DNA of 64,000 nt from a virus: positions 1 to 64,000 of the IMG/VR virus record IMGVR_UViG_3300007539_004938, one strand, 5' to 3'. Of this stretch, positions 1 through 64,000 are shown one piece after another. Each line of letters begins with the position of its first letter. Within the stretch, counting starts at the first letter, position 1. The position numbers and the translations under genes are program-made. The notes below the pieces were generated by a model that saw nothing but the letters and a program-made list of their open reading frames with translations, did no database searches and was not told the DNA's origin.

Positions 1-693
1 CTGTTACCATATTTCCGCAGAGTTGAGTTTGCTGGTGGTGAGCCACTGATGGATCCTAATCACTATCGCATTTTAGACTTGTTAGCACCATACGGCGAAA
101 ACATTGAAATAAAGTATGCTACAAACGGCACAGTGACGGGTATAAAGGGCGGAAGGACCATACACGACTATTGGCCTAAGTTTAAAAACGTGGTCGTAAA
201 TGTAAGCATAGACGGGCTACACGATGTTTATGAATACATTAGAGGCAATGGTAAGTTTGAAGAAATGGAAGAAAATGTCAAAATTTTTAAGAGCTTTCCC
301 AATGTTAAATATGTTGTAGGTGCTTGCACAGTGCAAGCAGGTAATGTTATGCAACTACCAGATATTATTGATTACTTTTTAAATACCATGGGCATTGTTT
401 TTTATTCACACAGAGTAAACTATCCAAATGTATTGAGTGCTCAGTGTTTGCCTCTAGAATACAAAGAAGTTGTAGTTGATCGATTGACCGCAATGAAAGA
501 GATAGTGCCAAAGTACCCTATTATGGCTGTGGATGATAGATTGTTGCCAATAACACTGCAACAAATACAGGATAATATCAACTTTTTAATGGCTAGAGAC
601 TTGAGCGACAAATGGCCGCAAACACTGGAGTTCAATCACAGACTAGATGCAAGCAGGAATCAAAGAAAGTTTGAGCAGGTATGTTTAGGGTAG
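1..693 (+). CDS. Radical SAM protein, C-terminal part (5' end outside the window); same subtype as the N-terminal-twitch rSAMs
   Basis: Frame 1 is open from base 1 (LLPYFRRVEFAGGEPLMDP...), so the ORF-track start at 49 is internal. Motifs AGGEP, YATNG, VSIDG..YEYIR and C-terminal LD.SRN match 7315..8697, 19228..20511 and 20504..21733. Confidence 0.85.
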   Translation: MLPYFRRVEFAGGEPLMDPNHYRILDLLAPYGENIEIKYATNGTVTGIKGGRTIHDYWPKFKNVVVNVSIDGLHDVYEYIRGNGKFEEMEENVKIFKSFPNVKYVVGACTVQAGNVMQLPDIIDYFLNTMGIVFYSHRVNYPNVLSAQCLPLEYKEVVVDRLTAMKEIVPKYPIMAVDDRLLPITLQQIQDNINFLMARDLSDKWPQTLEFNHRLDASRNQRKFEQVCLG

Positions 694-1577
694 AAAATCG
701 CTGGCCTCATTATGCAGACAGTGTGAAAATAGAATGGAACTTGGGCAAACGCTGCAATCTAGATTGCACATATTGTCCTCCTGAAATACACGACTTGATA
801 AGTCCACACACAAATGCAGGTACACTTTTCAATACTGTTGATGAGATAAGCAAAATACCAAATGCTAGAATCAGCTTCACCGGTGGAGAACCAACTGTGC
901 ATCCTGCTTTCGAAGATTTACTAGAGTATGCAAGACCCAAGATAAAGTGGTTAAGTGTTACAACCAACGGCACAAGGACCACAGAGTTTTATGAACGCAT
1001 ACCTGTAAACTATATTGTGTTCAGTTTACACTTTGAGGATACTCAATGGAGTAAAAGATTAAACAATATTATCAACTTTGCAACTGCAACAGAAAGTTTG
1101 AAGTTTCCAAAGGATTATCATATTGCACTAATGGCACATCAGGATCATATGAGTGATGTCAAAAAAGCAGCAGCATATCTCACTGGACACGAAATACCAT
1201 ACACAGTTAGAAGAATAAGATGGACAGAAAAGCACGATTGGTTTGACGATTTAAAATACAATCAAAATGACTTGGATTGGATAATGCGCAACACTGCAAC
1301 TGCTCAACCCAATACACTGATAGACGAACACGAACTAAAGCACGCCAACGATGTAATAAAAGAACATCTAAATCAGTTCGAAGGATGGAACTGTATGGCA
1401 GGTATAGAAAGCCTAATGATAAACTGGGACGGTGAAGTACACAGAGCCACTTGTAGAGTAGGTGGAAGTTTGGGAAATATATACAATAACACATTCAAAC
1501 TACCAGAGGAGCCTGTTGTTTGCACACGCAAGTGGTGTACTTGTGCCGCAGACATTAATATAACAAAATGGAAGTAG
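681..1577 (+). CDS. Radical SAM protein with C-terminal twitch/SPASM-like Cys cluster (subtype B)
   Basis: CNLDCTYC, FTGGEPT, TTNG; C-terminal WNC...INWDGEV..ATC...LGNI...VCTRKWCTC. Confidence 0.9.
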   Translation: MFRVENRWPHYADSVKIEWNLGKRCNLDCTYCPPEIHDLISPHTNAGTLFNTVDEISKIPNARISFTGGEPTVHPAFEDLLEYARPKIKWLSVTTNGTRTTEFYERIPVNYIVFSLHFEDTQWSKRLNNIINFATATESLKFPKDYHIALMAHQDHMSDVKKAAAYLTGHEIPYTVRRIRWTEKHDWFDDLKYNQNDLDWIMRNTATAQPNTLIDEHELKHANDVIKEHLNQFEGWNCMAGIESLMINWDGEVHRATCRVGGSLGNIYNNTFKLPEEPVVCTRKWCTCAADINITKWK

Positions 1578-2629
1578 AAGCAATAAAACTAGCCAAACCC
1601 GAACCCATGACAGTTACATGGGATATAGGGCGCCGCTGCAACTTTGACTGTACATATTGCGAAAGCGATAGGCACAATACCTACAGTCCGCCTACATTAT
1701 GGGAGGACCTGTTAGAAACATACAACTTTGTTAAAAACTACACAATGATGTATAACCAACCAAATGCAAACATCAACTTCACAGGGGGCGAACCAACTGT
1801 TAATCCCCGCTTTTGGGACTTTGTACAACATATCAAAGACACCAGTGACTTTACTGTTGGACTTACCAGCAATGGCACATGGCCAGAAAAATATATTGAT
1901 ATTATCAAACAAAACATTGTAGGAGTTACGTTAAGTTACCATACTGAAGCAAAACATTTTAGTAAACAACGAACTATAGACAATGCTAAACTACTGAAAG
2001 ACAACAATGTATGGCTAACAGTGAATGTAATGATGCACACCGATCATTGGGACGAGTGTATAGAAACAGTTGACATTTTACAAAAATATGGTATAATAGT
2101 ATTTCCTACTATAATTGGAGACGGTAACTTGGGAACAACAGAGTGGTTCAAAGACAGCGAAGGTGTATTGCGCAGAACAAGTCATCCTTACACGCAACAG
2201 CAACAAGCATGGTTCTTTGATTACCACGGTATAGATGCAAAAACACAAGAACAAATATTAAGTGGTAATCAAATGCCAAGAGGTTGCTGCGGAAATAGAG
2301 ATATATTGGGCAAGTGCAACAACTGTTGGAGTAAAATAAGTGCTGTAAACACAAACTTTGAAGGTTGGTATTGTAGTGTAAACAAACACTTTTTACACAT
2401 AGACCAACACACACAAAAAGTGTATCATCATCAGACTTGCAAAGCCAAGTTTGAAGGCAGAGGTGCAATAGGCAGTTTGCGGAACACAGATGGTATACTC
2501 AACTATGTGCTGGAAAACCAAGGCAGAACCATTGTGTGTCCAAACAGTAGGTGCGGATGTGGCATGTGTGTGCCTAAAGCAAGATCAAGGAGCGAGTATG
2601 AAAGCATTACCAGACCTACCACTGTATGA
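1568..2629 (+). CDS. Radical SAM protein with extended Cys-rich C-terminus (subtype C)
   Basis: CNFDCTYC, FTGGEPT, TSNG; C-terminal GCCG..., WYCSVNKHFLHI, TCK, CPNSRCGCGMCVPKA. Confidence 0.9.
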   Translation: MEVEAIKLAKPEPMTVTWDIGRRCNFDCTYCESDRHNTYSPPTLWEDLLETYNFVKNYTMMYNQPNANINFTGGEPTVNPRFWDFVQHIKDTSDFTVGLTSNGTWPEKYIDIIKQNIVGVTLSYHTEAKHFSKQRTIDNAKLLKDNNVWLTVNVMMHTDHWDECIETVDILQKYGIIVFPTIIGDGNLGTTEWFKDSEGVLRRTSHPYTQQQQAWFFDYHGIDAKTQEQILSGNQMPRGCCGNRDILGKCNNCWSKISAVNTNFEGWYCSVNKHFLHIDQHTQKVYHHQTCKAKFEGRGAIGSLRNTDGILNYVLENQGRTIVCPNSRCGCGMCVPKARSRSEYESITRPTTV

Positions 2630-3287
2630 TCAAGTGACTTGGATATTCCAAGAAAGCAACTTTGATTATATTGAACTGGATTATCCTATGCTTAATATCG
2701 ATCAGTACAAAGCAGAAGCAGAACTTGCTGAAGATTACTATGTGGATCACAGAGACGAAAGCACAGGCGAAGGTTCGCACCAAGGTTGGCAGGCTTGTAC
2801 ACTGTATGGCATAGACACAGACAAAACCAATCACTGGTGGGTTTATGATTATGAACTGCCACCTGCGCACGATTGGACAGAACTAGGAGACTTGTGTCAA
2901 TATATCAAAAACTTTTGGTTGCAGTTTCCTGCAGAGTTTGTTTATAGAAGTAGATTTATGCGACTTGGTGCAGGCGGTATGATAGACACACACAACGACA
3001 ATCCGGGTGACATAGATTTAAGTGCATGGCACACACTGCAAATACCAATCAACACTGCTATCAATCATCCAGCAGGATGTGAGATGCATGTTGAAAACAC
3101 TGTTGTTCCATTTGCCGATGGAAAACAGTTTTTGGTAAACATTTTCAAAGATCACAATGTGCATAATCCAACTGACACAGATAGAATACACAACATTACA
3201 CATGTTATTCCAGGCAGTATGCACACACTATTTGCAAATCTTGTTGTAAGGAGTTATAAGAAGCAATATGATAAAGTATCCGGGTAA
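2598..3287 (+). CDS. Fe(II)/2-oxoglutarate-dependent oxygenase, aspartyl/asparaginyl beta-hydroxylase-like
   Basis: RFMRLGAGGMIDTHND (HxD), then DHNVHN...RIH, a double-stranded beta-helix pattern. Start moved from 2490 to the ATG at 2598 (MKALPDL) to minimise overlap. Confidence 0.7.
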   Translation: MKALPDLPLYDQVTWIFQESNFDYIELDYPMLNIDQYKAEAELAEDYYVDHRDESTGEGSHQGWQACTLYGIDTDKTNHWWVYDYELPPAHDWTELGDLCQYIKNFWLQFPAEFVYRSRFMRLGAGGMIDTHNDNPGDIDLSAWHTLQIPINTAINHPAGCEMHVENTVVPFADGKQFLVNIFKDHNVHNPTDTDRIHNITHVIPGSMHTLFANLVVRSYKKQYDKVSG

Positions 3288-4359
3288 GTTTCACAGCAGA
3301 GAAGACTTTTGTGTTGTTATTGTAGACGATACTCACAAGTACTCTGGCATTACAAAAGAATATGTAAAAAATCAGGCAGACTACACAATACAAAACTGTG
3401 TTGGTATGAACTTTGATGTGTATGTTACAAGAGACGAAGAACAAACATTAAAACAACTACAATATGAAAAAGCAGTTGTTATAAGCCCTGCTACTGAGTT
3501 TTTATACGGCGAGCAGTTTTTTGAAAGTATAAAAGGAGATTATTTCCTATTAGGACATTTATTGGATATGGGAGATGCATTTTATACTTTACATCCTCAA
3601 TGTTACGTAGTAAACTTAAAACTTTTAGAAGTAGAAATAGGACAGGAGCAACATTGCATTCAACACAGACAAGTTATACCAATTAGGACAGAACAAAATA
3701 TTCACGACTGGTATACTCCTTTAGAGATTGAAGCAAGTTGGAAAGTTGGAACTTATAATCATAAACTGCATGGATACAATGCTATCGGAGTTGGGTTACG
3801 ACAGGGATACAAAATTTTATCTTTTAACGAAAAGCAACGTTCTCTGAAAAACTATATATATCCTGATGGAACTGGAATAGATTTCATACACAAACGTCAT
3901 AGATTTGCGTTAACAGAACTAGTTTATAATGAAAACACAGGAAGTGATAATCTACCTATTCATGAACGCACTACTTTAGAAACTGTTGTTTTACCAGCAA
4001 GCGGTAATTTATATGAAAAACTTGGAGACGAAAACACCTTATTTATTTTTTATGATCATAGTCCTACAGCATTAGAAAATATTAAAAGTAAAACAAAGCA
4101 TATTAATGCAGAGTATCATCATATAGATGTTATCGCTGAAACTGATGATTTTATAAAAATAATAGAAAATAGACCTGGACGTTTATATATAGAAATGAGT
4201 AATGTTTTCTGTTTTGAATGCACTACTCCATTTTACAGTTTAGAATATAGAAAGAAAGCAGAAGAAAAACTAATAAGTTTTGCAGATCGATTTGATTATT
4301 GGATACATTTTGATCAACGAGCAGGTGATATTATTGATTTACCTTATTGGCATTACTAA
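3268..4359 (+). CDS. Hypothetical protein (363 aa); C-terminal part weakly resembles a SAM-binding Rossmann fold
   Basis: Long ORF overlapping the upstream stop. FIFYDHSPTAL / YHHIDVI / IEMSNVF strand pattern only; function uncertain. Confidence 0.55.
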   Translation: MIKYPGKFHSREDFCVVIVDDTHKYSGITKEYVKNQADYTIQNCVGMNFDVYVTRDEEQTLKQLQYEKAVVISPATEFLYGEQFFESIKGDYFLLGHLLDMGDAFYTLHPQCYVVNLKLLEVEIGQEQHCIQHRQVIPIRTEQNIHDWYTPLEIEASWKVGTYNHKLHGYNAIGVGLRQGYKILSFNEKQRSLKNYIYPDGTGIDFIHKRHRFALTELVYNENTGSDNLPIHERTTLETVVLPASGNLYEKLGDENTLFIFYDHSPTALENIKSKTKHINAEYHHIDVIAETDDFIKIIENRPGRLYIEMSNVFCFECTTPFYSLEYRKKAEEKLISFADRFDYWIHFDQRAGDIIDLPYWHY

Positions 4360-5392
4360 GTTGTTCACTAGGTGATATTAGTTTATTTCCGCATGTTCTA
4401 GCACAAGTGTATAGTTTGTTTATTGACCAGTATTTTTCCCAAACTGATTGATATTGATCGCTCTCTACTATGTCTATTATGCTAGATTTTAAAACATTTG
4501 TATCACCTAAATCTTTTATAAGCATTTCGTATTGGTTTTCTATGTGTAATCTAATATCATCAAGTTTAGGATTTTCATAAGGTTGGTATGGTATGCTTGC
4601 AAGAAAACAACACGGAAATAAGTTTTTGTGAGCATCAATATATATTTCTTTGCTATGTTTAGCATAACATGTTATAGTTGTGCTATCTACATACTCTTGT
4701 ATATTTTCTAAATCATTATCTGTAAGTTTAATATTAGAACTTAATGAACTAGGATATAAAAAATATTGAAATCGTATTTTTTTATCAAAAACTCCAAAGC
4801 TATCATCAAAAGCAAATCTGCTGCTGTGTTTAACATAAAAATCTTTAAATCCATAAGAACGACTTAAATCTCTTGCTGTTTCAATTTGATGTTCATTGTG
4901 TCTAAATACTAAAAAACTCCATACTGCATTTCCGCCATTTAATATAAAATGTTTTGCATTAGATAAAACTTTTTCATAAGAAGTTCCAATCCTATATATT
5001 GAATGTGTATCCTTTAAACCATCTAAAGAAAAAACTACTTTGTGATTTGTAGGTAAACAGCTAGGTAGACTAGTCCACCAGTCAGCATTATGCATTCCGC
5101 CATTTGTGTGTATTTCAATACTTTTTTGTTTTTGTTTTAGGTATTGTAATATTTTTAATATATCAGGACATATCATAGGATCTCCAAAGTTTCCGCAGAT
5201 ATAAAAGTGTTGAATAAACTTTAGGCTAACATCATCAAATACTTTAATAAAATCATCAATACTCCAGTCACAAATTTTGATTCTACTATTTTCTAATCCG
5301 CCATGCCAGTTACGATCGCACATAGGACAACTTGCTTGACATCTATTGGTAAGTTCTATATGTACAGTTTTGATGTCTTTATAACGAATCAT
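4331..5392 (-). CDS. Radical SAM protein with C-terminal SPASM/twitch-like domain (subtype D)
   Basis: IELTNRCQASCPMC, CGNFGDP in place of GGEP, HTNG, FSLDG; C-terminal ITC...IYIDA...FPCC...TCARTC. Start MIRYK at 5392 preferred over 5422. Confidence 0.9.
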   Translation of the reverse strand: MIRYKDIKTVHIELTNRCQASCPMCDRNWHGGLENSRIKICDWSIDDFIKVFDDVSLKFIQHFYICGNFGDPMICPDILKILQYLKQKQKSIEIHTNGGMHNADWWTSLPSCLPTNHKVVFSLDGLKDTHSIYRIGTSYEKVLSNAKHFILNGGNAVWSFLVFRHNEHQIETARDLSRSYGFKDFYVKHSSRFAFDDSFGVFDKKIRFQYFLYPSSLSSNIKLTDNDLENIQEYVDSTTITCYAKHSKEIYIDAHKNLFPCCFLASIPYQPYENPKLDDIRLHIENQYEMLIKDLGDTNVLKSSIIDIVESDQYQSVWEKYWSINKLYTCARTCGNKLISPSEQLSNANKVNQ

Positions 5393-6401
5393 ACAGTTGT
5401 TTTGTCCTTGCTTTAGGCGCACATATACCGCACCAACATGTTTTCTTTTTGCATATTATAGTGCCAGTGGTACCTAGTCTATCCAATATTTCTTTTGTAT
5501 TATTGAGTGTACCAATAGGTCCTATGCCGCCGTCCCAATTCATTTTACAATCCTTGTTTGTGTACACCATTTTGCTGTGTTGTTGCACATACAAAAAATG
5601 TTTGTCCACACTGCAATGCCAGCCAGCAAAACGATTTTCAACTTTGTCTACAGTGCATCCATCTGAACAAAGTTTTGCTCCACCGCAACAAGCTCTTTTG
5701 TCTCCTAGATCAAATCCCCTTGTTATTATAGACAGCAGTTTCTTGTTTAACTTTGTAGGAGATTCGCCACGCAAGTATTTTACTTGTTCAGCATTGTAGT
5801 TAAATCTAAAATCTAACCAGTGATGATCTATTTCTCGCAAGTGGTAAGGCACCTTTGATTTTTTACACCATTCAACCATTGCAACACACTTTTCCCAATA
5901 TTTTGGATGCATCATGATGTTGACTTGAAACTGTTTTTTATTGGCTTTTAAACCCATTACATTGTGTTTAAAAATTTTAACTTGCTTTGATTCTGTTTCA
6001 GCATGAAATGTTACAGTGTAATAATCTATATACTTCATCATTGTATTCCATAGATTGTTTCCTACAACACCGTTTGTAATAGTACTGACATTAATATTTT
6101 TACCAGAATCTTTTATCCTGTAATGCAAGTGCTGAAATACATTTAAAATGCCAGGTTGGAAGAAACTTTCTCCACCTTGTATGTTAATACCTGCATACTG
6201 TTGCTCTATAGGTTTTGTATCTAGTATTCTACTGGTGTATTCTATAATAAAATCAGCAGTAGTCAAACAATCTTGCCATTCAGGATGATTAGTTTTGTTA
6301 TTATGTCCATCACCGCAATATGAACAATCAAGATTGCATTTAAGAGTAGTTTCCCATTGTACATCAAACATTTTGGGACTAACAGGTTTTAAAATGTCCA
6401 T
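5379..6401 (-). CDS. Radical SAM protein, subtype C (paralogue of 1568..2629)
   Basis: CNLDCSYC, QGGES, ITNG; C-terminal ACCGG, WHCSVDKHFLYV, DCK, CKKKTCWCGICAPKA. Start MDILKP at 6401. Confidence 0.9.
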   Translation of the reverse strand: MDILKPVSPKMFDVQWETTLKCNLDCSYCGDGHNNKTNHPEWQDCLTTADFIIEYTSRILDTKPIEQQYAGINIQGGESFFQPGILNVFQHLHYRIKDSGKNINVSTITNGVVGNNLWNTMMKYIDYYTVTFHAETESKQVKIFKHNVMGLKANKKQFQVNIMMHPKYWEKCVAMVEWCKKSKVPYHLREIDHHWLDFRFNYNAEQVKYLRGESPTKLNKKLLSIITRGFDLGDKRACCGGAKLCSDGCTVDKVENRFAGWHCSVDKHFLYVQQHSKMVYTNKDCKMNWDGGIGPIGTLNNTKEILDRLGTTGTIICKKKTCWCGICAPKARTKQLYDSL

Positions 6402-7318
6402 TTGCTTATTCCCATTTCTCCACTGCAAGTGCATTGTGTTTGTTCACATATCACAGGCTCTGTCCTTGCTGTAAACTTATTTACAAAATCGTCGTCATAA
6501 AAGTTGCAATCATACAAATGCTGTGTGCAGTTGCCGCTGATTACACCTGTTCTAAATATAGTAAAAATATCCAAACCAAGATTGCATTTGAATCCAAAAA
6601 AGTTGTTGTATCCGTTTATGTGAAACCAGTTATCATTGTCTATCTTAACAGTGCTTGAATCGGTTTCTACAAATATTTCAGTGCGCTTTACCCTTGCAGC
6701 ATTAATATACCAATCAATCTCTGGATACCTTTTCACACTTTTACTCAAATATTCTTTCTGTGTATCTGTGTATTCAGCAGAACCTATTACAGGCTTTGCA
6801 ATAACCGTAAACGGATATTTGCTGTTTGTCAACTGTTCAACTATGTGTATACATTTATCAAAGCACAGTGGATTCATCAACACATCTGCATTGCATTCTA
6901 TATTATGTTCGTAAAGCAAATCCAGCAGAGCAATACTGTGTTTGATATTTGTGTATTCGTGATGTATGCTGACATTGACTATGTCAAATATATCTATGTG
7001 CCGTTTCCACCAACCGATACTTTTGCTGCCATTGGTACTGATTTTAAACACTACATCAAACTCTGTTTTTAGCTTATTCATAACAGACGGTAAGTCTTTC
7101 CATATTGTAGGCTCTCCACCAATCAAGTATATCAGCACAGGTTTATTGTAACTGTGCAGCAAATGCCTCAAGTTTTTGTAAAACAGTTGTTCATCAGGCC
7201 AAGGCATAGTGCCGCTGTTACTGTCAGGAAAACAATAACTGCATTTGAAGTTGCAGAGATTGCCCAGCATTATCTCTATCTGAAGTCTGTTTTTAAGATT
7301 GGTTATACGTTTGATCAT
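6389..7318 (-). CDS. Radical SAM protein, subtype B (paralogue of 681..1577)
   Basis: CNFKCSYC, IGGEPT, STNG; C-terminal FKC..., GNC, PVICEQTQCTC...ISKW. Confidence 0.9.
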   Translation of the reverse strand: MIKRITNLKNRLQIEIMLGNLCNFKCSYCFPDSNSGTMPWPDEQLFYKNLRHLLHSYNKPVLIYLIGGEPTIWKDLPSVMNKLKTEFDVVFKISTNGSKSIGWWKRHIDIFDIVNVSIHHEYTNIKHSIALLDLLYEHNIECNADVLMNPLCFDKCIHIVEQLTNSKYPFTVIAKPVIGSAEYTDTQKEYLSKSVKRYPEIDWYINAARVKRTEIFVETDSSTVKIDNDNWFHINGYNNFFGFKCNLGLDIFTIFRTGVISGNCTQHLYDCNFYDDDFVNKFTARTEPVICEQTQCTCSGEMGISKWTF

Positions 7319-8697
7319 AACAAATGTGCAAGTTCAGGAAATACATCCTTAGCATTTACTCCTCTTATTGCATCCAGTTTGTTTACATATTCTTTGAAGC
7401 CTGGCAACAAATGACTGTTGTCCTGTGCATCCATGTGATTTAGTATTGCTTCCCAACGGCGCCAACCATAAGGATTCTGTTCCCAAAACACAGGATCTTT
7501 TGTGTAAAAGTCGTACAAGTAACTTTTGAACTTGGCAAACAAATCTCTTATTTCTGCTTTGTCCTCTTTGGGCAGTATTTGTATACTCATAAATGTTGGA
7601 ATATACAGCAAGTGCATGTTTATCAGTCCACCGCCTGCTCTTACACCTCTGATCATTTCAGTGTTTACTTTGCTGAAGTTTTGTGTGTTTTTCCAATGTA
7701 TAAAATCAGGTAAGTGTTTGATATTAAATATTTGTATAGCAGTGGCAATGCTTGGACGAATGTTGTCAGGTGTGCGATCCAGCATGTGCAAGTTGCGTTC
7801 TACAGTTGCCCAATCAGTTGGATATCTAATGTAGTTGTTTCTTGGTCCAGCAGCATCAATACTTACACCTACTTTTACTAGATCAAAGTGTTTCCAAAGT
7901 TCGATAAGATCCTCGTCTACCAGAATACCGTTGGTGTTGTATCGCAATCTAATGTGCGTATTATGCCCACTGCGTACTATTTCTTCAATAAACTTTTTGT
8001 GCTCTGCAATCATTAATGGTTCGCCACCTGCAAAGTACACTTCCTTCAAGTTGGGTATTTGCTTGTACAACTGTTCCCAGAATATTTCATTTTCATGCCA
8101 CTTGTTGTTGAAAGCAGCTTTGTCCCATTGCATTTGTCGCTTTACTTCAGGATCTTCCAGTTGTGGCTCTAGCACTTTCCAGTCTTTTACCCACTTGCTG
8201 CTGTCATGCGGTGAACACATTACACACTTGATGTTGCAAGTATGCCCTAATCTCAAATCTAGGTATTGCAGTTCGTTTTTGTATGTGCCATCTTGATGTG
8301 TGTTGTTCAACAGTTCTTCTACATCAAGTCCACGCTCCATCCATGTGCCTGTTTCCCACAAGCGTTTGCTAACAACACCTTGTGACTCTTCTGCAAAGCA
8401 CTTGGTACAACTTGCAGGTATAGAACCTTCCATCATGGTTGTGCGTACACTTTTCATATAATCGCTGTTCCACGCTTGCATAGGAGTAACAGTATTGAAG
8501 TTGATAGGATCACCGTTTTGCTGTTTGACTAATCCTACCGTGTGATCTGAACCTGCACCACTAGCATTAGCACTGCAACACAATCGCATGTCTCCGTTGG
8601 GTCTTGTTGCCATGTGTATCCACGGCAATGCACAAAATGTTGGAGTGGTTTTTTCAGCAATAGTGTTTTGCACCATTGCAATCAAGTCTTTGTTCAT
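7315..8697 (-). CDS. Radical SAM protein with N-terminal twitch (auxiliary Fe-S) domain (subtype A)
   Basis: N-terminal FCALPW...NGDMRLCC...SCTKC, then CNIKCVMC, FAGGEP, YNTNG; C-terminal LDAIRG...FPEL. Confidence 0.9.
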   Translation of the reverse strand: MNKDLIAMVQNTIAEKTTPTFCALPWIHMATRPNGDMRLCCSANASGAGSDHTVGLVKQQNGDPINFNTVTPMQAWNSDYMKSVRTTMMEGSIPASCTKCFAEESQGVVSKRLWETGTWMERGLDVEELLNNTHQDGTYKNELQYLDLRLGHTCNIKCVMCSPHDSSKWVKDWKVLEPQLEDPEVKRQMQWDKAAFNNKWHENEIFWEQLYKQIPNLKEVYFAGGEPLMIAEHKKFIEEIVRSGHNTHIRLRYNTNGILVDEDLIELWKHFDLVKVGVSIDAAGPRNNYIRYPTDWATVERNLHMLDRTPDNIRPSIATAIQIFNIKHLPDFIHWKNTQNFSKVNTEMIRGVRAGGGLINMHLLYIPTFMSIQILPKEDKAEIRDLFAKFKSYLYDFYTKDPVFWEQNPYGWRRWEAILNHMDAQDNSHLLPGFKEYVNKLDAIRGVNAKDVFPELAHLL

Positions 8698-9299
8698 TTT
8701 TCTCCAATCAAAAGGAATCGATTGTATAAAGGCAGTTCTAAAGTGTCATGCTGTTTTATATATCTAAGTTTACTATGTTCATAAAAATCTACTACATTGG
8801 CAAAGCATCTAATGTGTTCAGGCAAGTCATAATAGTTATTGCTTTGTAGAACTATTAAACTAGTCGAAGGCACTTTAGATAACCATTTATCATACTGTTC
8901 TTGACTAATATGTTCTGTGCTTGTATTGATAACAACATCAGGATCAAACTCATATTCATATTCACACATATCAGCAGTAATAGCATTAAACTTGCCTAAC
9001 ATTTCTTGTCTTTTACAAATCATATTTGCAGTTTCTACGCAACTTGAATCAATGTCTACACTGCGAATGTCATTTATTTTCATATTGCTGTTAAATAACA
9101 AACTTGCAAGCACGCCATTCCAGCCGCCATGTATTACTATATTGAGAGGTTTGTCGGGTACATGTTTAGATAACTGGTTTACAAGCCATACTTTGCTTTT
9201 GAGTTGTCCTTTCCAAAAACTTTCAAGTACACCAAAGTGATTTTCACTGTTGCGTATTGCATCCATCCAAAATGCTACATCATCTAAATCTACCAGCAT
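8694..9299 (-). CDS. Class I SAM-dependent methyltransferase-like protein
   Basis: IVIHGGWNG (motif I-like), RSVDID (acidic end of strand 2), ITADMC, VVINTSTEH. Confidence 0.65.
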   Translation of the reverse strand: MLVDLDDVAFWMDAIRNSENHFGVLESFWKGQLKSKVWLVNQLSKHVPDKPLNIVIHGGWNGVLASLLFNSNMKINDIRSVDIDSSCVETANMICKRQEMLGKFNAITADMCEYEYEFDPDVVINTSTEHISQEQYDKWLSKVPSTSLIVLQSNNYYDLPEHIRCFANVVDFYEHSKLRYIKQHDTLELPLYNRFLLIGEK

Positions 9300-10420
9300 G
9301 TTTTAACCATACTTTTTTGTATCTTGATAAAGTGTTTTAGATTGTGTTTTCTTATTTGTTTAGTCATACTATTCATTTCTGCAACACTATATTTTTGTTG
9401 TGCTTCATTTAATGCATCGATTGCACTAAACAATCGAGTGCTTTCATCTTCTGAATCATAGCTTTCGTTTATTATACACGAAAATGTTTTAAAGCCAAGT
9501 TTTTTTAGGTATTGAAGTGTATTTTTTGGACCTATTACTATAAATGCTTGTTTGCATACTATAGGTTTCCACATTTTTTCACTAAGGAATATATGATAAT
9601 GTTTTTGATGTACAGTATGATAATGAGTTTCAGTAACTATATTAAAAAAACAATCGTTATATATTCCTGGATTATAATCATGAGGTCTACAACCTGCTGA
9701 AAAATCCTCTGTATCGATATTTAAAGGTAGTTTTTTCCATAACTCTGTTTGTTGTGTTTTTAAAATCTGTTTATGTTTGTCTGAATAGTTATGACTATAA
9801 GGAAACAATAGTTGTTCAGGTGTAAGTTTGTTTGTATCTTTTTCATAATGATTATCTAAACAGCTTACCTTACCTATGTTAGGTCGTAACAAGTTTAAGT
9901 GATTTAGATAAGCAACAGTTTGCATACGATGCGCTCGAGGACGATTGTTTAAACAACAATATACATAGTCTTTTGTATAAGGTATATTATCTAATGGCTG
10001 ATCATAATAGTTGTCGTATACTCTATGATACCATTCGGGATAATAAAATACTTGAAATGTTTTTTTAAGTTTTTTTTCACGTAACCAACGATTATATTCA
10101 GCTTCTGCTTGATATAATCCTGTAGCAAAATATATTTTGTTTATACAATCGTATTTTTGTGTGCATTCATAAAGATCTGGAAAATATCTTAGTGCATATC
10201 CTTCTAAAACATCAGAAAACAATACATAAACATCTTTATTGTTTTTTGCTTCTTGTATTTTATCTTCACAGTTGAATATATTTGCAATAGGAACTATAAA
10301 AAAATATTTGCCACTAGGATTAGCTAACCACTCACTATATTTTTTGGTGTGTAAGTTAAACGGTTCAATGTATCTTGTGTGTTTTACATCGCAATAGTTT
10401 ATTTTATTATTTGTTTCCAA
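9290..10420 (-). CDS. Putative GT-B glycosyltransferase-like protein (GT10-like C-terminal motif)
   Basis: CLNNRPRAHR...FNIVTET...LSEKMWKPI...FIVIG...LKKLGFKTF...ESYD, resembling the (I/L)(T/S)EK donor-binding motif of GT10 fucosyltransferases. Paralogous to 11312..12373 and 15599..16930. Confidence 0.55.
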   Translation of the reverse strand: METNNKINYCDVKHTRYIEPFNLHTKKYSEWLANPSGKYFFIVPIANIFNCEDKIQEAKNNKDVYVLFSDVLEGYALRYFPDLYECTQKYDCINKIYFATGLYQAEAEYNRWLREKKLKKTFQVFYYPEWYHRVYDNYYDQPLDNIPYTKDYVYCCLNNRPRAHRMQTVAYLNHLNLLRPNIGKVSCLDNHYEKDTNKLTPEQLLFPYSHNYSDKHKQILKTQQTELWKKLPLNIDTEDFSAGCRPHDYNPGIYNDCFFNIVTETHYHTVHQKHYHIFLSEKMWKPIVCKQAFIVIGPKNTLQYLKKLGFKTFSCIINESYDSEDESTRLFSAIDALNEAQQKYSVAEMNSMTKQIRKHNLKHFIKIQKSMVKTCW

Positions 10421-11310
10421 TGGTGAATGGTCCTATCTATTCCTTCTTCATAGGTAATTTTAGGTGCCCATCCTGTAACTTCGGTGATTTTATTGTGGTT
10501 ACTGTTTAGCCACCAAATCTCTCCATGTCGTGGATCTTTTGTATCCCAGTTGATTTGTCCATTCCAATCAAGTTTTTCAGCAATATATTCTGCACAATGT
10601 CTAATTTTGCGGGGATCGTCTGGCCCAATAGTAAATATATTTCCTTTAACTTTATCGCCATTAGTAATAACTGCCATCCATGCATCAAGCAAATCTTCAA
10701 TATAGATAAAGTTTCTATAAGGTTCACTATAACCTAGGTTGCAAGTATCACCTTTAAGCATTTGACTAATAATCTGTTCAGTTACAAAAAAGTCGTTATC
10801 TTTACGACCATACGCATTTGTTTGTCTAAAACTTGCCCAGTTCAACCCGTATGCTCGTTCTGCATACTCTAAGTATTTTTCACAACCATATTTTGCAACT
10901 GCATATGGAGCATTAGGATGAGGAATAGTATTCTCATCAAATGCTACACTATTTACATATGTACCTGTTACTTCTACTTCGTCACTAATAGGTTGCCAAC
11001 CATAGACTTCCATTGTGCTTGCAAACACAAAGTACGGCATAGGATCAACTGCTCTACAGGCTTCAATAAGATTTACTGTTCCTACATAGTTTACTTCGCT
11101 GAAACTTACCTGTTCATAAAAACTTTTTTGCACTTCGGTTCTTGCAGCCAAGTGAACAACAATATCAGGTTTGATTTCTTTAACTTCTTGTTGTACACCT
11201 GTGTGATGTGTTAAATCACTTTTCAGTTCAAATACTTCACCTATTGTTTTAAGTCTTGGTAGTAAATGTTGTCCGATAAATCCGCTCGATCCTGTCAATA
11301 ATATTCTCAT
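10399..11310 (-). CDS. NAD-dependent NDP-sugar epimerase/dehydratase (extended SDR)
   Basis: TGSSGFIG, VVHLAA, FASTMEVYG, catalytic YAVAK, NAYG, RNFIYIED. Confidence 0.9.
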   Translation of the reverse strand: MRILLTGSSGFIGQHLLPRLKTIGEVFELKSDLTHHTGVQQEVKEIKPDIVVHLAARTEVQKSFYEQVSFSEVNYVGTVNLIEACRAVDPMPYFVFASTMEVYGWQPISDEVEVTGTYVNSVAFDENTIPHPNAPYAVAKYGCEKYLEYAERAYGLNWASFRQTNAYGRKDNDFFVTEQIISQMLKGDTCNLGYSEPYRNFIYIEDLLDAWMAVITNGDKVKGNIFTIGPDDPRKIRHCAEYIAEKLDWNGQINWDTKDPRHGEIWWLNSNHNKITEVTGWAPKITYEEGIDRTIHHWKQIIK

Positions 11311-11311
11311 G

Positions 11312-12373
11312 TTAACTTTTTAAAAACTCCATTAGTGGTTCATAACTATTTACACATTCCAAATAAGTTTGCAACTGTTTGTGAACATCTGTATTATTTT
11401 TACAAAAACTTTCAAAGCCTTCTGGAACAAACCGTTTAGTTTTTAAATGGTCTAAATAAACTTCAAAGTTATACTCAGCAATATCTTTAGTAACATTATA
11501 TAATTCGTGTTTATCTATCAAACAAAGATCACGTACTTGTTTTATAAACATATCACATCTTTTTTCATCGTGTATTTCTTTATCAAACTTATAATCAATA
11601 ATATTATCAAAAAGTTTAAATCCTATATTGTTTAAATACATATTAGAATATGGTGCTCCCCATATTAAAAAAGGCCGTTGATGGTATATTGCTTTATAAG
11701 TTTTTTCAGTTATAAACAAACAGTCTAAATTGCTTTCACTGATAACACTGAAAACACTATTAGCAAACTCATTAGGCGGTACAAATATATCACACATTCC
11801 GTTACTTTGATGAAACTTTTTGTCAAAATTAAGATTTTTTGGCTCCCAATATTTAAAATCCCATAAAGATTGGTAATCTTCATAATCAAACTCATGCCAA
11901 CTTATATAACCATAGTCAAATAAACCTTCACCATACAACTTGTCTATAAACATACTCCTCCACCAATGAGGTCTGCCGTTTAGGCTTACAAAATGTTTAT
12001 CAAGTTTTGTTGGATCAGGTTTGATAGGATATACACCATGCTTGTTTCTAAATGCAAGTCTATGTGCAAAATAATTCTCCCAATGTTTTATATCAAAATC
12101 AATGTGTTTATATCTAAAGTTTAAACGTTTATCAGTACATGCTCCATAGTAAGATGTAACTTTTATATTTTTTAGTTTTGCATACTCTAATGTTTTGTAA
12201 ACTGCCGACGAAGAGCCTCCTAAAAGAACAGGTTCCCATTCTTCAGGAGCAATAATAATAATTTCTTTTGTTTGTGGATTATCAATACATTTCATTACTT
12301 GTTCAGGTGTATTAGGTCCCCAAGCATAAAAAACATGTGTTCCATTATTTTGATGGTATTTTAACTCATACAT
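11312..12373 (-). CDS. Putative GT10-like glycosyltransferase (paralogue 2)
   Basis: SLNGRPHWWR...FSVISES...FITEKTYKAI...PFLIWG...IGFKLF. Start MYELK at 12373 avoids overlap with the divergent gene. Confidence 0.55.
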   Translation of the reverse strand: MYELKYHQNNGTHVFYAWGPNTPEQVMKCIDNPQTKEIIIIAPEEWEPVLLGGSSSAVYKTLEYAKLKNIKVTSYYGACTDKRLNFRYKHIDFDIKHWENYFAHRLAFRNKHGVYPIKPDPTKLDKHFVSLNGRPHWWRSMFIDKLYGEGLFDYGYISWHEFDYEDYQSLWDFKYWEPKNLNFDKKFHQSNGMCDIFVPPNEFANSVFSVISESNLDCLFITEKTYKAIYHQRPFLIWGAPYSNMYLNNIGFKLFDNIIDYKFDKEIHDEKRCDMFIKQVRDLCLIDKHELYNVTKDIAEYNFEVYLDHLKTKRFVPEGFESFCKNNTDVHKQLQTYLECVNSYEPLMEFLKS

Positions 12374-12386
12374 AAATATACTTATG
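12371..12386. promoter_or_regulatory. Bidirectional late-type promoter between two head-to-head start codons
   Basis: CATAAATATACTTATG is near-palindromic. + strand reads ATAAATA-5nt-ATG; - strand reads ATAAGTA-5nt-ATG. Resembles the T4 gp55 late promoter TATAAATA. Confidence 0.55.
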
Positions 12387-12986
12387 TTTGAAATAGTTAA
12401 TGAGTTTGAAAATGCGATTGCAGACTTTTTTGGAGCGCCGTGTGCAGTAAGCACAGACTGTTGTACTCATGCTATAGAGTTATGTTTACGGTATAAAAAA
12501 ATCAAAAAAACCACTGTTCCAAACCATACATACCTAAGTATTCCTTTAACTCTTAAAAAACTAGATATAAGTTTTAGTTTTAACAGAGAGCAATGGACTG
12601 AGTATTATAAACTATCAAACACTAATATTATTGATGCTGCTACACTTTGGAGGCAAAATAGTTATATTCCTGGCACACTTATGTGTATAAGTTTTCAATA
12701 CAAAAAACATTTAAGTTTAGGTAGAGCAGGCATGATATTATGCGATAATGTAGTAGATTGTGCGAACTTATTAAAAATGGGATATGACGGTAGACACAGA
12801 AATGCTCCTTGGCCTGAACAAAAAATAACTAGTATGGGATACCATTACTACTTAACTCCAGAAACTGCACAACTTGGGTTAGACAAACTGCCAGATGCTA
12901 TACAACGTACTCCAAAAATTTGGTCTTGGAAAGATTATCCTGATATATCAAATAACTATATCTTCAAGGATATACCTGTTTCTTGA
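12384..12986 (+). CDS. DegT/DnrJ/EryC1/StrS-family PLP aminotransferase, short (200 aa)
   Basis: FENAIADFFG...AVSTDCCTHAIELCL, IIDAA, SFQYKKHLSLGRAGMI (PLP-Lys motif), GYHYYLT...AQLGL. Confidence 0.8.
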   Translation: MFEIVNEFENAIADFFGAPCAVSTDCCTHAIELCLRYKKIKKTTVPNHTYLSIPLTLKKLDISFSFNREQWTEYYKLSNTNIIDAATLWRQNSYIPGTLMCISFQYKKHLSLGRAGMILCDNVVDCANLLKMGYDGRHRNAPWPEQKITSMGYHYYLTPETAQLGLDKLPDAIQRTPKIWSWKDYPDISNNYIFKDIPVS

Positions 12987-13757
12987 ATATTTTTTTAAAT
13001 CTTTGAAGTCAGATCTCAAATACAAGTTGTTATGTATATAATTATAAACTGGGTCAAGATTTGTTACTATATCATTTTCTATAACAAAATCTTCAATCAT
13101 GTTTGAAAATAAAGTAAATCTGTCAAGTGTTTTTTCTCTTATTTTCCATCCCAGTGACGGATAAATCCAATCTTTGACTTTTTGCATATGGCCTTTTATA
13201 TCAGGATGACTATCTTGTAATTTTCCAAACGGTAAGTTAGTTTCAAACATATGCCAACTGATTTCTGGAAGTTCTTTTTCATAAAAATGCTTTAACATGT
13301 CCCATTGTTCAGAATGATCAAAAAATATAGCTGCCTCATTTGTATAAGGTGTAAAGCTGTGTCCTTGCCATATAATATTATCTTTATACAGTTTATTTAC
13401 ATATATAATTGACGTCATATTTTTAACTAAATCGTTTTGCATACTCCAATGATTTGTTAGCCATGTTCTATTATTGTAAGGACTACCTGTGTTAAAAACA
13501 CTTCCATGAGCTTTCCACATTCCATTGTCAAATCTATCCTCACGACTAAAACTACTCCACAATATCATTATTTTATCGTCTGGTGTAAACTTGTGTTTTA
13601 TATCAGCTTCGAGTATTCTGTGTTGTATTCCTACATTACCTAAGCCTGCTAAACCAAAATTGTAAAGTTCTAACTCTTTATCATATGCAATAATGTTTGC
13701 CCATGTTGGCCACATGTAACTTGTAAAACTACAACCAAAAGTGAATAATCTACTCAT
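12948..13757 (-). CDS. SGNH/GDSL-like hydrolase or acyltransferase
   Basis: LFTFGCSFT (block I with GCS), NFGLAGLGN (block II), DSHP near the C-terminus. Confidence 0.55.
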   Translation of the reverse strand: MSRLFTFGCSFTSYMWPTWANIIAYDKELELYNFGLAGLGNVGIQHRILEADIKHKFTPDDKIMILWSSFSREDRFDNGMWKAHGSVFNTGSPYNNRTWLTNHWSMQNDLVKNMTSIIYVNKLYKDNIIWQGHSFTPYTNEAAIFFDHSEQWDMLKHFYEKELPEISWHMFETNLPFGKLQDSHPDIKGHMQKVKDWIYPSLGWKIREKTLDRFTLFSNMIEDFVIENDIVTNLDPVYNYIHNNLYLRSDFKDLKKYSRNRYILEDIVI

Positions 13758-13767
13758 ATAATGTCCT

Positions 13768-13773
13768 TAAATA
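13768..13773 (+). promoter_or_regulatory. Late-type promoter TAAATA, 4 nt before the amidinotransferase ATG
   Basis: TAAATATAGTATG; the same 13-mer precedes the gp25-like gene on the - strand. No Shine-Dalgarno. Confidence 0.5.
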
Positions 13774-13777
13774 TAGT

Positions 13778-14785
13778 ATGAATATTTATAGCTCAAATGA
13801 ATGGGATCCATTAAAGAAGGTTTTAGTTGGCGTTGCAGACTACTGCCGTATTCCTGAAATGGACAAAAGTCTACGTTGTATAAACTATGCAGATAGACAG
13901 GATGTAAGTGATGTAAAGGCTGGTCTATATCCTGATCAAGTTGTTGAAGAAAGCAACGAAGATTTAGATAAGTTTGTTGCTTTTCTCGAAGGCGAAGGCG
14001 TTGAAGTTGTTAGACCTAAACGTACACCTGATGTTGAATACTACAACTATTGTCCTCGTGATACTGTATTTGTTCATAAAAAAGGATTTCTTGCAACGCC
14101 GATGAGTTTGCGAGCAAGAAGGAGAGAGTTTCATCATATGCTACCCCACATTGGAGGCGTAGAACTAAGCCCTCAATATAATAATGACGACCTCTACGAT
14201 GAAACTTGTGTTGGCGATCCTGATCGACTAGCACTTACTGAAGTAGCGCCTTGCTTTGATGCTGCTAATGCTATTCGTGCAAATGATGACATTTTGTATC
14301 TAGTAAGTAATAGCGGAAACAAAGCAGGTGCTGCCTATTTAGATCAATGGCTCAATAAGCCTAGATATGATTTTCAAGAATGGGGTGATAAAAAAGTACA
14401 TACACTTGAAAATGTTTACAGTTATATGCACATTGATAGCACTATTGCATTTTTACGTGAAGGACTATTACTAGCTAATCCAAGTAGAATTAAAAGTAAA
14501 GATGTTTTGCCTGGTCCGTTCAAGGATTGGGATATTATTTGGGCGCCGGATCCTGTTGATGCAGGACATTATCCAGGGCTATGCAACAGTAGTATTTGGA
14601 CTTGGAATGTAAACTTGTTTAGTGTTAATCCTAATCTAGTTGTATTAGAAGAACATCAAGATCCTACACGTAAAGCACTAGAAGCACACGGTATTGAGTG
14701 TGCTATGTTGCCATTGCGTCACGCACGTACATTAGGCGGTTGTTTCCATTGCTGCACACTAGATCTTATGCGTGAAATCGGGTAA
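13778..14785 (+). CDS. Amidinotransferase (glycine / inosamine-phosphate amidinotransferase, StrB1-like)
   Basis: NEWDPLKKVLVG, CPRD, FDAAN, HIDST, GGCFHCCTLD: the Asp/His/Cys catalytic motifs of the pentein amidinotransferase family. Confidence 0.9.
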   Translation: MNIYSSNEWDPLKKVLVGVADYCRIPEMDKSLRCINYADRQDVSDVKAGLYPDQVVEESNEDLDKFVAFLEGEGVEVVRPKRTPDVEYYNYCPRDTVFVHKKGFLATPMSLRARRREFHHMLPHIGGVELSPQYNNDDLYDETCVGDPDRLALTEVAPCFDAANAIRANDDILYLVSNSGNKAGAAYLDQWLNKPRYDFQEWGDKKVHTLENVYSYMHIDSTIAFLREGLLLANPSRIKSKDVLPGPFKDWDIIWAPDPVDAGHYPGLCNSSIWTWNVNLFSVNPNLVVLEEHQDPTRKALEAHGIECAMLPLRHARTLGGCFHCCTLDLMREIG

Positions 14786-15547
14786 CGAAAGCAAGCCTTT
14801 TAACTTTTCTACAGTTTCTTGATGCCATTCTTTTCCGTCATGCATCATGTCTCTTGCTTTCATAGATCCATTTTTACATCTAATAACCCATAATCTATAT
14901 GGACTATTTAATATACGTTCATGATCCATTTCCCATGAAAAATTTAAAACAGGAACATTCATGCTTTTCCACAATAAGTTAAAATGATCAAACCATAATC
15001 TATTAGCAAAATGTAGCTCACCGTAGTCCATGATATATCTTTTTCTATACCAAGTTCCGTCTATATCTCTCGATTCTGCACGATCAGTGAACCGATAATC
15101 ATTGTTATTGTGATAGATAAAACTTTTGCGTGTATGTGCTGGCCATTGTACTATAACAATTTTAGGAATAGGAAAGTTATTTTTAATCCATTGTGATGCT
15201 TGATAGCACTGAATATCACAACCGGTACCTTGATTTGCTGCATTATACACATCGGTTTCTAAATATTTTGATATTTTCCAAGACCAAGTTTGATCGTGGT
15301 GTAATCCTACACCTTCGGTATAACTACATCCAAATGTTAAAACAAAATCATGAGACAAATCGGCAACCGATTTTGTTCTGTGTCCATATTCGTTAAATTT
15401 ATATTCAATATTTACACCAGCCCATTCCCAACTAGGATTTCGTTTACATTCTCTGTAATAATCGTCTTGTTCTCGTTGAGACATAAACTTCATAGTTTTG
15501 TTTATTCTTTCTGGATTAATAAGTAAACCGTTATCGTGTAACTCCAT
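14759..15547 (-). CDS. SGNH/GDSL-like protein (paralogue 2)
   Basis: VLTFGCSYTEG, YNAANQGTG, VIVQWP, RDMMHDG. Confidence 0.55.
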   Translation of the reverse strand: MELHDNGLLINPERINKTMKFMSQREQDDYYRECKRNPSWEWAGVNIEYKFNEYGHRTKSVADLSHDFVLTFGCSYTEGVGLHHDQTWSWKISKYLETDVYNAANQGTGCDIQCYQASQWIKNNFPIPKIVIVQWPAHTRKSFIYHNNNDYRFTDRAESRDIDGTWYRKRYIMDYGELHFANRLWFDHFNLLWKSMNVPVLNFSWEMDHERILNSPYRLWVIRCKNGSMKARDMMHDGKEWHQETVEKLKGLLSLPDFTHKI

Positions 15548-15557
15548 TTGATGTTCC

Positions 15558-15578
15558 TATAAATATCTAATATATTTA
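15558..15578. promoter_or_regulatory. Divergent late-type promoters
   Basis: Perfect TATAAATA on + at 15558-15565, upstream of AAGGA and the TTG start at 15599. TAAATA on - at 15573-15578, upstream of the start at 15547. Confidence 0.6.
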
Positions 15579-15598
15579 ATGTTAAAGGACTTTATATT

Positions 15599-16930
15599 TT
15601 GACAAACTGGTTTATGGGCATCTATTTTAGACCAAAAAATAATCTTTTACCCGAACTTATATCAGAAACAGGCACAAGAAGACCTATGACAGATATCAGT
15701 ACCATAGATCAACTTGTTGATTTAATCAGAGAATCTAATATTACTGATTCTACTCATCCTATTGCAGTGTTTAATGGCACTCATACTATAGATCATTTAG
15801 ATAGTTTATTGATTTCAGAACAACACAAAAAGATTTTGCAAGAAAAAACAATCGGATTTTATTTTTATGAACCTTTGACACATTACAAATATAATCCTAA
15901 TGGACATAAACAACCACACATTTTAAAAATAGATAACGCACCCGAAGAACTTAAAGACATTAGAGCATATGAACTAGATAGTCTAAACGAATGGGCAACT
16001 AAACACAATTTTAACAACGTAAATGTTTATTGTACAGATTACAAATGTTGGGAGTATTATCAACCTAAATATCCTAATATAAAACTACTATCTATGGACT
16101 TATTTGTAGAATGGTGGACATGTCATGTTAAGTTAAGAGATAGAAAAAACTTTATACAAAATCGAGAAGAAATGCCTCCGGAGTTTTTTCCTGAAAAAAT
16201 AGTAAAAAAGTTTTGGAGTGGAGCATGGAGATATGATCCAAGCAGACATTTTATCACAGCATTTTTAGCAGGCAAAAATATGCTAGATACAAATCATGTT
16301 AGTTTTTATTATGGCATGTCAAACGAGGATATGAAAAGAAGAATGTGGTTTCCTTGGAAAGAGTTTGAGTTACGACATCCTGCACTGTCTAATATTTTAC
16401 TCGAAGGTAATACAATTTTACAAGAAAAAGTTCCTTTAAGTTTTGCAGTTAACAATCCTGCTAAAAAAGGAGCAAATGATAGTATTGAGCCTGAGGATAG
16501 TGGCTTAAACGCAAGAACTACGCACGATCCAACAGATACCTATTTTGAAAGTTTTTGTGCTATTGTTCAAGAAAGCAGAGTTACACAACCGTGGCCTAAC
16601 ATTAGCGAAAAAACTCTAAACGCAATAAAAAGTTATAGACCGTTTTTACTTTGTGGAGCACCTGGTGTTTTACAAATGCTAAAAGACATGGGCTTTAAAA
16701 CATTTGACAAATACTGGCCAGAAGATTATGACGATATAATATCAAATAAAGATAGACTTGCACGTATTTGCGAAATAATAGAATACATTGATAGTTTTAC
16801 AATAGAAGAAATGAAACTAATGTATCAAGACATGGAAGAGATCCTTATACACAATCATAACAACATAAAGTCAATACCAAACTTTTATGTTAAAATAAAT
16901 GAACAACTAGGTGAAATAATCATTGAATAG
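15599..16930 (+). CDS. Putative GT10-like glycosyltransferase (paralogue 3), TTG start
   Basis: WRYDPSR...FCAIVQES...ISEKTLNAI...PFLLCG...LKDMGFKTF...EDYD. AAGGA Shine-Dalgarno upstream. Confidence 0.55.
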   Translation: MTNWFMGIYFRPKNNLLPELISETGTRRPMTDISTIDQLVDLIRESNITDSTHPIAVFNGTHTIDHLDSLLISEQHKKILQEKTIGFYFYEPLTHYKYNPNGHKQPHILKIDNAPEELKDIRAYELDSLNEWATKHNFNNVNVYCTDYKCWEYYQPKYPNIKLLSMDLFVEWWTCHVKLRDRKNFIQNREEMPPEFFPEKIVKKFWSGAWRYDPSRHFITAFLAGKNMLDTNHVSFYYGMSNEDMKRRMWFPWKEFELRHPALSNILLEGNTILQEKVPLSFAVNNPAKKGANDSIEPEDSGLNARTTHDPTDTYFESFCAIVQESRVTQPWPNISEKTLNAIKSYRPFLLCGAPGVLQMLKDMGFKTFDKYWPEDYDDIISNKDRLARICEIIEYIDSFTIEEMKLMYQDMEEILIHNHNNIKSIPNFYVKINEQLGEIIIE

Positions 16931-17665
16931 TTTATCTGCCCAATATTCGTGTGCATCTTCTTTATGATGCCAAAATTTTTGTCCAGATATATCAAAGCCT
17001 TTATCTTTACAATGTTCCCAAAAACTTTCTTCTGGGTTATCAAAGTTTTTAAACCTATTTCTATCTATTTTATTTCTGTAAAACTGATATCTACCTCCGT
17101 TTTTACATGCTTGAAATGCATTTGCAAAAATAAAGGGCGCTTCTATATTTTTGATAATAGTTTGTGTTTGTATAATATTTAAATATCTTTTTACATACCA
17201 ATGAGTACTACTGTAAAATAAATGTTTCCTTAATACCTTTTGATTATTATCAAACTTTTTTGGAAACAGTTTACTAGAATGATCATGATGTACATGTCCA
17301 GCCTGTTTATCTGGAACATAATCTACAAAATCGTATACATCATTTAAACTATCATCAGGTGTATCATAAAACATTTCTGTTCTATGTTCACCTGTCCAAT
17401 GTATTAAAAACAAGGTATTTTTTGCACGTCGAGGATTATCTAGTATATAAAATAAAGTTGTTCTAGCTATGTAATCATTACTAGCACCAGGTACACTTAA
17501 ATCTGTTTTATCTACACCTAATCTATTTGCTAGTTTAGCACCAAAAGATCGTTTTCTGTTTTCAGGATGGTCTCCTAATCCACTTCTAAAAATTTCACTT
17601 CCGGCTGCATGACTACAACCATTGATTAATATGTTTGTAAATTTGTAGTCAGACAAACTGGCCAT
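16907..17665 (-). CDS. SGNH/GDSL-like protein (paralogue 3)
   Basis: ILINGCSHAAG, DLSVPGASN, LIHWT, FWHHKEDAH. Confidence 0.5.
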   Translation of the reverse strand: MASLSDYKFTNILINGCSHAAGSEIFRSGLGDHPENRKRSFGAKLANRLGVDKTDLSVPGASNDYIARTTLFYILDNPRRAKNTLFLIHWTGEHRTEMFYDTPDDSLNDVYDFVDYVPDKQAGHVHHDHSSKLFPKKFDNNQKVLRKHLFYSSTHWYVKRYLNIIQTQTIIKNIEAPFIFANAFQACKNGGRYQFYRNKIDRNRFKNFDNPEESFWEHCKDKGFDISGQKFWHHKEDAHEYWADKLFNDYFT

Positions 17666-18276
17666 TCTCCTCTATTATTTTTAATAACTTCAATATACAT
17701 ATCTTTGAGATTTACTAATCCGTCAGTTGTATGTCTTTCATAATAAAACTTGTTGATATTACCTAAAATAACTTCAATTTTATCCATGTGGATATAAGGA
17801 GAGTTTAAACTAGCACATGCATAAAAATCATGTATGCGTACATTATCATTATCATCTAAATATGCATTATGAGGATAAAAGTTCATTTTAATCATATTAT
17901 GTTTTTCTAATGCATCGAGAACATCATTTACTTTATTTGTGTAATCATTCTTCCATTTGGCTTTTTCTATTAAATGATTTAAACTTGTATCATACCATTT
18001 GAAAAATATCAGTTGTTTCTTTTTATCGATATCAATAATCTCTGGAGCAAACTTTTCTTTTTGAACATGCTCTAGCCATTTGCATTCATTTTCAAAAAAG
18101 AAATCGATATGTGCTTGGGTATATCCTGCTCTATCAAAAAAGTATCTGCGATCATATTGATATTGCATACAAAATATGCTTTTATTTGGACTAATGCGAG
18201 GAACATAAACAATGTTAGGACGTACCATTCCTCTGTTTTGATACTTATAAAATATTTGCCATTCTTCTATATTCAT
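17626..18276 (-). CDS. Protein-kinase-like fold protein (APH/Kdo-kinase-like), atypical catalytic loop
   Basis: FFENECKWL (alphaC Glu), APEIID, KMNFYPHN (aligns with HxDxxxxN), RIHDFY (aligns with DFG). Confidence 0.5.
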   Translation of the reverse strand: MNIEEWQIFYKYQNRGMVRPNIVYVPRISPNKSIFCMQYQYDRRYFFDRAGYTQAHIDFFFENECKWLEHVQKEKFAPEIIDIDKKKQLIFFKWYDTSLNHLIEKAKWKNDYTNKVNDVLDALEKHNMIKMNFYPHNAYLDDNDNVRIHDFYACASLNSPYIHMDKIEVILGNINKFYYERHTTDGLVNLKDMYIEVIKNNRGEWPVCLTTNLQTY

Positions 18277-19235
18277 AATCGTTCTTTTGGTATAATAATA
18301 TCAGTTCCGCAATGACAATGCTCTTTACTACATATAACAGGTCTTGTAGTAAATTGCAAGTCTTTATCTAAAATATTTCCATGATTTCTTCCAACACCGC
18401 AACTTGCACTTGATATTTCTCCTCTTGGATTAATAAAAAGAGCATCATCTACAAAACATTTCCAGCCTTTAAAAAAGTTTTGTCGGGCAGCAATAATCTT
18501 GTTACTGTTAATAGGTTCAATAGTATCAGTATAATGTGCCATGCTTACAGCTTTGTTTGGATTGTAAGGCTTGGGAAGTTTTTCAACAGTTTCAAACTGT
18601 GCTTCTTCTAAAAACTTTACTTTTTCAGGATCACTGTACTCCCAAGGTCCTGCATTCACACTCATTTCATCAAACAGAGGTGTCCATTCTAAGTTATAGT
18701 TTGGTACTTCTTCTCTTACCCGATTTCCAAACTCAACAATCTCCCAAAAGCGTTCTTCGTGCATCAGCATTTTTGTACACAAATAGTTTACTTTGTCGCA
18801 CAAAAACTTTGCGTTTTCAATATACCTTTCTTTCTTACTAAACTCTACATGAAAACTTGCAACAATGTCATTAAACAAATGATAATGTTGCTCCCAATAT
18901 TTTTTTGGTCTACTAAGATTTGTGTTTACACTAACTGTTAAACTATCACCTAACCAATCTTTTAGGTATTCTGTAAGAGGAATAAAGTTTTCCCAATGTG
19001 TTGGTTCTCCTCCGCTGTAGAATATTTTAAAATATTTGTATCCTTTGTCTTGGTAAGTTTTAAAAATCTTTGTTACATTTTCAATATATTGATCTAGGTT
19101 ACCATTATTTCTAACATCTCCTGCCCAGTTACCTGGATTGCAATAAGTACACTGAAAGTTACAAAAGTTGTTTACTTGCCAAGTAATACAAGCATACGGT
19201 TCTGCCATAGGTGTAATTTTTAGTAACTTAGACAT
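18273..19235 (-). CDS. Radical SAM protein, subtype B (C-terminal twitch)
   Basis: CNFQCTYC, YSGGEPT, NTNL; C-terminal WKC...INPRGEISSASC...GNI...PVICSKEHCHC. Confidence 0.9.
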   Translation of the reverse strand: MSKLLKITPMAEPYACITWQVNNFCNFQCTYCNPGNWAGDVRNNGNLDQYIENVTKIFKTYQDKGYKYFKIFYSGGEPTHWENFIPLTEYLKDWLGDSLTVSVNTNLSRPKKYWEQHYHLFNDIVASFHVEFSKKERYIENAKFLCDKVNYLCTKMLMHEERFWEIVEFGNRVREEVPNYNLEWTPLFDEMSVNAGPWEYSDPEKVKFLEEAQFETVEKLPKPYNPNKAVSMAHYTDTIEPINSNKIIAARQNFFKGWKCFVDDALFINPRGEISSASCGVGRNHGNILDKDLQFTTRPVICSKEHCHCGTDIIIPKERL

Positions 19236-20511
19236 AGTTTCTTAACCATTCCATTTCAGGAAATGTGCTCCAAAAATCTTCTCCACGATATTGATCTAAT
19301 CTATGATTATTGTCAAAAAACTGCTTTAGTTTTGATTCATTTAAAGTTCCAGCGTTGAAGAACTGAATAACACTATCAATCTTTCCAATAACATCTTTGA
19401 TTATCTCAGGCTTAGCCATTGCTCGATCTTTAATTTTATCAAATGCCCATGCCTTGTAATCAATATATTTACTTCTTAGTTCTTGTTTATAATGCTCAGG
19501 TATATAATCAACTCGCATAAAATCTGGACCAGTTAACATGTTAAGTCTGCAATTTTCAATATCAACTAAACCACGCTCAACCCAGTCCATGTGAAAGTCT
19601 GGCCAGTTCCAAACATTGTACAAACTTATAGTTGGTGTTAATTCGAAATGCACATGTGGTACTTCTTCAATCATCTGTAAACGATTACGTTCAATCTGAC
19701 CCCAATCTGTTCCATGACGACTATATTCTGCTCGTGCGCCGTTGCAATCTAAACTTGCACTAACATGTATATCGTTAAACTGCTTCCAATATTCAAGAAT
19801 ACTTTTACGTTTGTACTTAAAATTACTGAAGTTTGTAGTGTAACGTAATGCTACATCAGTTTTATTAGTTTCTAACCATTTATCTAATATCTTATAATGT
19901 TCTTCGGTAATAAGTGCTTCGCCGCCTGCAAAATAAACTTCTTCGCAATCCGGCAAGTATTTTTGTAAATCTTCCCAAAAGTTATTCTTTTTTGCAATAT
20001 TAATAATAATCTCGCCATCATTATTAAGTATATTTGCAACTTCATGTTTACCATATAGTTCACCGTGTTCTTTAGCATGTAGACTGCTAAGTTCAGGACC
20101 ACAACTACGACACTTCATGTTACAAATATTACTAAATCTTACATCTAAATATACCATACGCATTTCGTCGATACTACCATCGTTGTTAGTTTGCCGCACT
20201 AAATCAAAATGTTTATCTCCATACCAATGATTGTGATTTTTACGAAGAGTCCACACATAGGTCCTATCTTCTAACTCGTAACAACGTCTACAACAATCAA
20301 GTCTTTCTCCATTTAGCATAGCAAGACGCAGTTCTTTATATCTATCACTGTTCCACGCTTCTTCGATACTACTTTGTTTTAAGTTAGCAAAAGGCTGATC
20401 GCTGTCTGCAATACAACAAGGCATAACTCTGCCATCAGGCCAGGCATGCATATGAATCCATGGTAAAATGCAAAATGCTTTGTTTTCTTTTAATAAATGT
20501 TCTTTATCCAT
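19228..20511 (-). CDS. N-terminal-twitch radical SAM protein (subtype A)
   Basis: FCILPW...DGRVMPCC...CCRRC; CNMKCRSC; FAGGEA; YTTN; LDQYRG...FPEM. Confidence 0.9.
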   Translation of the reverse strand: MDKEHLLKENKAFCILPWIHMHAWPDGRVMPCCIADSDQPFANLKQSSIEEAWNSDRYKELRLAMLNGERLDCCRRCYELEDRTYVWTLRKNHNHWYGDKHFDLVRQTNNDGSIDEMRMVYLDVRFSNICNMKCRSCGPELSSLHAKEHGELYGKHEVANILNNDGEIIINIAKKNNFWEDLQKYLPDCEEVYFAGGEALITEEHYKILDKWLETNKTDVALRYTTNFSNFKYKRKSILEYWKQFNDIHVSASLDCNGARAEYSRHGTDWGQIERNRLQMIEEVPHVHFELTPTISLYNVWNWPDFHMDWVERGLVDIENCRLNMLTGPDFMRVDYIPEHYKQELRSKYIDYKAWAFDKIKDRAMAKPEIIKDVIGKIDSVIQFFNAGTLNESKLKQFFDNNHRLDQYRGEDFWSTFPEMEWLRNYV

Positions 20512-21733
20512 CCATCATCTCCGCAAGTTCTGGAAAAGTTTGACAAAAGTCTTCATTTCTTATCTCGTCACGTCTTTGTATATGATGTTGAAACTGTTGT
20601 TTTTCATTGTCCCAAGTGTCTTGTTCATTTGCAAAATTCATTGCATCCTTAACGTGTAGAGATGGCCACCATCCATCTTTACTCATAAAGTCGTAAAGTT
20701 TTTGATTGTTACTATTACCAATTTCTTTTAGACTTACTGGCAATGCATGAGCACAAAAATAAGAAGGTGTTATTGCTCTATATATACTAATACTATCTTT
20801 ATGTCTAAATAAATCTTTGTTCATTAAGTATGTAAAAAAATCAGCCAAAGTTCTATAATTAAATACACTTAGTACTGTGTTAAACTGGTAATCAATGTAA
20901 TCTAAATTCCTAATACTTTTTAAGTTTTCTTCAACAACAGCCCAATCTGTTCCATGCCTCAAATATTCAGCACGTTTTCCATAGTGATCTAAACTAGCAC
21001 TTATTTCTACTTTTTTAAATCTACTCCATAAATCTAATATATCATATTTTTTATATTTGAAGTTGCTCATGTTAGTATTATATCGCAAAGTGATTTGTTT
21101 ATTATATCCACCTTGTATCATTTCTTCAAGTATTTGATAATGTTCGTCTGTAATCAACGGTTCGCCACCGGCAAAATATGCCATGTCCATATGACATACT
21201 TGAGATTTTATTTCTTCTAAAAGTTTACCAGATGAATCGGCGTGATTGATTATTCTATAGTTAGGCGGAACATGATCATGCTGTTTCATTTCTTGCGCCC
21301 ATTGACTACTAAACTCTGCACCGCAGGTCCTACATTTAAAGTTGCAAATATTACTAAATCTAACATCAAAGTAACGCATTTTGAAATCTGCAACAGTTCC
21401 ATCGTCTTCAGTAGTTGGAACTACTTCGTCAAAATATTTACTAAAGTTTTCTAAACTATATGTTCTAAAACTAAAAGGACTGCTTTTTTCATGTTTGTAA
21501 CAATATTCACAAATACTGCTTTTTTCATCATTAAGCATTCTCAAGCGTAGTTCACGCATAAGTTTATCATTAAATATTTCAGACAAAGGTTTGTTTTTTA
21601 CATTATCAAAAGGATCAGTATAATCACTGCTACAACAGGGATAAACATCACCCTTTGGGGTAACGTTTAAATGTATCCACGGAAACATGCAAAATGTTTT
21701 ACTATTTAATAACTTTTCTTTGTCAAAATCCAT
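20504..21733 (-). CDS. N-terminal-twitch radical SAM protein (subtype A; tandem paralogue of 19228..20511)
   Basis: FCMFPW...KGDVYPCC...ICEYC; CNFKCRTC; FAGGEP; YNTN. Shares DVRFSNICN and RHGTDW with its neighbour. Start MDFDK at 21733. Confidence 0.9.
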   Translation of the reverse strand: MDFDKEKLLNSKTFCMFPWIHLNVTPKGDVYPCCSSDYTDPFDNVKNKPLSEIFNDKLMRELRLRMLNDEKSSICEYCYKHEKSSPFSFRTYSLENFSKYFDEVVPTTEDDGTVADFKMRYFDVRFSNICNFKCRTCGAEFSSQWAQEMKQHDHVPPNYRIINHADSSGKLLEEIKSQVCHMDMAYFAGGEPLITDEHYQILEEMIQGGYNKQITLRYNTNMSNFKYKKYDILDLWSRFKKVEISASLDHYGKRAEYLRHGTDWAVVEENLKSIRNLDYIDYQFNTVLSVFNYRTLADFFTYLMNKDLFRHKDSISIYRAITPSYFCAHALPVSLKEIGNSNNQKLYDFMSKDGWWPSLHVKDAMNFANEQDTWDNEKQQFQHHIQRRDEIRNEDFCQTFPELAEMMDG

Positions 21734-23105
21734 TTGCTTCCTTACATAGGTCAAAGAAATCATTCATTTCAGGAAAGGTAGATTCAAAATCTACGTTACG
21801 TCTACGATCTTGTTCTTTAAAAAAGTTCCAAAAATCTCGACGACCTTCTCTAACTCTATCAGGAGTATATTCTGTAGACCTCATGTAATCAACTACACGA
21901 CGAAACTTTTCGTACTCTAATTCACTAAAATGATTTTTACTACCTTCTTGTACATTTTCTCTAATAAACTGTAAATGTTTTTCCATATAGGGCAGGTACT
22001 GCTCTTTAGGCAAAATATTTATATCATATTGCAACGGCTCTTTTAGATATGGTGTATCAAAATGAATACGTTGCCATCTGCCACTGTTTACATCATTATA
22101 CTTACGGCGCCATTCTAGCATTTTTTCTAGTAAAGTTTCAAACGTAGTTACACTAAACAAACTAAACGTAATCATAAATGTTACAGGCGCAGTGGTATTA
22201 CGCATAAAGTAATCTAAGTTACGTTCAAACACTTCTAAGTCTAAACCGTCTCTAATATATTCTGCACGAGGCCCCCAAGTATCAATGCTGCTGAATAACT
22301 TAAACTGTTTAATTTTATTTTGACTTAACAAACTGTTTACACTATCAGTAAACTTTTCTAGTTGTTTTTCTTTGCCGCCAAGATTACTGTTCACATTTAG
22401 TTCAAGATGTGGCTTTGGATCTTTTTCAAGTTCTTCAAACAGTCTATATGTGCTTTTTTGTATTGTAGGCTCTCCGCCAGTAACACGTAAAATGTTTAGT
22501 GTCTTGCTAACTTCAGGCCACCATTTCCACCAAGCACGTAAGTAAGGATTTTTATCTTCTTCGTATATACGAAACCAATCGATATCGTTTCTATGATTTT
22601 TAACCATGTTATATGGACCGTGTTGACGGATTTCATTGTAATATCTACTACTTGCTTTTGGATGACAATATCCGCAACGGAAGTTGCATTCATTACCAAA
22701 TGAAATTTCAATATACTCAGGGTTAACATTAAAATCCCAAGGATTGAACTTTACTTCTTGCAATCTTTCTTCACTGTAAATACTACCACTACGAATATGA
22801 CGGTCACTAATATAATCGTCTCCCATGTTTTCAATATTCCAGCAATAGTTACATCCGACACATTGTTTGCCTTCTAACATCTCTCTGCGTTCTTGTTTCT
22901 TTTGTTTTGTATTATGCAACGCACTAGGATTGGTTAGGAGCTCGTCAACATCAATTTGATGAGGAGCAGGGTGATAACAACTGTGTGTTTCACCTGTTTG
23001 CAAGTAGATAGTTGTATGGTACCATTTTGCAAAACAAAATGTAGGAGAAAAATGCCTTGTTGTAATAGCATTAATACTTTTAAGTTTATCTGTATTTTCT
23101 GACAT
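21723..23105 (-). CDS. N-terminal-twitch radical SAM protein, variant (CFAKW / SCYH)
   Basis: FCFAKW...GETHSCYH...CVGCNYC; CNFRCGYC; TGGEPT; QDRRRN...FPEM. Start MSENT at 23105. Confidence 0.88.
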   Translation of the reverse strand: MSENTDKLKSINAITTRHFSPTFCFAKWYHTTIYLQTGETHSCYHPAPHQIDVDELLTNPSALHNTKQKKQERREMLEGKQCVGCNYCWNIENMGDDYISDRHIRSGSIYSEERLQEVKFNPWDFNVNPEYIEISFGNECNFRCGYCHPKASSRYYNEIRQHGPYNMVKNHRNDIDWFRIYEEDKNPYLRAWWKWWPEVSKTLNILRVTGGEPTIQKSTYRLFEELEKDPKPHLELNVNSNLGGKEKQLEKFTDSVNSLLSQNKIKQFKLFSSIDTWGPRAEYIRDGLDLEVFERNLDYFMRNTTAPVTFMITFSLFSVTTFETLLEKMLEWRRKYNDVNSGRWQRIHFDTPYLKEPLQYDINILPKEQYLPYMEKHLQFIRENVQEGSKNHFSELEYEKFRRVVDYMRSTEYTPDRVREGRRDFWNFFKEQDRRRNVDFESTFPEMNDFFDLCKEANGF

Positions 23106-23106
23106 A

Positions 23107-24030
23107 TTATCTCTTTGCAGTTCTTGGTGGATTTGTGTACACTGTTTTGAAGAACTGACTTTGATTTCCATTAAACGGCTGAGCTGCAATAGGCAAGTCA
23201 AGTTCTTCAATCAAACTATAACCAAGCGATAATGTATTATCTTCCATTTCGTCATCATTCATTTGTTTGCTATTCCAATATTCATTAAGCCATTTAAAAT
23301 CACGAACATTAACAAAATCCCAGTCTGTACACATTGTTTTGTACAAGCCTTCTCTAGCACCATAAATAGCCCATTCACCGTTTTCAACATCGGCGCCTAC
23401 CATTAACCAAACATACAATCTATGTAGATTTTTCCAATGATTTTTATGAAAATCATCTAAACTTGGTTTCATTCCTCTGTCAAGTGCCATCTTTACACCC
23501 TCACGGAATCCAGCACGCCATGCTTGCTGTGGAGTAGCGTTATTCATTATTTCTGAATAACAACCGTTCATTTGTATATATTCAATATCCCAACAAAAAT
23601 CTACTTGTGCATGTGGATTATTAGGATCTGCATTTTCATGGGTGCGCATTTCTAAGACTTTTTTCTTTGGCCAGCATTTGATTCCACCGTTACCATATTC
23701 AAGACCGTTGATTGTATTTTTGGCACTCCAACTAATCACACACTCCTCTAAACTTACATTTCTATTCCAGTGTCCATCTTCATGGTCATCTAAGTTAAAA
23801 CTTTTTGTAAGAAAAGAAGGATTAATAATGTTATCACCATCTACTGTAATAAACCTATCAGTTTCGCTTAATTCTGCACAGGCTTTATGCGCAGCATCAC
23901 TACCTTCTACACCGTGTACACGTTTTGCCCACGGAATTTTTTTGCACAAATCTGCATAGTTTTTTTCTGCGTTTGGTTCATCATAGCTAAGATAAATGAT
24001 ATCGTAGTCTAAAACCCTAAACTCTGTCAT
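23107..24030 (-). CDS. Putative GT-A fold glycosyltransferase
   Basis: DIIYLSYDE, RVHGVEG..AAHKACA, FITVDGDN (DxD after a hydrophobic strand), AWRAGFRE. Confidence 0.6.
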   Translation of the reverse strand: MTEFRVLDYDIIYLSYDEPNAEKNYADLCKKIPWAKRVHGVEGSDAAHKACAELSETDRFITVDGDNIINPSFLTKSFNLDDHEDGHWNRNVSLEECVISWSAKNTINGLEYGNGGIKCWPKKKVLEMRTHENADPNNPHAQVDFCWDIEYIQMNGCYSEIMNNATPQQAWRAGFREGVKMALDRGMKPSLDDFHKNHWKNLHRLYVWLMVGADVENGEWAIYGAREGLYKTMCTDWDFVNVRDFKWLNEYWNSKQMNDDEMEDNTLSLGYSLIEELDLPIAAQPFNGNQSQFFKTVYTNPPRTAKR

Positions 24031-24599
24031 ACTAGTACCTCATGATAATAACTTTCAAGTCTCTTTGAAGTATACACGCTAAATGCGTCTGGGTCAAGTT
24101 CTAAATCACTGTTAAAATCAATTGTGTGTGCATCATTTATAACTGTAGAAATATCAACTACAAAAAATCTATGTAAATGATTTGGATTATTTTTTTTAGT
24201 TACACTAAATCCCATAACTTGATTAAAGTTTAGTTTATTTTGTTTAAAATTTTGTTGTATTTTTTTATCAACTGTAAAAATCCATTTTTTATTTTTTGTA
24301 TCTTGTGTTACTGTTAAATCTGGATTATCTGAGATTGTAGGTAACTTGTATATTTGATCGTTTATATTTTGCATATAAGTATCTTCATTGTATATATGTT
24401 TTAACACATGCATTTTTACTTTGCTATCAAATACCACAAGATAGTTTTTAAACTGTTCTTTACCAGTTATCAAATTTTCTACATCACTTGGATCAACTTT
24501 AATAAAGTTAGCATCATCAGGAACTCTATTATAAACTCCTAAAAGATTACCATGTTCGTCAAAAGTTACATATTTGTCTACATTCACAAATACACTCAT
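24027..24599 (-). CDS. Hypothetical protein
   Basis: 190-aa ORF coupled by 4-bp overlaps to both neighbours. Confidence 0.7.
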   Translation of the reverse strand: MSVFVNVDKYVTFDEHGNLLGVYNRVPDDANFIKVDPSDVENLITGKEQFKNYLVVFDSKVKMHVLKHIYNEDTYMQNINDQIYKLPTISDNPDLTVTQDTKNKKWIFTVDKKIQQNFKQNKLNFNQVMGFSVTKKNNPNHLHRFFVVDISTVINDAHTIDFNSDLELDPDAFSVYTSKRLESYYHEVLV

Positions 24600-25432
24600 A
24601 ATATTCCTTTTTCAAATGTTTCAATCATTTCTTGTGTTACAAAGTTTTTTTCAGTATAATGAAAAACTCCAGATTGCTTATAGTTGCCTATAAACAAATC
24701 ACAATCGGCATCTAAATATACACCAACCTTATCTTGCCACGACTCTGTTTTAATATCCCACCAATCTTGCCCATGTAACTTCATGTGTGTCAAATGAGGA
24801 AAACTTGTGTTGCTAGTAACTTGTTTTTCAATATTTAAAAGTTTTACTGCGATAGCACAACTTACATCCATACTTGGAAACTTCTGAAAGTATTTACCAC
24901 CAGCAAACTGACCATAAAATAATTCCCAGTTATTCATTACAAGTTCTAGCAACTTGAAAAAGGTGTGTGTATCATCACATTTTTTAAAATAATACAATGC
25001 ACAATATATATTTGGTAACTGATGTGTTTTAAATGAATGTCTATAGTAATCTGTATTGTATGTTGTACCTCTATATGTTTTAATATTAGAAGTAAAAAAC
25101 AGATCTTTTTTATCTAAAAACTTCCACCAATGTTCAATATTTTCTAATACTAATACATCTGTATCTAATACAAATGTTTTATCAAAAGGTGTTGCATGAT
25201 AAACTTTCCATCTATGTTCTGCAGAGAATCTAGATTCTTTTTGTTCATACCATGGTATTTCTACAATATCATCAAATACACTTTTTTGTTTAGGTGTTAT
25301 CTCGTCGTTAGTAATTAAACATACATTTGCATTTTTGTTATATTTTTTAATACTGCAAGCAGCTAAGTATGCTTGCTGTATATAATCGTGATTTTTATTT
25401 TCTGCTAATAATGTAAAATTAGCCATTATCAA
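24596..25432 (-). CDS. GT-A glycosyltransferase (GT8-like)
   Basis: LAACSIK...VCLITN...FDDIV; TPFDKTFVLDTDVL (DxD); ALYYFKK; SMD. Confidence 0.7.
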   Translation of the reverse strand: MIMANFTLLAENKNHDYIQQAYLAACSIKKYNKNANVCLITNDEITPKQKSVFDDIVEIPWYEQKESRFSAEHRWKVYHATPFDKTFVLDTDVLVLENIEHWWKFLDKKDLFFTSNIKTYRGTTYNTDYYRHSFKTHQLPNIYCALYYFKKCDDTHTFFKLLELVMNNWELFYGQFAGGKYFQKFPSMDVSCAIAVKLLNIEKQVTSNTSFPHLTHMKLHGQDWWDIKTESWQDKVGVYLDADCDLFIGNYKQSGVFHYTEKNFVTQEMIETFEKGIL

Positions 25433-26264
25433 TAATCCTATTCAAACTGTATTTGTTAATCACATGTACGTTGCTTCCTTTTATTCTTAAAGGTGTATAC
25501 TCATTACTTTCATTTCTTTTTTGTATTAAAAATAAAAAGTTATCATCTTTTAAATCTATTAAAACATCTTTGTCTGTACAATAATACATTGTACCTGGCA
25601 TTGTTCCTGCAAAGTTATTGTTTGTGTATCCATTCATAATATGTATAGCAATACTAAATGCATGATCATTTCTAAATACATTTGTGTTTAGTTTATAAAG
25701 GTTACGGTAATGTGGATAATATTCTTGTATATGCGATACTAGATCAAAAAAAGTTTTGTTAAGTTCTGTTTTTCTAAAAAATATACAAGTTGCCCAGTAA
25801 AATGTAGGCCCAATTTCACTTATAAATGTAAACTCATTTTTATCTCTCCATCCTGATAAATCAAATGCATCTTTGTATAGCAAAAGATCTTTTTGCTGTA
25901 CAAAACACTCATTTAAAATGTCATTACTAACAACAAAATCTGTATCTAGTAACAAGGTTTCGTCGTAAGGAGACAAATCATAAACACTACTTCGATTACT
26001 GTTTTTAAACTCTAGTTGTTTTTTTGCAAATATACCATCATAATATTTTTTATAGCTATATTTTTTGTCATTATCAACTTGTATTATTTTATCAAAGACA
26101 TCTACACTATTTTTGTATGTGTTATACAAGTAATCAACATTATCAGTAACTAAAGAAGTGGGCAAGTCTAAATACTTGCGCACACGTTTTGCAAGAAAAA
26201 TTGCTTGCTTTATATAATCTATTTCAGTATTATTTCGAGCTATTAAAACAACACCTTGATTCAT
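25419..26264 (-). CDS. GT-A glycosyltransferase (GT8-like), tandem paralogue
   Basis: TSLVTD...FDKII; SPYDETLLLDTDFV (DxD); TCIFFRK; RNDHAFSIA; HVINK. Confidence 0.7.
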   Translation of the reverse strand: MNQGVVLIARNNTEIDYIKQAIFLAKRVRKYLDLPTSLVTDNVDYLYNTYKNSVDVFDKIIQVDNDKKYSYKKYYDGIFAKKQLEFKNSNRSSVYDLSPYDETLLLDTDFVVSNDILNECFVQQKDLLLYKDAFDLSGWRDKNEFTFISEIGPTFYWATCIFFRKTELNKTFFDLVSHIQEYYPHYRNLYKLNTNVFRNDHAFSIAIHIMNGYTNNNFAGTMPGTMYYCTDKDVLIDLKDDNFLFLIQKRNESNEYTPLRIKGSNVHVINKYSLNRIIDNG

Positions 26265-26608
26265 ACTTCAATGATGCCCTTAACAGTTCTATTTGTTTTT
26301 AGTTTATTATATTCAGTGATATATTTATTTGCTGCTTTTGAGTACACGTTAACCATTTCACTTGCAAAAACTTTTAAATCTTCAACCTGTATTGGAATAT
26401 CGTTATCATCAATAAGTACAGTTTCCTCTTGTCCTAATGCTAACAAACTTTGACAAAAACTAACAAGTCCTGGATTAACTGTAAACTGTCCTCCATTGCA
26501 AAAATATAATAAATCATCTTGGTATTGTTCTTTCAAAACTCTTTTTGTATTATCTAAAGTAATCATATAGTTACTAAAGTCAAGAGCTTTTTCTAGTCTT
26601 TCATCCAT
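26261..26608 (-). CDS. Hypothetical protein; first gene of the GT/rSAM operon
   Basis: 115-aa ORF with AAGGAG Shine-Dalgarno, directly behind a sigma70-type promoter. Confidence 0.7.
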   Translation of the reverse strand: MDERLEKALDFSNYMITLDNTKRVLKEQYQDDLLYFCNGGQFTVNPGLVSFCQSLLALGQEETVLIDDNDIPIQVEDLKVFASEMVNVYSKAANKYITEYNKLKTNRTVKGIIEV

Positions 26609-26628
26609 TGGAGAACTCCTTTTAAAAT

Positions 26629-26657
26629 ATTATATATTGTGTTATGCAAAAAGTCAA
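26629..26657 (-). promoter_or_regulatory. Sigma70-type promoter TTGACT-17-TATAAT
   Basis: -35 at 26657-26652, -10 at 26634-26629, exact 17-bp spacer, intergenic. Confidence 0.8.
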
Positions 26658-26660
26658 GTA

Positions 26661-27677
26661 TTAAGTGGGAGGAGTACTTAAATCTTGTGAAACATTTGTT
26701 GTAGTAGCAATAGTTGGTGCTGTTAAACTACAAGCTGTATAAGACACAGAGTTTACTGTAAAACTACTATTAGCTGTACTCGATCTAACATTACTAGTAA
26801 GTGTGCCGGTAACTGTTTCGTCAATAGGATCAAGTACACCGCCGATACCTTGACCGCCTTCGCCAACATCACCGTCGTTGAACTCTATCCTAAATCTAAC
26901 AGCATTACCATCTAATCTTGCTGAAATACTGTAATCATTATCTGCGTAAACACCGCTACCTATCTTTGTAAAAATAACTTGATAACTTGCTGTAAGATCT
27001 ACATATCCGCTATTCAAAGCAGGAGTTCCGCTAGATGCTGTTGTTTCGTATTTGTTAAATGTAATAGTAGACATAGCAGATAGCATAGCTGCCCAATCTG
27101 TGCCTTTTGCACCAGAAGATCCTGTTAAACTAGCATCAAATCTAACAGATCCTCCACTATTAAAAAAATAGTTACGTTGAGTCGTGCTTGCAAAAGTAAC
27201 TGTAACAACATGATAAACGCTTTGCACTTCTGATGCGCCGCCCCATTGTGTAGTACGTGAGCTGGTTTCTGCTGGGCTTAAATCAAAGTTACTTGGAGGA
27301 TATCCAGTTGTTTCGTCATCAAAGTTTTGTATAGTTGTTATAGCACTAGTATAGTCATTGAACCCCATAAGTGTTCCATCTGTAACTGCTGTTTTGGTTC
27401 CAGTTGCTTGATTATAACCAAAACTGGTATCTGCACCTATTGTATTTCCTGCTGTTACTGTTGCTAAACTAGTGTTTAGTGCTCCTGTTTGATGTACAGA
27501 TGCTTTTTGTATATCAATGTATAAATCGAATAGTTGATCTTCAGTGACTGAATCAACCTGCTGGGTAACTGCACTACTATTCAATGTCTGGCCCCAATAA
27601 GAAACAACAATAGAACTTACATTGGTACGCATACCATTGTAATCAGTATCTTGAATCTTATCTCCTGTAGCTACCAA
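26661..27677 (-). CDS. Virion structural protein (tail-associated), TTG start
   Basis: Thr/Ser/Gly-rich. Paralogue of 27722..28609 (shared YWGQTLNSSAV/YGQTLNSSAV, VHQTG, WGG.SEVQSV, FFNSGG, GSGVY.DNDY, PIDE.VTGTLTS). Confidence 0.7.
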   Translation of the reverse strand: MVATGDKIQDTDYNGMRTNVSSIVVSYWGQTLNSSAVTQQVDSVTEDQLFDLYIDIQKASVHQTGALNTSLATVTAGNTIGADTSFGYNQATGTKTAVTDGTLMGFNDYTSAITTIQNFDDETTGYPPSNFDLSPAETSSRTTQWGGASEVQSVYHVVTVTFASTTQRNYFFNSGGSVRFDASLTGSSGAKGTDWAAMLSAMSTITFNKYETTASSGTPALNSGYVDLTASYQVIFTKIGSGVYADNDYSISARLDGNAVRFRIEFNDGDVGEGGQGIGGVLDPIDETVTGTLTSNVRSSTANSSFTVNSVSYTACSLTAPTIATTTNVSQDLSTPPT

Positions 27678-27721
27678 AACTATTCTCCTTTATATATACC
27701 TAACATAAAAAAACAGTTTTG

Positions 27722-28609
27722 TCAAGCTAAAGTTGTTGTTGTAACATAAATTGGTGTTGCCACCTCTACATACGAACCTGTTGCTCTAAGTTGGGATACA
27801 GAACTTGTAAGTGTACCTGTTACAGATTCATCTATTGGACCGTGTCCGCCTGCTCCGCTACCTGCTGCATCATCGTTAAACTCTGCTTTAATAGTAATAA
27901 CGCTTCCATTGGCTTTTGCTTTTAATGTATAATCATTGTCTACATAAACGCCGCTGCCTGTTTTTATTAATAATGTTTGATATGATGTTGTTAAATCGAA
28001 GTTACCTAATCCAGAACTTGTTCCGCTATCTGCTGTAGTATTATTAGACGTAATCTTAATAGTGCCTAATGCAGATAACATACCATTCCATTCTGTATAT
28101 TTGGATCCGGTACCGCCTGTTAGACTTGCTGCTAACCTTATTTCGCCGCCGCTGTTAAAAAAATGTCTTCTATGATCTTCAGAGTTAAATGTAACTGTAA
28201 AATGATGTTCTACACTTTGTACTTCTGAAGTACCACCCCATGACGTTGATCTATCACTTGTTAACTTAGGTTCCGTTGATGCTTGTGTAGTTGCAAATAT
28301 TACAGCAGCATCATTCAGTATACTTGTTGATGCAGATTCGTATTGAACATAAACTGCATCAGTAATATCTTCTTGAGAAATAACATTTGATAGTGTAGGA
28401 GATGCACCCGTTTGGTGTACCCTTGCATTTATCATGTCTGTTTTTAAATTTGTCATGTGAAATGCATTTACAGTATCACTGGTAGATACTGCTGAACTAT
28501 TTAATGTTTGACCATATCCATAAGTACCTGACCCATTTCCATAAACTAGAGCAACCTTTGCTTGCATTTGGTTGTATCTAGTTACTGTGATTATTTCTCC
28601 AACTGCCAT
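27722..28609 (-). CDS. Virion structural protein (tail-associated), tandem paralogue
   Basis: Same motifs as 26661..27677; preceded by a perfect TATAAATA. Confidence 0.7.
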   Translation of the reverse strand: MAVGEIITVTRYNQMQAKVALVYGNGSGTYGYGQTLNSSAVSTSDTVNAFHMTNLKTDMINARVHQTGASPTLSNVISQEDITDAVYVQYESASTSILNDAAVIFATTQASTEPKLTSDRSTSWGGTSEVQSVEHHFTVTFNSEDHRRHFFNSGGEIRLAASLTGGTGSKYTEWNGMLSALGTIKITSNNTTADSGTSSGLGNFDLTTSYQTLLIKTGSGVYVDNDYTLKAKANGSVITIKAEFNDDAAGSGAGGHGPIDESVTGTLTSSVSQLRATGSYVEVATPIYVTTTTLA

Positions 28610-28627
28610 ATCTTTCCTTTACTCGGG

Positions 28628-28635
28628 TATTTATA
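28628..28635 (-). promoter_or_regulatory. T4-type late promoter TATAAATA
   Basis: Exact consensus overlapping the upstream stop codon, followed by AAGGA Shine-Dalgarno. Confidence 0.65.
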
Positions 28636-30199
28636 CCTGTAGTAATACCTCAACTAATTTTTCTTCTTCGTTAGTATTTGTTTCAAGAGCTACTCCAACA
28701 ACTGTATCAGTTGGAATAGTAGATGCAGTACCATCTGACCAACCATAAAGTTTTTGTCCCTTACCTACTGGAAATACCACTTTAACAGGAACACGACCTT
28801 TTAAAGCTATAGCTTGTCCATCACAATCTTCATTCATTAGATAAGCAGGTTTATCGCTTATAACACCAACAGCAACTCCGCCTATTTGATAAGGTTCTAT
28901 TTCAAACTTGCTGTTTTTTCCTACCATCATTACTGTTCCAACAGGATGCTCTACGCCTTCTTCAACAGTATACTTTTCAGCAAGGTCTGCGTAACGAGCT
29001 TTTGTTGCAGTACCAGTGAAAACATTTGCAGTAATATTTCCAGCAGCATCTCTAGCTGCTATTGTATTTGGTGTGGCAGCAGTGGCAGCAGTTCTATTAG
29101 TGCCTCCTACCGATAGTGTATCAGCAGCGGTTGCTTGTCCAGTAAATGTAGTTGCATGAACATTAGCAAACTTGTTTGTGGTTTTACCCAATGTATATGT
29201 TCCATTTCCAAATGGATAAAAATGTGTGCTAGTTAATGTAGCTATTGTTGCACTTGCGCTACTACTTAAAAATTCAAGCATGTTGTGATCTAGTTCTATA
29301 ACAGGTGTATCTCCTGCAACTCCGTCACCACTAGGATCACTACCATTTCTAATTCTTACTGTTATGTCAGCATTGTCGGTACCTACTGTAAATCCTTCGT
29401 CTGCAAACTGAGCAGTTGTTGCACCAGCACTAAAATCCAATGATGTTGTTTTTACATATTCATTTTCTGCATGATAGACACCAGACCCATCTATTAATCC
29501 TTTTGCACTAGCAGCAGTACCCCAATAATAATGACTGTTTCCAGAACTATTACCATTAGCATCTGCCCCATATACTGTTATGCCTTGTTTAATGGTAGAA
29601 AATACACCTACGGTTTGAAGTTCACCAGTTTCGGTTTTTATTTCAGTTGGAACTTCTGTTTGTAAACTATTCACTGCAGGCACAAAATCTGCATTGTGAT
29701 TAAATATTGCAACTATTTTATTGTCAACTACGGCAGCAATAACTGGTTTAGATATACCAGTAACATTTTCAAACAAGGTAAAACTTTGCATAGATGTTGT
29801 ACCAGTACCTGCTTTTTGTGGTCCTATTAGTATCCATGCATTGTTTTCATTTAAACCATACAACTGATCTGTTGCTGTATTCCACCATAGATCGCCTTCT
29901 GCTCTACTAGTAGGAGTTGCACCAGATACTTCAGCACCGCCTGTGCCTTTCCATTGTGTGCCATCATAAACTTTAAGTCTATTTCCACTATTGTCAAACC
30001 AAAGTTGACCAGTAATAGGTTTTGTAGGTGCAGCAGTTCCAGAAAAGTTTTCTAACAAAAATAAAAAGTTTTCATTTTGTGCTTCACCGTAACCTGAATA
30101 GTTTTTACCTATCAGTTTTAAGTCTGTTGTTTGATCAACTGTTCCGTCTTCTACACTTGTTAGAACAGTTCCGTTGAATCTATTTATTGTATATGCCAT
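28631..30199 (-). CDS. Tail fibre-like protein with C-terminal intramolecular chaperone/autocleavage-like domain
   Basis: Shared N-terminal module (LIGKNYSGYGE..NENF..LLENF...GQLWFD...LKVYDG). C-terminal YADLAEKY...GVISDKP...IALKGRVPVKV resembles peptidase G2-type chaperone domains. Confidence 0.7.
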   Translation of the reverse strand: MAYTINRFNGTVLTSVEDGTVDQTTDLKLIGKNYSGYGEAQNENFLFLLENFSGTAAPTKPITGQLWFDNSGNRLKVYDGTQWKGTGGAEVSGATPTSRAEGDLWWNTATDQLYGLNENNAWILIGPQKAGTGTTSMQSFTLFENVTGISKPVIAAVVDNKIVAIFNHNADFVPAVNSLQTEVPTEIKTETGELQTVGVFSTIKQGITVYGADANGNSSGNSHYYWGTAASAKGLIDGSGVYHAENEYVKTTSLDFSAGATTAQFADEGFTVGTDNADITVRIRNGSDPSGDGVAGDTPVIELDHNMLEFLSSSASATIATLTSTHFYPFGNGTYTLGKTTNKFANVHATTFTGQATAADTLSVGGTNRTAATAATPNTIAARDAAGNITANVFTGTATKARYADLAEKYTVEEGVEHPVGTVMMVGKNSKFEIEPYQIGGVAVGVISDKPAYLMNEDCDGQAIALKGRVPVKVVFPVGKGQKLYGWSDGTASTIPTDTVVGVALETNTNEEEKLVEVLLQV

Positions 30200-30225
30200 A
30201 GTTATCTAACCTTGTTATGTTAATG

Positions 30226-30231
30226 TATTTA
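30226..30231 (-). promoter_or_regulatory. Late-type promoter TAAATA
   Basis: Intergenic, upstream of the start at 30199. Confidence 0.4.
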
Positions 30232-30235
30232 CCAG

Positions 30236-32080
30236 TTAAACGCTGGAAACTAAATCAGTGTCAAACTGCCATTGCTGCGATCCGTTAACAACAAAACGTT
30301 TTAAACTTCGAACAACAGTTAATGTAATACCTTGATTGTTCTGTGCAGTGAAAGCAATGTCTTGTAAAACACTTTGGTTTTCTGTACCGTTTTTGTCAAC
30401 AGTAACGAAACTTTTAGACAATCCATCAGTAGCATCATAGTTGTATGTTCCTGTTTGTGTAGTGCCATGTACTCTACAATATACTCCTGGATTTTTTGTA
30501 ATAGCAGGAAATAAATCTTCTATTACTAATGCAATATCACTGTTAGACAATCCTGTAATATCTAATGCAAGTGCTTCGTCTCTATCTAGTGTTGCCGCAT
30601 CTACATATCCTTTTGTTGCAGCAGTATTTGGATCGTCACTAACTTCTGGTGTCCCAACATTTAATATCTTATTGTTATTTGTAAGTGTAATATCACCACC
30701 TACTGTTAATGTCATTGCAGTTGAAACTGTTAAAGTACTACTGTTTAAAGTAAAGTTGTCTACTGAAAGTTCAGTTAATGTGCCTATTTGTGTAAGTCCT
30801 AATGCATTTGTAACACTAGGTGCTAAAGCAGTTGCAGATAATACTTCATTTCCGCCTATTTTATAATGATAACCAGCAGGAACATCAATATACGAATGTG
30901 GTGTCCAAGCATCAGTAGCAAACTTCCATGTCCATGACTTTGAATTACTTTCGTACCCTTCTGGGCCTCCTCTAATAACAAGCCCTGCATCGTCAATATC
31001 TGCACTGTCCGGATATGTGCTACTGTCGTCTGCAACTGCTAGTTCAATCTGATGGTCTTCTAACTGTAAAGTATTTGTAGACAAATAAGTAGTTGGGCCT
31101 AAAACTGTAAGACTTCCCGAAACTCGCATATCACCTGTAAAATCAAAATCGGTGGTAGGAGCACTATTTTTAAAACCAATTCTATAAACATCATTATCGA
31201 TAAAAATAACATCCGTTGGAGTTCCAGATCTTGTAACCTGTATTGCAAAATCATCAGTATTAGATGTAGAGCGTGCTACTACTTTTCCTGTTTCTGCTTT
31301 GAGTAATATTTCAAGGTTAGGACCTATTTTTAATCCTTCTACGTTAGTAACTTGTAATCTAGCACTTACTTCTTGCGTGGTTGTTCCAGCTTTTATTAAA
31401 AAATCATTTGGTGAATACAATGTACTACCATCATATAGGTTACTTGTACTGTTAGCATTACCATAGAAACTAAAGTCACTTTGAAGTTCTGTTGCAATAG
31501 TAATACCCGCTTTGACTACTAGAGAAAATCCTGTTAGTTTAGTTAAGTTATCGGTTGTAGTTGCAGCAGTAAATGCTTCTCTGCTAATAAGCATAGCAGG
31601 TTGATTACCAATTTTGTATATTGTTACAGTTTTACGCTGCCCGTATCTATCAATCAATGTTACAGGTTGTACTCCGGTATATCCTTGAGTGCTATTAAAC
31701 TGAGGACCAGCTAAAATAACATCTACACCGTCGCTAAAATACATTTGTTGATTAACACTGTCAATCCATATATCACCGGCTAACATCGAAGGCTGTGTTG
31801 CACTTACAACAGTTGTATCTGTATTTCTAAACTGTGTGCCATCGTATACTTTTAACCTGCCATCGCTTGTATCGTACCAAATTTGTCCTCTCAACGGATT
31901 GTCAGGTTCTGCAGAGTTCGCAAAGTTTTCTAGTATTTTGACAAAGTTTTCATTCATTACCTCGCCATAACTTGTTGTATTTCTACCAATCAACGTTACG
32001 TCAATAGTTTCTGAATCAATCTTGCCATCTACAAGATCAACTAATAGTGTACCATCTGTTTTGTTTATTTTATACGCCAT
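30236..32080 (-). CDS. Tail fibre-like structural protein
   Basis: Same N-terminal module; beta-rich fibre repeats; AATKGYVD motif typical of phage fibres. Confidence 0.7.
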   Translation of the reverse strand: MAYKINKTDGTLLVDLVDGKIDSETIDVTLIGRNTTSYGEVMNENFVKILENFANSAEPDNPLRGQIWYDTSDGRLKVYDGTQFRNTDTTVVSATQPSMLAGDIWIDSVNQQMYFSDGVDVILAGPQFNSTQGYTGVQPVTLIDRYGQRKTVTIYKIGNQPAMLISREAFTAATTTDNLTKLTGFSLVVKAGITIATELQSDFSFYGNANSTSNLYDGSTLYSPNDFLIKAGTTTQEVSARLQVTNVEGLKIGPNLEILLKAETGKVVARSTSNTDDFAIQVTRSGTPTDVIFIDNDVYRIGFKNSAPTTDFDFTGDMRVSGSLTVLGPTTYLSTNTLQLEDHQIELAVADDSSTYPDSADIDDAGLVIRGGPEGYESNSKSWTWKFATDAWTPHSYIDVPAGYHYKIGGNEVLSATALAPSVTNALGLTQIGTLTELSVDNFTLNSSTLTVSTAMTLTVGGDITLTNNNKILNVGTPEVSDDPNTAATKGYVDAATLDRDEALALDITGLSNSDIALVIEDLFPAITKNPGVYCRVHGTTQTGTYNYDATDGLSKSFVTVDKNGTENQSVLQDIAFTAQNNQGITLTVVRSLKRFVVNGSQQWQFDTDLVSSV

Positions 32081-32092
32081 ATTTACTCCTGC

Positions 32093-34159
32093 TTATGTAG
32101 ATGGTCCAATGTACATGATGTAGTTCATTACAACACTAGGGCTGGTTACGCTAAACTTTTCACCAACTTCTTGATTAATATTATCAATATTTTGTGTTGT
32201 AAATGACACTCCATCAACACCGCCTGTTTTATCTATTCCATATCCTGCTGTATTTCCTACAAGGTTATTTGCTGTTGCGCCTGTATCTGAACCGTCACCT
32301 GCATTTGTTAATGCTAGGTATTGATTTGATGCATCCCCTTCTAAACTGTGTTCATGATTTGGTAGGTTATCTTTTGTTATCCAATCTTCTTCTCTACCTG
32401 ATGTAGTACCTAGTACACTGGTTGATCCCCATGTGTCTGATGGACTTGCTTTATCATATATACGATTTGTATCAGTGTACGAAACATCATTAGGCACATA
32501 ACCTAGCACATGTCTACCTCTTAAATCTGGTACTTTAAAATACAAGGTACTTGATGGAACACCATATAAGTCTCCAATCAACGAATATAAAGAAATATAG
32601 TTAGCTTTTACAAGTTCTTGTCCATGACACAATACCCAATCTGTTTGATCTACAGGTAATGTTTCGCCTGCGTATGGCATTATCATACCTAAAAAGAATG
32701 TAGGTACTGTGCCTACTAATACCGACTGTTTAACTCTACGTATGTCGGTACCTCTAGCAATCAAAATCTCATCAGTACCTTCGATAGTGGTAGATAATGT
32801 TTGACCTGTGATAAAAGCATCGCTTACTGTTGTAACAAACTCTTTTATACTTGTACCGCTACCATCAAATGTAAACTCAGGTGCTGTAACATGACCTGAC
32901 ATTCTAAAAGTTGTAGGACTTGCAAGTTTACCAGCAGAAGCCGATGTACCTGAAATATTTCCAGTAACAGTACCTGTTAGGTTTCCTACAAAGTTATTTG
33001 CATATACAGTATTATACTGTAATGTACTGGTGCCAAGGTTGTAACTTAGATTTGTTTTTGGTGTTAAGTTTTTTGCAACAATATTTTCAGCAACATCAAG
33101 ATCGCCGCCTAGATACATGTTTTGACTTATACCTACGCCGCCTGAAACAACTAAACTACCAGTACTAAAACTTGTACTACCTAAACCTCCGTTAATATTA
33201 ACATTTCCACTTACTACAGCATTTCCTGTTACATCTAACGCTTCTTGTGGGGCTTCGTTTGCAATACCTATTTTCCTGTCAGGTGTAACACGTATTGCGG
33301 TTTTTACTGTACCAGCATCGTTTATTTTAAAGTCTAGGTTACCGTCTGTCGCAGTATGCCTAATCTGTGCTGTACTTCCAGTAATACTTAAACGCAATAA
33401 TCCATTTTCACCAATAGCCAATCCGGTATTGTCAATAATGTTTTGTGCTTTACTAAAGTTATTGGTTACATCTTTTCTAGCAAAAGTTGACGCTGCAATA
33501 TTTGTGTTAGAAATAACTAAGTTTTCTGCAGAAGTTGCTGTACCATATAACTTTGCATCGCTTGCTAGAGTAATACCCTTTTTTAACACAGTTGCTACTG
33601 AGAATCCAGTTTCTGCTTTTTTAAGAGAAAACTCAGTTTGTGCAGTTATACTAACCGGAACATTATTTACTCTATCTATTATAACATTTTCCGTGGTATT
33701 TGTGCTGTTTATTACTTCTTCAAATCTTGATCCGGTACTAGCACCTTCACTATAATCTGGTCCAACTAAAATATATCCACTTCCTGTATAAACATAAACT
33801 TGACTATTTGCAGTATCTACCCAAATATCACCAATTGTACTTGCACTTGCTTGAGGTTCACTTGCTGCTTTTTTTAATCCGCTTGCACTTACCCATTGCG
33901 AACCATCATAAACTTTAAGTTGGTCTACTCCAGTTGTATTATCGTACCATAACTGTCCTTCAACTGGATTAGACGGACTTGTTGCAGAGGCAAAGTTTTC
34001 TAACATTTGAAGAAGATTTGTGTTTAATAGTTCACCAAAATCATTATAGTTTCTACCTATTAAAGTAATACTGGTTTCACTGCTATTTGTAGCACCATCA
34101 TCAACAGTTATAGCGCCTTTATTTGTAAAGTCTGTAAATCTTACTTCATAACCTGCCAT
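32093..34159 (-). CDS. Tail fibre protein with phage tail-collar domain
   Basis: Same N-terminal module. C-terminal GMIMPYAG...WVLCHGQ...LYSLIGDLYG...FKVPDLRGR...LPNHEH...MNYIMY, a collar domain as in T4 gp12-like fibres. Confidence 0.85.
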   Translation of the reverse strand: MAGYEVRFTDFTNKGAITVDDGATNSSETSITLIGRNYNDFGELLNTNLLQMLENFASATSPSNPVEGQLWYDNTTGVDQLKVYDGSQWVSASGLKKAASEPQASASTIGDIWVDTANSQVYVYTGSGYILVGPDYSEGASTGSRFEEVINSTNTTENVIIDRVNNVPVSITAQTEFSLKKAETGFSVATVLKKGITLASDAKLYGTATSAENLVISNTNIAASTFARKDVTNNFSKAQNIIDNTGLAIGENGLLRLSITGSTAQIRHTATDGNLDFKINDAGTVKTAIRVTPDRKIGIANEAPQEALDVTGNAVVSGNVNINGGLGSTSFSTGSLVVSGGVGISQNMYLGGDLDVAENIVAKNLTPKTNLSYNLGTSTLQYNTVYANNFVGNLTGTVTGNISGTSASAGKLASPTTFRMSGHVTAPEFTFDGSGTSIKEFVTTVSDAFITGQTLSTTIEGTDEILIARGTDIRRVKQSVLVGTVPTFFLGMIMPYAGETLPVDQTDWVLCHGQELVKANYISLYSLIGDLYGVPSSTLYFKVPDLRGRHVLGYVPNDVSYTDTNRIYDKASPSDTWGSTSVLGTTSGREEDWITKDNLPNHEHSLEGDASNQYLALTNAGDGSDTGATANNLVGNTAGYGIDKTGGVDGVSFTTQNIDNINQEVGEKFSVTSPSVVMNYIMYIGPST

Positions 34160-34161
34160 TT

Positions 34162-34773
34162 TTACCCCTCACTAAATCCGCTTAAACTTTGCACTCTTAC
34201 AGTGTAATCTATTTGAATAAGTCTATTCAAACTTTTTTGTACAGGGTGAAAAATAACATGAGTGATTAATCTACCAGTTCCGCTTGTGCTATAACTTTTT
34301 AATCCTAACTCATCAAAAACATATATTCCATCTTGGTTAGCAGAAGTATCAAATGCATCTTGTCCTTCAGGCTCTCCGTAATCTAATAAACATGTTACTA
34401 AAATGTCAGTATAGTTAGTACCAGATACGTGTCTAATTTCTGTTTTATTTCTAGTTGGATCGGTATTGTTAACACTTCTGTCATCTACAACTTTATCAAA
34501 TGTTTGATTATACAAAGTTGCATTTGTTCCAGTGCTGTTAGGAGTCAAATAAGTAATGATACCAGTTGGATCAACACTTGTACCGCCATTACCAAAACTC
34601 ATACTATTAATAAAACCCTGTCCTTGATTGGCTAAACTTTCCGCTAATGCTATACTCATGTTTTCATAATGAATAGCATTTCTTTTATTCACTAAAACAT
34701 CGCCTGATATAGGATCATGAATTTTAATATGACCTTCAACGTGTATACCATTTAAATCTTTTAAATCTGTCAT
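34162..34773 (-). CDS. Virion structural protein (baseplate/fibre-associated)
   Basis: Beta-rich ORF in the tail module. Start MTDLK at 34773 preferred, behind ATAAATA and AAGG. Confidence 0.65.
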   Translation of the reverse strand: MTDLKDLNGIHVEGHIKIHDPISGDVLVNKRNAIHYENMSIALAESLANQGQGFINSMSFGNGGTSVDPTGIITYLTPNSTGTNATLYNQTFDKVVDDRSVNNTDPTRNKTEIRHVSGTNYTDILVTCLLDYGEPEGQDAFDTSANQDGIYVFDELGLKSYSTSGTGRLITHVIFHPVQKSLNRLIQIDYTVRVQSLSGFSEG

Positions 34774-34792
34774 TTGTTTGTACCTTATACTG

Positions 34793-34799
34793 TATTTAT
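34793..34799 (-). promoter_or_regulatory. Late-type promoter ATAAATA
   Basis: Overlaps the stop codon of the giant gene, about 20 nt before the start at 34773. Confidence 0.5.
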
Positions 34800-37700
34800 T
34801 TAGGTAAGCTAATAGTTGCTCTACGGATGAATTTTGATATAGCATTATCCGAGTCACCTAAACTTTTTCCCGGATCATTCCATACTTTTCCTGTTTGTCT
34901 TACAATTTTTATTTCAGTTCCTTCTACAGGATCGTCTCTTAAATGTAAAACTGTTTCTTGTGTACTACCATCGCTGCTAATACGTGTTTCTAAACTAAAG
35001 TCAGGTTCAAGTATTGTATCACCTTCACTACTATCTAGCGCATTTGCAGGATTAAACACTGATAACTGAGTTTTAACTAACTTTTTACCAGCTACATATA
35101 CATCTATTTCATTAATATCTGTTACAATATCATTTAAAATATGTTGAGTGCTATCTAGCGAAACTGCTTTAATCGTTTGAACAATAGTTGTATCTTGGTA
35201 GTCGATTGTTTCGTTTGAACTTTGTCCATACATCCTGGTGCCTTCTTCATAAACATTTTTTACGCCGGTACCTAATGTGCCTCTTCTAAGTTGAGTAACT
35301 GTATTGTTTTTGATTTCAAAATATTCAACACGCTCACCTTCTATAAATAATACACCAGGTAGATTTTTAGATCTATTAGGAATATATAAACCTTCGACAC
35401 TTTCTAAATATATTGTATTATCATAGTAGTTTAAAGGACTTTGTAATACATAACTGTTTTCTTGATTTAAACGCTTGTAATGAGTTCTACCAAGCATATC
35501 TTTGAATATTCTAAATCCAAACTTAGGTGTTACTGGTAGATTTCCAAATTGTAAAACGTCTATAACATCATTGTCTTGCGGAAGTTCTCTTAACCTAACT
35601 GCTTTAGCATCGTCGCTAACAATATAATCTTTTATTGGAGATAGAAGTACTCCGTTTTTAGATACCCATGCATACGCTGTTCCTATTATAGGATCTTGTA
35701 GTTGTATTACGCCTGCACTTAAAAGATTACGTCTTACATAAGTATCGCTTGTTGGGCTTACGCTGGTAGAAGTGACATTATACGTGTATCTGTTAAAATC
35801 ATTTACGTCATGATTACTAAACTGATATATTTCAATATTTTCGCCGCTACTAGGCGGAGTAGCAAATGTAAGATTATTACTTAAAATATATTCAACACCT
35901 GAGACTTTAACCTGTGTACTGTCTTCTCCAGCAACACTCACTATAAATTCATTATCGGTTTGGAAAGCATCTTTTATGTCTTTTTGTATTGATCTAAATG
36001 TAATACAGTTATCTACAATTTTTTCAACAATACCTGAATACTCAGTACTATCTGATGCAAGTAAAGTTAATGTATCACCTTGTTGTACAAACTCTGTCAT
36101 ATCTAAGGCTGTACTATCAATACTTTCAAATTGAACTTCTGTATCTACCATATAATATTCAGCTTCTTTTATGACATAAACAGAAAGTTGAGATCCTGGT
36201 AATACTACATCTGTGCGCAATAAATCAATAGTGCAGTTTACTGGATCATATGTCCAAGCATCGTCTGTAAGTTGTGTCATGCCTTCAAAAACTAGTACAT
36301 CTTGTTGTTCTATTGCTGTAGTATCAGCAAAGTTCCATGCATCTAAATAATATGTTCTTTCTTCTGTAACTGCAAACTGTATGCTGTATCCTGGATTTAA
36401 TATTTTGTTATTTGATTTTACTAGTAATCTATGAGAAAGAGGTACAGCATTAAATGGAACAGGTATATCTCCTGTAAACTTATGATAATAGTTTTCTCCA
36501 TTTGATTCAAAAGTATTATCTATAATAATCTGACTGTAAGTAGTTGCAATAGAATTGTAAATAGAATATTGTATATGATCACCATCAACAAGTATACCAG
36601 GCTCAAACTGTATTTTTACTCGTTGTGGATATGGTTCATCTGCGCTACTTTCAACCAACGTGTATTGATTGTTTTGTGTTTGAACTTTACCATTTACAGT
36701 GACTAAAGCACTTCTCTCGTTATCCCAAGACACTGATGTCACGATTCCAGTAGTACTACCGTCAAATATTGTTGTATCTGTATCTAGTAAACCTGTACCA
36801 TTAGTACCATAACTTATAATACTTAATGTATTACCGATACTACTTGTACTATCATCAAACAAAAGTGTTTTATTGATCCAATCAATAGAGTATCTATCAC
36901 TCGACAATATTTCGTCATCCAACTTAACAATCACAGCATCATTTGATTGCGGTAAACCAGGCAATGCATATACATCAGTGCTATCATTTTCGATTCTATA
37001 GTTTGCAACTGTAATGTTTGCAACACCATCGCTTGCTCTTGTATAAACTTGTATATCTAATGTGTCAATAACTTTGCCTGGGACCATTTCTTCTGGTCCT
37101 TTAGAAGTATTTAAAGTATAGAATCCATCGCCATCTACTGTAATATCTCCTGCTTCGATTCCTGTTGCAGTTGTATATCCTAAATCACCGCCACTTAAAG
37201 CAGTATCATATGTTGTTGCAACAGGTGTGAAACTTCCATCACTTGTACTTTTACTAATAATAACTTTATCACCAGGTGCTGTTGAAATATCTGTTAAATC
37301 TATTGTTACTTCAATAGTGCTATCATCGCCTTGTATTGGTAACATTTGAGCATATATATTTTCAAGAATAGTTGTTCCATCATATGCTGGATCATCTAAT
37401 CTGTATATCTTCCAATCATCTTCTTGAGTTTCTCCAGCTACTTTTACATATACATTATACTCGTAACCTGTTTCTAATGCTTGAGATAAAATATATGTTT
37501 CTACTAAAGTACTATCTGAAGTTATTTCAAAGATTTCATCTTCAAATGTATTTACAAATGTATCAAAACCAGTTCCTGCAAATCCACCAATATCAAACCC
37601 TGTTTCTGTACCAAAATCAATACTATCATATATAGCACCTTCATATTCAACACCTGACATAAGTTGTGATAAATCATTTCCAGGCATACCAGCAGTTGGA

Positions 37701-40700
37701 GAATAATACAATGTTGTTCTATCAGCGGCACTTAGCATAGATACATCTTTTTTGTAAGTAATAGATATTACTGCATCTATAGCTGGTGCATCAATAATGT
37801 TTATATAACCTTGTTTTCTTTCGTAGGTTTTTTTATTATTGCTTTCATTACCAAACAAATATTCACTCGATAACAACTTTTTGTTGTCCACAGTAACTTC
37901 AAAAGTGTTAATATTTAAGTTCATTGGCCATTCAAGTTGGAACTTATTTTTAGCACCAGTTCCTGTAAATGTTTCACTAGTATCTATGTTTGCAATATAA
38001 GTTTTTCCAGATACTCTATCAAACTTCATTATCATATGAGTGCTTCTGATATTAGCGTTACCTAATATTGCAGACGCTCTTGCTGGTGTTCCGTCATCTG
38101 CTAAGTTGCCTTCAAGAGTCACAACAGGAGCAGTATAATATTTTCCGCCCTTGTTTGTTATTTGTATTTCTTTTACGCTACCTCTTGATAAAAATGCTTC
38201 AGCAGTTGTACCGTTGTCTCCTGATATAAAAACTTGAGGCGCTGACAAATAACCGCTACCACCATCTGCAACTTTTATAGACACAACATCATATGTGTTG
38301 TTATCTACCCAACTTTTAAAAGGATATTGTTCATATTTGGAATCAAGAAACTCTATATTATTATTTTGTAAAACAGCTTTACTTGTTTCTATTTCCTTGG
38401 TAATACTATTATGACTTGGAGGTAAATCAAAATCAGTGACTAAAGATCCAGTTGGATCTACTTTTGTATAAGAACTTACATATTCTCTAACTTTTGTCTT
38501 ATATGGTTTTACTTCATTTACATAATCTTGGTAACTTTCTAGGTTATCATTTTGATAACTTATTTTTTGTTCTAACTCAGATACATTATGTTTTGCTTTT
38601 ACAAAACTTGTTTTTAATGCCCAGTCAACATTAGATTGTTCAGAAAACACATATCTTAATGATGCAAAAAATAGCTTATTATATTCAATAGATAAATCTG
38701 CTACAAATATATCATCTTTTATTGCAGTTAAAATATTACGTAGTTCTTGAATAGGTTCTCTATCATAAAAACCACTATCATATATTGAAGCGTCATATCC
38801 GCTTGTTACAAAACTATAATCATACAATCTTGTGCTTAAACTTATAGTTCCATTTTGTCTACCAATAGTTTCGTAGTTTACAGTATAATCTTCGACTAGT
38901 TGATTATCTATTTTCTTTAATAATAACCAACCTCCTGAACCAACATTTTCAATTTTAACAATATCGTTGATATTTGCATCAAGAGCAAACAAATCATATG
39001 TATAACTAGCAATATGATTTATTGCAGTATTACTATTGTATCCAGTAGCATACCAATCTGCATAATCCCAATATTTTGTTGTATCATAGTTTTGGTTATT
39101 TGTTCTTACCCATTCTTTATTTTGATAGCTGTAGATTGCCCATCTACCTCCTACTGTATCGTCGTTTTCTACTAATACAGAAAAGTCTCTAATCGATAGC
39201 TGTGTATTACTATCATAATCAAACCCTTGCGTTACTACTGTAACACTAACAACTTTACCAACACTGTCTATAGATGTTTTTAAATATGCGTTTTTGCCAT
39301 TGGCTGATGTTATTTTAACTAAAGGAGCATTTTTATATCCGCGGCCTGGATTTATTATATTAGCACCAGTTATTCTACCATTTTCTACAATAGGTGTTAA
39401 AGAAGCAGTTTGTACTTTAGAAACTTCTACAAATCTTAAAAGACTTGCTGAATCAGCAGTTGTATCAAACAACCCACTCGAAGCCAATGGTACTTCATCT
39501 TTGTCAAGTAACTTTGTAATAACATAGTTATCTACTATAGGAATAGTTGTAAATACACTGTTTACCCTTTCAACAAACTGTTTTACAGCTTCGAGTCTAT
39601 TAATAAACATACCCTGTCTAGGAAAGTTTAAAACGCCTATTTTTTGACTTGCTGGAATATCTTTATCTGGAACTGGTTTAACATTTTCATCATATCCTAC
39701 TAAACTATCTATCCATTTTCTTTCTATCTCAGAATCAATAGGTGTAGTTGCATATCCTTCGCTTAATAACTGATATTCATAATGAATATTATTTTTATTT
39801 TCTTGGTTTTTATTAAAACTAATATGTAAAATTGAATCGGTGCCACTTACATATGATTTAATATTATATAATGCAAAACTATTCGAACTTAATGGTGTAA
39901 TAAATCTATATCCATAATCTTGCGGCGCTGTGATTATCTTTGCAACATCGTCTGCACTAAGTTTTCTAACACCATCTTCAGGCACATCAAGTTTATTTTT
40001 TACCCAATAAAAGTAATAGTTTGTAAACGACTGTTTTACCTCATCAAATATAGGTCTAGTGCTAAATGTATTATCATCATATAATGCAGTACCAGTTATT
40101 CCATTGGCAAAGCCTTGTGCTGTATTTGCAATATTATTCCATTCACTTGGAAGTAAACTTGTGCCTACCCATTCACATACTTCAATCTCAAAACCTGAAA
40201 CAAGTTTATTAAAGTAAGATGTTCTATATGTGTTGCTATCTTGATATGGATTGTACCAAGCTGCTTTACTAACATTCCACCAAAGTCTACCTACTTGTGT
40301 ATCGGTCCAGTTAAGTCCTGCATCAACAGTAACATTACTAGAATCACTTGTTGTATAAACAGCAGGATCATAAGTTGTTTTATAATATATTTCTTGTTCA
40401 GCAGGACCAGGTATTTTTCCTAAACGAGGATCAATAAAATCCAAGTTGGTAATAATATCTTTTGTCTTTTTGTCATATATGAAAACACGATTGATGTTTG
40501 AAATATTAACTTTTTCTTCTTGATTAACTAAAACCTGCCAACTGTCAGTAGATTTGTTAATCCTAAAATCTGCAATAACACCGAGATTTGTATATGTACT
40601 ATCTAAGTAGAGTAGGTCATCAACTTTGTTTTCTGTTGCTGGAATCATGTCTGCAAATGCAACATATATATGATTGTCTACAAAGTTAAAATAATCATAA

Positions 40701-43700
40701 TCGTATGTACTTGTATCTCTTAAATATTTTAAAGTTTCAGCATATACAAATTTATCAGCAATCTCTTCAAATATTTGTATTCCGCCAGTATTTTCCTCAA
40801 CGTAACCAAAACTTGTGTTACCTGCATCAAATATTGTTTCGTCGTTGTCAAACGATGTTTTATATATTGTGTCAATATTTTTTCCAACTACTGCAAGTTT
40901 ATTACCACTAAACTTCATGTTTTGGCCAAAAAGTTTATGTCCACCTTTAAATGGATTTTCAACTAGTTGTTGGAACGCATATTCAGTAATGCCCATTCCT
41001 GTTTGTTTATAAACGTAAACAGCGCCACTATCTGTGCTAGAGCCATCATAATATTGAGCACTTACTGCAACTTTATCTCCGTTATCATTTATTGATACAT
41101 TCCTACCAAATAAGTTTTCAAACTCATTTTCTAATGTTTGTACATATTGCCAACGGAAATACGGAGCAGCATATATTCCTACTTTTCTTTCTTTTGTATT
41201 AACAGTGTTGATGCTAGTGAAAACTAAAACATCACCGTGTTTGTTTACGTCAAAGTTTTCACCTATTCTTGCTCCATTAACAAAAATATTTTGACTGTTT
41301 GGATTTAAACTTTCTGCAAAGTTTGGAACATACCCTGTATGTTCTTTCCATGTATCCTCACCTGTAAGTAACTCCCATTTTGTAGCATCAGTTGGATCTG
41401 CTTGTCCAGGCGTCAAGTTATCTAGTGCTTTATAAAATGCATAATCGTATAGTACAACATCATTTGTATTATAAGCATATGTGTTACTATACTGTCCTTT
41501 ATAATCTCTGTCAACAGTATATTCCCATCCATTTATATCATCATAGTTTACAAAATATATTTTACCAGCAGCGTTTCCAGGCGCACCTATAAACAACTTT
41601 AATCCAGATGTAGGGTTATTTCTAAAATGTAGTTTGTAGCCAAACTCTTCATTTGCTGTAGGATTTGGACTTGTTATAATAGTATCTAATTCGTAAAGTT
41701 GTGTGTCACCTTTTTTAAATATGTAAACAACACCTTGATTGTTTAGTCCGCTTGCTGTTCCAAAGTTATCTGCAGGTATCATATAAACAGGAGAAAAATC
41801 TTCATTTAAACTGTTTATTGTACTGCCGTCTTGGCCAACTTTATAATCTATGTCATCAATATTTTTGTTGGCTTTCCATAAAATACCTCTGTCAGCTACA
41901 ATATCATTGTATAAAATGTTTGCACTATCTGCGCTATACAAGTCTCCAACAAACTTTGTTTTTACATTGCTTGCATCAGGTGCACCAACAGCTATATATT
42001 TTCCATCTGGGCTGATTGCTATACTTGCTCCAAAGTTAGCATCGTCATCGTGGTAAGTAGTATCTGGTGTTAAATCGTATACAGATGTTTTTTCAAATGA
42101 TTCGTTTGGTCTAGACCATATTTTTACTGAGCCCACATTACTAGGGTTTTGATAACTAGGTGCCCCCACTGCTAACAATGTATTATTATCATTAACTGCA
42201 AAGGCACTTAAAAACTCAACATCTGTTTCATAGGTGCTGTTTACTTCTTCTTGCAAGTTCCAGTTTTTAGTATTTTTATAGACAGACCAATCTCCGTTGC
42301 TGTCTGTATCAAGCCAAACTTTTGTATTAGTATAAGATTTAGGATCACGAATACTAGTTATCCAATCATCTACTGTAGTGAAACGACTAGTAACAAATCT
42401 AGATATTCCAGGTATACTGCTGTCATTAAATGCTGTAACATCCACATCAGTTGATGTTTCAACAGTAATAGAAGCACCATTTACATCAATAACTTTAAAA
42501 AATCCTCTACCACTCTGTACACTGCTGTAAATACCTATAACTTCATCTTTATTAATATTATGAGAATAAGTATCTACAGTAAGAGTGTAACCAGGAACAC
42601 CTTGTAAAATATCATTGTTTACTTCTAACTTGTTTACTAATAAATCAGTTTCAACATTTTGCAAAACATTCCAAACTTGGCCTTGTTGATGAACCCAAAC
42701 ATTGTCTCCGATTTTTACTTGCTCAATATCTAAATTTACTAACTCGTCATAAACATGCACTTGCCACTCAACATCTTTATCTCTTACATATCCTGCATCT
42801 CTAGTGTATATGTCATTATCTGTTCTAGTGTTAAATGGGGTATGTGTATAACCTGTTGGTTTTGCATAAGTTTGATAGTTTGCAATCTCAAATGTCAAAT
42901 CAGTACGATTTTTACTTAAATTGTCAACAAGTTCAACTATTTGAGGTTCAGTTTTAAAATATTTGTCATTTAGTTGATATTCAACTTCTTCTATATTATC
43001 AATACTTCCATACTGTCCTAATCTAAGCGCCCATTCTTCAAAAAATTCTATACTGTCTGTATTTGCTGTGCTTAACGGATCAAAAAGTTTAGTTAAAGCA
43101 TTTTTTGTACCTTTATCTTGTATAAACCCTTGATAAAACTTGTATTGGCTGGTTGGATCAGTTATAATATTATTTAAATATTCACGTTTTTGATATCCTA
43201 TCAAATGTTGAGCTAATCTTTGTTGTTCAGTATCAAAGTTATCAGTATCTAGATCGTAAAAATCTCCAAACTGTTTTGCTTTATAATCCCAGTTAGGAAA
43301 TAGTTGATCTTGAGGTTTTTGAGATAACAAAATCCATTTTGTACTGTCAAATGTTGCTCCACTTGTATGCCCTGATGTGTTTGAATAATAAAACTGTTTG
43401 AACTTTACAAGATCACCAATATTATAATCAGTATTAGGAGACCATTCAATAACTTTTGCTTCGTCATAAAAGAAGCCAGGAACATTAAGTGTACCATCCC
43501 AATAATCTGTTTTGTATCCTACAACTTTTATTCTTTCTTGTCTATATCCTGGAATGACATCAAATATTATATCATTAAAGACAGTTTCGTTATCAACTAA
43601 AATAATATGCTCTGTTTGTATTAATGGCAACTTAGCTAGATAAATACTTTCCGTTATAGTCTTAACATTAAAATCAAGGTTATCTCTATAAAGATTTAAC

Positions 43701-46700
43701 ACAGAAGGATTTAGACTTTCTCCATCTGCTGATAATAAACTAAAGTTATAAAAAGGATCGTATAGGTTGTCAACACCAAAATAATCTTTTTGATATTTGA
43801 GTGCATTTGCAACAGGACTAGTTGCAATCACTGCACCATTATCCCAGTTTTGTGTGTTAAAAAATAAAAACTCTTTAATACACAATGTCATATCTTCTAA
43901 AATACCTGTGTCACTTACATTGTCAAAAATAAATCCTTGTTGTTTTAGATAGGCTTCGTAGCCGCACATAAAATCAACCACATCTTGTATTGTCTCAAAA
44001 TATGTTCCGTAATAAACTTTTGTTAAATCGTTAAAATCAAATACACGTCTAATCTTTGCACTTTTTCCTCCAACTTCAGGAAGTTTGGCTAGTTTTACAA
44101 AGTTTTCACTGTTAAAAGTTGCATCACTTGTATGAGTAATCGATGCCCTATAATATTGACTATTATAAAATACTACAGTTCCTTTTGTATAAAGTTGATT
44201 TGATCCCCAGTTGACAAAAGTTTCACTTACACCTCCGACTGTTATTCCTGGATCATTAAACTGTTCTATGTGCTTATATGAATAAAATACTGGATTAGCA
44301 TTATCATAACCTCTTATTGTAAATCCTTTTGATTCACCGTCTGCATTTTTTATCTGTTCTATAATCATACCAGAAATAACAGATAAATCTAATACTGAAC
44401 TTTTGTTTAAAAATATTTTGTAGTTTTCATCTGGAACAAAAACACTAGTTTTATTCAAAGGACTTCTACTATCTAACACTAGTTTTATTTTACTTTTATC
44501 TGCAAAACCGCCAAGTCTTAAACTTAACTGATTTTTAATATTGGATAACTCGTTTTGATAATCAGTTAAGTTTGCATCTATTCTAGAATTAATATTTGCT
44601 GCAACATAGTTTATAATACCAGAAGTGTAATATTGAATATTATCTTTAATTTTAGGAACAACTATATCTGTAAGTTTTATAGATTTTTGTGTGTCTTTCC
44701 ACACAATATTACCCACTATGTTTTTCGTGATACGACTTCTATCAAAACCTAAGCCAAATACTGTTGCAGGGTTTAATAACATCCATGCTTTTAACAAACT
44801 AAACACGTAATCGCTACTGCGTCTCCAAGCATTTTCTGCAGGACTAATATCTCCATAAGTAAAAATATTTTTAACATTTTGTATTAAAACATTATTTGCT
44901 AATCCACTTGTAGTGGGATCTATTAATCTACCATATTCATCTACTGGTATATGTTTTGTTAAATCAGTTCTTACATATTTTGTATTAACAGAAATAGGCT
45001 TATTTGGTTCACGTATAATACCTTTTTCTAAATCTTGCCATAAAACTAAGTTGTCTCTGGTATAAGGAGCTGGCCCATAAACTTCTTCCCACCATTTTGG
45101 TTTAATATAAAAACCTAACATTTCCCATGGATTTGTATGAGGACGATCTGTGTCGTAGAAAGTTTTGTATACATTTCTCCAAGAGCCTTGTAATATTTTA
45201 CCATTAAAATCATTTGTACCGGTATAGTTGTATGTGAATCCATTTCCGTCAACAACATTATTTTTTGTGTAATCGTAGTTGTTTGCAAAAGATAACCATT
45301 CACTAAATCCATTTAACATTGCTGCATCAATGTCTTTTTGAGTAAAATATGTTGTTCTATCTGACGATGGAATAAAATCGTGAATATCTAAAATAGTAGG
45401 ATCGTATTTTACTTTAATATTGTTGAATATTCTTTTTTCTAGTTCTAAAAGTAAATCGTCTCTGTAATCATCATAAGCAACAACAATACTTCCATCGTGT
45501 CCTTGGATTACTTTTTGAGGTGTTAAGTACGTTGTGTCTACAAATATTTGAGGCTGATATGCTGGAAGTAATCCTAACTTTACAGGAGTAGGTGGAACAA
45601 AGCTACCATTTGTGTTTTCATATTCATATATTTTTACAACATCGTTTATTTGTAGTTCACGATCTATGTAAACAAAGCCATTACTAAAAGTATAATCTAT
45701 TTCATGTAAAAGTTGAACATCGTTTAGGTATACTAACACTGCTTTTGAATTTGGTGTAGTTAAATCAAATGTGTTTTTTAACGCAAAATAATCAGGTCCT
45801 GTAAACTCTACAGTATGTTCTTCAAATGTAAATCCAGAAAATGGAATCATGTCACTTGTATAAAATGGTTGTTGTGTTGATTTATCTTTGTTAATAACTT
45901 TAATAATGTAATCTACATGATCTTTGACTGAGCCAAAAAACCCAGAACTTTCTGCTTCTCTTAAAAAGGCTCGTTTGAAAGTATTGTATTGTTTTCTTGC
46001 AAGATTCAAACCAGATATTGCATTATATTCTTTTGAAACTAAATGATACAAAGGTAGGTTTAATGGTCCTTCGTGCTGTAACAATAATCTACCATAACTG
46101 CTTAACTCTCCTAAATCTCTAAGATTGTTTACACCTAACGATTCTCCTTCAAAATCTGGATGAAACTCTGTTATAGTTTTTACATGATCAGTTATTTCAC
46201 CTAAAGTAAAAGTTGTTATATTTTCATTTAATGGATTTCTTTCATAGTTTAATGGAATCTCATAAGTACCGTTGTTGTTTTTTGGAGAGTTAGAATAACA
46301 TTTTATAACCACTAAAGCATATGCATTTAAGTCGTTTGGTAATGTAACAAAAGCAAGACTGTTTCTTTTTGTAATACTAAACAAGTTTGTTTTTTTGCCA
46401 TCTATATAAACTTTTACAAATAAATCATCTAAGTTTCCTGCATTAGTAAAACAATCTATAGGAAAGTTATTCAACATATTGTTGTACTGAAGTATTACAG
46501 GTTGTATTGTTTTTTTATTTGTTTTTACCCATGCATTTTTGTACTCAAAGTTATCTCCAAGATAGTTATATTTTTTCAAAAATAAAACATCCGAGTTAAC
46601 ACTAAAATCATTTTGTAGTTCGTCTTGGTATGATATTGTTTCAGACAAAAGATTATAATCAAATACAATATCACCTATATTATTGATGTTTCTATATTTT

Positions 46701-48577
46701 ATAGGAAATCCTAAAATGCTATCATTTGGTCCAGATCCAACTGCGTAACTAAAAACTTTATTTCCTTTAAACGTACTTGTAGGATAATATAAAGTATCAT
46801 TTAAGTTATTTTCATCTTTATCAAATAAATCAAATAAAGGCGGCTGATTTACAGTTAACTTATCTTGGCTAAGATTCCATTTCTCTCCGTCATAAAAAAA
46901 CATTTTTCCTTTGTAACTATTACCATTAGTAACAAGAACTGTTTCGCCTGCAATAGGATCTGAATCATCAGTTGGAACAAGACTTATCTGTGTTCTACCA
47001 TTGTGTAAAATAAAGTTTACAGTATATATTTTTCCATTAACAAATGGATCAGGATCAGCAGTAAACATAACCCTCATGCCGTTTGTTATTTCAGTATTAT
47101 CAATGCTGTAACCGACACTACCCTCTATTGTACTAAAAACGTCACTTGTAAAAGTATCAACCAAGTTAATATTTTTCTTTGTTACGTTTCCATGTTTCCA
47201 AAGTTTTAATCCTGCAGAAAACTCAATAATAGGACGCTTTCCTCTAGCTTCTTCGTCTAACTCAGGATCAGCATTATTTTCTAACGCAGATGCAATAATT
47301 ACATCTCTATGAAACCATCTATTATATCTACTCCAAGGATTTCTGTCTGCGCTTCCTCTGTTAATCACAATGTAATCTTGGTCTGCTGGATAACTATCTG
47401 CGTATTCAAAGGGTACATCATCAAAGTTATAAGCATCAAACGGAACTTCTATTTCATCAGTAAATACAGCAGGTACTTCAAGGTCTTGTTGATTAATAAT
47501 CCTAATACTATCACCTACCCCTTCAATAAACCATTCACCTTCGCTGTAAGTTGCTGGAGTAACATTTCCAGCAAATCTAACTTTCATACCATTTGATAAT
47601 GTTATTCCTGTGCTTGTAGTATAAGTTTTTTTACCTAATATTTCTTTTTCAACATCTATTTCACTATTTTCTTCAATGCCCTTATTTAAAACAATACCAC
47701 TTGTATTAATATCTGTACTACTAATATAATACAAATCCTCTGGTACATCAACAGGCACTGTCCATTCAATAACTCCGTTTTCAATATAGTCCTTGTCTGT
47801 TAGAACAAGTTTTCCTTCTTCATTGTAAACATATTTCGTTATTCCTTTTGTGTATATTCTTGAAAGATTATTCTGTTCTATAACTTCTGTAGGATTTAAA
47901 TCTTCAACATTTCTATTATATGTAAATGCAAAAGGATGTCCTGGTGTGTTTATTTCAAATCTATAAGTCTGTTCTTTGTACAATGTAATGGTTGGATTAT
48001 TAGTAAATCCATTTGGAGTAAAAACATATGTAGTGTTATTGTCTTGATCAGATGTAGTTATTTTATATGTGCTTTGTACACTTTTGCTCTGTCCAATAAC
48101 AGTAATACGTTTAGGACCTAAAGGTAACCAGTAATATTCTCTAAAGTTTGTAAACTTATCCCAATCTATATGACTGTCTAATGCATAACTTTGTTGCTTA
48201 TTTAAAATATTATGATTTTTTGTATCAATACCGTTGTACTTTAAGGCACCTAAATAATCAATATAGTCACCATAAAATGTTACATTATCTAACGTATCTT
48301 TTACAACAGTACTGTTTTCAAACTGATACTGTTCTCTTTCTTTTGAAACATCTGGATAAAAAGTGTCATCAATCTTTGTTGCTCTTGCATATCTTCTGCC
48401 AGCATAACTATTAAGTTTTTCTAATGTTCCAGAACTGATCATTTGATCTATACTAGATTGTAAAAACTTTTTATTAGTATCTGTCCTAAAATATTTTGGT
48501 AAAAAATCACTCGAAGTTCTTTTGTAGTTTTCGTCAGTTGGCAGAGCCGATTGGCTTTGATTTTTATCGTATGACAT
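34796..48577 (-). CDS. Giant multidomain baseplate/virion structural protein (4593 aa)
   Basis: Uninterrupted 13.8-kb ORF directly after the gp6-like gene (the gp7 position in T4). Contains FG-GAP-like propeller repeats, W-x5-Y-x2-G(D/T)-x-V modules, G-x-(G/K)-Y-x3-P-x-V repeats and Ig-like V-x-V-(N/D)-G repeats. Confidence 0.8.
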   Translation of the reverse strand: MSYDKNQSQSALPTDENYKRTSSDFLPKYFRTDTNKKFLQSSIDQMISSGTLEKLNSYAGRRYARATKIDDTFYPDVSKEREQYQFENSTVVKDTLDNVTFYGDYIDYLGALKYNGIDTKNHNILNKQQSYALDSHIDWDKFTNFREYYWLPLGPKRITVIGQSKSVQSTYKITTSDQDNNTTYVFTPNGFTNNPTITLYKEQTYRFEINTPGHPFAFTYNRNVEDLNPTEVIEQNNLSRIYTKGITKYVYNEEGKLVLTDKDYIENGVIEWTVPVDVPEDLYYISSTDINTSGIVLNKGIEENSEIDVEKEILGKKTYTTSTGITLSNGMKVRFAGNVTPATYSEGEWFIEGVGDSIRIINQQDLEVPAVFTDEIEVPFDAYNFDDVPFEYADSYPADQDYIVINRGSADRNPWSRYNRWFHRDVIIASALENNADPELDEEARGKRPIIEFSAGLKLWKHGNVTKKNINLVDTFTSDVFSTIEGSVGYSIDNTEITNGMRVMFTADPDPFVNGKIYTVNFILHNGRTQISLVPTDDSDPIAGETVLVTNGNSYKGKMFFYDGEKWNLSQDKLTVNQPPLFDLFDKDENNLNDTLYYPTSTFKGNKVFSYAVGSGPNDSILGFPIKYRNINNIGDIVFDYNLLSETISYQDELQNDFSVNSDVLFLKKYNYLGDNFEYKNAWVKTNKKTIQPVILQYNNMLNNFPIDCFTNAGNLDDLFVKVYIDGKKTNLFSITKRNSLAFVTLPNDLNAYALVVIKCYSNSPKNNNGTYEIPLNYERNPLNENITTFTLGEITDHVKTITEFHPDFEGESLGVNNLRDLGELSSYGRLLLQHEGPLNLPLYHLVSKEYNAISGLNLARKQYNTFKRAFLREAESSGFFGSVKDHVDYIIKVINKDKSTQQPFYTSDMIPFSGFTFEEHTVEFTGPDYFALKNTFDLTTPNSKAVLVYLNDVQLLHEIDYTFSNGFVYIDRELQINDVVKIYEYENTNGSFVPPTPVKLGLLPAYQPQIFVDTTYLTPQKVIQGHDGSIVVAYDDYRDDLLLELEKRIFNNIKVKYDPTILDIHDFIPSSDRTTYFTQKDIDAAMLNGFSEWLSFANNYDYTKNNVVDGNGFTYNYTGTNDFNGKILQGSWRNVYKTFYDTDRPHTNPWEMLGFYIKPKWWEEVYGPAPYTRDNLVLWQDLEKGIIREPNKPISVNTKYVRTDLTKHIPVDEYGRLIDPTTSGLANNVLIQNVKNIFTYGDISPAENAWRRSSDYVFSLLKAWMLLNPATVFGLGFDRSRITKNIVGNIVWKDTQKSIKLTDIVVPKIKDNIQYYTSGIINYVAANINSRIDANLTDYQNELSNIKNQLSLRLGGFADKSKIKLVLDSRSPLNKTSVFVPDENYKIFLNKSSVLDLSVISGMIIEQIKNADGESKGFTIRGYDNANPVFYSYKHIEQFNDPGITVGGVSETFVNWGSNQLYTKGTVVFYNSQYYRASITHTSDATFNSENFVKLAKLPEVGGKSAKIRRVFDFNDLTKVYYGTYFETIQDVVDFMCGYEAYLKQQGFIFDNVSDTGILEDMTLCIKEFLFFNTQNWDNGAVIATSPVANALKYQKDYFGVDNLYDPFYNFSLLSADGESLNPSVLNLYRDNLDFNVKTITESIYLAKLPLIQTEHIILVDNETVFNDIIFDVIPGYRQERIKVVGYKTDYWDGTLNVPGFFYDEAKVIEWSPNTDYNIGDLVKFKQFYYSNTSGHTSGATFDSTKWILLSQKPQDQLFPNWDYKAKQFGDFYDLDTDNFDTEQQRLAQHLIGYQKREYLNNIITDPTSQYKFYQGFIQDKGTKNALTKLFDPLSTANTDSIEFFEEWALRLGQYGSIDNIEEVEYQLNDKYFKTEPQIVELVDNLSKNRTDLTFEIANYQTYAKPTGYTHTPFNTRTDNDIYTRDAGYVRDKDVEWQVHVYDELVNLDIEQVKIGDNVWVHQQGQVWNVLQNVETDLLVNKLEVNNDILQGVPGYTLTVDTYSHNINKDEVIGIYSSVQSGRGFFKVIDVNGASITVETSTDVDVTAFNDSSIPGISRFVTSRFTTVDDWITSIRDPKSYTNTKVWLDTDSNGDWSVYKNTKNWNLQEEVNSTYETDVEFLSAFAVNDNNTLLAVGAPSYQNPSNVGSVKIWSRPNESFEKTSVYDLTPDTTYHDDDANFGASIAISPDGKYIAVGAPDASNVKTKFVGDLYSADSANILYNDIVADRGILWKANKNIDDIDYKVGQDGSTINSLNEDFSPVYMIPADNFGTASGLNNQGVVYIFKKGDTQLYELDTIITSPNPTANEEFGYKLHFRNNPTSGLKLFIGAPGNAAGKIYFVNYDDINGWEYTVDRDYKGQYSNTYAYNTNDVVLYDYAFYKALDNLTPGQADPTDATKWELLTGEDTWKEHTGYVPNFAESLNPNSQNIFVNGARIGENFDVNKHGDVLVFTSINTVNTKERKVGIYAAPYFRWQYVQTLENEFENLFGRNVSINDNGDKVAVSAQYYDGSSTDSGAVYVYKQTGMGITEYAFQQLVENPFKGGHKLFGQNMKFSGNKLAVVGKNIDTIYKTSFDNDETIFDAGNTSFGYVEENTGGIQIFEEIADKFVYAETLKYLRDTSTYDYDYFNFVDNHIYVAFADMIPATENKVDDLLYLDSTYTNLGVIADFRINKSTDSWQVLVNQEEKVNISNINRVFIYDKKTKDIITNLDFIDPRLGKIPGPAEQEIYYKTTYDPAVYTTSDSSNVTVDAGLNWTDTQVGRLWWNVSKAAWYNPYQDSNTYRTSYFNKLVSGFEIEVCEWVGTSLLPSEWNNIANTAQGFANGITGTALYDDNTFSTRPIFDEVKQSFTNYYFYWVKNKLDVPEDGVRKLSADDVAKIITAPQDYGYRFITPLSSNSFALYNIKSYVSGTDSILHISFNKNQENKNNIHYEYQLLSEGYATTPIDSEIERKWIDSLVGYDENVKPVPDKDIPASQKIGVLNFPRQGMFINRLEAVKQFVERVNSVFTTIPIVDNYVITKLLDKDEVPLASSGLFDTTADSASLLRFVEVSKVQTASLTPIVENGRITGANIINPGRGYKNAPLVKITSANGKNAYLKTSIDSVGKVVSVTVVTQGFDYDSNTQLSIRDFSVLVENDDTVGGRWAIYSYQNKEWVRTNNQNYDTTKYWDYADWYATGYNSNTAINHIASYTYDLFALDANINDIVKIENVGSGGWLLLKKIDNQLVEDYTVNYETIGRQNGTISLSTRLYDYSFVTSGYDASIYDSGFYDREPIQELRNILTAIKDDIFVADLSIEYNKLFFASLRYVFSEQSNVDWALKTSFVKAKHNVSELEQKISYQNDNLESYQDYVNEVKPYKTKVREYVSSYTKVDPTGSLVTDFDLPPSHNSITKEIETSKAVLQNNNIEFLDSKYEQYPFKSWVDNNTYDVVSIKVADGGSGYLSAPQVFISGDNGTTAEAFLSRGSVKEIQITNKGGKYYTAPVVTLEGNLADDGTPARASAILGNANIRSTHMIMKFDRVSGKTYIANIDTSETFTGTGAKNKFQLEWPMNLNINTFEVTVDNKKLLSSEYLFGNESNNKKTYERKQGYINIIDAPAIDAVISITYKKDVSMLSAADRTTLYYSPTAGMPGNDLSQLMSGVEYEGAIYDSIDFGTETGFDIGGFAGTGFDTFVNTFEDEIFEITSDSTLVETYILSQALETGYEYNVYVKVAGETQEDDWKIYRLDDPAYDGTTILENIYAQMLPIQGDDSTIEVTIDLTDISTAPGDKVIISKSTSDGSFTPVATTYDTALSGGDLGYTTATGIEAGDITVDGDGFYTLNTSKGPEEMVPGKVIDTLDIQVYTRASDGVANITVANYRIENDSTDVYALPGLPQSNDAVIVKLDDEILSSDRYSIDWINKTLLFDDSTSSIGNTLSIISYGTNGTGLLDTDTTIFDGSTTGIVTSVSWDNERSALVTVNGKVQTQNNQYTLVESSADEPYPQRVKIQFEPGILVDGDHIQYSIYNSIATTYSQIIIDNTFESNGENYYHKFTGDIPVPFNAVPLSHRLLVKSNNKILNPGYSIQFAVTEERTYYLDAWNFADTTAIEQQDVLVFEGMTQLTDDAWTYDPVNCTIDLLRTDVVLPGSQLSVYVIKEAEYYMVDTEVQFESIDSTALDMTEFVQQGDTLTLLASDSTEYSGIVEKIVDNCITFRSIQKDIKDAFQTDNEFIVSVAGEDSTQVKVSGVEYILSNNLTFATPPSSGENIEIYQFSNHDVNDFNRYTYNVTSTSVSPTSDTYVRRNLLSAGVIQLQDPIIGTAYAWVSKNGVLLSPIKDYIVSDDAKAVRLRELPQDNDVIDVLQFGNLPVTPKFGFRIFKDMLGRTHYKRLNQENSYVLQSPLNYYDNTIYLESVEGLYIPNRSKNLPGVLFIEGERVEYFEIKNNTVTQLRRGTLGTGVKNVYEEGTRMYGQSSNETIDYQDTTIVQTIKAVSLDSTQHILNDIVTDINEIDVYVAGKKLVKTQLSVFNPANALDSSEGDTILEPDFSLETRISSDGSTQETVLHLRDDPVEGTEIKIVRQTGKVWNDPGKSLGDSDNAISKFIRRATISLPK

Positions 48578-51500
48578 TAATATCCTCCACCTACTATAAT
48601 ATTACTAGATGTGCTTTGTATACCTGCGTTAGAATTAGTAGTTTCTGTAATAATACTACCTTGTGCTTTTAGTTTTTCAGCGGTGTTTGCTGTTATTATT
48701 TCTACATCAGAAACAGTGGCTCCACTTATAAACAGTTCATCGCTTTCACTGTTTACTTCAAACAAACTACCAAAGTAACTTGATGTTTCAGATGGTACAA
48801 TAACAATACTTGTTATATCTGGAGACAAACTATTCATAATATAAGTTGAAAGTTCTGACCAGTAAAATGTTTCACCAAAATCCCAGTTTTCTAGAGCAAA
48901 ATATTGATTGATTGCTTCTATAACTCGTGATTTTATATCGTTATCGTTTGTAACACGTTCTTTTGATTTTACTATTTTAAATGTTGCTTTCAACTGATTG
49001 TCTGCCTTACTACCGAATAAAACTTTGTATTTTACTGGATGATATATTACTTCATCGCTAATACTTTTAATCTGATTTATTGCATCTCCATAATCTCTAT
49101 ATAAACTATCACTGCTTTGGGGCAACGGTTGAGAAGCAATAGTTCCTAAAAGATATTGTCTATATAAAGTATCATAAGTTTTTGTTAAAACATACAAGTC
49201 AATAATATTACTACTACTAGGATCTATTCTTGCATTTTCGTCACTAGCATGAGTATATTGAAACTTTATATTATCTCTTCCTCTGTATGCTTTGTAACCT
49301 ACAAGCTCTGTAAGTTTACGAGTGGTACTGTTTGATTGGTAAAATACGTCAGTAGAAGGATCATACCATGTTTTATCAACACTTACATTTGGAGTTCCTA
49401 TTAATATTTCTTCATCTGTATACTGGTAAAACTCGCTATCAGAGTATACATACTTCTTTAAAAAAATATAATCGTTGCTATCTTGTTTTACAATCTTTTC
49501 AAATAGTTCTGGATCGTCTACTATACCGTCGTCGTCGCCGTCATAAAACACAACTTCTACTTTTTTGCTATCTACATAGCCATTTAAGTCTCTATATTCA
49601 CTACTTATTGCCCAATCATAATCTTGTGTAAAGGGTGAAAGTCCTCCGGTACTAAATAAATCTCTATTAACATTTAAAACTGAAACTTTATCTCTAACAA
49701 TTTTTCCAGTTTTACTATCGTAGATTTTTTTATTATTATCAAAATAAAATCTTGTTTGATTCTTACTTTCAAATATGTATCTAGATGATCTATAAGTTAT
49801 TGTATAAGTATCACCATTTGTTTCAAATAATACTATCCAACTAGCATCTAGTTTTTGTCCAGTTGTATCACCTGCTAATCCTAAGCTAAAGTCGCCTAAA
49901 ATATTTAAATCTTCTTGTAATATAACTTTCCATTGTCTGTCAGTAAGATCATAACGTAATCCAAAAGTTCTATAAGCAAATATCTGATCAATCATCTGAC
50001 TTTTTACATCATCAATAATATCTCTAACAAACTTTATCTTTACACTTGTAAGCAATGCATCAGTAGGTATAACATTATCAAATAAAATACCTCCAAGACC
50101 ATCAGCAGTTGCTTCTTGACCTGTTTTAAAAACATTAACAACTTTTGTCCAAATTTCAGACTTATCACCTATTACACTTTTAGTACCAAATAATAGTTTA
50201 TTATCTTTATCAAAATAGTATCCTGTTGGTGCAGAAAACTTAACTAAAGCACCAGGTTCTAAGTATCTTAATGGACCTTCTGTTGCCGAAGATACTGCAA
50301 AGTTAATATCTCCATCAGTTATAAAACCAGAGCTTGATACAGAATCAGCAGCATATTGAGACCAACTTAGATTGAGTTCAGTATAGTTTTGTTCTGTAAA
50401 CTCACTTAAATAAAAGTTACGCACATTATTATTTGCTAATATAGACGTTACTTTATTATTGATAGTATTTTCAATATCAGTTCTAGTTACAAAACTAAAA
50501 CCTTCAACATTATTAAGTTTTTCTTTATATAATATACCGTCATTTGCAAAAAGATTTGTTGTACTATATTTTCCAGTAGCATCTGTTAAATCATAATATC
50601 TGTTTATACCACTACTTGTTCTATTAATAGATTTAATTTTTATTATTTCTTGACTTACACCAAGAGGTCCTACATTGTAGTCTTCACCGGTTATTAATCT
50701 GTTTTGAGTATAATATGTGCTAGGTGCATTTGTTTTAATACTTTCAGTTGTTTCTGTACTATTAGCATTATAGACTGGAGACGCAAGGTCAGCAACTATT
50801 ATCATAGTTTCTACTCTTCCACGTGAACTTGTGTATGGAACACGTAAAGTTACATTTTTAATATCTGCTGGTAAAATATCATAGTCTCTATTTGCGCTTC
50901 TTCTATAATATGATCTAAATGTTCCTTTTGGTAGGGTTCCAAATGTTCCGTCGCTAAAGATAAGACTGATCCTATCATCAGTTCTTGTTAGTACGCTAAA
51001 GATATTTCTAACACCTTTATTAATACTATTATAGATTATATTATTACCTTCAACTGCCTCAACTTTTGTCCATAGATCAGACTCTAACTGATTTTCATTT
51101 AAAGAATATAACCAAACATCTGAGTTATTAATATTTGTTACGTTTACATTAATTGTTTGATTAGGCGTTGGTAGATTAACAGTAAAATCTCCTTTTTGTA
51201 AACTACCTTGAACAAAGTTAAGAAAAAATCCACTTTGTGTACTGCCTGGACCTTGGCCGTTGTCTTTATATAATATACCAAATGTATTACCCGGAAGTGG
51301 TGGTTCTTCAATCACACTACCGTTGCTTATATCCGCACTTACTACCTCAAACTCTAAATCTGCTCCATTTACAGTAGAGTTAAATGTAAATATTGGTAAA
51401 ATATTATTTGCAACATTTATTTTATATTTTTCAGTTGGTACTCCGCCAACAATATCTAACTTAGTAGGAGTTCCAAATCTATTAATAGTATTGAAGCTTG

Positions 51501-51984
51501 CATTTATAACTTTTATAAACTGTTCATACCAGTTAGTGTTTACATTATCATTCCATTTTACAGTTTTACCACTTAGATTTACGCCATTGCTATCTAACAT
51601 ATTTTCAGAAGTGCTAACACTTGTAATCTTTAACAATCCTTTTGCAGCTTGATTTCGAGTAACATTATAACTCAATAATCTAGCCATACGTAATACACTT
51701 TCTCTACGTTCAGCAAGTTCTATAAAGTTTTCTCTTGCATTTAAATCTACACGATAACTGATGTTTTGACCTAAGAATGCAATCATGTCAATAAGAGCAA
51801 GGTACTCACTAGATTCAATATAATCATTAAAATCTTCTGGATAGTTTTGTCTTATGTAGTTGATCATAGTTCTGCGAAGATTTTCAAAGTCATAACTTTT
51901 GAAATCTGCGTACTTGAAACTTTGGTATATTTTTTGCCAGTCTTCGGCAAGTAAAAGTCTATTTTGTCTATCGGTTGATGACAT
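48577..51984 (-). CDS. Baseplate wedge protein, T4 gp6-like
   Basis: DFENLR..MINYI...FNDYIESS...LIDMIAF...ENFIELAERRESVLRMARLLSY; FSDGTFG..P; ESIKTNAP..Y.TQNRLITGEDY. Confidence 0.85.
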   Translation of the reverse strand: MSSTDRQNRLLLAEDWQKIYQSFKYADFKSYDFENLRRTMINYIRQNYPEDFNDYIESSEYLALIDMIAFLGQNISYRVDLNARENFIELAERRESVLRMARLLSYNVTRNQAAKGLLKITSVSTSENMLDSNGVNLSGKTVKWNDNVNTNWYEQFIKVINASFNTINRFGTPTKLDIVGGVPTEKYKINVANNILPIFTFNSTVNGADLEFEVVSADISNGSVIEEPPLPGNTFGILYKDNGQGPGSTQSGFFLNFVQGSLQKGDFTVNLPTPNQTINVNVTNINNSDVWLYSLNENQLESDLWTKVEAVEGNNIIYNSINKGVRNIFSVLTRTDDRISLIFSDGTFGTLPKGTFRSYYRRSANRDYDILPADIKNVTLRVPYTSSRGRVETMIIVADLASPVYNANSTETTESIKTNAPSTYYTQNRLITGEDYNVGPLGVSQEIIKIKSINRTSSGINRYYDLTDATGKYSTTNLFANDGILYKEKLNNVEGFSFVTRTDIENTINNKVTSILANNNVRNFYLSEFTEQNYTELNLSWSQYAADSVSSSGFITDGDINFAVSSATEGPLRYLEPGALVKFSAPTGYYFDKDNKLLFGTKSVIGDKSEIWTKVVNVFKTGQEATADGLGGILFDNVIPTDALLTSVKIKFVRDIIDDVKSQMIDQIFAYRTFGLRYDLTDRQWKVILQEDLNILGDFSLGLAGDTTGQKLDASWIVLFETNGDTYTITYRSSRYIFESKNQTRFYFDNNKKIYDSKTGKIVRDKVSVLNVNRDLFSTGGLSPFTQDYDWAISSEYRDLNGYVDSKKVEVVFYDGDDDGIVDDPELFEKIVKQDSNDYIFLKKYVYSDSEFYQYTDEEILIGTPNVSVDKTWYDPSTDVFYQSNSTTRKLTELVGYKAYRGRDNIKFQYTHASDENARIDPSSSNIIDLYVLTKTYDTLYRQYLLGTIASQPLPQSSDSLYRDYGDAINQIKSISDEVIYHPVKYKVLFGSKADNQLKATFKIVKSKERVTNDNDIKSRVIEAINQYFALENWDFGETFYWSELSTYIMNSLSPDITSIVIVPSETSSYFGSLFEVNSESDELFISGATVSDVEIITANTAEKLKAQGSIITETTNSNAGIQSTSSNIIVGGGY

Positions 51985-52007
51985 TTTGCAATCCTCAGCT
52001 AATACAA

Positions 52008-52014
52008 TATTTAT
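52008..52014 (-). promoter_or_regulatory. Late-type promoter ATAAATA
   Basis: Intergenic, upstream of the GAGGA Shine-Dalgarno of the gp6-like gene. Confidence 0.5.
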
Positions 52015-52035
52015 GCATTTTATAATATGCGCACA

Positions 52036-52479
52036 TTAAAAGATACTGTTTCTTTGATCAAAAGTAAAACGTAAGTTTTCACTTATATTGTAGTCTAAGA
52101 AAGTTAATTCAGCATAAACTTGTATACCATATTCAAAACTATCAACAGTTATATTGTTAGCATTTACACGAGGATCATAGTTAATTATTGTAGTGACATT
52201 TTTTACAATAGCACTTTTTAGAGCATCAGTTAACGGTTCAAAAATTACATCCCAAATAATAGTTCCAAACTCAGGATTTTCTAGTTTTTCACCTAGTCTA
52301 ATATGAAAATGATTAACAATGTCTTGTTTTATCAAAGCAATATCATTTAACACCAAATCCTTACTATCTGGATTTACTGTACTAAGTCCTCTATAACTTC
52401 TATCAACAATAGGATTATTTTTAAATCTAGGATTGTTGATTTGCAAGTTTTTGTAAAGATTTTGTTCTAAAGTGCTCAT
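52036..52479 (-). CDS. Baseplate wedge subunit, T4 gp25-like
   Basis: IKQDIVNHF.IRLGEKLENPEFGT.IWDVIFEP...I.NYDPRV. Confidence 0.9.
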   Translation of the reverse strand: MSTLEQNLYKNLQINNPRFKNNPIVDRSYRGLSTVNPDSKDLVLNDIALIKQDIVNHFHIRLGEKLENPEFGTIIWDVIFEPLTDALKSAIVKNVTTIINYDPRVNANNITVDSFEYGIQVYAELTFLDYNISENLRFTFDQRNSIF

Positions 52480-52483
52480 ACTA

Positions 52484-52490
52484 TATTTAT
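52484..52490 (-). promoter_or_regulatory. Late-type promoter ATAAATA, 4 nt before the gp25-like ATG
   Basis: ATAAATATAGTATG; no Shine-Dalgarno. Confidence 0.55.
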
Positions 52491-52497
52491 TATCCTA

Positions 52498-53574
52498 TTA
52501 CTGAAGAGATTTTAACCTATTTCTTAAAGCTGTGTCTGCTCTAGTTAAATCTTGTTCTGCCTGTTTTACTGTTTGTGTTATACCTGGTACTACTGCTTCA
52601 ACTGCTTTTCCTAAATCATTATCTATTTGTTGTGCAATATTTCTTAAATCCTTTTCAAAATCAACACCAAAATCAAGTTTTATATCCAAGTTAGATGCAG
52701 CATCAATAATAGACTCAAGGCCATTTGTAAACTGATCTAATGCATTATTGGGATTCCTAGCACTTTTTACATTATAAAGAGGTTTATCTAACTTTTCAGG
52801 TATGTCCCAGTTTCTTCTAACAGATACTAATCTTAGTTTAGGGTTAGTCCCGGATACTGGAATATTTTTTACAAGTCTAACATCTCTATTAGCATTGCCT
52901 ACAATAGCACTACAAGTTCTTGTAGCAGGATCATAAGATTGTACAAAACCTAAAACTTGTTTAAAATCGATAGTCTTAAAAACTAATATATCATTTTTTC
53001 TAACTTTATCAAATCTAGAAAAAGGTATAGAAGTACCATAGTTTTCATAAGGTGTAACTTGACAGGTTCTCAAATACCTTATTCCACTTTTGCTTAGAAT
53101 ATAGTTTACAAATGCAACATTCCAGTTGTATTCTGCTTTGTATCCATCCTTACTATAATCATAGCCACTTAGTACAAATGCATCTAGTATGTTTTTATTT
53201 TTTCCATTTACTCGCCAATCTGATGCTAATGCTTTTTGCAGATTTTTTTCTAATATTTCAAATCCACTAATGTTTTCATCAAAGTCAGTAGCAGTAGGAA
53301 GTCCTTCTTTGATTCTTGGTCCTTCTATTCTATCAAATACATTGATACAGTTTTCAAAAGCAGGTACAGGAGAATCTGGTAATGCAGCAGCTCTTAGATT
53401 TTCTACCACTTGTGATAATCCAAGTTCTGTTCCGATATTTTCTGCAAAAGTATTAAAAACTGTATCTGCGTTTTGTATAGAATTTTTTGCTCTAACCGTA
53501 AAGTCTCTAGTTGTTTGACCAACATCATCTACTGCATTAGCAACAACAGTTATCAATGAATCGTCTTGTGCCAT
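52498..53574 (-). CDS. Baseplate-associated protein with degenerate CHAP/NlpC-P60-like domain
   Basis: WNVAFVNYILSKSGI...NDILVFK...VLGFV...IVGNAN resembles the WCaaFV..GD..vF..GHV..GN pattern, but the Cys and His are absent. Confidence 0.45.
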   Translation of the reverse strand: MAQDDSLITVVANAVDDVGQTTRDFTVRAKNSIQNADTVFNTFAENIGTELGLSQVVENLRAAALPDSPVPAFENCINVFDRIEGPRIKEGLPTATDFDENISGFEILEKNLQKALASDWRVNGKNKNILDAFVLSGYDYSKDGYKAEYNWNVAFVNYILSKSGIRYLRTCQVTPYENYGTSIPFSRFDKVRKNDILVFKTIDFKQVLGFVQSYDPATRTCSAIVGNANRDVRLVKNIPVSGTNPKLRLVSVRRNWDIPEKLDKPLYNVKSARNPNNALDQFTNGLESIIDAASNLDIKLDFGVDFEKDLRNIAQQIDNDLGKAVEAVVPGITQTVKQAEQDLTRADTALRNRLKSLQ

Positions 53575-53584
53575 GTATTCTTCC

Positions 53585-56500
53585 TTAACTTAAAACTGCT
53601 CTTGGGAACCAATCATATCTTTGACTGATTATGTTTCCATTTCTTACCCATCTGCAGGCAGTAGGTGCAGTCCTCATATTATCTCCCCATACTGCAATAG
53701 CGCCTTCACTTACTCTGCCTGGAGGATTTGCTCTTCCTCTAGATGTGCTCCACGGTCCAGGACAATATGACAAAAATCCATAAAGATCAACATGGAATCT
53801 ACACGGACCCATATAATATCTAGATTGCCCACGAGATCCAGAATCCCAACCAAACCCTTTTACACCTTGTTGAACACATACTTGTAAAAATCTTATTAGT
53901 ATAGCTTGGTGGCTAGAGTTTCTACCATCTAATATAGTATTACCTTGATACAAATCAATATCTGCTGCATGAGCATATCCGCTTTCTCCATTAAATGTAA
54001 CACAGTCGTGTCTTGTACTATTTCTCACTCTATTTCCGTTTGGATATCTTCCTTGCACTGCATTAGGGTGTCCTTTTGGTGCTTGACCTGCACTTGAAAT
54101 ATAGATTTTTGTAATACCTGCGGCAGCGGCGGCACGTCTAAGTATTCTTTCTAACTGCGGAGAAATATCAAATCGTCTACTACATGCACGGTTTTGTTGT
54201 ATAACTATATCTCCAGCATCGCCTGAAAGACTTCTACTTTCTGCGTTTGGATTTGTTTCTACATCGGATTCGCCTTCTGGCACAACTTCACCTCTTTCGA
54301 TACGTACATCTGGATGAGGCGGTGAGCCAGGTTCTGTTCTTTCAACAAGTTCAAATGCATCTTGTGCTGCAAGATAGACTTCTTCAGCATAACGAACTCT
54401 AGTAGTTAGATTATGTCCGCCCGATCTTTCAAATGTAGCTTCAAAACTTCTAGCTGCTTCTGCAGGTGTTCTTGTTTCTCTTAGTTTTTCCAAAGTTTTT
54501 GCCCATGCTTCAGGAGATGTAGGATCTGTGATTTCCCAAATAAGGTAATCTAACTGCTCTTGTAAACTTGCTTCTAGAATATCTTTATTGTAACGTTCTC
54601 TAAACTTGCGTATTCTATCTCCTCGCCATTGCACAATACCTCTAGCACCTAAACCTCCGCCAGCGCCATTGTATGCTTGTGGTCTGATTTCTGGATACGA
54701 TTCAACTCGTATATTTCCTACAATACCTGCGGCTTGAGCATCTGTAAGATTTAGTTGTTGTTTTAGATAGTTAAACGCAAACTCAACATTATCGCTTAAT
54801 CCAACTAGGTCTAAATCTACATCGTCTCCAATATCGCCTCCCTCGTCTAAAGGCTCAATAGCTCTGTTAGTTGTGGTGCTAACAGTTGTGTCTGCTGTGC
54901 CTCTATCTTTTCCAATATTGATAAATGTATCAGCAATAGGAGTTTTAAAACTATCTTCCGATGGTTGTCCAGCTTCAGTTCTTTCTGGTGTGTAAAGTAA
55001 CGGATTTAAATTTTCATGTTGTGCCCATGGCTCATGCATTGGCTTACGAGCCAGCAAATCTGCTTCAAAAGGATTTACCGGAGGAAGTGTAGCACACTGT
55101 GTTGCTTCTGAAGCAAAATATGCTTCTGGTGCAAACACAGTTACTTCTTCTGCTTGTATTGCTGCTGTACTGCCGCCTTCGTTTATACGGACATCAGTTG
55201 AGCCATCAATATAAACCGTATTACCATCTGAGTATAAACTTAATGCACCATTAGGATTTATTCGAATAGCTTGCGATGATTTTAGGTTCATATTGCCTTC
55301 GGCCCAAACATTATATGCAATAGGAGTAAAAAACTCAAATCCAAGATCTGCTGTGCTTTTATGCTTTCCATCAACTTGTGTATTCATGTTACTTTTTGTA
55401 TGCAGATTCATTGTGCTTTCTGATCTAAGGTTCATTACAGCATTTGTGTTAATATTCATACGCTGTTGGCTAAACAAATGTAAATCAGCGTCAGTTGATG
55501 TTAAGAAAATACCTCCAGTACTCTTTAGATTAAAGTTCAATCCTGTGGTAAGATTAAAATTGTTTGCACTGTTTACATTAATATTTCTATCACTATCAAT
55601 GCATATTTCGCCGCTTTCTGTAATGCCAATGCTTCCTGAATTTGCACTATGCGAAATGCCTGATTGAGCAGTATCTGAAATAAATGTACCTGCATCGTGT
55701 GTTATACTATCACCGGCTTTGACTGCAAAAAACTCTCCTGATGTAGTGCTATGAGATTTTGATGTGCTATTTTTATATGTGCCGCCAATAACCATATTCA
55801 TATTTCTACACTCAAAGTTGATATCTCTATCCGCACTGAAGTTTAAGTCGTTTTCAGAATGCACACTTATACTGTCATTTGCATAAATGTCAATCTTGCC
55901 ATTGCTGGTCATTTCAATCCAACTTGTTCCCCTGGCATTACCTATATAAATCAAATCTTCACTATTGTGTAATAATATTTGATGTCCTGTACGAGTACGC
56001 ATCCTAATCAATTCATTAGCAGGTATTGTTACATCGCCTTCAGTTGTTGAACCATATTCTCTATCAATATATTCAGATGGAGTGCTGTCGGCAGGACCTA
56101 CTCTTACAAACTTGTCGTCGCCGTCATCCATAACAATGCTACTGCCACCTAATCTACTACTTGGAACATTTATTTCATTTTGCACAGTGCCAATATTAGT
56201 AGTAGGAGCGTTTGGTCTTTTGTCCATAGGACCAGGTGTGCTTACACCAAAAACCATGCTAGGAACTTCTCTTCTAGCACTTGTGCTTGTAGTTCCTCTA
56301 ATATCATCAGCTAATAAACCTTGTTCGGTTAACGTTTCAATGAATAAATCGTTTCTTGGTTTAGGATAGTTAGTTGGCTGAGTTTCTCCTGAAGGATTAA
56401 TAGTTGCTCTATTGTATTCTCCAACCGGTACTTTCAATCCTTCAGCAGCGGCTACTACTTCTGGTATTTCACTTTGTAAATCAACATTACCAACTGTATT

Positions 56501-56908
56501 AAGTGTACTAGCCCTGCCATCAGGAATCATAAAGTTCATAAAATCATCTGGTACACATGCAAACCAATATCCAAAATCTCTTCTACCTTCTATGAGCATT
56601 ACTAAAACTTTTGAACCCACATCAGGAGGAACAAACCACATGCCATAACTTTGTGTTGTTTCAGCATAGGTAGTTCCAGCTTTTAATCCTGTTTTAGGTG
56701 TACTGCCATAAAAAGGAGGAGCATAAAAACAACTAACTACTTCGTTTGTTGCTTGGTAATCGTCACCAGTATCATTATAGGACAATAACTGAACTTGTAA
56801 TGCACCCATAAACTTTTGATCAAGATGGGATACAATCCTGCCTATAAACGGTCCAGTATTGTATGATCTATCCGACGACCTGGCTGTTCTACGTTCTTGT
56901 GATCTCAT
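53585..56908 (-). CDS. Baseplate hub/tail spike, T4 gp5-like, with phage tail lysozyme and putative M15-like peptidase domains
   Basis: N-terminal OB-fold signature (SYGMWFVPPDVGSKVLV), RTRTGHQI, beta-helix repeats; AAGIVGNIRVES...GIVQW...FERSG (lysozyme-like); ISSAG...RHD...AADID...FHVD (Zn-peptidase-like). Confidence 0.8.
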   Translation of the reverse strand: MRSQERRTARSSDRSYNTGPFIGRIVSHLDQKFMGALQVQLLSYNDTGDDYQATNEVVSCFYAPPFYGSTPKTGLKAGTTYAETTQSYGMWFVPPDVGSKVLVMLIEGRRDFGYWFACVPDDFMNFMIPDGRASTLNTVGNVDLQSEIPEVVAAAEGLKVPVGEYNRATINPSGETQPTNYPKPRNDLFIETLTEQGLLADDIRGTTSTSARREVPSMVFGVSTPGPMDKRPNAPTTNIGTVQNEINVPSSRLGGSSIVMDDGDDKFVRVGPADSTPSEYIDREYGSTTEGDVTIPANELIRMRTRTGHQILLHNSEDLIYIGNARGTSWIEMTSNGKIDIYANDSISVHSENDLNFSADRDINFECRNMNMVIGGTYKNSTSKSHSTTSGEFFAVKAGDSITHDAGTFISDTAQSGISHSANSGSIGITESGEICIDSDRNINVNSANNFNLTTGLNFNLKSTGGIFLTSTDADLHLFSQQRMNINTNAVMNLRSESTMNLHTKSNMNTQVDGKHKSTADLGFEFFTPIAYNVWAEGNMNLKSSQAIRINPNGALSLYSDGNTVYIDGSTDVRINEGGSTAAIQAEEVTVFAPEAYFASEATQCATLPPVNPFEADLLARKPMHEPWAQHENLNPLLYTPERTEAGQPSEDSFKTPIADTFINIGKDRGTADTTVSTTTNRAIEPLDEGGDIGDDVDLDLVGLSDNVEFAFNYLKQQLNLTDAQAAGIVGNIRVESYPEIRPQAYNGAGGGLGARGIVQWRGDRIRKFRERYNKDILEASLQEQLDYLIWEITDPTSPEAWAKTLEKLRETRTPAEAARSFEATFERSGGHNLTTRVRYAEEVYLAAQDAFELVERTEPGSPPHPDVRIERGEVVPEGESDVETNPNAESRSLSGDAGDIVIQQNRACSRRFDISPQLERILRRAAAAAGITKIYISSAGQAPKGHPNAVQGRYPNGNRVRNSTRHDCVTFNGESGYAHAADIDLYQGNTILDGRNSSHQAILIRFLQVCVQQGVKGFGWDSGSRGQSRYYMGPCRFHVDLYGFLSYCPGPWSTSRGRANPPGRVSEGAIAVWGDNMRTAPTACRWVRNGNIISQRYDWFPRAVLS

Positions 56909-59298
56909 TTTAATCCTTTGAATATGTTATCTATATCGTTTTTAAAGTTTTTGGCTAAATCGTTTATACCTGCAAGAGGGTCTCTTACAAATGCTAAGGT
57001 TTTTTGAATATTAGATTCTATTTGCCTTGCTTCTGAAATCAAGTTGTCAAACTTGTTTAAAACTTGATTTAGATTTCCTGGAGCGATTTTAGCTAAACTT
57101 TCGATATTTAAATTTTGAAAATGCGTGTAGGCTTCTTGAAACTGTTGAGCTTTTTGTAATAGTGGTCTAAACTCATTGTTTGCAACATTTGCAATGTCTT
57201 CTAACAACAAGTTATTGTTTACAGTGCTTGATACTCCATTTAGTATGTTCCTAATACGTAAAACACTTGCAGAGGGCTGATTTGCCATACGTAGTAAACT
57301 AAGTGTATTAGTGTACAAGCCGTTTGAAAAGTTAGTTGTATATGAAACAAGTTTGTATATACCACTAAACTGATTTACTGGATCTAAGTGTAAAAGGTTA
57401 CCATTATAATCTACTGCACTTTTGAAATCAACTAAAATAAAAACTTCGCCTCTTTGAAAATCTACAGTCCCGTCAATATTAGCGCCTTCAGGTCCTGCTT
57501 CTGCAGATCTATTTCTAGCATCGCTGTCATTTAAGTAAAACGGATCTCCCCAAATTTTTATTTCCAGTTCTATATTATCTACATCACTATTCAAAATATT
57601 TGCATTAAAAATACGTGCAGCACGAACTGCGTTATCCTCCATGCCAGCGCCGCCGGATGCATCTAAAGGTATAAAGTTAACTCTATTTGCTCTCATTATT
57701 CTACTAGTAGGACTTGACAAAGGTTGAACAGTAGGTGTATATTGATTATTATTTTGAAGATTCGTGATACTACCGCCTTCTTGCACGTTAGTAGGAACAT
57801 TTGCTGTGGTGGCAAGTTCTTTATAAAAACTGTTATCAATAGTAAAGGTAAAATCTAAAATATCAGCATTGTCTCCAGTATAACTATATCTATATGCTTT
57901 TTGAGCGTTGTCCATTGCATGAATATAGTTAAAATCAGTTGTTATTTGAGATACTGAACTAGCATGTACTCTATACGGTGTTACTACATAAACAAGTTCA
58001 TATGCAGGTCTACCAGAAACTTGGTCTTCTTGTACATCGGCTATAAAAGTTTTTGTAGATATTTTAAACCAATTAACCATTTCATTAACAGGCACTTGTT
58101 GTAGTAAACTTTTACCATAATCACTTGTTAATATTACTTCTTCAATAATCCTTTCTATTTTCATTCCTGGAGTAAACTGAAATCTTCTTTCAGTTTCGCT
58201 TATTGACATTCCACCCCTTTGCCAAACTCTACGCTCCTCATTCCAGATAATCCTATTATCGCCGAAATCATTAATACCAAAATCATTAAAGTTGTTTACA
58301 ATAGCACTATTTCCTATCTCATTTAGAGATGGATTAAATGCAGCACGAGCTCTTGATGTTCTTTGAGCAGCTATTTCTTGTTCTTGTGCAAGTCTTTCAT
58401 TAGGATCCAATGAGCTAAATCTAGCAAATCCTCCTCCTATCGATTCATGAAACTCTCTAAGTTCTTCATCTGTTGACAATCCGCTCACTCTGCTGTTACG
58501 AACTGAATTAATTTGTTGTTGTATGTCTATTCCTCTTTGAGCATCTTCACCTGATTGTATTGCTGCTGTGTAAGTATTTTCGCCACCTGTTACATTAGAC
58601 ACATCAGAAGGAAACTCTATTCTATATGCATCAGGTCTAACTACAAGTCCTTGTTGAGATTTTTGGTATTCTTGTCTGTTTAGTTCTGTTACAAATCCAT
58701 TTAAAACTTCACCTACTGTAGCACCAGAAAATGTAGTAGTGGTTCTAGTGTTTTGAAATGTATCTGTAAATGCTACATGATTGTACGGAATAGCGTTAAG
58801 ATTATACACACTACCTGATGCTTCAACTGAAAACTTCATATCTACTAGTTTTAAACAAATACATGATCCAGGAATAACTGATACTGATCCTGAATCATCG
58901 TATCCTACGAATTCACAAGCAAGCATAAATGGAGCATTTAAATAATTTGTATGATTAACTTGAGCAGCCGCGATTGCTAAAGACTGAAAAAACAATCCTA
59001 CACTGTAAGGCTCAGTTATAGTGAAATCTGCTTGTATCACATTACCATAGCCAGTACCAGGATTAGGTTGATGCAAGTATTCTACATTGACATCTTCGAT
59101 AAAATATTCAACATTTACACCTAGTGCTTGTTCTACAGCAGTTGTAATAGTTTTATCAGGAAATCCTCCAGTTTCTATTAAAGCTACACCACTGTTAAAT
59201 CCTATATCACCAGTATTAAACTCGTCTTGAGATAATACAGAAAGTCTCCAGCGATAGTTGTAAGAAACAAATCTATGTAGAGGATTTGGTATGCTCAT
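56905..59298 (-). CDS. Baseplate hub protein (gp27-like position)
   Basis: NPLH.FVSYNY, FTITEPYS, C-terminal ELEIKIWGDP...FSGIYKLV...FSNG.YTNTLSL; lies between the gp53-like and gp5-like genes. Confidence 0.6.
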   Translation of the reverse strand: MSIPNPLHRFVSYNYRWRLSVLSQDEFNTGDIGFNSGVALIETGGFPDKTITTAVEQALGVNVEYFIEDVNVEYLHQPNPGTGYGNVIQADFTITEPYSVGLFFQSLAIAAAQVNHTNYLNAPFMLACEFVGYDDSGSVSVIPGSCICLKLVDMKFSVEASGSVYNLNAIPYNHVAFTDTFQNTRTTTTFSGATVGEVLNGFVTELNRQEYQKSQQGLVVRPDAYRIEFPSDVSNVTGGENTYTAAIQSGEDAQRGIDIQQQINSVRNSRVSGLSTDEELREFHESIGGGFARFSSLDPNERLAQEQEIAAQRTSRARAAFNPSLNEIGNSAIVNNFNDFGINDFGDNRIIWNEERRVWQRGGMSISETERRFQFTPGMKIERIIEEVILTSDYGKSLLQQVPVNEMVNWFKISTKTFIADVQEDQVSGRPAYELVYVVTPYRVHASSVSQITTDFNYIHAMDNAQKAYRYSYTGDNADILDFTFTIDNSFYKELATTANVPTNVQEGGSITNLQNNNQYTPTVQPLSSPTSRIMRANRVNFIPLDASGGAGMEDNAVRAARIFNANILNSDVDNIELEIKIWGDPFYLNDSDARNRSAEAGPEGANIDGTVDFQRGEVFILVDFKSAVDYNGNLLHLDPVNQFSGIYKLVSYTTNFSNGLYTNTLSLLRMANQPSASVLRIRNILNGVSSTVNNNLLLEDIANVANNEFRPLLQKAQQFQEAYTHFQNLNIESLAKIAPGNLNQVLNKFDNLISEARQIESNIQKTLAFVRDPLAGINDLAKNFKNDIDNIFKGLK

Positions 59299-59598
59299 TT
59301 AGGCTCCTAGTAATCTATCAAGATAACTTTTCTTTGGTAACTTTATTTCTGTTCCTGCTATAAAATCAAATATAGGATCTTTGAGAACTTCCATATTACG
59401 ATTTGTAAACACCCACCAAAGTTTTGAGTTTTGATAAAGGTCATAAGCTAATAAATCTGGTCTAAAGTTATATTGAGGTTGTATAACATAGTTTATATCA
59501 TTATCTTCTCCAACAATAGGAATATGAATGTAATATTCAAGACTATTTCTTCCTATTCTAGTTAGCTGATAAGGACTTGTTGAAGGATATTGTGCCAT
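59299..59598 (-). CDS. Baseplate wedge protein, gp53/LysM-like
   Basis: RPDLLAYDLY...LWWVF..RN...G.EIKLP. Confidence 0.8.
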   Translation of the reverse strand: MAQYPSTSPYQLTRIGRNSLEYYIHIPIVGEDNDINYVIQPQYNFRPDLLAYDLYQNSKLWWVFTNRNMEVLKDPIFDFIAGTEIKLPKKSYLDRLLGA

Positions 59599-60470
59599 TA
59601 AATAAATCCTCCTCTAGATGGGTCAGTGATATATGCACCATTAGCAAAACTATCTAAACTAAACTGTCTAGTAATATCTCTGCTGTATGCAGGTTGGACT
59701 GTTATGTTTAATGTGCTTAGTACAGGTACATAAGTATATGTTCCAGCAGCAGATTGTTCGCCAATTTCACTTTGTGCAATAGGAACTTTTATATAATCAA
59801 CATCTCTTGGCAAATCTACGCTAAACATTTTAACAATAACTGGAGTTCTTTGAAAAACAAAATCTCCATATCCACTCAGTGCTACTCTTGGTGGTGGGGC
59901 ACCTTTAGCACTACCAGTGCCATAAAACATTTTTGTTATAGTTCTTAAAAAATGAACACTAGCTATCCAGTATCTTCCATCTGCTTCGTTTTCTACAGGA
60001 AACTCGCCGGTGATAGTTATGTCTTCAACTTGACTGTTTTGATAAACAGGGTACGGATAGTTAGTATGTGTAGGGGCCAGCATCTGATAGTTTGCACTAT
60101 GTGTAACAAGTATCTGAGGAGTTGTTGGAAAAACCATACTAGAGTTACTGTTTCTTAAAGGTGCAAAAATACTAGACGAAAACATACCTTGAGGATTTGC
60201 TGGTAAATGTAACCTCACACGCCAATCTTCTCCAATGCCATTATCAGCTAAAAAACTAGCACTTTGAATCACTGGAGTCAACGGTTCTGCACCAGGTGGT
60301 AAAGTTCCTCTCCTTACAGTTGATATTAAACCAAACGGATCGTCAATAAAATCGTCAAATGTATTTTTTATATTTTTTACTCTATCAACAGTTGTGTTTA
60401 CCGAGCCAATAACTCCACTAACTTTGTTTGTAACATCTTTAACTGTATCAAGAAAATTCCAAAAACTCAT
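59598..60470 (-). CDS. Baseplate/tail-tube initiator (gp48/gp54-like)
   Basis: MVFPTTPQI...THTNY..P.YQNS...ITITGEF...GAPPP...LSGYG; first gene of the tail module. Confidence 0.6.
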   Translation of the reverse strand: MSFWNFLDTVKDVTNKVSGVIGSVNTTVDRVKNIKNTFDDFIDDPFGLISTVRRGTLPPGAEPLTPVIQSASFLADNGIGEDWRVRLHLPANPQGMFSSSIFAPLRNSNSSMVFPTTPQILVTHSANYQMLAPTHTNYPYPVYQNSQVEDITITGEFPVENEADGRYWIASVHFLRTITKMFYGTGSAKGAPPPRVALSGYGDFVFQRTPVIVKMFSVDLPRDVDYIKVPIAQSEIGEQSAAGTYTYVPVLSTLNITVQPAYSRDITRQFSLDSFANGAYITDPSRGGFI

Positions 60471-60486
60471 AGCATATCTCCTATAG

Positions 60487-60492
60487 TATTTA
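60487..60492 (-). promoter_or_regulatory. Late-type promoter TAAATA for the tail/baseplate operon
   Basis: CTAAATA followed by AGGAG Shine-Dalgarno and the ATG at 60470. Confidence 0.5.
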
Positions 60493-60493
60493 G

Positions 60494-60527
60494 TTGACTT
60501 TTTTAAGTACGTAGTTTATAATAAATA
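60494..60527 (+). promoter_or_regulatory. Sigma70-type promoter TTGACT-17-TATAAT with overlapping late box ATAAATA
   Basis: -35 at 60494-60499, -10 at 60517-60522, ATAAATA at 60521-60527, then AGGAG. Confidence 0.8.
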
Positions 60528-60544
60528 TAGTCTTAGGAGCAAAA

Positions 60545-61369
60545 ATGGCTAGAAAAGTAAATTATTTAAACAATAAAGACATGCTTACAGAGATACACAA
60601 ATCTAAAAATACATTTTGCAGTTTTGTTGATCCTGAATACGCAAACTACGATATTATAGTACAAAATATAGATAAAATTAACGTTAGAACTATTGCAGAA
60701 GCTAAGAAAAATCGTGCAAAACAGTTAACCAATAAAAAATACGAATACGAAAAATCACTTGGTAATAAAATAAAGTTAGCAGATTGCGAATATGATTATA
60801 AAAAAGTACAAAAAACCGATTTAATTTTTCGTGTTATGACGTTTGACCATGTTCCAGAAGAACCAGGACGCAAGAAAAACCCTAAAACCGTTGCAGATCA
60901 TAAAACAAAACTTAATTTTCCTCCGTTCCAACACTACAAGTTTGATGAAAACGACGAACTTGTTTGTGTAGGTAAAAGTCATTGGACAGGCGGTATGGAA
61001 AATGGACATTTTGAGAAAAACTCAGGCCGAGCAACTAATAAGTTAGCAATGATGTGGTTAAAACTTGTAGATCGTTATGCAACAAGAGGAAATGTACGTG
61101 GTTACACATACAATGACGAAATGAAAGGTCAGGCAATCTTACAACTTTCACAGATTGGATTGCAGTTTGATGAAGCTAAGTCACAAAATCCATTTGCATA
61201 TTACACAGCAGCAGTAACAAACAGTTTTGTGCGTGTTATTAACTTAGAAAAACGCAATCAAAACATAAGAGATGACATTTTAGAAATGAACAATCTTAAC
61301 CCAAGTCATACTAGATTACATTCAGGCGAGTGGGAAGCCGCTCAACGAAGAGAAAACGAAGGAAAATAA
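60545..61369 (+). CDS. Late-transcription sigma factor, T4 gp55-like
   Basis: NYLNNKDML.EI, RYATRGNVRGYTYNDEM...A, FDEAKSQNPFAYYT..V.NSFVR.I..EK; adjacent to gp47/gp46 as in T4-like phages. Confidence 0.8.
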   Translation: MARKVNYLNNKDMLTEIHKSKNTFCSFVDPEYANYDIIVQNIDKINVRTIAEAKKNRAKQLTNKKYEYEKSLGNKIKLADCEYDYKKVQKTDLIFRVMTFDHVPEEPGRKKNPKTVADHKTKLNFPPFQHYKFDENDELVCVGKSHWTGGMENGHFEKNSGRATNKLAMMWLKLVDRYATRGNVRGYTYNDEMKGQAILQLSQIGLQFDEAKSQNPFAYYTAAVTNSFVRVINLEKRNQNIRDDILEMNNLNPSHTRLHSGEWEAAQRRENEGK

Positions 61370-61373
61370 TCAG

Positions 61374-61402
61374 TTGACTTTGTTTTATCAGTGTTTTACA
61401 AT
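61374..61402 (+). promoter_or_regulatory. Sigma70-type promoter TTGACT-17-TACAAT
   Basis: -35 at 61374-61379, -10 at 61397-61402; GGAG Shine-Dalgarno before the TTG start at 61426. Confidence 0.75.
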
Positions 61403-61425
61403 ATAACTAAACACGGAGTATAAGT

Positions 61426-62439
61426 TTGTTTAAAAAAGCAGCAGTATTTACTGACATTCATTTTGGTATGAAGGGCAATAGTCGTGTCCATAACCAAGAT
61501 TGCGAAGATTTTGTAGATTGGTACATTGAAACAGCAAAACAAAACGGTTGCGAAACTGGTATTTTTTGTGGAGATTGGAATCACAACAGGAACAGTCTTA
61601 ACTTAACCACTATGGATGCAGGTATCCGCAGTTTAGAAAAGTTAGGTGCTGCATTTGATAAGTTTTATATGTTTTCTGGCAATCATGACTTATATTACAA
61701 AGACAAACGAGATATTAAAAGTACAGAATGGGCAAAACACATACCCGGTATTACAGTTGTTGACAATATGTTGCAAATAGACGATGTTGCATTAGTTCCA
61801 TGGATGGTAAATGATGAATGGAAACAAGTTGCTGCCATTGATTGCAAATACATGTTTGGACATTTTGAGTTGCCAAACTTTTTAATGAATGCAATGGTTA
61901 GAATGCCTGATCATGGTGAACTCAAAGCAGAAAACTTGAGTAAACCTGAGTATGTATTCAGTGGACACTTCCATAAACGCCAAAATCAAAAGAATGTACA
62001 TTACATTGGTAATGCTTTTCCGCACAACTATGCAGATGCTTGGGATGATGACCGTGGTATGATGATATTGGACCGTGAAAATGCAGAAGAACCAGAATAT
62101 ATCAACTGGCCAAACTGTCCAAAGTACCGTACAGTTAAACTATCACAGTTGATTGACGAGAAAGATAGTTTGATCAAACCAAATATGTACTTGAGAGTAA
62201 CTCTTGATTTACCTATTAGTTTTGAAGAAGCTAACTTTATTAAAGAAACATTTATAAAAGATTATAAATGCAGAGAAATTACGCTTATTCCACAAAAAAA
62301 CTTAGAAGAAATGAGTTCTGAATTAGATATTGAACACTTCGAAAGCGTTGATCAAATAGTAAGTAATGAAATTTTAGCAATAGATAGCGATAACTTTGAT
62401 AAATCATTACTTTTAAAAATATACAATGAGTTAGAATGA
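61426..62439 (+). CDS. Recombination nuclease subunit, T4 gp47 / Mre11 / SbcD-like (TTG start)
   Basis: Metallophosphoesterase motifs TDIHFG, GDWNH, GNHD, GHFE, SGHFH. Confidence 0.92.
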   Translation: MFKKAAVFTDIHFGMKGNSRVHNQDCEDFVDWYIETAKQNGCETGIFCGDWNHNRNSLNLTTMDAGIRSLEKLGAAFDKFYMFSGNHDLYYKDKRDIKSTEWAKHIPGITVVDNMLQIDDVALVPWMVNDEWKQVAAIDCKYMFGHFELPNFLMNAMVRMPDHGELKAENLSKPEYVFSGHFHKRQNQKNVHYIGNAFPHNYADAWDDDRGMMILDRENAEEPEYINWPNCPKYRTVKLSQLIDEKDSLIKPNMYLRVTLDLPISFEEANFIKETFIKDYKCREITLIPQKNLEEMSSELDIEHFESVDQIVSNEILAIDSDNFDKSLLLKIYNELE

Positions 62440-64000
62440 TAAAACTTAAAGATCTTACAGTAAAAAACTTTATGAGCGTGGGTAATATTACTCAAGCAGT
62501 TGACTTTAACGAAGAACAGTTGACACTTGTACTTGGTGAGAACCTAGATCAAGGCGGTGACGACACCGGATCACGCAATGGTACAGGTAAAACAACTATT
62601 ATTAATGCACTATCCTATGCATTGTACGGTCAAGCACTAACAAACATTAAACGTAATAACTTAATCAACAAAACTAATAGCAAAGGTATGTTAGTTACAC
62701 TAAACTTTGAGAAAAATAACACTCAGTACCGTATCGAACGTGGTAGATCACCTAATATACTCAAGTTTTTTGTAAACAATCAAGAACAAACTGACGAACT
62801 CGACGATAACAGTCAAGGTGATAGTCGTAAAACACAAGAAACTATTGGCGATTTATTGAATATGAGTCATGATATGTTCAAACATATTGTTGCACTTAAT
62901 ACCTATACTGAGCCTTTCTTGAGTATGCGTACAAATGACCAAAGAGCTATTATCGAGCAGCTATTAGGCATAACAATTTTAAGTGATAAAGCAACATCTT
63001 TAAAAGATATTGTAAAAGAAACGAAAGATCGCATTACAGAAGAAACATTACGCATCGATGCTATCAATTCTAGCAACGAAAAAATACAAAACAGCATTAA
63101 TTCGTTAATCAACAGACAAAAAGCATGGAAAAGCAAACAAAAAAGCGACATTGAACGATTAGATCAAGCTATTTCAGAATTAGAACAACTAGATATCGAT
63201 AAAGAGTTAGAAAATCACCAAAAGTTGGTGGATTGGACTGAACTTAATAACAAAATAACAAGTTTTAACAAAGAAAAATCTACTTTAGAGAGTGCTTTGA
63301 TGCGAGCAACTAAAAGTGTTGACAAAGCAAGCAAAGATATTGCAGATTTAGATGATGCTACTTGTTATACATGCGGTCAAGCACTGCATGAAGACAAAAA
63401 GGCGGAGATTCTTGCAACTAAAACCAAAGATTACCAAGATTCTATGGCATATCAAACAGAAGTTGCTGATAAACTCGAAGATGTAGTTAAAAATCTCAAC
63501 GATATTGGTAATATTAACGGAAAACCTAATACTTTCTACGAAACTGCTAAAGAAGCATACGAACACAGAAACAACGTAGATAACTTAAAGCAAGCTAAGA
63601 TAAGTAAACAGCAAGAAGAAGATCCATATCAGGCACAAGTTGATGATTTAACCAATACAGCGTTACAAGAAGTTGATTGGTCTACAGTAAACGAACTTAA
63701 TAACTTAAAAGAACACCAAGAGTTTCTCCTAAAACTCCTGACTAACAAAGATTCTTTCATTAGAAAGAAGATTATTGACCAAAACTTGGCATATTTAAAC
63801 GCAAGGCTCACATATTACCTAGATAAAATAGGCTTACCGCATCAAGTGGTGTTCCAAAACGACTTAAATGTTGAGATTACACAACTTGGTCAGGACTTAG
63901 ACTTTGATAACTTGTCAAGAGGCGAACGTAACAGACTAATACTTGGACTTTCGTTTGCATTCCGTGACGTTTGGGAGTCATTGTACCAAAATATCAACTT
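62436..64000 (+). CDS. Recombination ATPase subunit, T4 gp46 / Rad50 / SbcC-like (3' end outside the window; missing from the ORF track)
   Basis: ATGA overlap with the gp47 stop. MIKLKDLTVKNFMSVGN, Walker A NGTGKTT, coiled coil with Zn-hook CYTC, signature LSRGE near the window end; no stop codon before 64000. Confidence 0.92.
   Translation, partial: MIKLKDLTVKNFMSVGNITQAVDFNEEQLTLVLGENLDQGGDDTGSRNGTGKTTIINALSYALYGQALTNIKRNNLINKTNSKGMLVTLNFEKNNTQYRIERGRSPNILKFFVNNQEQTDELDDNSQGDSRKTQETIGDLLNMSHDMFKHIVALNTYTEPFLSMRTNDQRAIIEQLLGITILSDKATSLKDIVKETKDRITEETLRIDAINSSNEKIQNSINSLINRQKAWKSKQKSDIERLDQAISELEQLDIDKELENHQKLVDWTELNNKITSFNKEKSTLESALMRATKSVDKASKDIADLDDATCYTCGQALHEDKKAEILATKTKDYQDSMAYQTEVADKLEDVVKNLNDIGNINGKPNTFYETAKEAYEHRNNVDNLKQAKISKQQEEDPYQAQVDDLTNTALQEVDWSTVNELNNLKEHQEFLLKLLTNKDSFIRKKIIDQNLAYLNARLTYYLDKIGLPHQVVFQNDLNVEITQLGQDLDFDNLSRGERNRLILGLSFAFRDVWESLYQNIN

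What the first reader, a model, noticed from the sequence alone, without database searches (positions are those of the whole stretch)
1..26608. Phage island with 11 radical SAM enzymes and 6 glycosyltransferase-like genes beside the tail module: candidate virion glycan/PTM tailoring system
Seen: in 26.6 kb, still open at the left edge, there are 11 radical SAM genes (10 with a visible CxxxCxxC; one 5'-truncated), 3 GT-A and 3 GT10-like transferases, 3 SGNH-like proteins, an SDR epimerase/dehydratase, a DegT aminotransferase, an amidinotransferase, a methyltransferase, a kinase-fold protein and a 2OG oxygenase. The island lies immediately downstream of, and largely co-oriented with, the tail-fibre genes. 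Known: these families make, transfer and tailor NDP-sugars, and twitch/SPASM rSAMs such as BtrN and anSME oxidise aminocyclitol or protein hydroxyls. Inference: one pathway that builds an unusually modified glycan and attaches it to virion proteins. Alternatives are DNA hypermodification or host-surface remodelling, but this window shows no thymidylate-synthase/hydroxymethylase, TET/JBP or membrane/export genes. I know of no characterised phage pathway with this rSAM density.
Basis: partly seen in the sequence, partly recalled or inferred. Interest (0 to 1): 0.92.

Follow-up and report, generated by a model that had tools for sequence, protein, structure and literature searches.

The report
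Phage radical-SAM sugar-tailoring island
An uncultured aquatic giant phage carries, right behind its tail-fibre genes, a 26.6-kb block of soluble sugar-building, sugar-transferring and iron-sulfur "radical SAM" enzymes that most likely makes an unusual, probably guanidino-bearing sugar chain; blocks of this kind have been noticed before, but neither the product nor its target has been analysed.

Summary
The window is the first 64 kb of a 76-kb IMG/VR contig from a jumbo myovirus. Bases 1-26608 encode 11 radical SAM proteins. Five are NF033640 "N-terminal twitch" types. Six are shorter, and five of these carry a C-terminal Cys cluster.

The same stretch holds two GT8 and one GT-A-fold transferase and three GT-B paralogues. 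It also holds an NDP-sugar SDR, a 200-aa mini DegT, a StrB1-like amidinotransferase (E 3e-83) and an AspH/LpxO-type oxygenase. The SGNH, methyltransferase and kinase calls are weaker. No island protein has a membrane segment.

Bases 10.4-32 kb are syntenic in about 25 related viral contigs. A six-gene core follows fibre-like genes even in the cultured Ralstonia phage RsoM2USA. Homologues in Bacteriovoracaceae MAGs again sit among glycosyltransferases. This supports a role in building and editing a glycan (about 0.75).

The virion target is only my leading guess (about 0.4). For it: linkage to fibre genes and T4-type late promoter motifs. Against it: the mini DegT-amidinotransferase pair lies far from tail genes in cyanophage S-SCSM2R.

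Phages this rich in radical SAM genes are already published (CP220/CPt10, marine viral genomes, pelagimyophage host-recognition clusters). This scan has logged similar islands on other DNA: 63 notes from at least 53 genomes.

The parts
1..693 (+). N-terminal-twitch radical SAM (NF033640), 5'-truncated by the contig end
   Evidence: NF033640 at 164 bits over profile positions 170-390 and PF04055 E 2e-8. Full-length orthologues are 415-441 aa in L057 and L059.
681..1577 (+). Short radical SAM with C-terminal Cys cluster
   Evidence: PF04055 E 4e-12; CNLDCTYC at residue 25; GWxC...C...CxC tail.
1568..2629 (+). Short radical SAM with C-terminal Cys cluster
   Evidence: PF04055 E 3e-15; CNFDCTYC; C-terminal CPNSRCGCGMC.
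2490..3287 (+). AspH/LpxO-type Fe(II)/2OG oxygenase
   Evidence: PF05118 E 5.5e-9, 36.5 bits against a cut-off of 22.6.
3268..4359 (+). Unknown 363-aa protein; weak GT-A-like lead only
   Evidence: No Pfam, NCBIfam or PHROG hit. Atlas structure rows name GT2/nucleotide-sugar transferases at TM 0.36-0.39 only.
4331..5422 (-). Radical SAM, separate lineage
   Evidence: PF04055 E 1e-9; CQASCPMC. Homologues at 26-44% identity in 43 viral loci and in Bacteriovoracaceae MAGs.
5379..6434 (-). Short radical SAM with C-terminal Cys cluster
   Evidence: CNLDCSYC; PF04055 at 25 bits, below the cut-off; 31% identical to 1568-2629 at E 6e-45.
6389..7318 (-). Short radical SAM with C-terminal Cys cluster
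   Evidence: PF04055 E 4e-9; CNFKCSYC.
7315..8697 (-). N-terminal-twitch radical SAM
   Evidence: NF033640 at 397.6 bits; SPASM domain at residues 22-100, ahead of the CNIKCVMC motif at 154.
8694..9299 (-). Putative methyltransferase (weak)
   Evidence: Methyltransf_25 E 0.021 only. It travels with the radical SAM genes in viral loci, RsoM2USA and Bacteriovoracaceae.
9290..10420 (-). GT-B-fold glycosyltransferase paralogue
   Evidence: Shares its C-terminal half with 15599-16930 and 11312-12454. The family model has a GT-B fold.
10399..11310 (-). Extended SDR acting on NDP-sugars (epimerase, dehydratase or reductase)
   Evidence: PF01370 E 2e-38 and PF16363 E 9e-37. PDB: UDP-glucose 4-epimerase E 3e-28 and GDP-6-deoxy-mannose reductase E 6e-25.
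11312..12454 (-). GT-B-fold glycosyltransferase paralogue
   Evidence: Paralogy; fold of the family model.
12384..12986 (+). Mini DegT-like PLP enzyme (200 aa)
   Evidence: PF01041 E 9e-11. Conserved at 195-226 aa in relatives, with invariant D84 and K108 in SFQYKKH. Matches perosamine synthetase and AHBA synthase at E 2e-6. 52% identical to S-SCSM2R ORF305.
12948..13757 (-). SGNH-like protein (motif level); heads a nine-gene minus-strand run behind a late-type motif
   Evidence: Invariant FGCS, GxGN and DxHPD. hhalign to 14759-15547 gives probability 86%. ATAAATA lies 32 nt upstream, and in 8 of 14 orthologues.
13778..14785 (+). StrB1-like amidinotransferase
   Evidence: Profile against PDB: 1bwd inosamine-phosphate amidinotransferase E 2.7e-83 over residues 3-333, then HsvA, AGAT and SxtG. 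Invariant GGxFHCxT with C325. 65% identical to S-SCSM2R ORF309.
14759..15547 (-). SGNH-like protein (motif level)
   Evidence: Invariant GCS, N101 and D232xxH235. No PDB hit.
15599..16930 (+). GT-B-fold glycosyltransferase ('GT10-like')
   Evidence: AF2 pLDDT 80. Z 11.1 to T4 beta-glucosyltransferase, 10.8 to alpha-1,3-FucT, 9.3 to FUT11 and 9.0 to T4 alpha-glucosyltransferase. Late-type motif 40 nt upstream, and in 8 of 12 orthologues.
16907..17665 (-). DUF6071, SGNH-like motifs
   Evidence: PF19547 E 4e-12. Invariant GCSH and PGxSN. No PDB hit.
17626..18276 (-). Small kinase-fold protein (weak)
   Evidence: PHROG kinase E 0.006. Profile against PDB: protein kinase E 0.0017 and Bud32 E 0.0095. 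Present in only some relatives.
18273..19235 (-). Short radical SAM with C-terminal Cys cluster
   Evidence: CNFQCTYC; PF04055 at 29 bits. Orthologues are 69-97% identical.
19228..20511 (-). N-terminal-twitch radical SAM
   Evidence: NF033640 at 379.5 bits; SPASM E 1e-11 at residues 14-78; CNMKCRSC at 130.
20504..21763 (-). N-terminal-twitch radical SAM
   Evidence: NF033640 at 363.5 bits. 28 related viral loci at 58-93% identity.
21723..23105 (-). N-terminal-twitch radical SAM, the best-conserved gene of the core; true start is the ATG at 23105
   Evidence: NF033640 at 305.7 bits. Homologues are 456-462 aa, and more than 4,000 clusters score E<=1e-10. The ATG lies 1 nt after the stop of the upstream gene.
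23107..24030 (-). GT-A-fold transferase with invariant DGD
   Evidence: pLDDT 88. Z 9.3 B4GALNT1 and 9.1 STIV A197; Foldseek SunS/ThuS/TarP at E 3e-4. Invariant D63 and D65.
24027..24599 (-). Conserved 190-aa protein of unknown function
   Evidence: Kept in the same position in relatives and RsoM2USA. No family hit.
24596..25432 (-). GT8 (glycogenin-like) glycosyltransferase
   Evidence: Family profile against PDB: glycogenin-1 and -2 at E 2e-6; DxD (LDTD) and a C-terminal His are invariant.
25419..26264 (-). GT8 (glycogenin-like) glycosyltransferase, paralogue
   Evidence: Paralogy E 2e-8; same profile.
26261..26608 (-). Conserved 115-aa first gene of the core operon, function unknown
   Evidence: Orthologues in 14 loci and in RsoM2USA gp354.
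26609..26660 (-). Conserved sigma70-type promoter (TTGACT-17-TATAAT) and Shine-Dalgarno site ahead of the core operon
   Evidence: 11 of 12 hexamer positions match. The -35 and -10 boxes are conserved in 11 aligned loci and found in 11 of 14 loci. The same promoter type precedes the late-sigma and SbcD genes.
26661..28609 (-). Two Ser/Thr-rich (26-28%) fibre-like paralogues; candidate glycan acceptors (inference)
   Evidence: 41% identical to each other. Always directly upstream of the core module, in 1-3 copies. Late-type motif in 12 of 16 orthologues. No known fold found by sequence.
28631..34159 (-). Three tail-fibre-like virion proteins sharing an N-terminal domain
   Evidence: PHROG tail fibre and virion structural protein hits.

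Best explanation
The island is a soluble, cytoplasmic glycan factory.

Inferred chemistry. An NDP-hexose is oxidised or dehydrated by the SDR. The mini DegT enzyme transaminates it. The StrB1-like amidinotransferase then converts the amine to a guanidino group, using arginine as donor. Six glycosyltransferases (two GT8, one GT-A, three GT-B) assemble an oligosaccharide. The chain is then edited at unactivated C-H positions by the eleven radical SAM enzymes. All eleven appear to carry an auxiliary Fe-S cluster: five in an N-terminal twitch domain and the others in a C-terminal Cys motif. By analogy with BtrN, NeoN and AviX12, the likely reactions are epimerisation, dehydrogenation or dehydration. 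SGNH-like acyl-handling proteins, a methyltransferase and a 2OG oxygenase add further decoration.

Inferred acceptor. The most likely target is the phage's own fibre-like proteins, encoded directly upstream.

Status of each step. Shown here: the gene families, their linkage and conservation, the absence of membrane proteins, and the promoter motifs. Inferred: every chemical step and the acceptor.
For: Families. Radical SAM, SDR, mini DegT, amidinotransferase at E 2.7e-83 to StrB1 (86), GT8 (38), GT-A fold and GT-B fold.

Conservation. Bases 10.4-32 kb are syntenic in about 25 viral contigs. Enzyme orthologues are 60-97% identical, whereas the fibres are 33-50% identical in all but the closest relatives.

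Linkage to fibres. The core run (115-aa gene, GT8, GT8, 190-aa gene, GT-A, N-twitch radical SAM) directly follows fibre-like genes in distant contigs L059, L072 and L080 and in cultured phage RsoM2USA gp355-347.

Glycan role outside phages. In Bacteriovoracaceae MAGs the N-twitch radical SAM (45% identity), the 4331-like radical SAM, the GT-A-like gene and the methyltransferase lie among four canonical GT2 genes.

Localisation and timing. No island protein has a membrane segment. The phage encodes a gp55-like late sigma factor. Eight of 15 ATAAATA sites lie within 64 nt upstream of a start codon. These include baseplate and fibre-like genes and island genes 13757(-), 15599(+) and 26264(-). The motif is conserved in orthologues of 27722 (12 of 16), 12948 (8 of 14) and 15599 (8 of 12).

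Precedent. Virion glycosylation by transferases encoded next to structural genes is established in mycobacteriophages (Freeman et al. 2023, as cited in PMC12801897). From my own knowledge it is also established in chloroviruses and mimiviruses.
Against: No acceptor site, glycan or product has been observed.

The mini DegT-amidinotransferase pair (52% and 65% identity) lies with glycosyltransferases, a radical SAM gene and 2OG oxygenases in the auxiliary-gene region of cyanophage S-SCSM2R. That region is near psbD, not near tail genes. Linkage to fibres is therefore not obligatory for that sub-module.

The core operon has its own conserved sigma70-type promoter, of the kind that precedes the late-sigma and SbcD genes. 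This suggests expression before late genes.

The GT-B model matches T4 DNA glucosyltransferases as well as it matches fucosyltransferases.

Gene order is broadly conserved in this phage group, so adjacency alone is weak evidence.

The cellular homologues show that the chemistry is not specific to virions.
Confidence: 0.42

Rival explanations
1. Same glycan chemistry, different target. The product modifies the host's envelope glycoconjugates (LPS, capsule or a glycoprotein) during infection, for example to block superinfection or to alter released debris.
For: GT8 is best known from LPS core transferases, and AspH-family enzymes include the lipid A hydroxylase LpxO (my own knowledge of the families). 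Authors read the LPS-type genes of pelagimyophage host-recognition clusters this way (PMC7029224). Cellular homologues sit in a GT2-rich cluster typical of surface polysaccharide loci. A sigma70-type promoter precedes the core operon.
Against: There is no flippase, polymerase, lipid-carrier transferase or any membrane segment among the island proteins. Late-type promoter motifs precede two island transcription units. The phage appears to be a virulent jumbo myovirus, for which late surface remodelling has no obvious benefit (inference).
Confidence: 0.18
2. The island is a biosynthetic cluster for a free, guanidino-bearing glycoside or aminocyclitol-like small molecule that is released at lysis or acts inside the cell.
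For: The best structural relative of the amidinotransferase is StrB1 of streptomycin biosynthesis. The DegT profile also matches 2-deoxy-scyllo-inosose aminotransferases. Twitch radical SAM enzymes such as BtrN act on aminocyclitols (my own knowledge). The S-SCSM2R authors annotated the same pair as 'antibiotic synthesis genes' (PMC12801897).
Against: Six or more glycosyltransferases and 11 radical SAM enzymes far exceed what known aminoglycoside pathways use. No inositol-phosphate synthase, 2-deoxy-scyllo-inosose synthase, exporter or resistance gene was seen. The core stays linked to fibre-like genes.
Confidence: 0.12
3. The radical SAM enzymes act directly on virion proteins, making RiPP-like cross-links, epimerisations or formylglycine-type oxidations. 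The sugar genes form a separate, merely adjacent pathway.
For: SPASM and twitch enzymes very often mature peptides. The NCBIfam secondary hits are mostly peptide maturases, all far below their cut-offs. An AspH-type protein hydroxylase homologue is present.
Against: There is no precursor-like small ORF or RiPP recognition element, and the genes are packed with overlaps. In RsoM2USA and in Bacteriovoracaceae the radical SAM genes travel with glycosyltransferases rather than with any structural protein.
Confidence: 0.1
4. The island hypermodifies phage DNA by glycosylating or otherwise decorating bases, to evade host restriction.
For: The GT-B model's top structural match is T4 beta-glucosyltransferase (Z 11.1), and T4 alpha-glucosyltransferase also appears (Z 9.0). 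PLP, kinase and radical SAM enzymes occur in thymidine hypermodification pathways (my own knowledge). RsoM2USA has a second, divergent thymidylate-synthase-family gene. A sigma70-type promoter precedes the core operon.
Against: This contig has no thymidylate synthase or hydroxymethylase homologue, though it is only about 21% of the genome. A 99%-complete relative with six N-twitch radical SAM genes also has none. Late-type promoter motifs precede the GT-B gene 15599 and the nine-gene run from 13757, which is too late for DNA precursors. The location is among virion genes rather than replication genes, and cellular homologues sit among GT2 genes.
Confidence: 0.08

Closest known systems
Radical SAM cassettes in the host-recognition cluster of pelagimyophages and cyanomyophages (Zaragoza-Solas et al. 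2020, PMC7029224)
   Same: Radical SAM gene cassettes and LPS-type sugar and glycosyltransferase genes lie beside the tail-fibre genes of aquatic myoviruses. An AspH-type hydroxylase is present. The cassettes vary between close relatives.
   Different: Those are T4-sized phages and the paper gives annotation only. Here the phage is a jumbo myovirus whose baseplate resembles Atu_ph07 and RaK2. It has 11 radical SAM genes and an amidinotransferase module. Function is untested in both.
Radical SAM plus amidinotransferase module of Campylobacter phages CP220/CPt10 (Timms et al. 2010, PMC2853527)
   Same: Cultured T4-like phages with 11 and 12 radical SAM genes. They carry an interchangeable module of five radical SAM genes plus a putative amidinotransferase.
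   Different: No detectable close homology. tblastn with the window's N-twitch radical SAM genes and amidinotransferase found no Campylobacter phage at E<=1e-5. That module is not described as linked to fibre or glycosyltransferase genes.
NCBIfam NF033640, N_Twi_rSAM (twitch domain-containing radical SAM protein)
   Same: Four island proteins exceed the family cut-off and a fifth is a truncated member.
   Different: The family is a sequence subfamily with, to my knowledge, no biochemically characterised member. Membership therefore gives no function.
Core module of Ralstonia jumbo phage RsoM2USA, gp354-gp347 (MG752970; PMC8504454)
   Same: Same order behind a fibre-like gene: 115-aa protein, GT8, GT8, about 190-aa protein, GT-A-like, N-twitch radical SAM, then a GT-A-like gene and a methyltransferase. 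Identities are 30-45%.
   Different: It has one radical SAM gene in this module instead of 11, and no amidinotransferase, DegT or GT-B segment. All these genes are annotated as hypothetical. The phage is cultured, so it is experimentally tractable.
Cyanophage S-SCSM2R ORF301-310 (PQ898602; PMC12801897)
   Same: A mini DegT (52% identity) and a StrB1-like amidinotransferase (65% identity) sit with glycosyltransferases, a radical SAM gene and 2OG oxygenases.
   Different: The cluster lies in the auxiliary-gene region, not beside tail genes. It has one radical SAM gene, and no island radical SAM protein matched it by tblastn. The authors read it as 'antibiotic synthesis genes'.
Virion glycosylation in mycobacteriophages (Freeman et al. 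2023) and in chloroviruses and mimiviruses
   Same: Virus-encoded soluble glycosyltransferases, and in giant viruses amino-sugar pathways, are encoded near structural genes and decorate capsid, tail or fibril proteins.
   Different: To my knowledge none of those systems uses radical SAM enzymes or an amidinotransferase. No glycan has been shown here.
Twitch/SPASM radical SAM enzymes acting on carbohydrates (BtrN, NeoN, AviX12, BlsE, DesII)
   Same: A radical SAM core plus an auxiliary Fe-S cluster, encoded among sugar aminotransferase and glycosyltransferase genes.
   Different: In those enzymes the auxiliary domain is C-terminal, whereas five island enzymes have it N-terminal. Sequence similarity to them is only at superfamily level (BlsE E 5e-6, far below its cut-off).

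Membership tests
Radical SAM superfamily | CxxxCxxC motif that binds the SAM-cleaving [4Fe-4S] cluster | tested here: met
   Present in 10 of 11 ORFs. The eleventh lacks its N-terminus because the contig ends.
Radical SAM superfamily | Match to PF04055 at or above the gathering score | tested here: met
   Seven ORFs are clearly above 29.5 bits as proteins. 18273-19235 (29.0-30.0 bits) and 21723-23210 (27.5-27.9 bits, 30.8 when neighbouring matches are counted) are borderline. 5379-6434 (25 bits) is below. 19228-20511 is found only by NF033640 and SPASM.
NF033640 N_Twi_rSAM | Score above the 170-bit curated cut-off over the whole 398-position model | tested here: met
   397.6, 379.5, 363.5 and 305.7 bits for the four complete genes. 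The 5'-truncated gene scores 164.4 bits over positions 170-390.
NF033640 N_Twi_rSAM | Twitch/SPASM Cys-rich domain placed N-terminal to the radical SAM core | tested here: met
   PF13186 matches residues 14-100, ahead of the CxxxCxxC at residues 130-175. C21, C40, C96 and C99 are invariant across 16 members.
GT8 (glycogenin / LPS alpha-glycosyltransferases) | Sequence similarity to GT8 catalytic domains with the DxD motif | tested here: met
   Profile of 28 sequences against PDB: glycogenin-1 and -2 at E 1.7e-6 to 1e-5 over the N-terminal 100 residues. D89 (nearly invariant), invariant D91 (LDTD) and invariant H257. Only the first third of the domain aligns. No Pfam hit for the single sequences.
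GT-A fold glycosyltransferase (23107-24030) | Rossmann-like GT-A fold with a DxD metal site | tested here: inconclusive
   Residues 2-169 match GT-A transferases (Z 9.3-7.3). They match nucleotidyltransferases such as MobA and IspD equally well (Z 8.3-8.0). The invariant D63-G-D65 favours GT-A.
GT10 (alpha-1,3/4-fucosyltransferases) | Match to PF00852 or specific structural similarity to GT10 above other GT-B families | tested here: inconclusive
   The GT-B fold is clear. T4 beta-glucosyltransferase (Z 11.1) ties with H. pylori FucT (Z 10.8). No PF00852 hit in any of 10 members. The atlas's nearest named cluster is GT10, at only 0.79.
SGNH/GDSL hydrolase or acyltransferase | Blocks I (GDS), II (G), III (GxND) and V (DxxH), and the SGNH fold | tested here: inconclusive
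   Block I reads GCS. Gly and Asn blocks and DxxH (or DxHP) are invariant. The third protein hits DUF6071. Profile searches of PDB returned nothing relevant. No fold was predicted.
Amidinotransferase (GME superfamily; StrB1/AGAT type) | Full-length similarity and the catalytic Cys in the C-terminal GGxFHCxT motif | tested here: met
   E 2.7e-83 to StrB1 (1bwd) over residues 3-333, then HsvA, AGAT and SxtG at E 1e-54 to 1e-47. C325, H324 and D-rich blocks are invariant.
DegT/DnrJ/EryC1/StrS sugar aminotransferases | About 370-aa fold-type I enzyme with a PLP-binding Lys and a ring-binding Asp | tested here: inconclusive
   PF01041 E 9e-11 in two stretches. D84 and K108 are invariant. PDB hits at E 2e-6. 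The protein has only 200 aa, and this size is conserved in relatives and in S-SCSM2R, so about 45% of the canonical enzyme is missing.
Extended SDR acting on NDP-sugars | Match to PF01370/PF16363 and to solved NDP-sugar epimerases and dehydratases over the full length | tested here: met
   E 1.6e-38 and 8.8e-37. Residues 1-301 align to UDP-glucose 4-epimerase 4zrm at E 2.7e-28. The exact reaction cannot be told.
Phage virion glycosylation system | Glycosyltransferase genes encoded next to virion structural genes | tested here: met
   The core operon starts 52 nt after a fibre-like gene. This adjacency is kept in distant contigs and in RsoM2USA.
Phage virion glycosylation system | Glycan covalently attached to virion proteins | not testable with these tools
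   This needs glycoproteomics of purified virions.
Phage DNA hypermodification / glycosylation system | A route to a modifiable base (dNMP hydroxymethylase, DpdA or similar) in the same genome | tested here: inconclusive
   No PF00303 hit in this 76-kb contig, which is about 21% of the genome, nor in a 99%-complete 170-kb relative. RsoM2USA has two hits. Other routes were not searched.

The most novel reading that the evidence does not exclude
The N-terminal-twitch and short radical SAM paralogues form a toolkit that edits an already assembled, protein-linked oligosaccharide on the phage's fibre-like proteins, position by position. The reactions would be C-H epimerisation, oxidation or dehydration of individual residues, one of which is a guanidino-deoxyhexose. 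The result would be a virion glycan whose chemistry is unknown in any virus. Gain and loss of radical SAM cassettes (1 to 22 per phage) would diversify the fibre surface the way receptor-binding domains do.
Probability: 0.2. Interest if true: 0.85.

Novelty: new variant of a known kind. Interest (0 to 1): 0.62.

Why it matters
Radical SAM genes are among the most abundant unexplained accessory genes of large aquatic phages. One island gene alone has more than 4,000 protein clusters at E<=1e-10 in metagenomes. Near-identical copies of this island occur in freshwater, estuary and seawater data sets from several studies.

If these genes tailor a glycan on the virion, phage fibres would carry a layer of chemistry relevant to host recognition, stability and grazing or immune evasion. 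That layer is invisible to sequence-based host-range prediction. The N-terminal-twitch family would also gain its first function.

The conserved core is present in the cultured Ralstonia phage RsoM2USA. The mini DegT-amidinotransferase pair is present in the cultured cyanophage S-SCSM2R. The question can therefore be addressed with existing isolates.

Tried and rejected
- Megablast of bases 1-20000 against GenBank phages: no match.
- Profile searches of PDB gave only chance-level hits or none. This covers the GT-A-like family, the GT-B family, the fibre-like family and two SGNH-like families.
- hhalign of A4 against A6 and of A1 against A3 showed no relation.
- Pfam at E<=5 on the unassigned ORFs gave nothing usable.
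- PHROGs gave nothing for the fibre-like paralogues, the 115-aa and 190-aa proteins, or 3268-4359.
- The atlas search of 3268-4359 gave only weak GT/MT leads.
- Complex prediction of fibre-like protein 27722-28609 with the 115-aa protein returned no answer, with score 0.00. This is not evidence either way.
- The search for related loci with the 16-member N-twitch alignment failed because no stretch was conserved enough.
- The generic promoter and terminator scan was at chance level overall. Only the motif placements tested separately are used.
- RNA-library contigs cover island genes patchily. I do not rank genes by depth, and I draw no conclusion from uncovered parts.
- I first suspected a T4-like cyanophage or pelagiphage, from GC content and the LPS-like genes. 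I rejected this in favour of a RaK2/Atu_ph07-like jumbo phage, from baseplate similarity and CheckV size.
- I considered a RiPP pathway. There is no precursor ORF, and the radical SAM genes travel with glycosyltransferases, so I kept it only as a minor rival.

Full report
**What the DNA is.** The window is bases 1-64000 of a 76,254-bp IMG/VR viral contig that CheckV rates about 21% complete. Bases 26.6-60.5 kb on the minus strand encode fibre-like proteins, a 4,593-aa protein, a gp6-like baseplate wedge, other baseplate proteins and a hub/lysozyme. The wedge is 35% identical to those of the jumbo phages Atu_ph07, SCTP-2 and RaK2. A gp55-like late sigma factor and SbcCD-like nuclease genes follow on the plus strand. 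This is a fragment of an uncultured jumbo myovirus of roughly 350 kb. Near-identical sequence occurs in freshwater, estuary and seawater metagenomes from several studies.

**Checking the radical SAM count.** Eleven radical SAM ORFs are real. Ten are found by PF04055, and 19228-20511 is found by NF033640 and SPASM. Ten carry CxxxCxxC, and the eleventh is cut by the contig end. They fall into two groups.
- Five belong to NCBIfam NF033640. In this family the twitch/SPASM Cys domain lies N-terminal to the radical SAM core. Scores are 306-398 bits against a 170-bit cut-off, and 164 bits for the truncated gene.
- Six are shorter. Five of them are paralogues with a conserved C-terminal GWxC...C...CxC motif, presumably a second cluster site.
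- Paralogues are only 20-35% identical to each other. Each has orthologues at 58-97% identity in related contigs. The set is therefore old and each member is kept.

**Checking the other families.** Most hold, with graded support.
- GT8: two paralogues match glycogenin as a profile at E 2e-6 and keep the DxD motif.
- GT-A: 23107-24030 folds with pLDDT 88. Its first 169 residues are a GT-A/nucleotidyltransferase domain (Z 9.3) with an invariant DGD.
- GT-B: the three 'GT10-like' paralogues have a GT-B fold. T4 beta-glucosyltransferase (Z 11.1) and Helicobacter fucosyltransferase (Z 10.8) are tied, and no member hits Pfam GT10.
- The SDR is a standard NDP-sugar enzyme.
- The amidinotransferase matches StrB1 at E 2.7e-83 over its full length and keeps the catalytic Cys motif.
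- The DegT-like protein is a conserved 200-aa 'mini' version that keeps the PLP lysine.
- The 2OG oxygenase is AspH/LpxO-type.
- The SGNH-like, methyltransferase and kinase assignments rest on motifs or borderline scores.
- No island protein has a predicted membrane segment.

**Conservation and modular build.** A search with one N-twitch gene returned 28 viral loci. In about 25 of them, everything from the SDR (10.4 kb) to the fibre genes (32 kb) is in the same order. Outside the closest relatives, the enzymes are better conserved than the fibres: the amidinotransferase at 72-90% and the radical SAM 21723-23105 at 70-94%, against 33-50% for the fibres.

The left 10 kb has its own set of relatives at 30-68% identity in other contigs. 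It holds two N-twitch genes, five further radical SAM genes, the methyltransferase, the oxygenase, one GT-B gene and an unknown gene. In L059 these left-module genes follow the core directly, with no sugar-nucleotide segment between. Three modules can be told apart:
- a core: 115-aa gene, GT8, GT8, 190-aa gene, GT-A, N-twitch radical SAM;
- a radical SAM/methyltransferase module;
- a sugar-nucleotide module: SDR, mini DegT, amidinotransferase, GT-B and SGNH-like genes.

Relatives' contigs give 14 and 22 radical SAM matches.

**Context outside this clade.**
- RsoM2USA, a cultured Ralstonia jumbo phage, has the core in the same order directly behind a fibre-like gene. The genes are gp355 to gp347, at 30-45% identity, and all are annotated as hypothetical. 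Its paper does not address them.
- Cyanophage S-SCSM2R, also cultured, has the mini DegT (52%) and the amidinotransferase (65%) with glycosyltransferases, a radical SAM gene and 2OG oxygenases. These lie in its auxiliary-gene region, far from tail genes.
- Bacteriovoracaceae MAGs carry homologues of the GT-A-like gene. Some 'MAG' hits are clearly mis-binned phage contigs. In two Bacteriovoracaceae MAGs, however, an N-twitch radical SAM (45%), a 4331-like radical SAM, the GT-A-like gene and the methyltransferase lie among four canonical GT2 genes, a QueC/AsnS-like gene and an amine oxidase. A 2.9-Mb Bacteriovoracaceae chromosome carries the GT-A-like and methyltransferase genes.

The association of these radical SAM genes with glycosyltransferases therefore holds in phages and in cells. 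This is my main reason for reading the island as glycan chemistry.

**Timing evidence from promoters (inference).** The 52-nt gap before the core operon holds TTGACT-17-TATAAT followed by a strong Shine-Dalgarno site. Both hexamers are conserved in 11 aligned loci, although the surrounding sequence diverges. The same promoter type precedes the late-sigma and SbcD genes.

Separately, the T4 late-promoter core ATAAATA occurs 15 times in the window. Eight of these lie within 64 nt upstream of a start codon on the right strand, where about 0.3 would be expected by chance. The eight sites lie ahead of:
- two baseplate genes;
- a fibre-like gene;
- the late-sigma gene;
- four island genes: 12384(+), 13757(-), 15599(+) and 26264(-).

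In relatives the motif is kept before orthologues of the fibre-like gene (12 of 16), the SGNH-like gene that heads the nine-gene run from 13757 to 4331 (8 of 14), and the GT-B gene (8 of 12). A large part of the island therefore appears to be transcribed with virion genes, while the core may start earlier.

Three metatranscriptomic libraries contain near-identical pieces of island and fibre genes. This is compatible with expression but is not proof.

**Interpretation.** I put about 0.75 on a soluble pathway that makes an amino or guanidino deoxy-sugar nucleotide, assembles an oligosaccharide and edits it with radical chemistry. I put about 0.4 on the fibre-like proteins being the acceptor.
- For this target: the conserved adjacency, the late motifs, the absence of membrane machinery, and precedents in mycobacteriophages and giant viruses.
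- Against it: the S-SCSM2R context, the sigma70-type promoter, and the fact that gene order is conserved generally.
- Rivals: host-envelope remodelling (0.18), a free guanidino-glycoside (0.12), direct protein modification by the radical SAM enzymes (0.10) and DNA hypermodification (0.08).

On the DNA rival, the GT-B similarity to T4 glucosyltransferases keeps it alive. The late motifs, the cellular GT2 context, and the absence of a thymidylate-synthase-family gene in a 99%-complete relative count against it.

**Novelty.** The phenomenon has been noticed in print:
- 11 and 12 radical SAM genes and an amidinotransferase module in CP220/CPt10 (PMC2853527);
- 12 radical SAM genes in a marine T4-like genome (PMC5332604);
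- radical SAM cassettes in pelagimyophage host-recognition clusters (PMC7029224);
- the DegT/amidinotransferase/radical SAM trio in S-SCSM2R (PMC12801897).

This scan has also logged similar islands many times on other DNA: 63 notes from at least 53 genomes. None has a known product. I rate it a new variant of a known but uncharacterised kind. It is real and biochemically intriguing, and it is testable in two cultured phages.

Noticed in passing
window 34796-48577 (-): A single 4,593-aa ORF lies between the fibre genes and the baseplate wedge. RsoM2USA has a 2,541-aa counterpart (gp361) that was detected in virions (PMC8504454). Its domains were not analysed here.
   Followed up: no
window 60471-60544 and 61370-61425: Sigma70-type promoters (TTGACT-17-TATAAT/TACAAT) precede the gp55-like late sigma gene (60545-61369) and the SbcD-like gene (61426-62439). 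The first gap also holds an ATAAATA late-type motif, so the late sigma gene may be transcribed in both phases.
   Followed up: partly
window 12384-12986 (+); L082 13287-13871: A 'mini' DegT-like protein of about 200 aa, roughly 55% of the normal length, keeps the PLP lysine. It is conserved at this size in many aquatic phages and in cyanophage S-SCSM2R, always with the StrB1-like amidinotransferase. Whether it is active alone is unknown.
   Followed up: partly
window 21723-23210 (-): The longest ORF (TTG at 23210, 495 aa) is over-extended. Homologues are 456-462 aa, and an ATG at 23105 lies 1 nt after the upstream stop codon. The real gene is 21723-23105 and does not overlap the GT-A-like gene by 100 nt.
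   Followed up: yes
L083, L085, L086, L088, L090, L092-L095, L097, L098, L109: Contigs filed in public MAGs under unrelated taxa carry this phage group's fibre and island genes. The labels include Neomarinimicrobiota (contigs of 335 and 153 kb), Rickettsiales, Bifidobacterium, Haliscomenobacter and Dojkabacteria. These are very likely mis-binned jumbo-phage contigs.
   Followed up: partly
L096, L100 (Bacteriovoracaceae MAGs); L102 (2.9-Mb chromosome): This is a cellular version of the radical SAM/GT-A-like/methyltransferase set. It sits among four GT2 genes, a QueC/AsnS-like ATP-pyrophosphatase and a flavin amine oxidase. It could serve as a non-phage model for the chemistry.
   Followed up: partly
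MG752970.1 7739-8398 (-): RsoM2USA has a second, divergent thymidylate-synthase-family gene (85 bits) besides a canonical one (242 bits). It might be a dNMP hydroxymethylase, which keeps a DNA-modification reading open for that phage.
   Followed up: no
window 13915-14317: In all three RNA libraries laid on the island, the contigs covering the amidinotransferase gene have the highest word depth. By the tool's own rules depth cannot rank genes, so this is only a hint.
   Followed up: no
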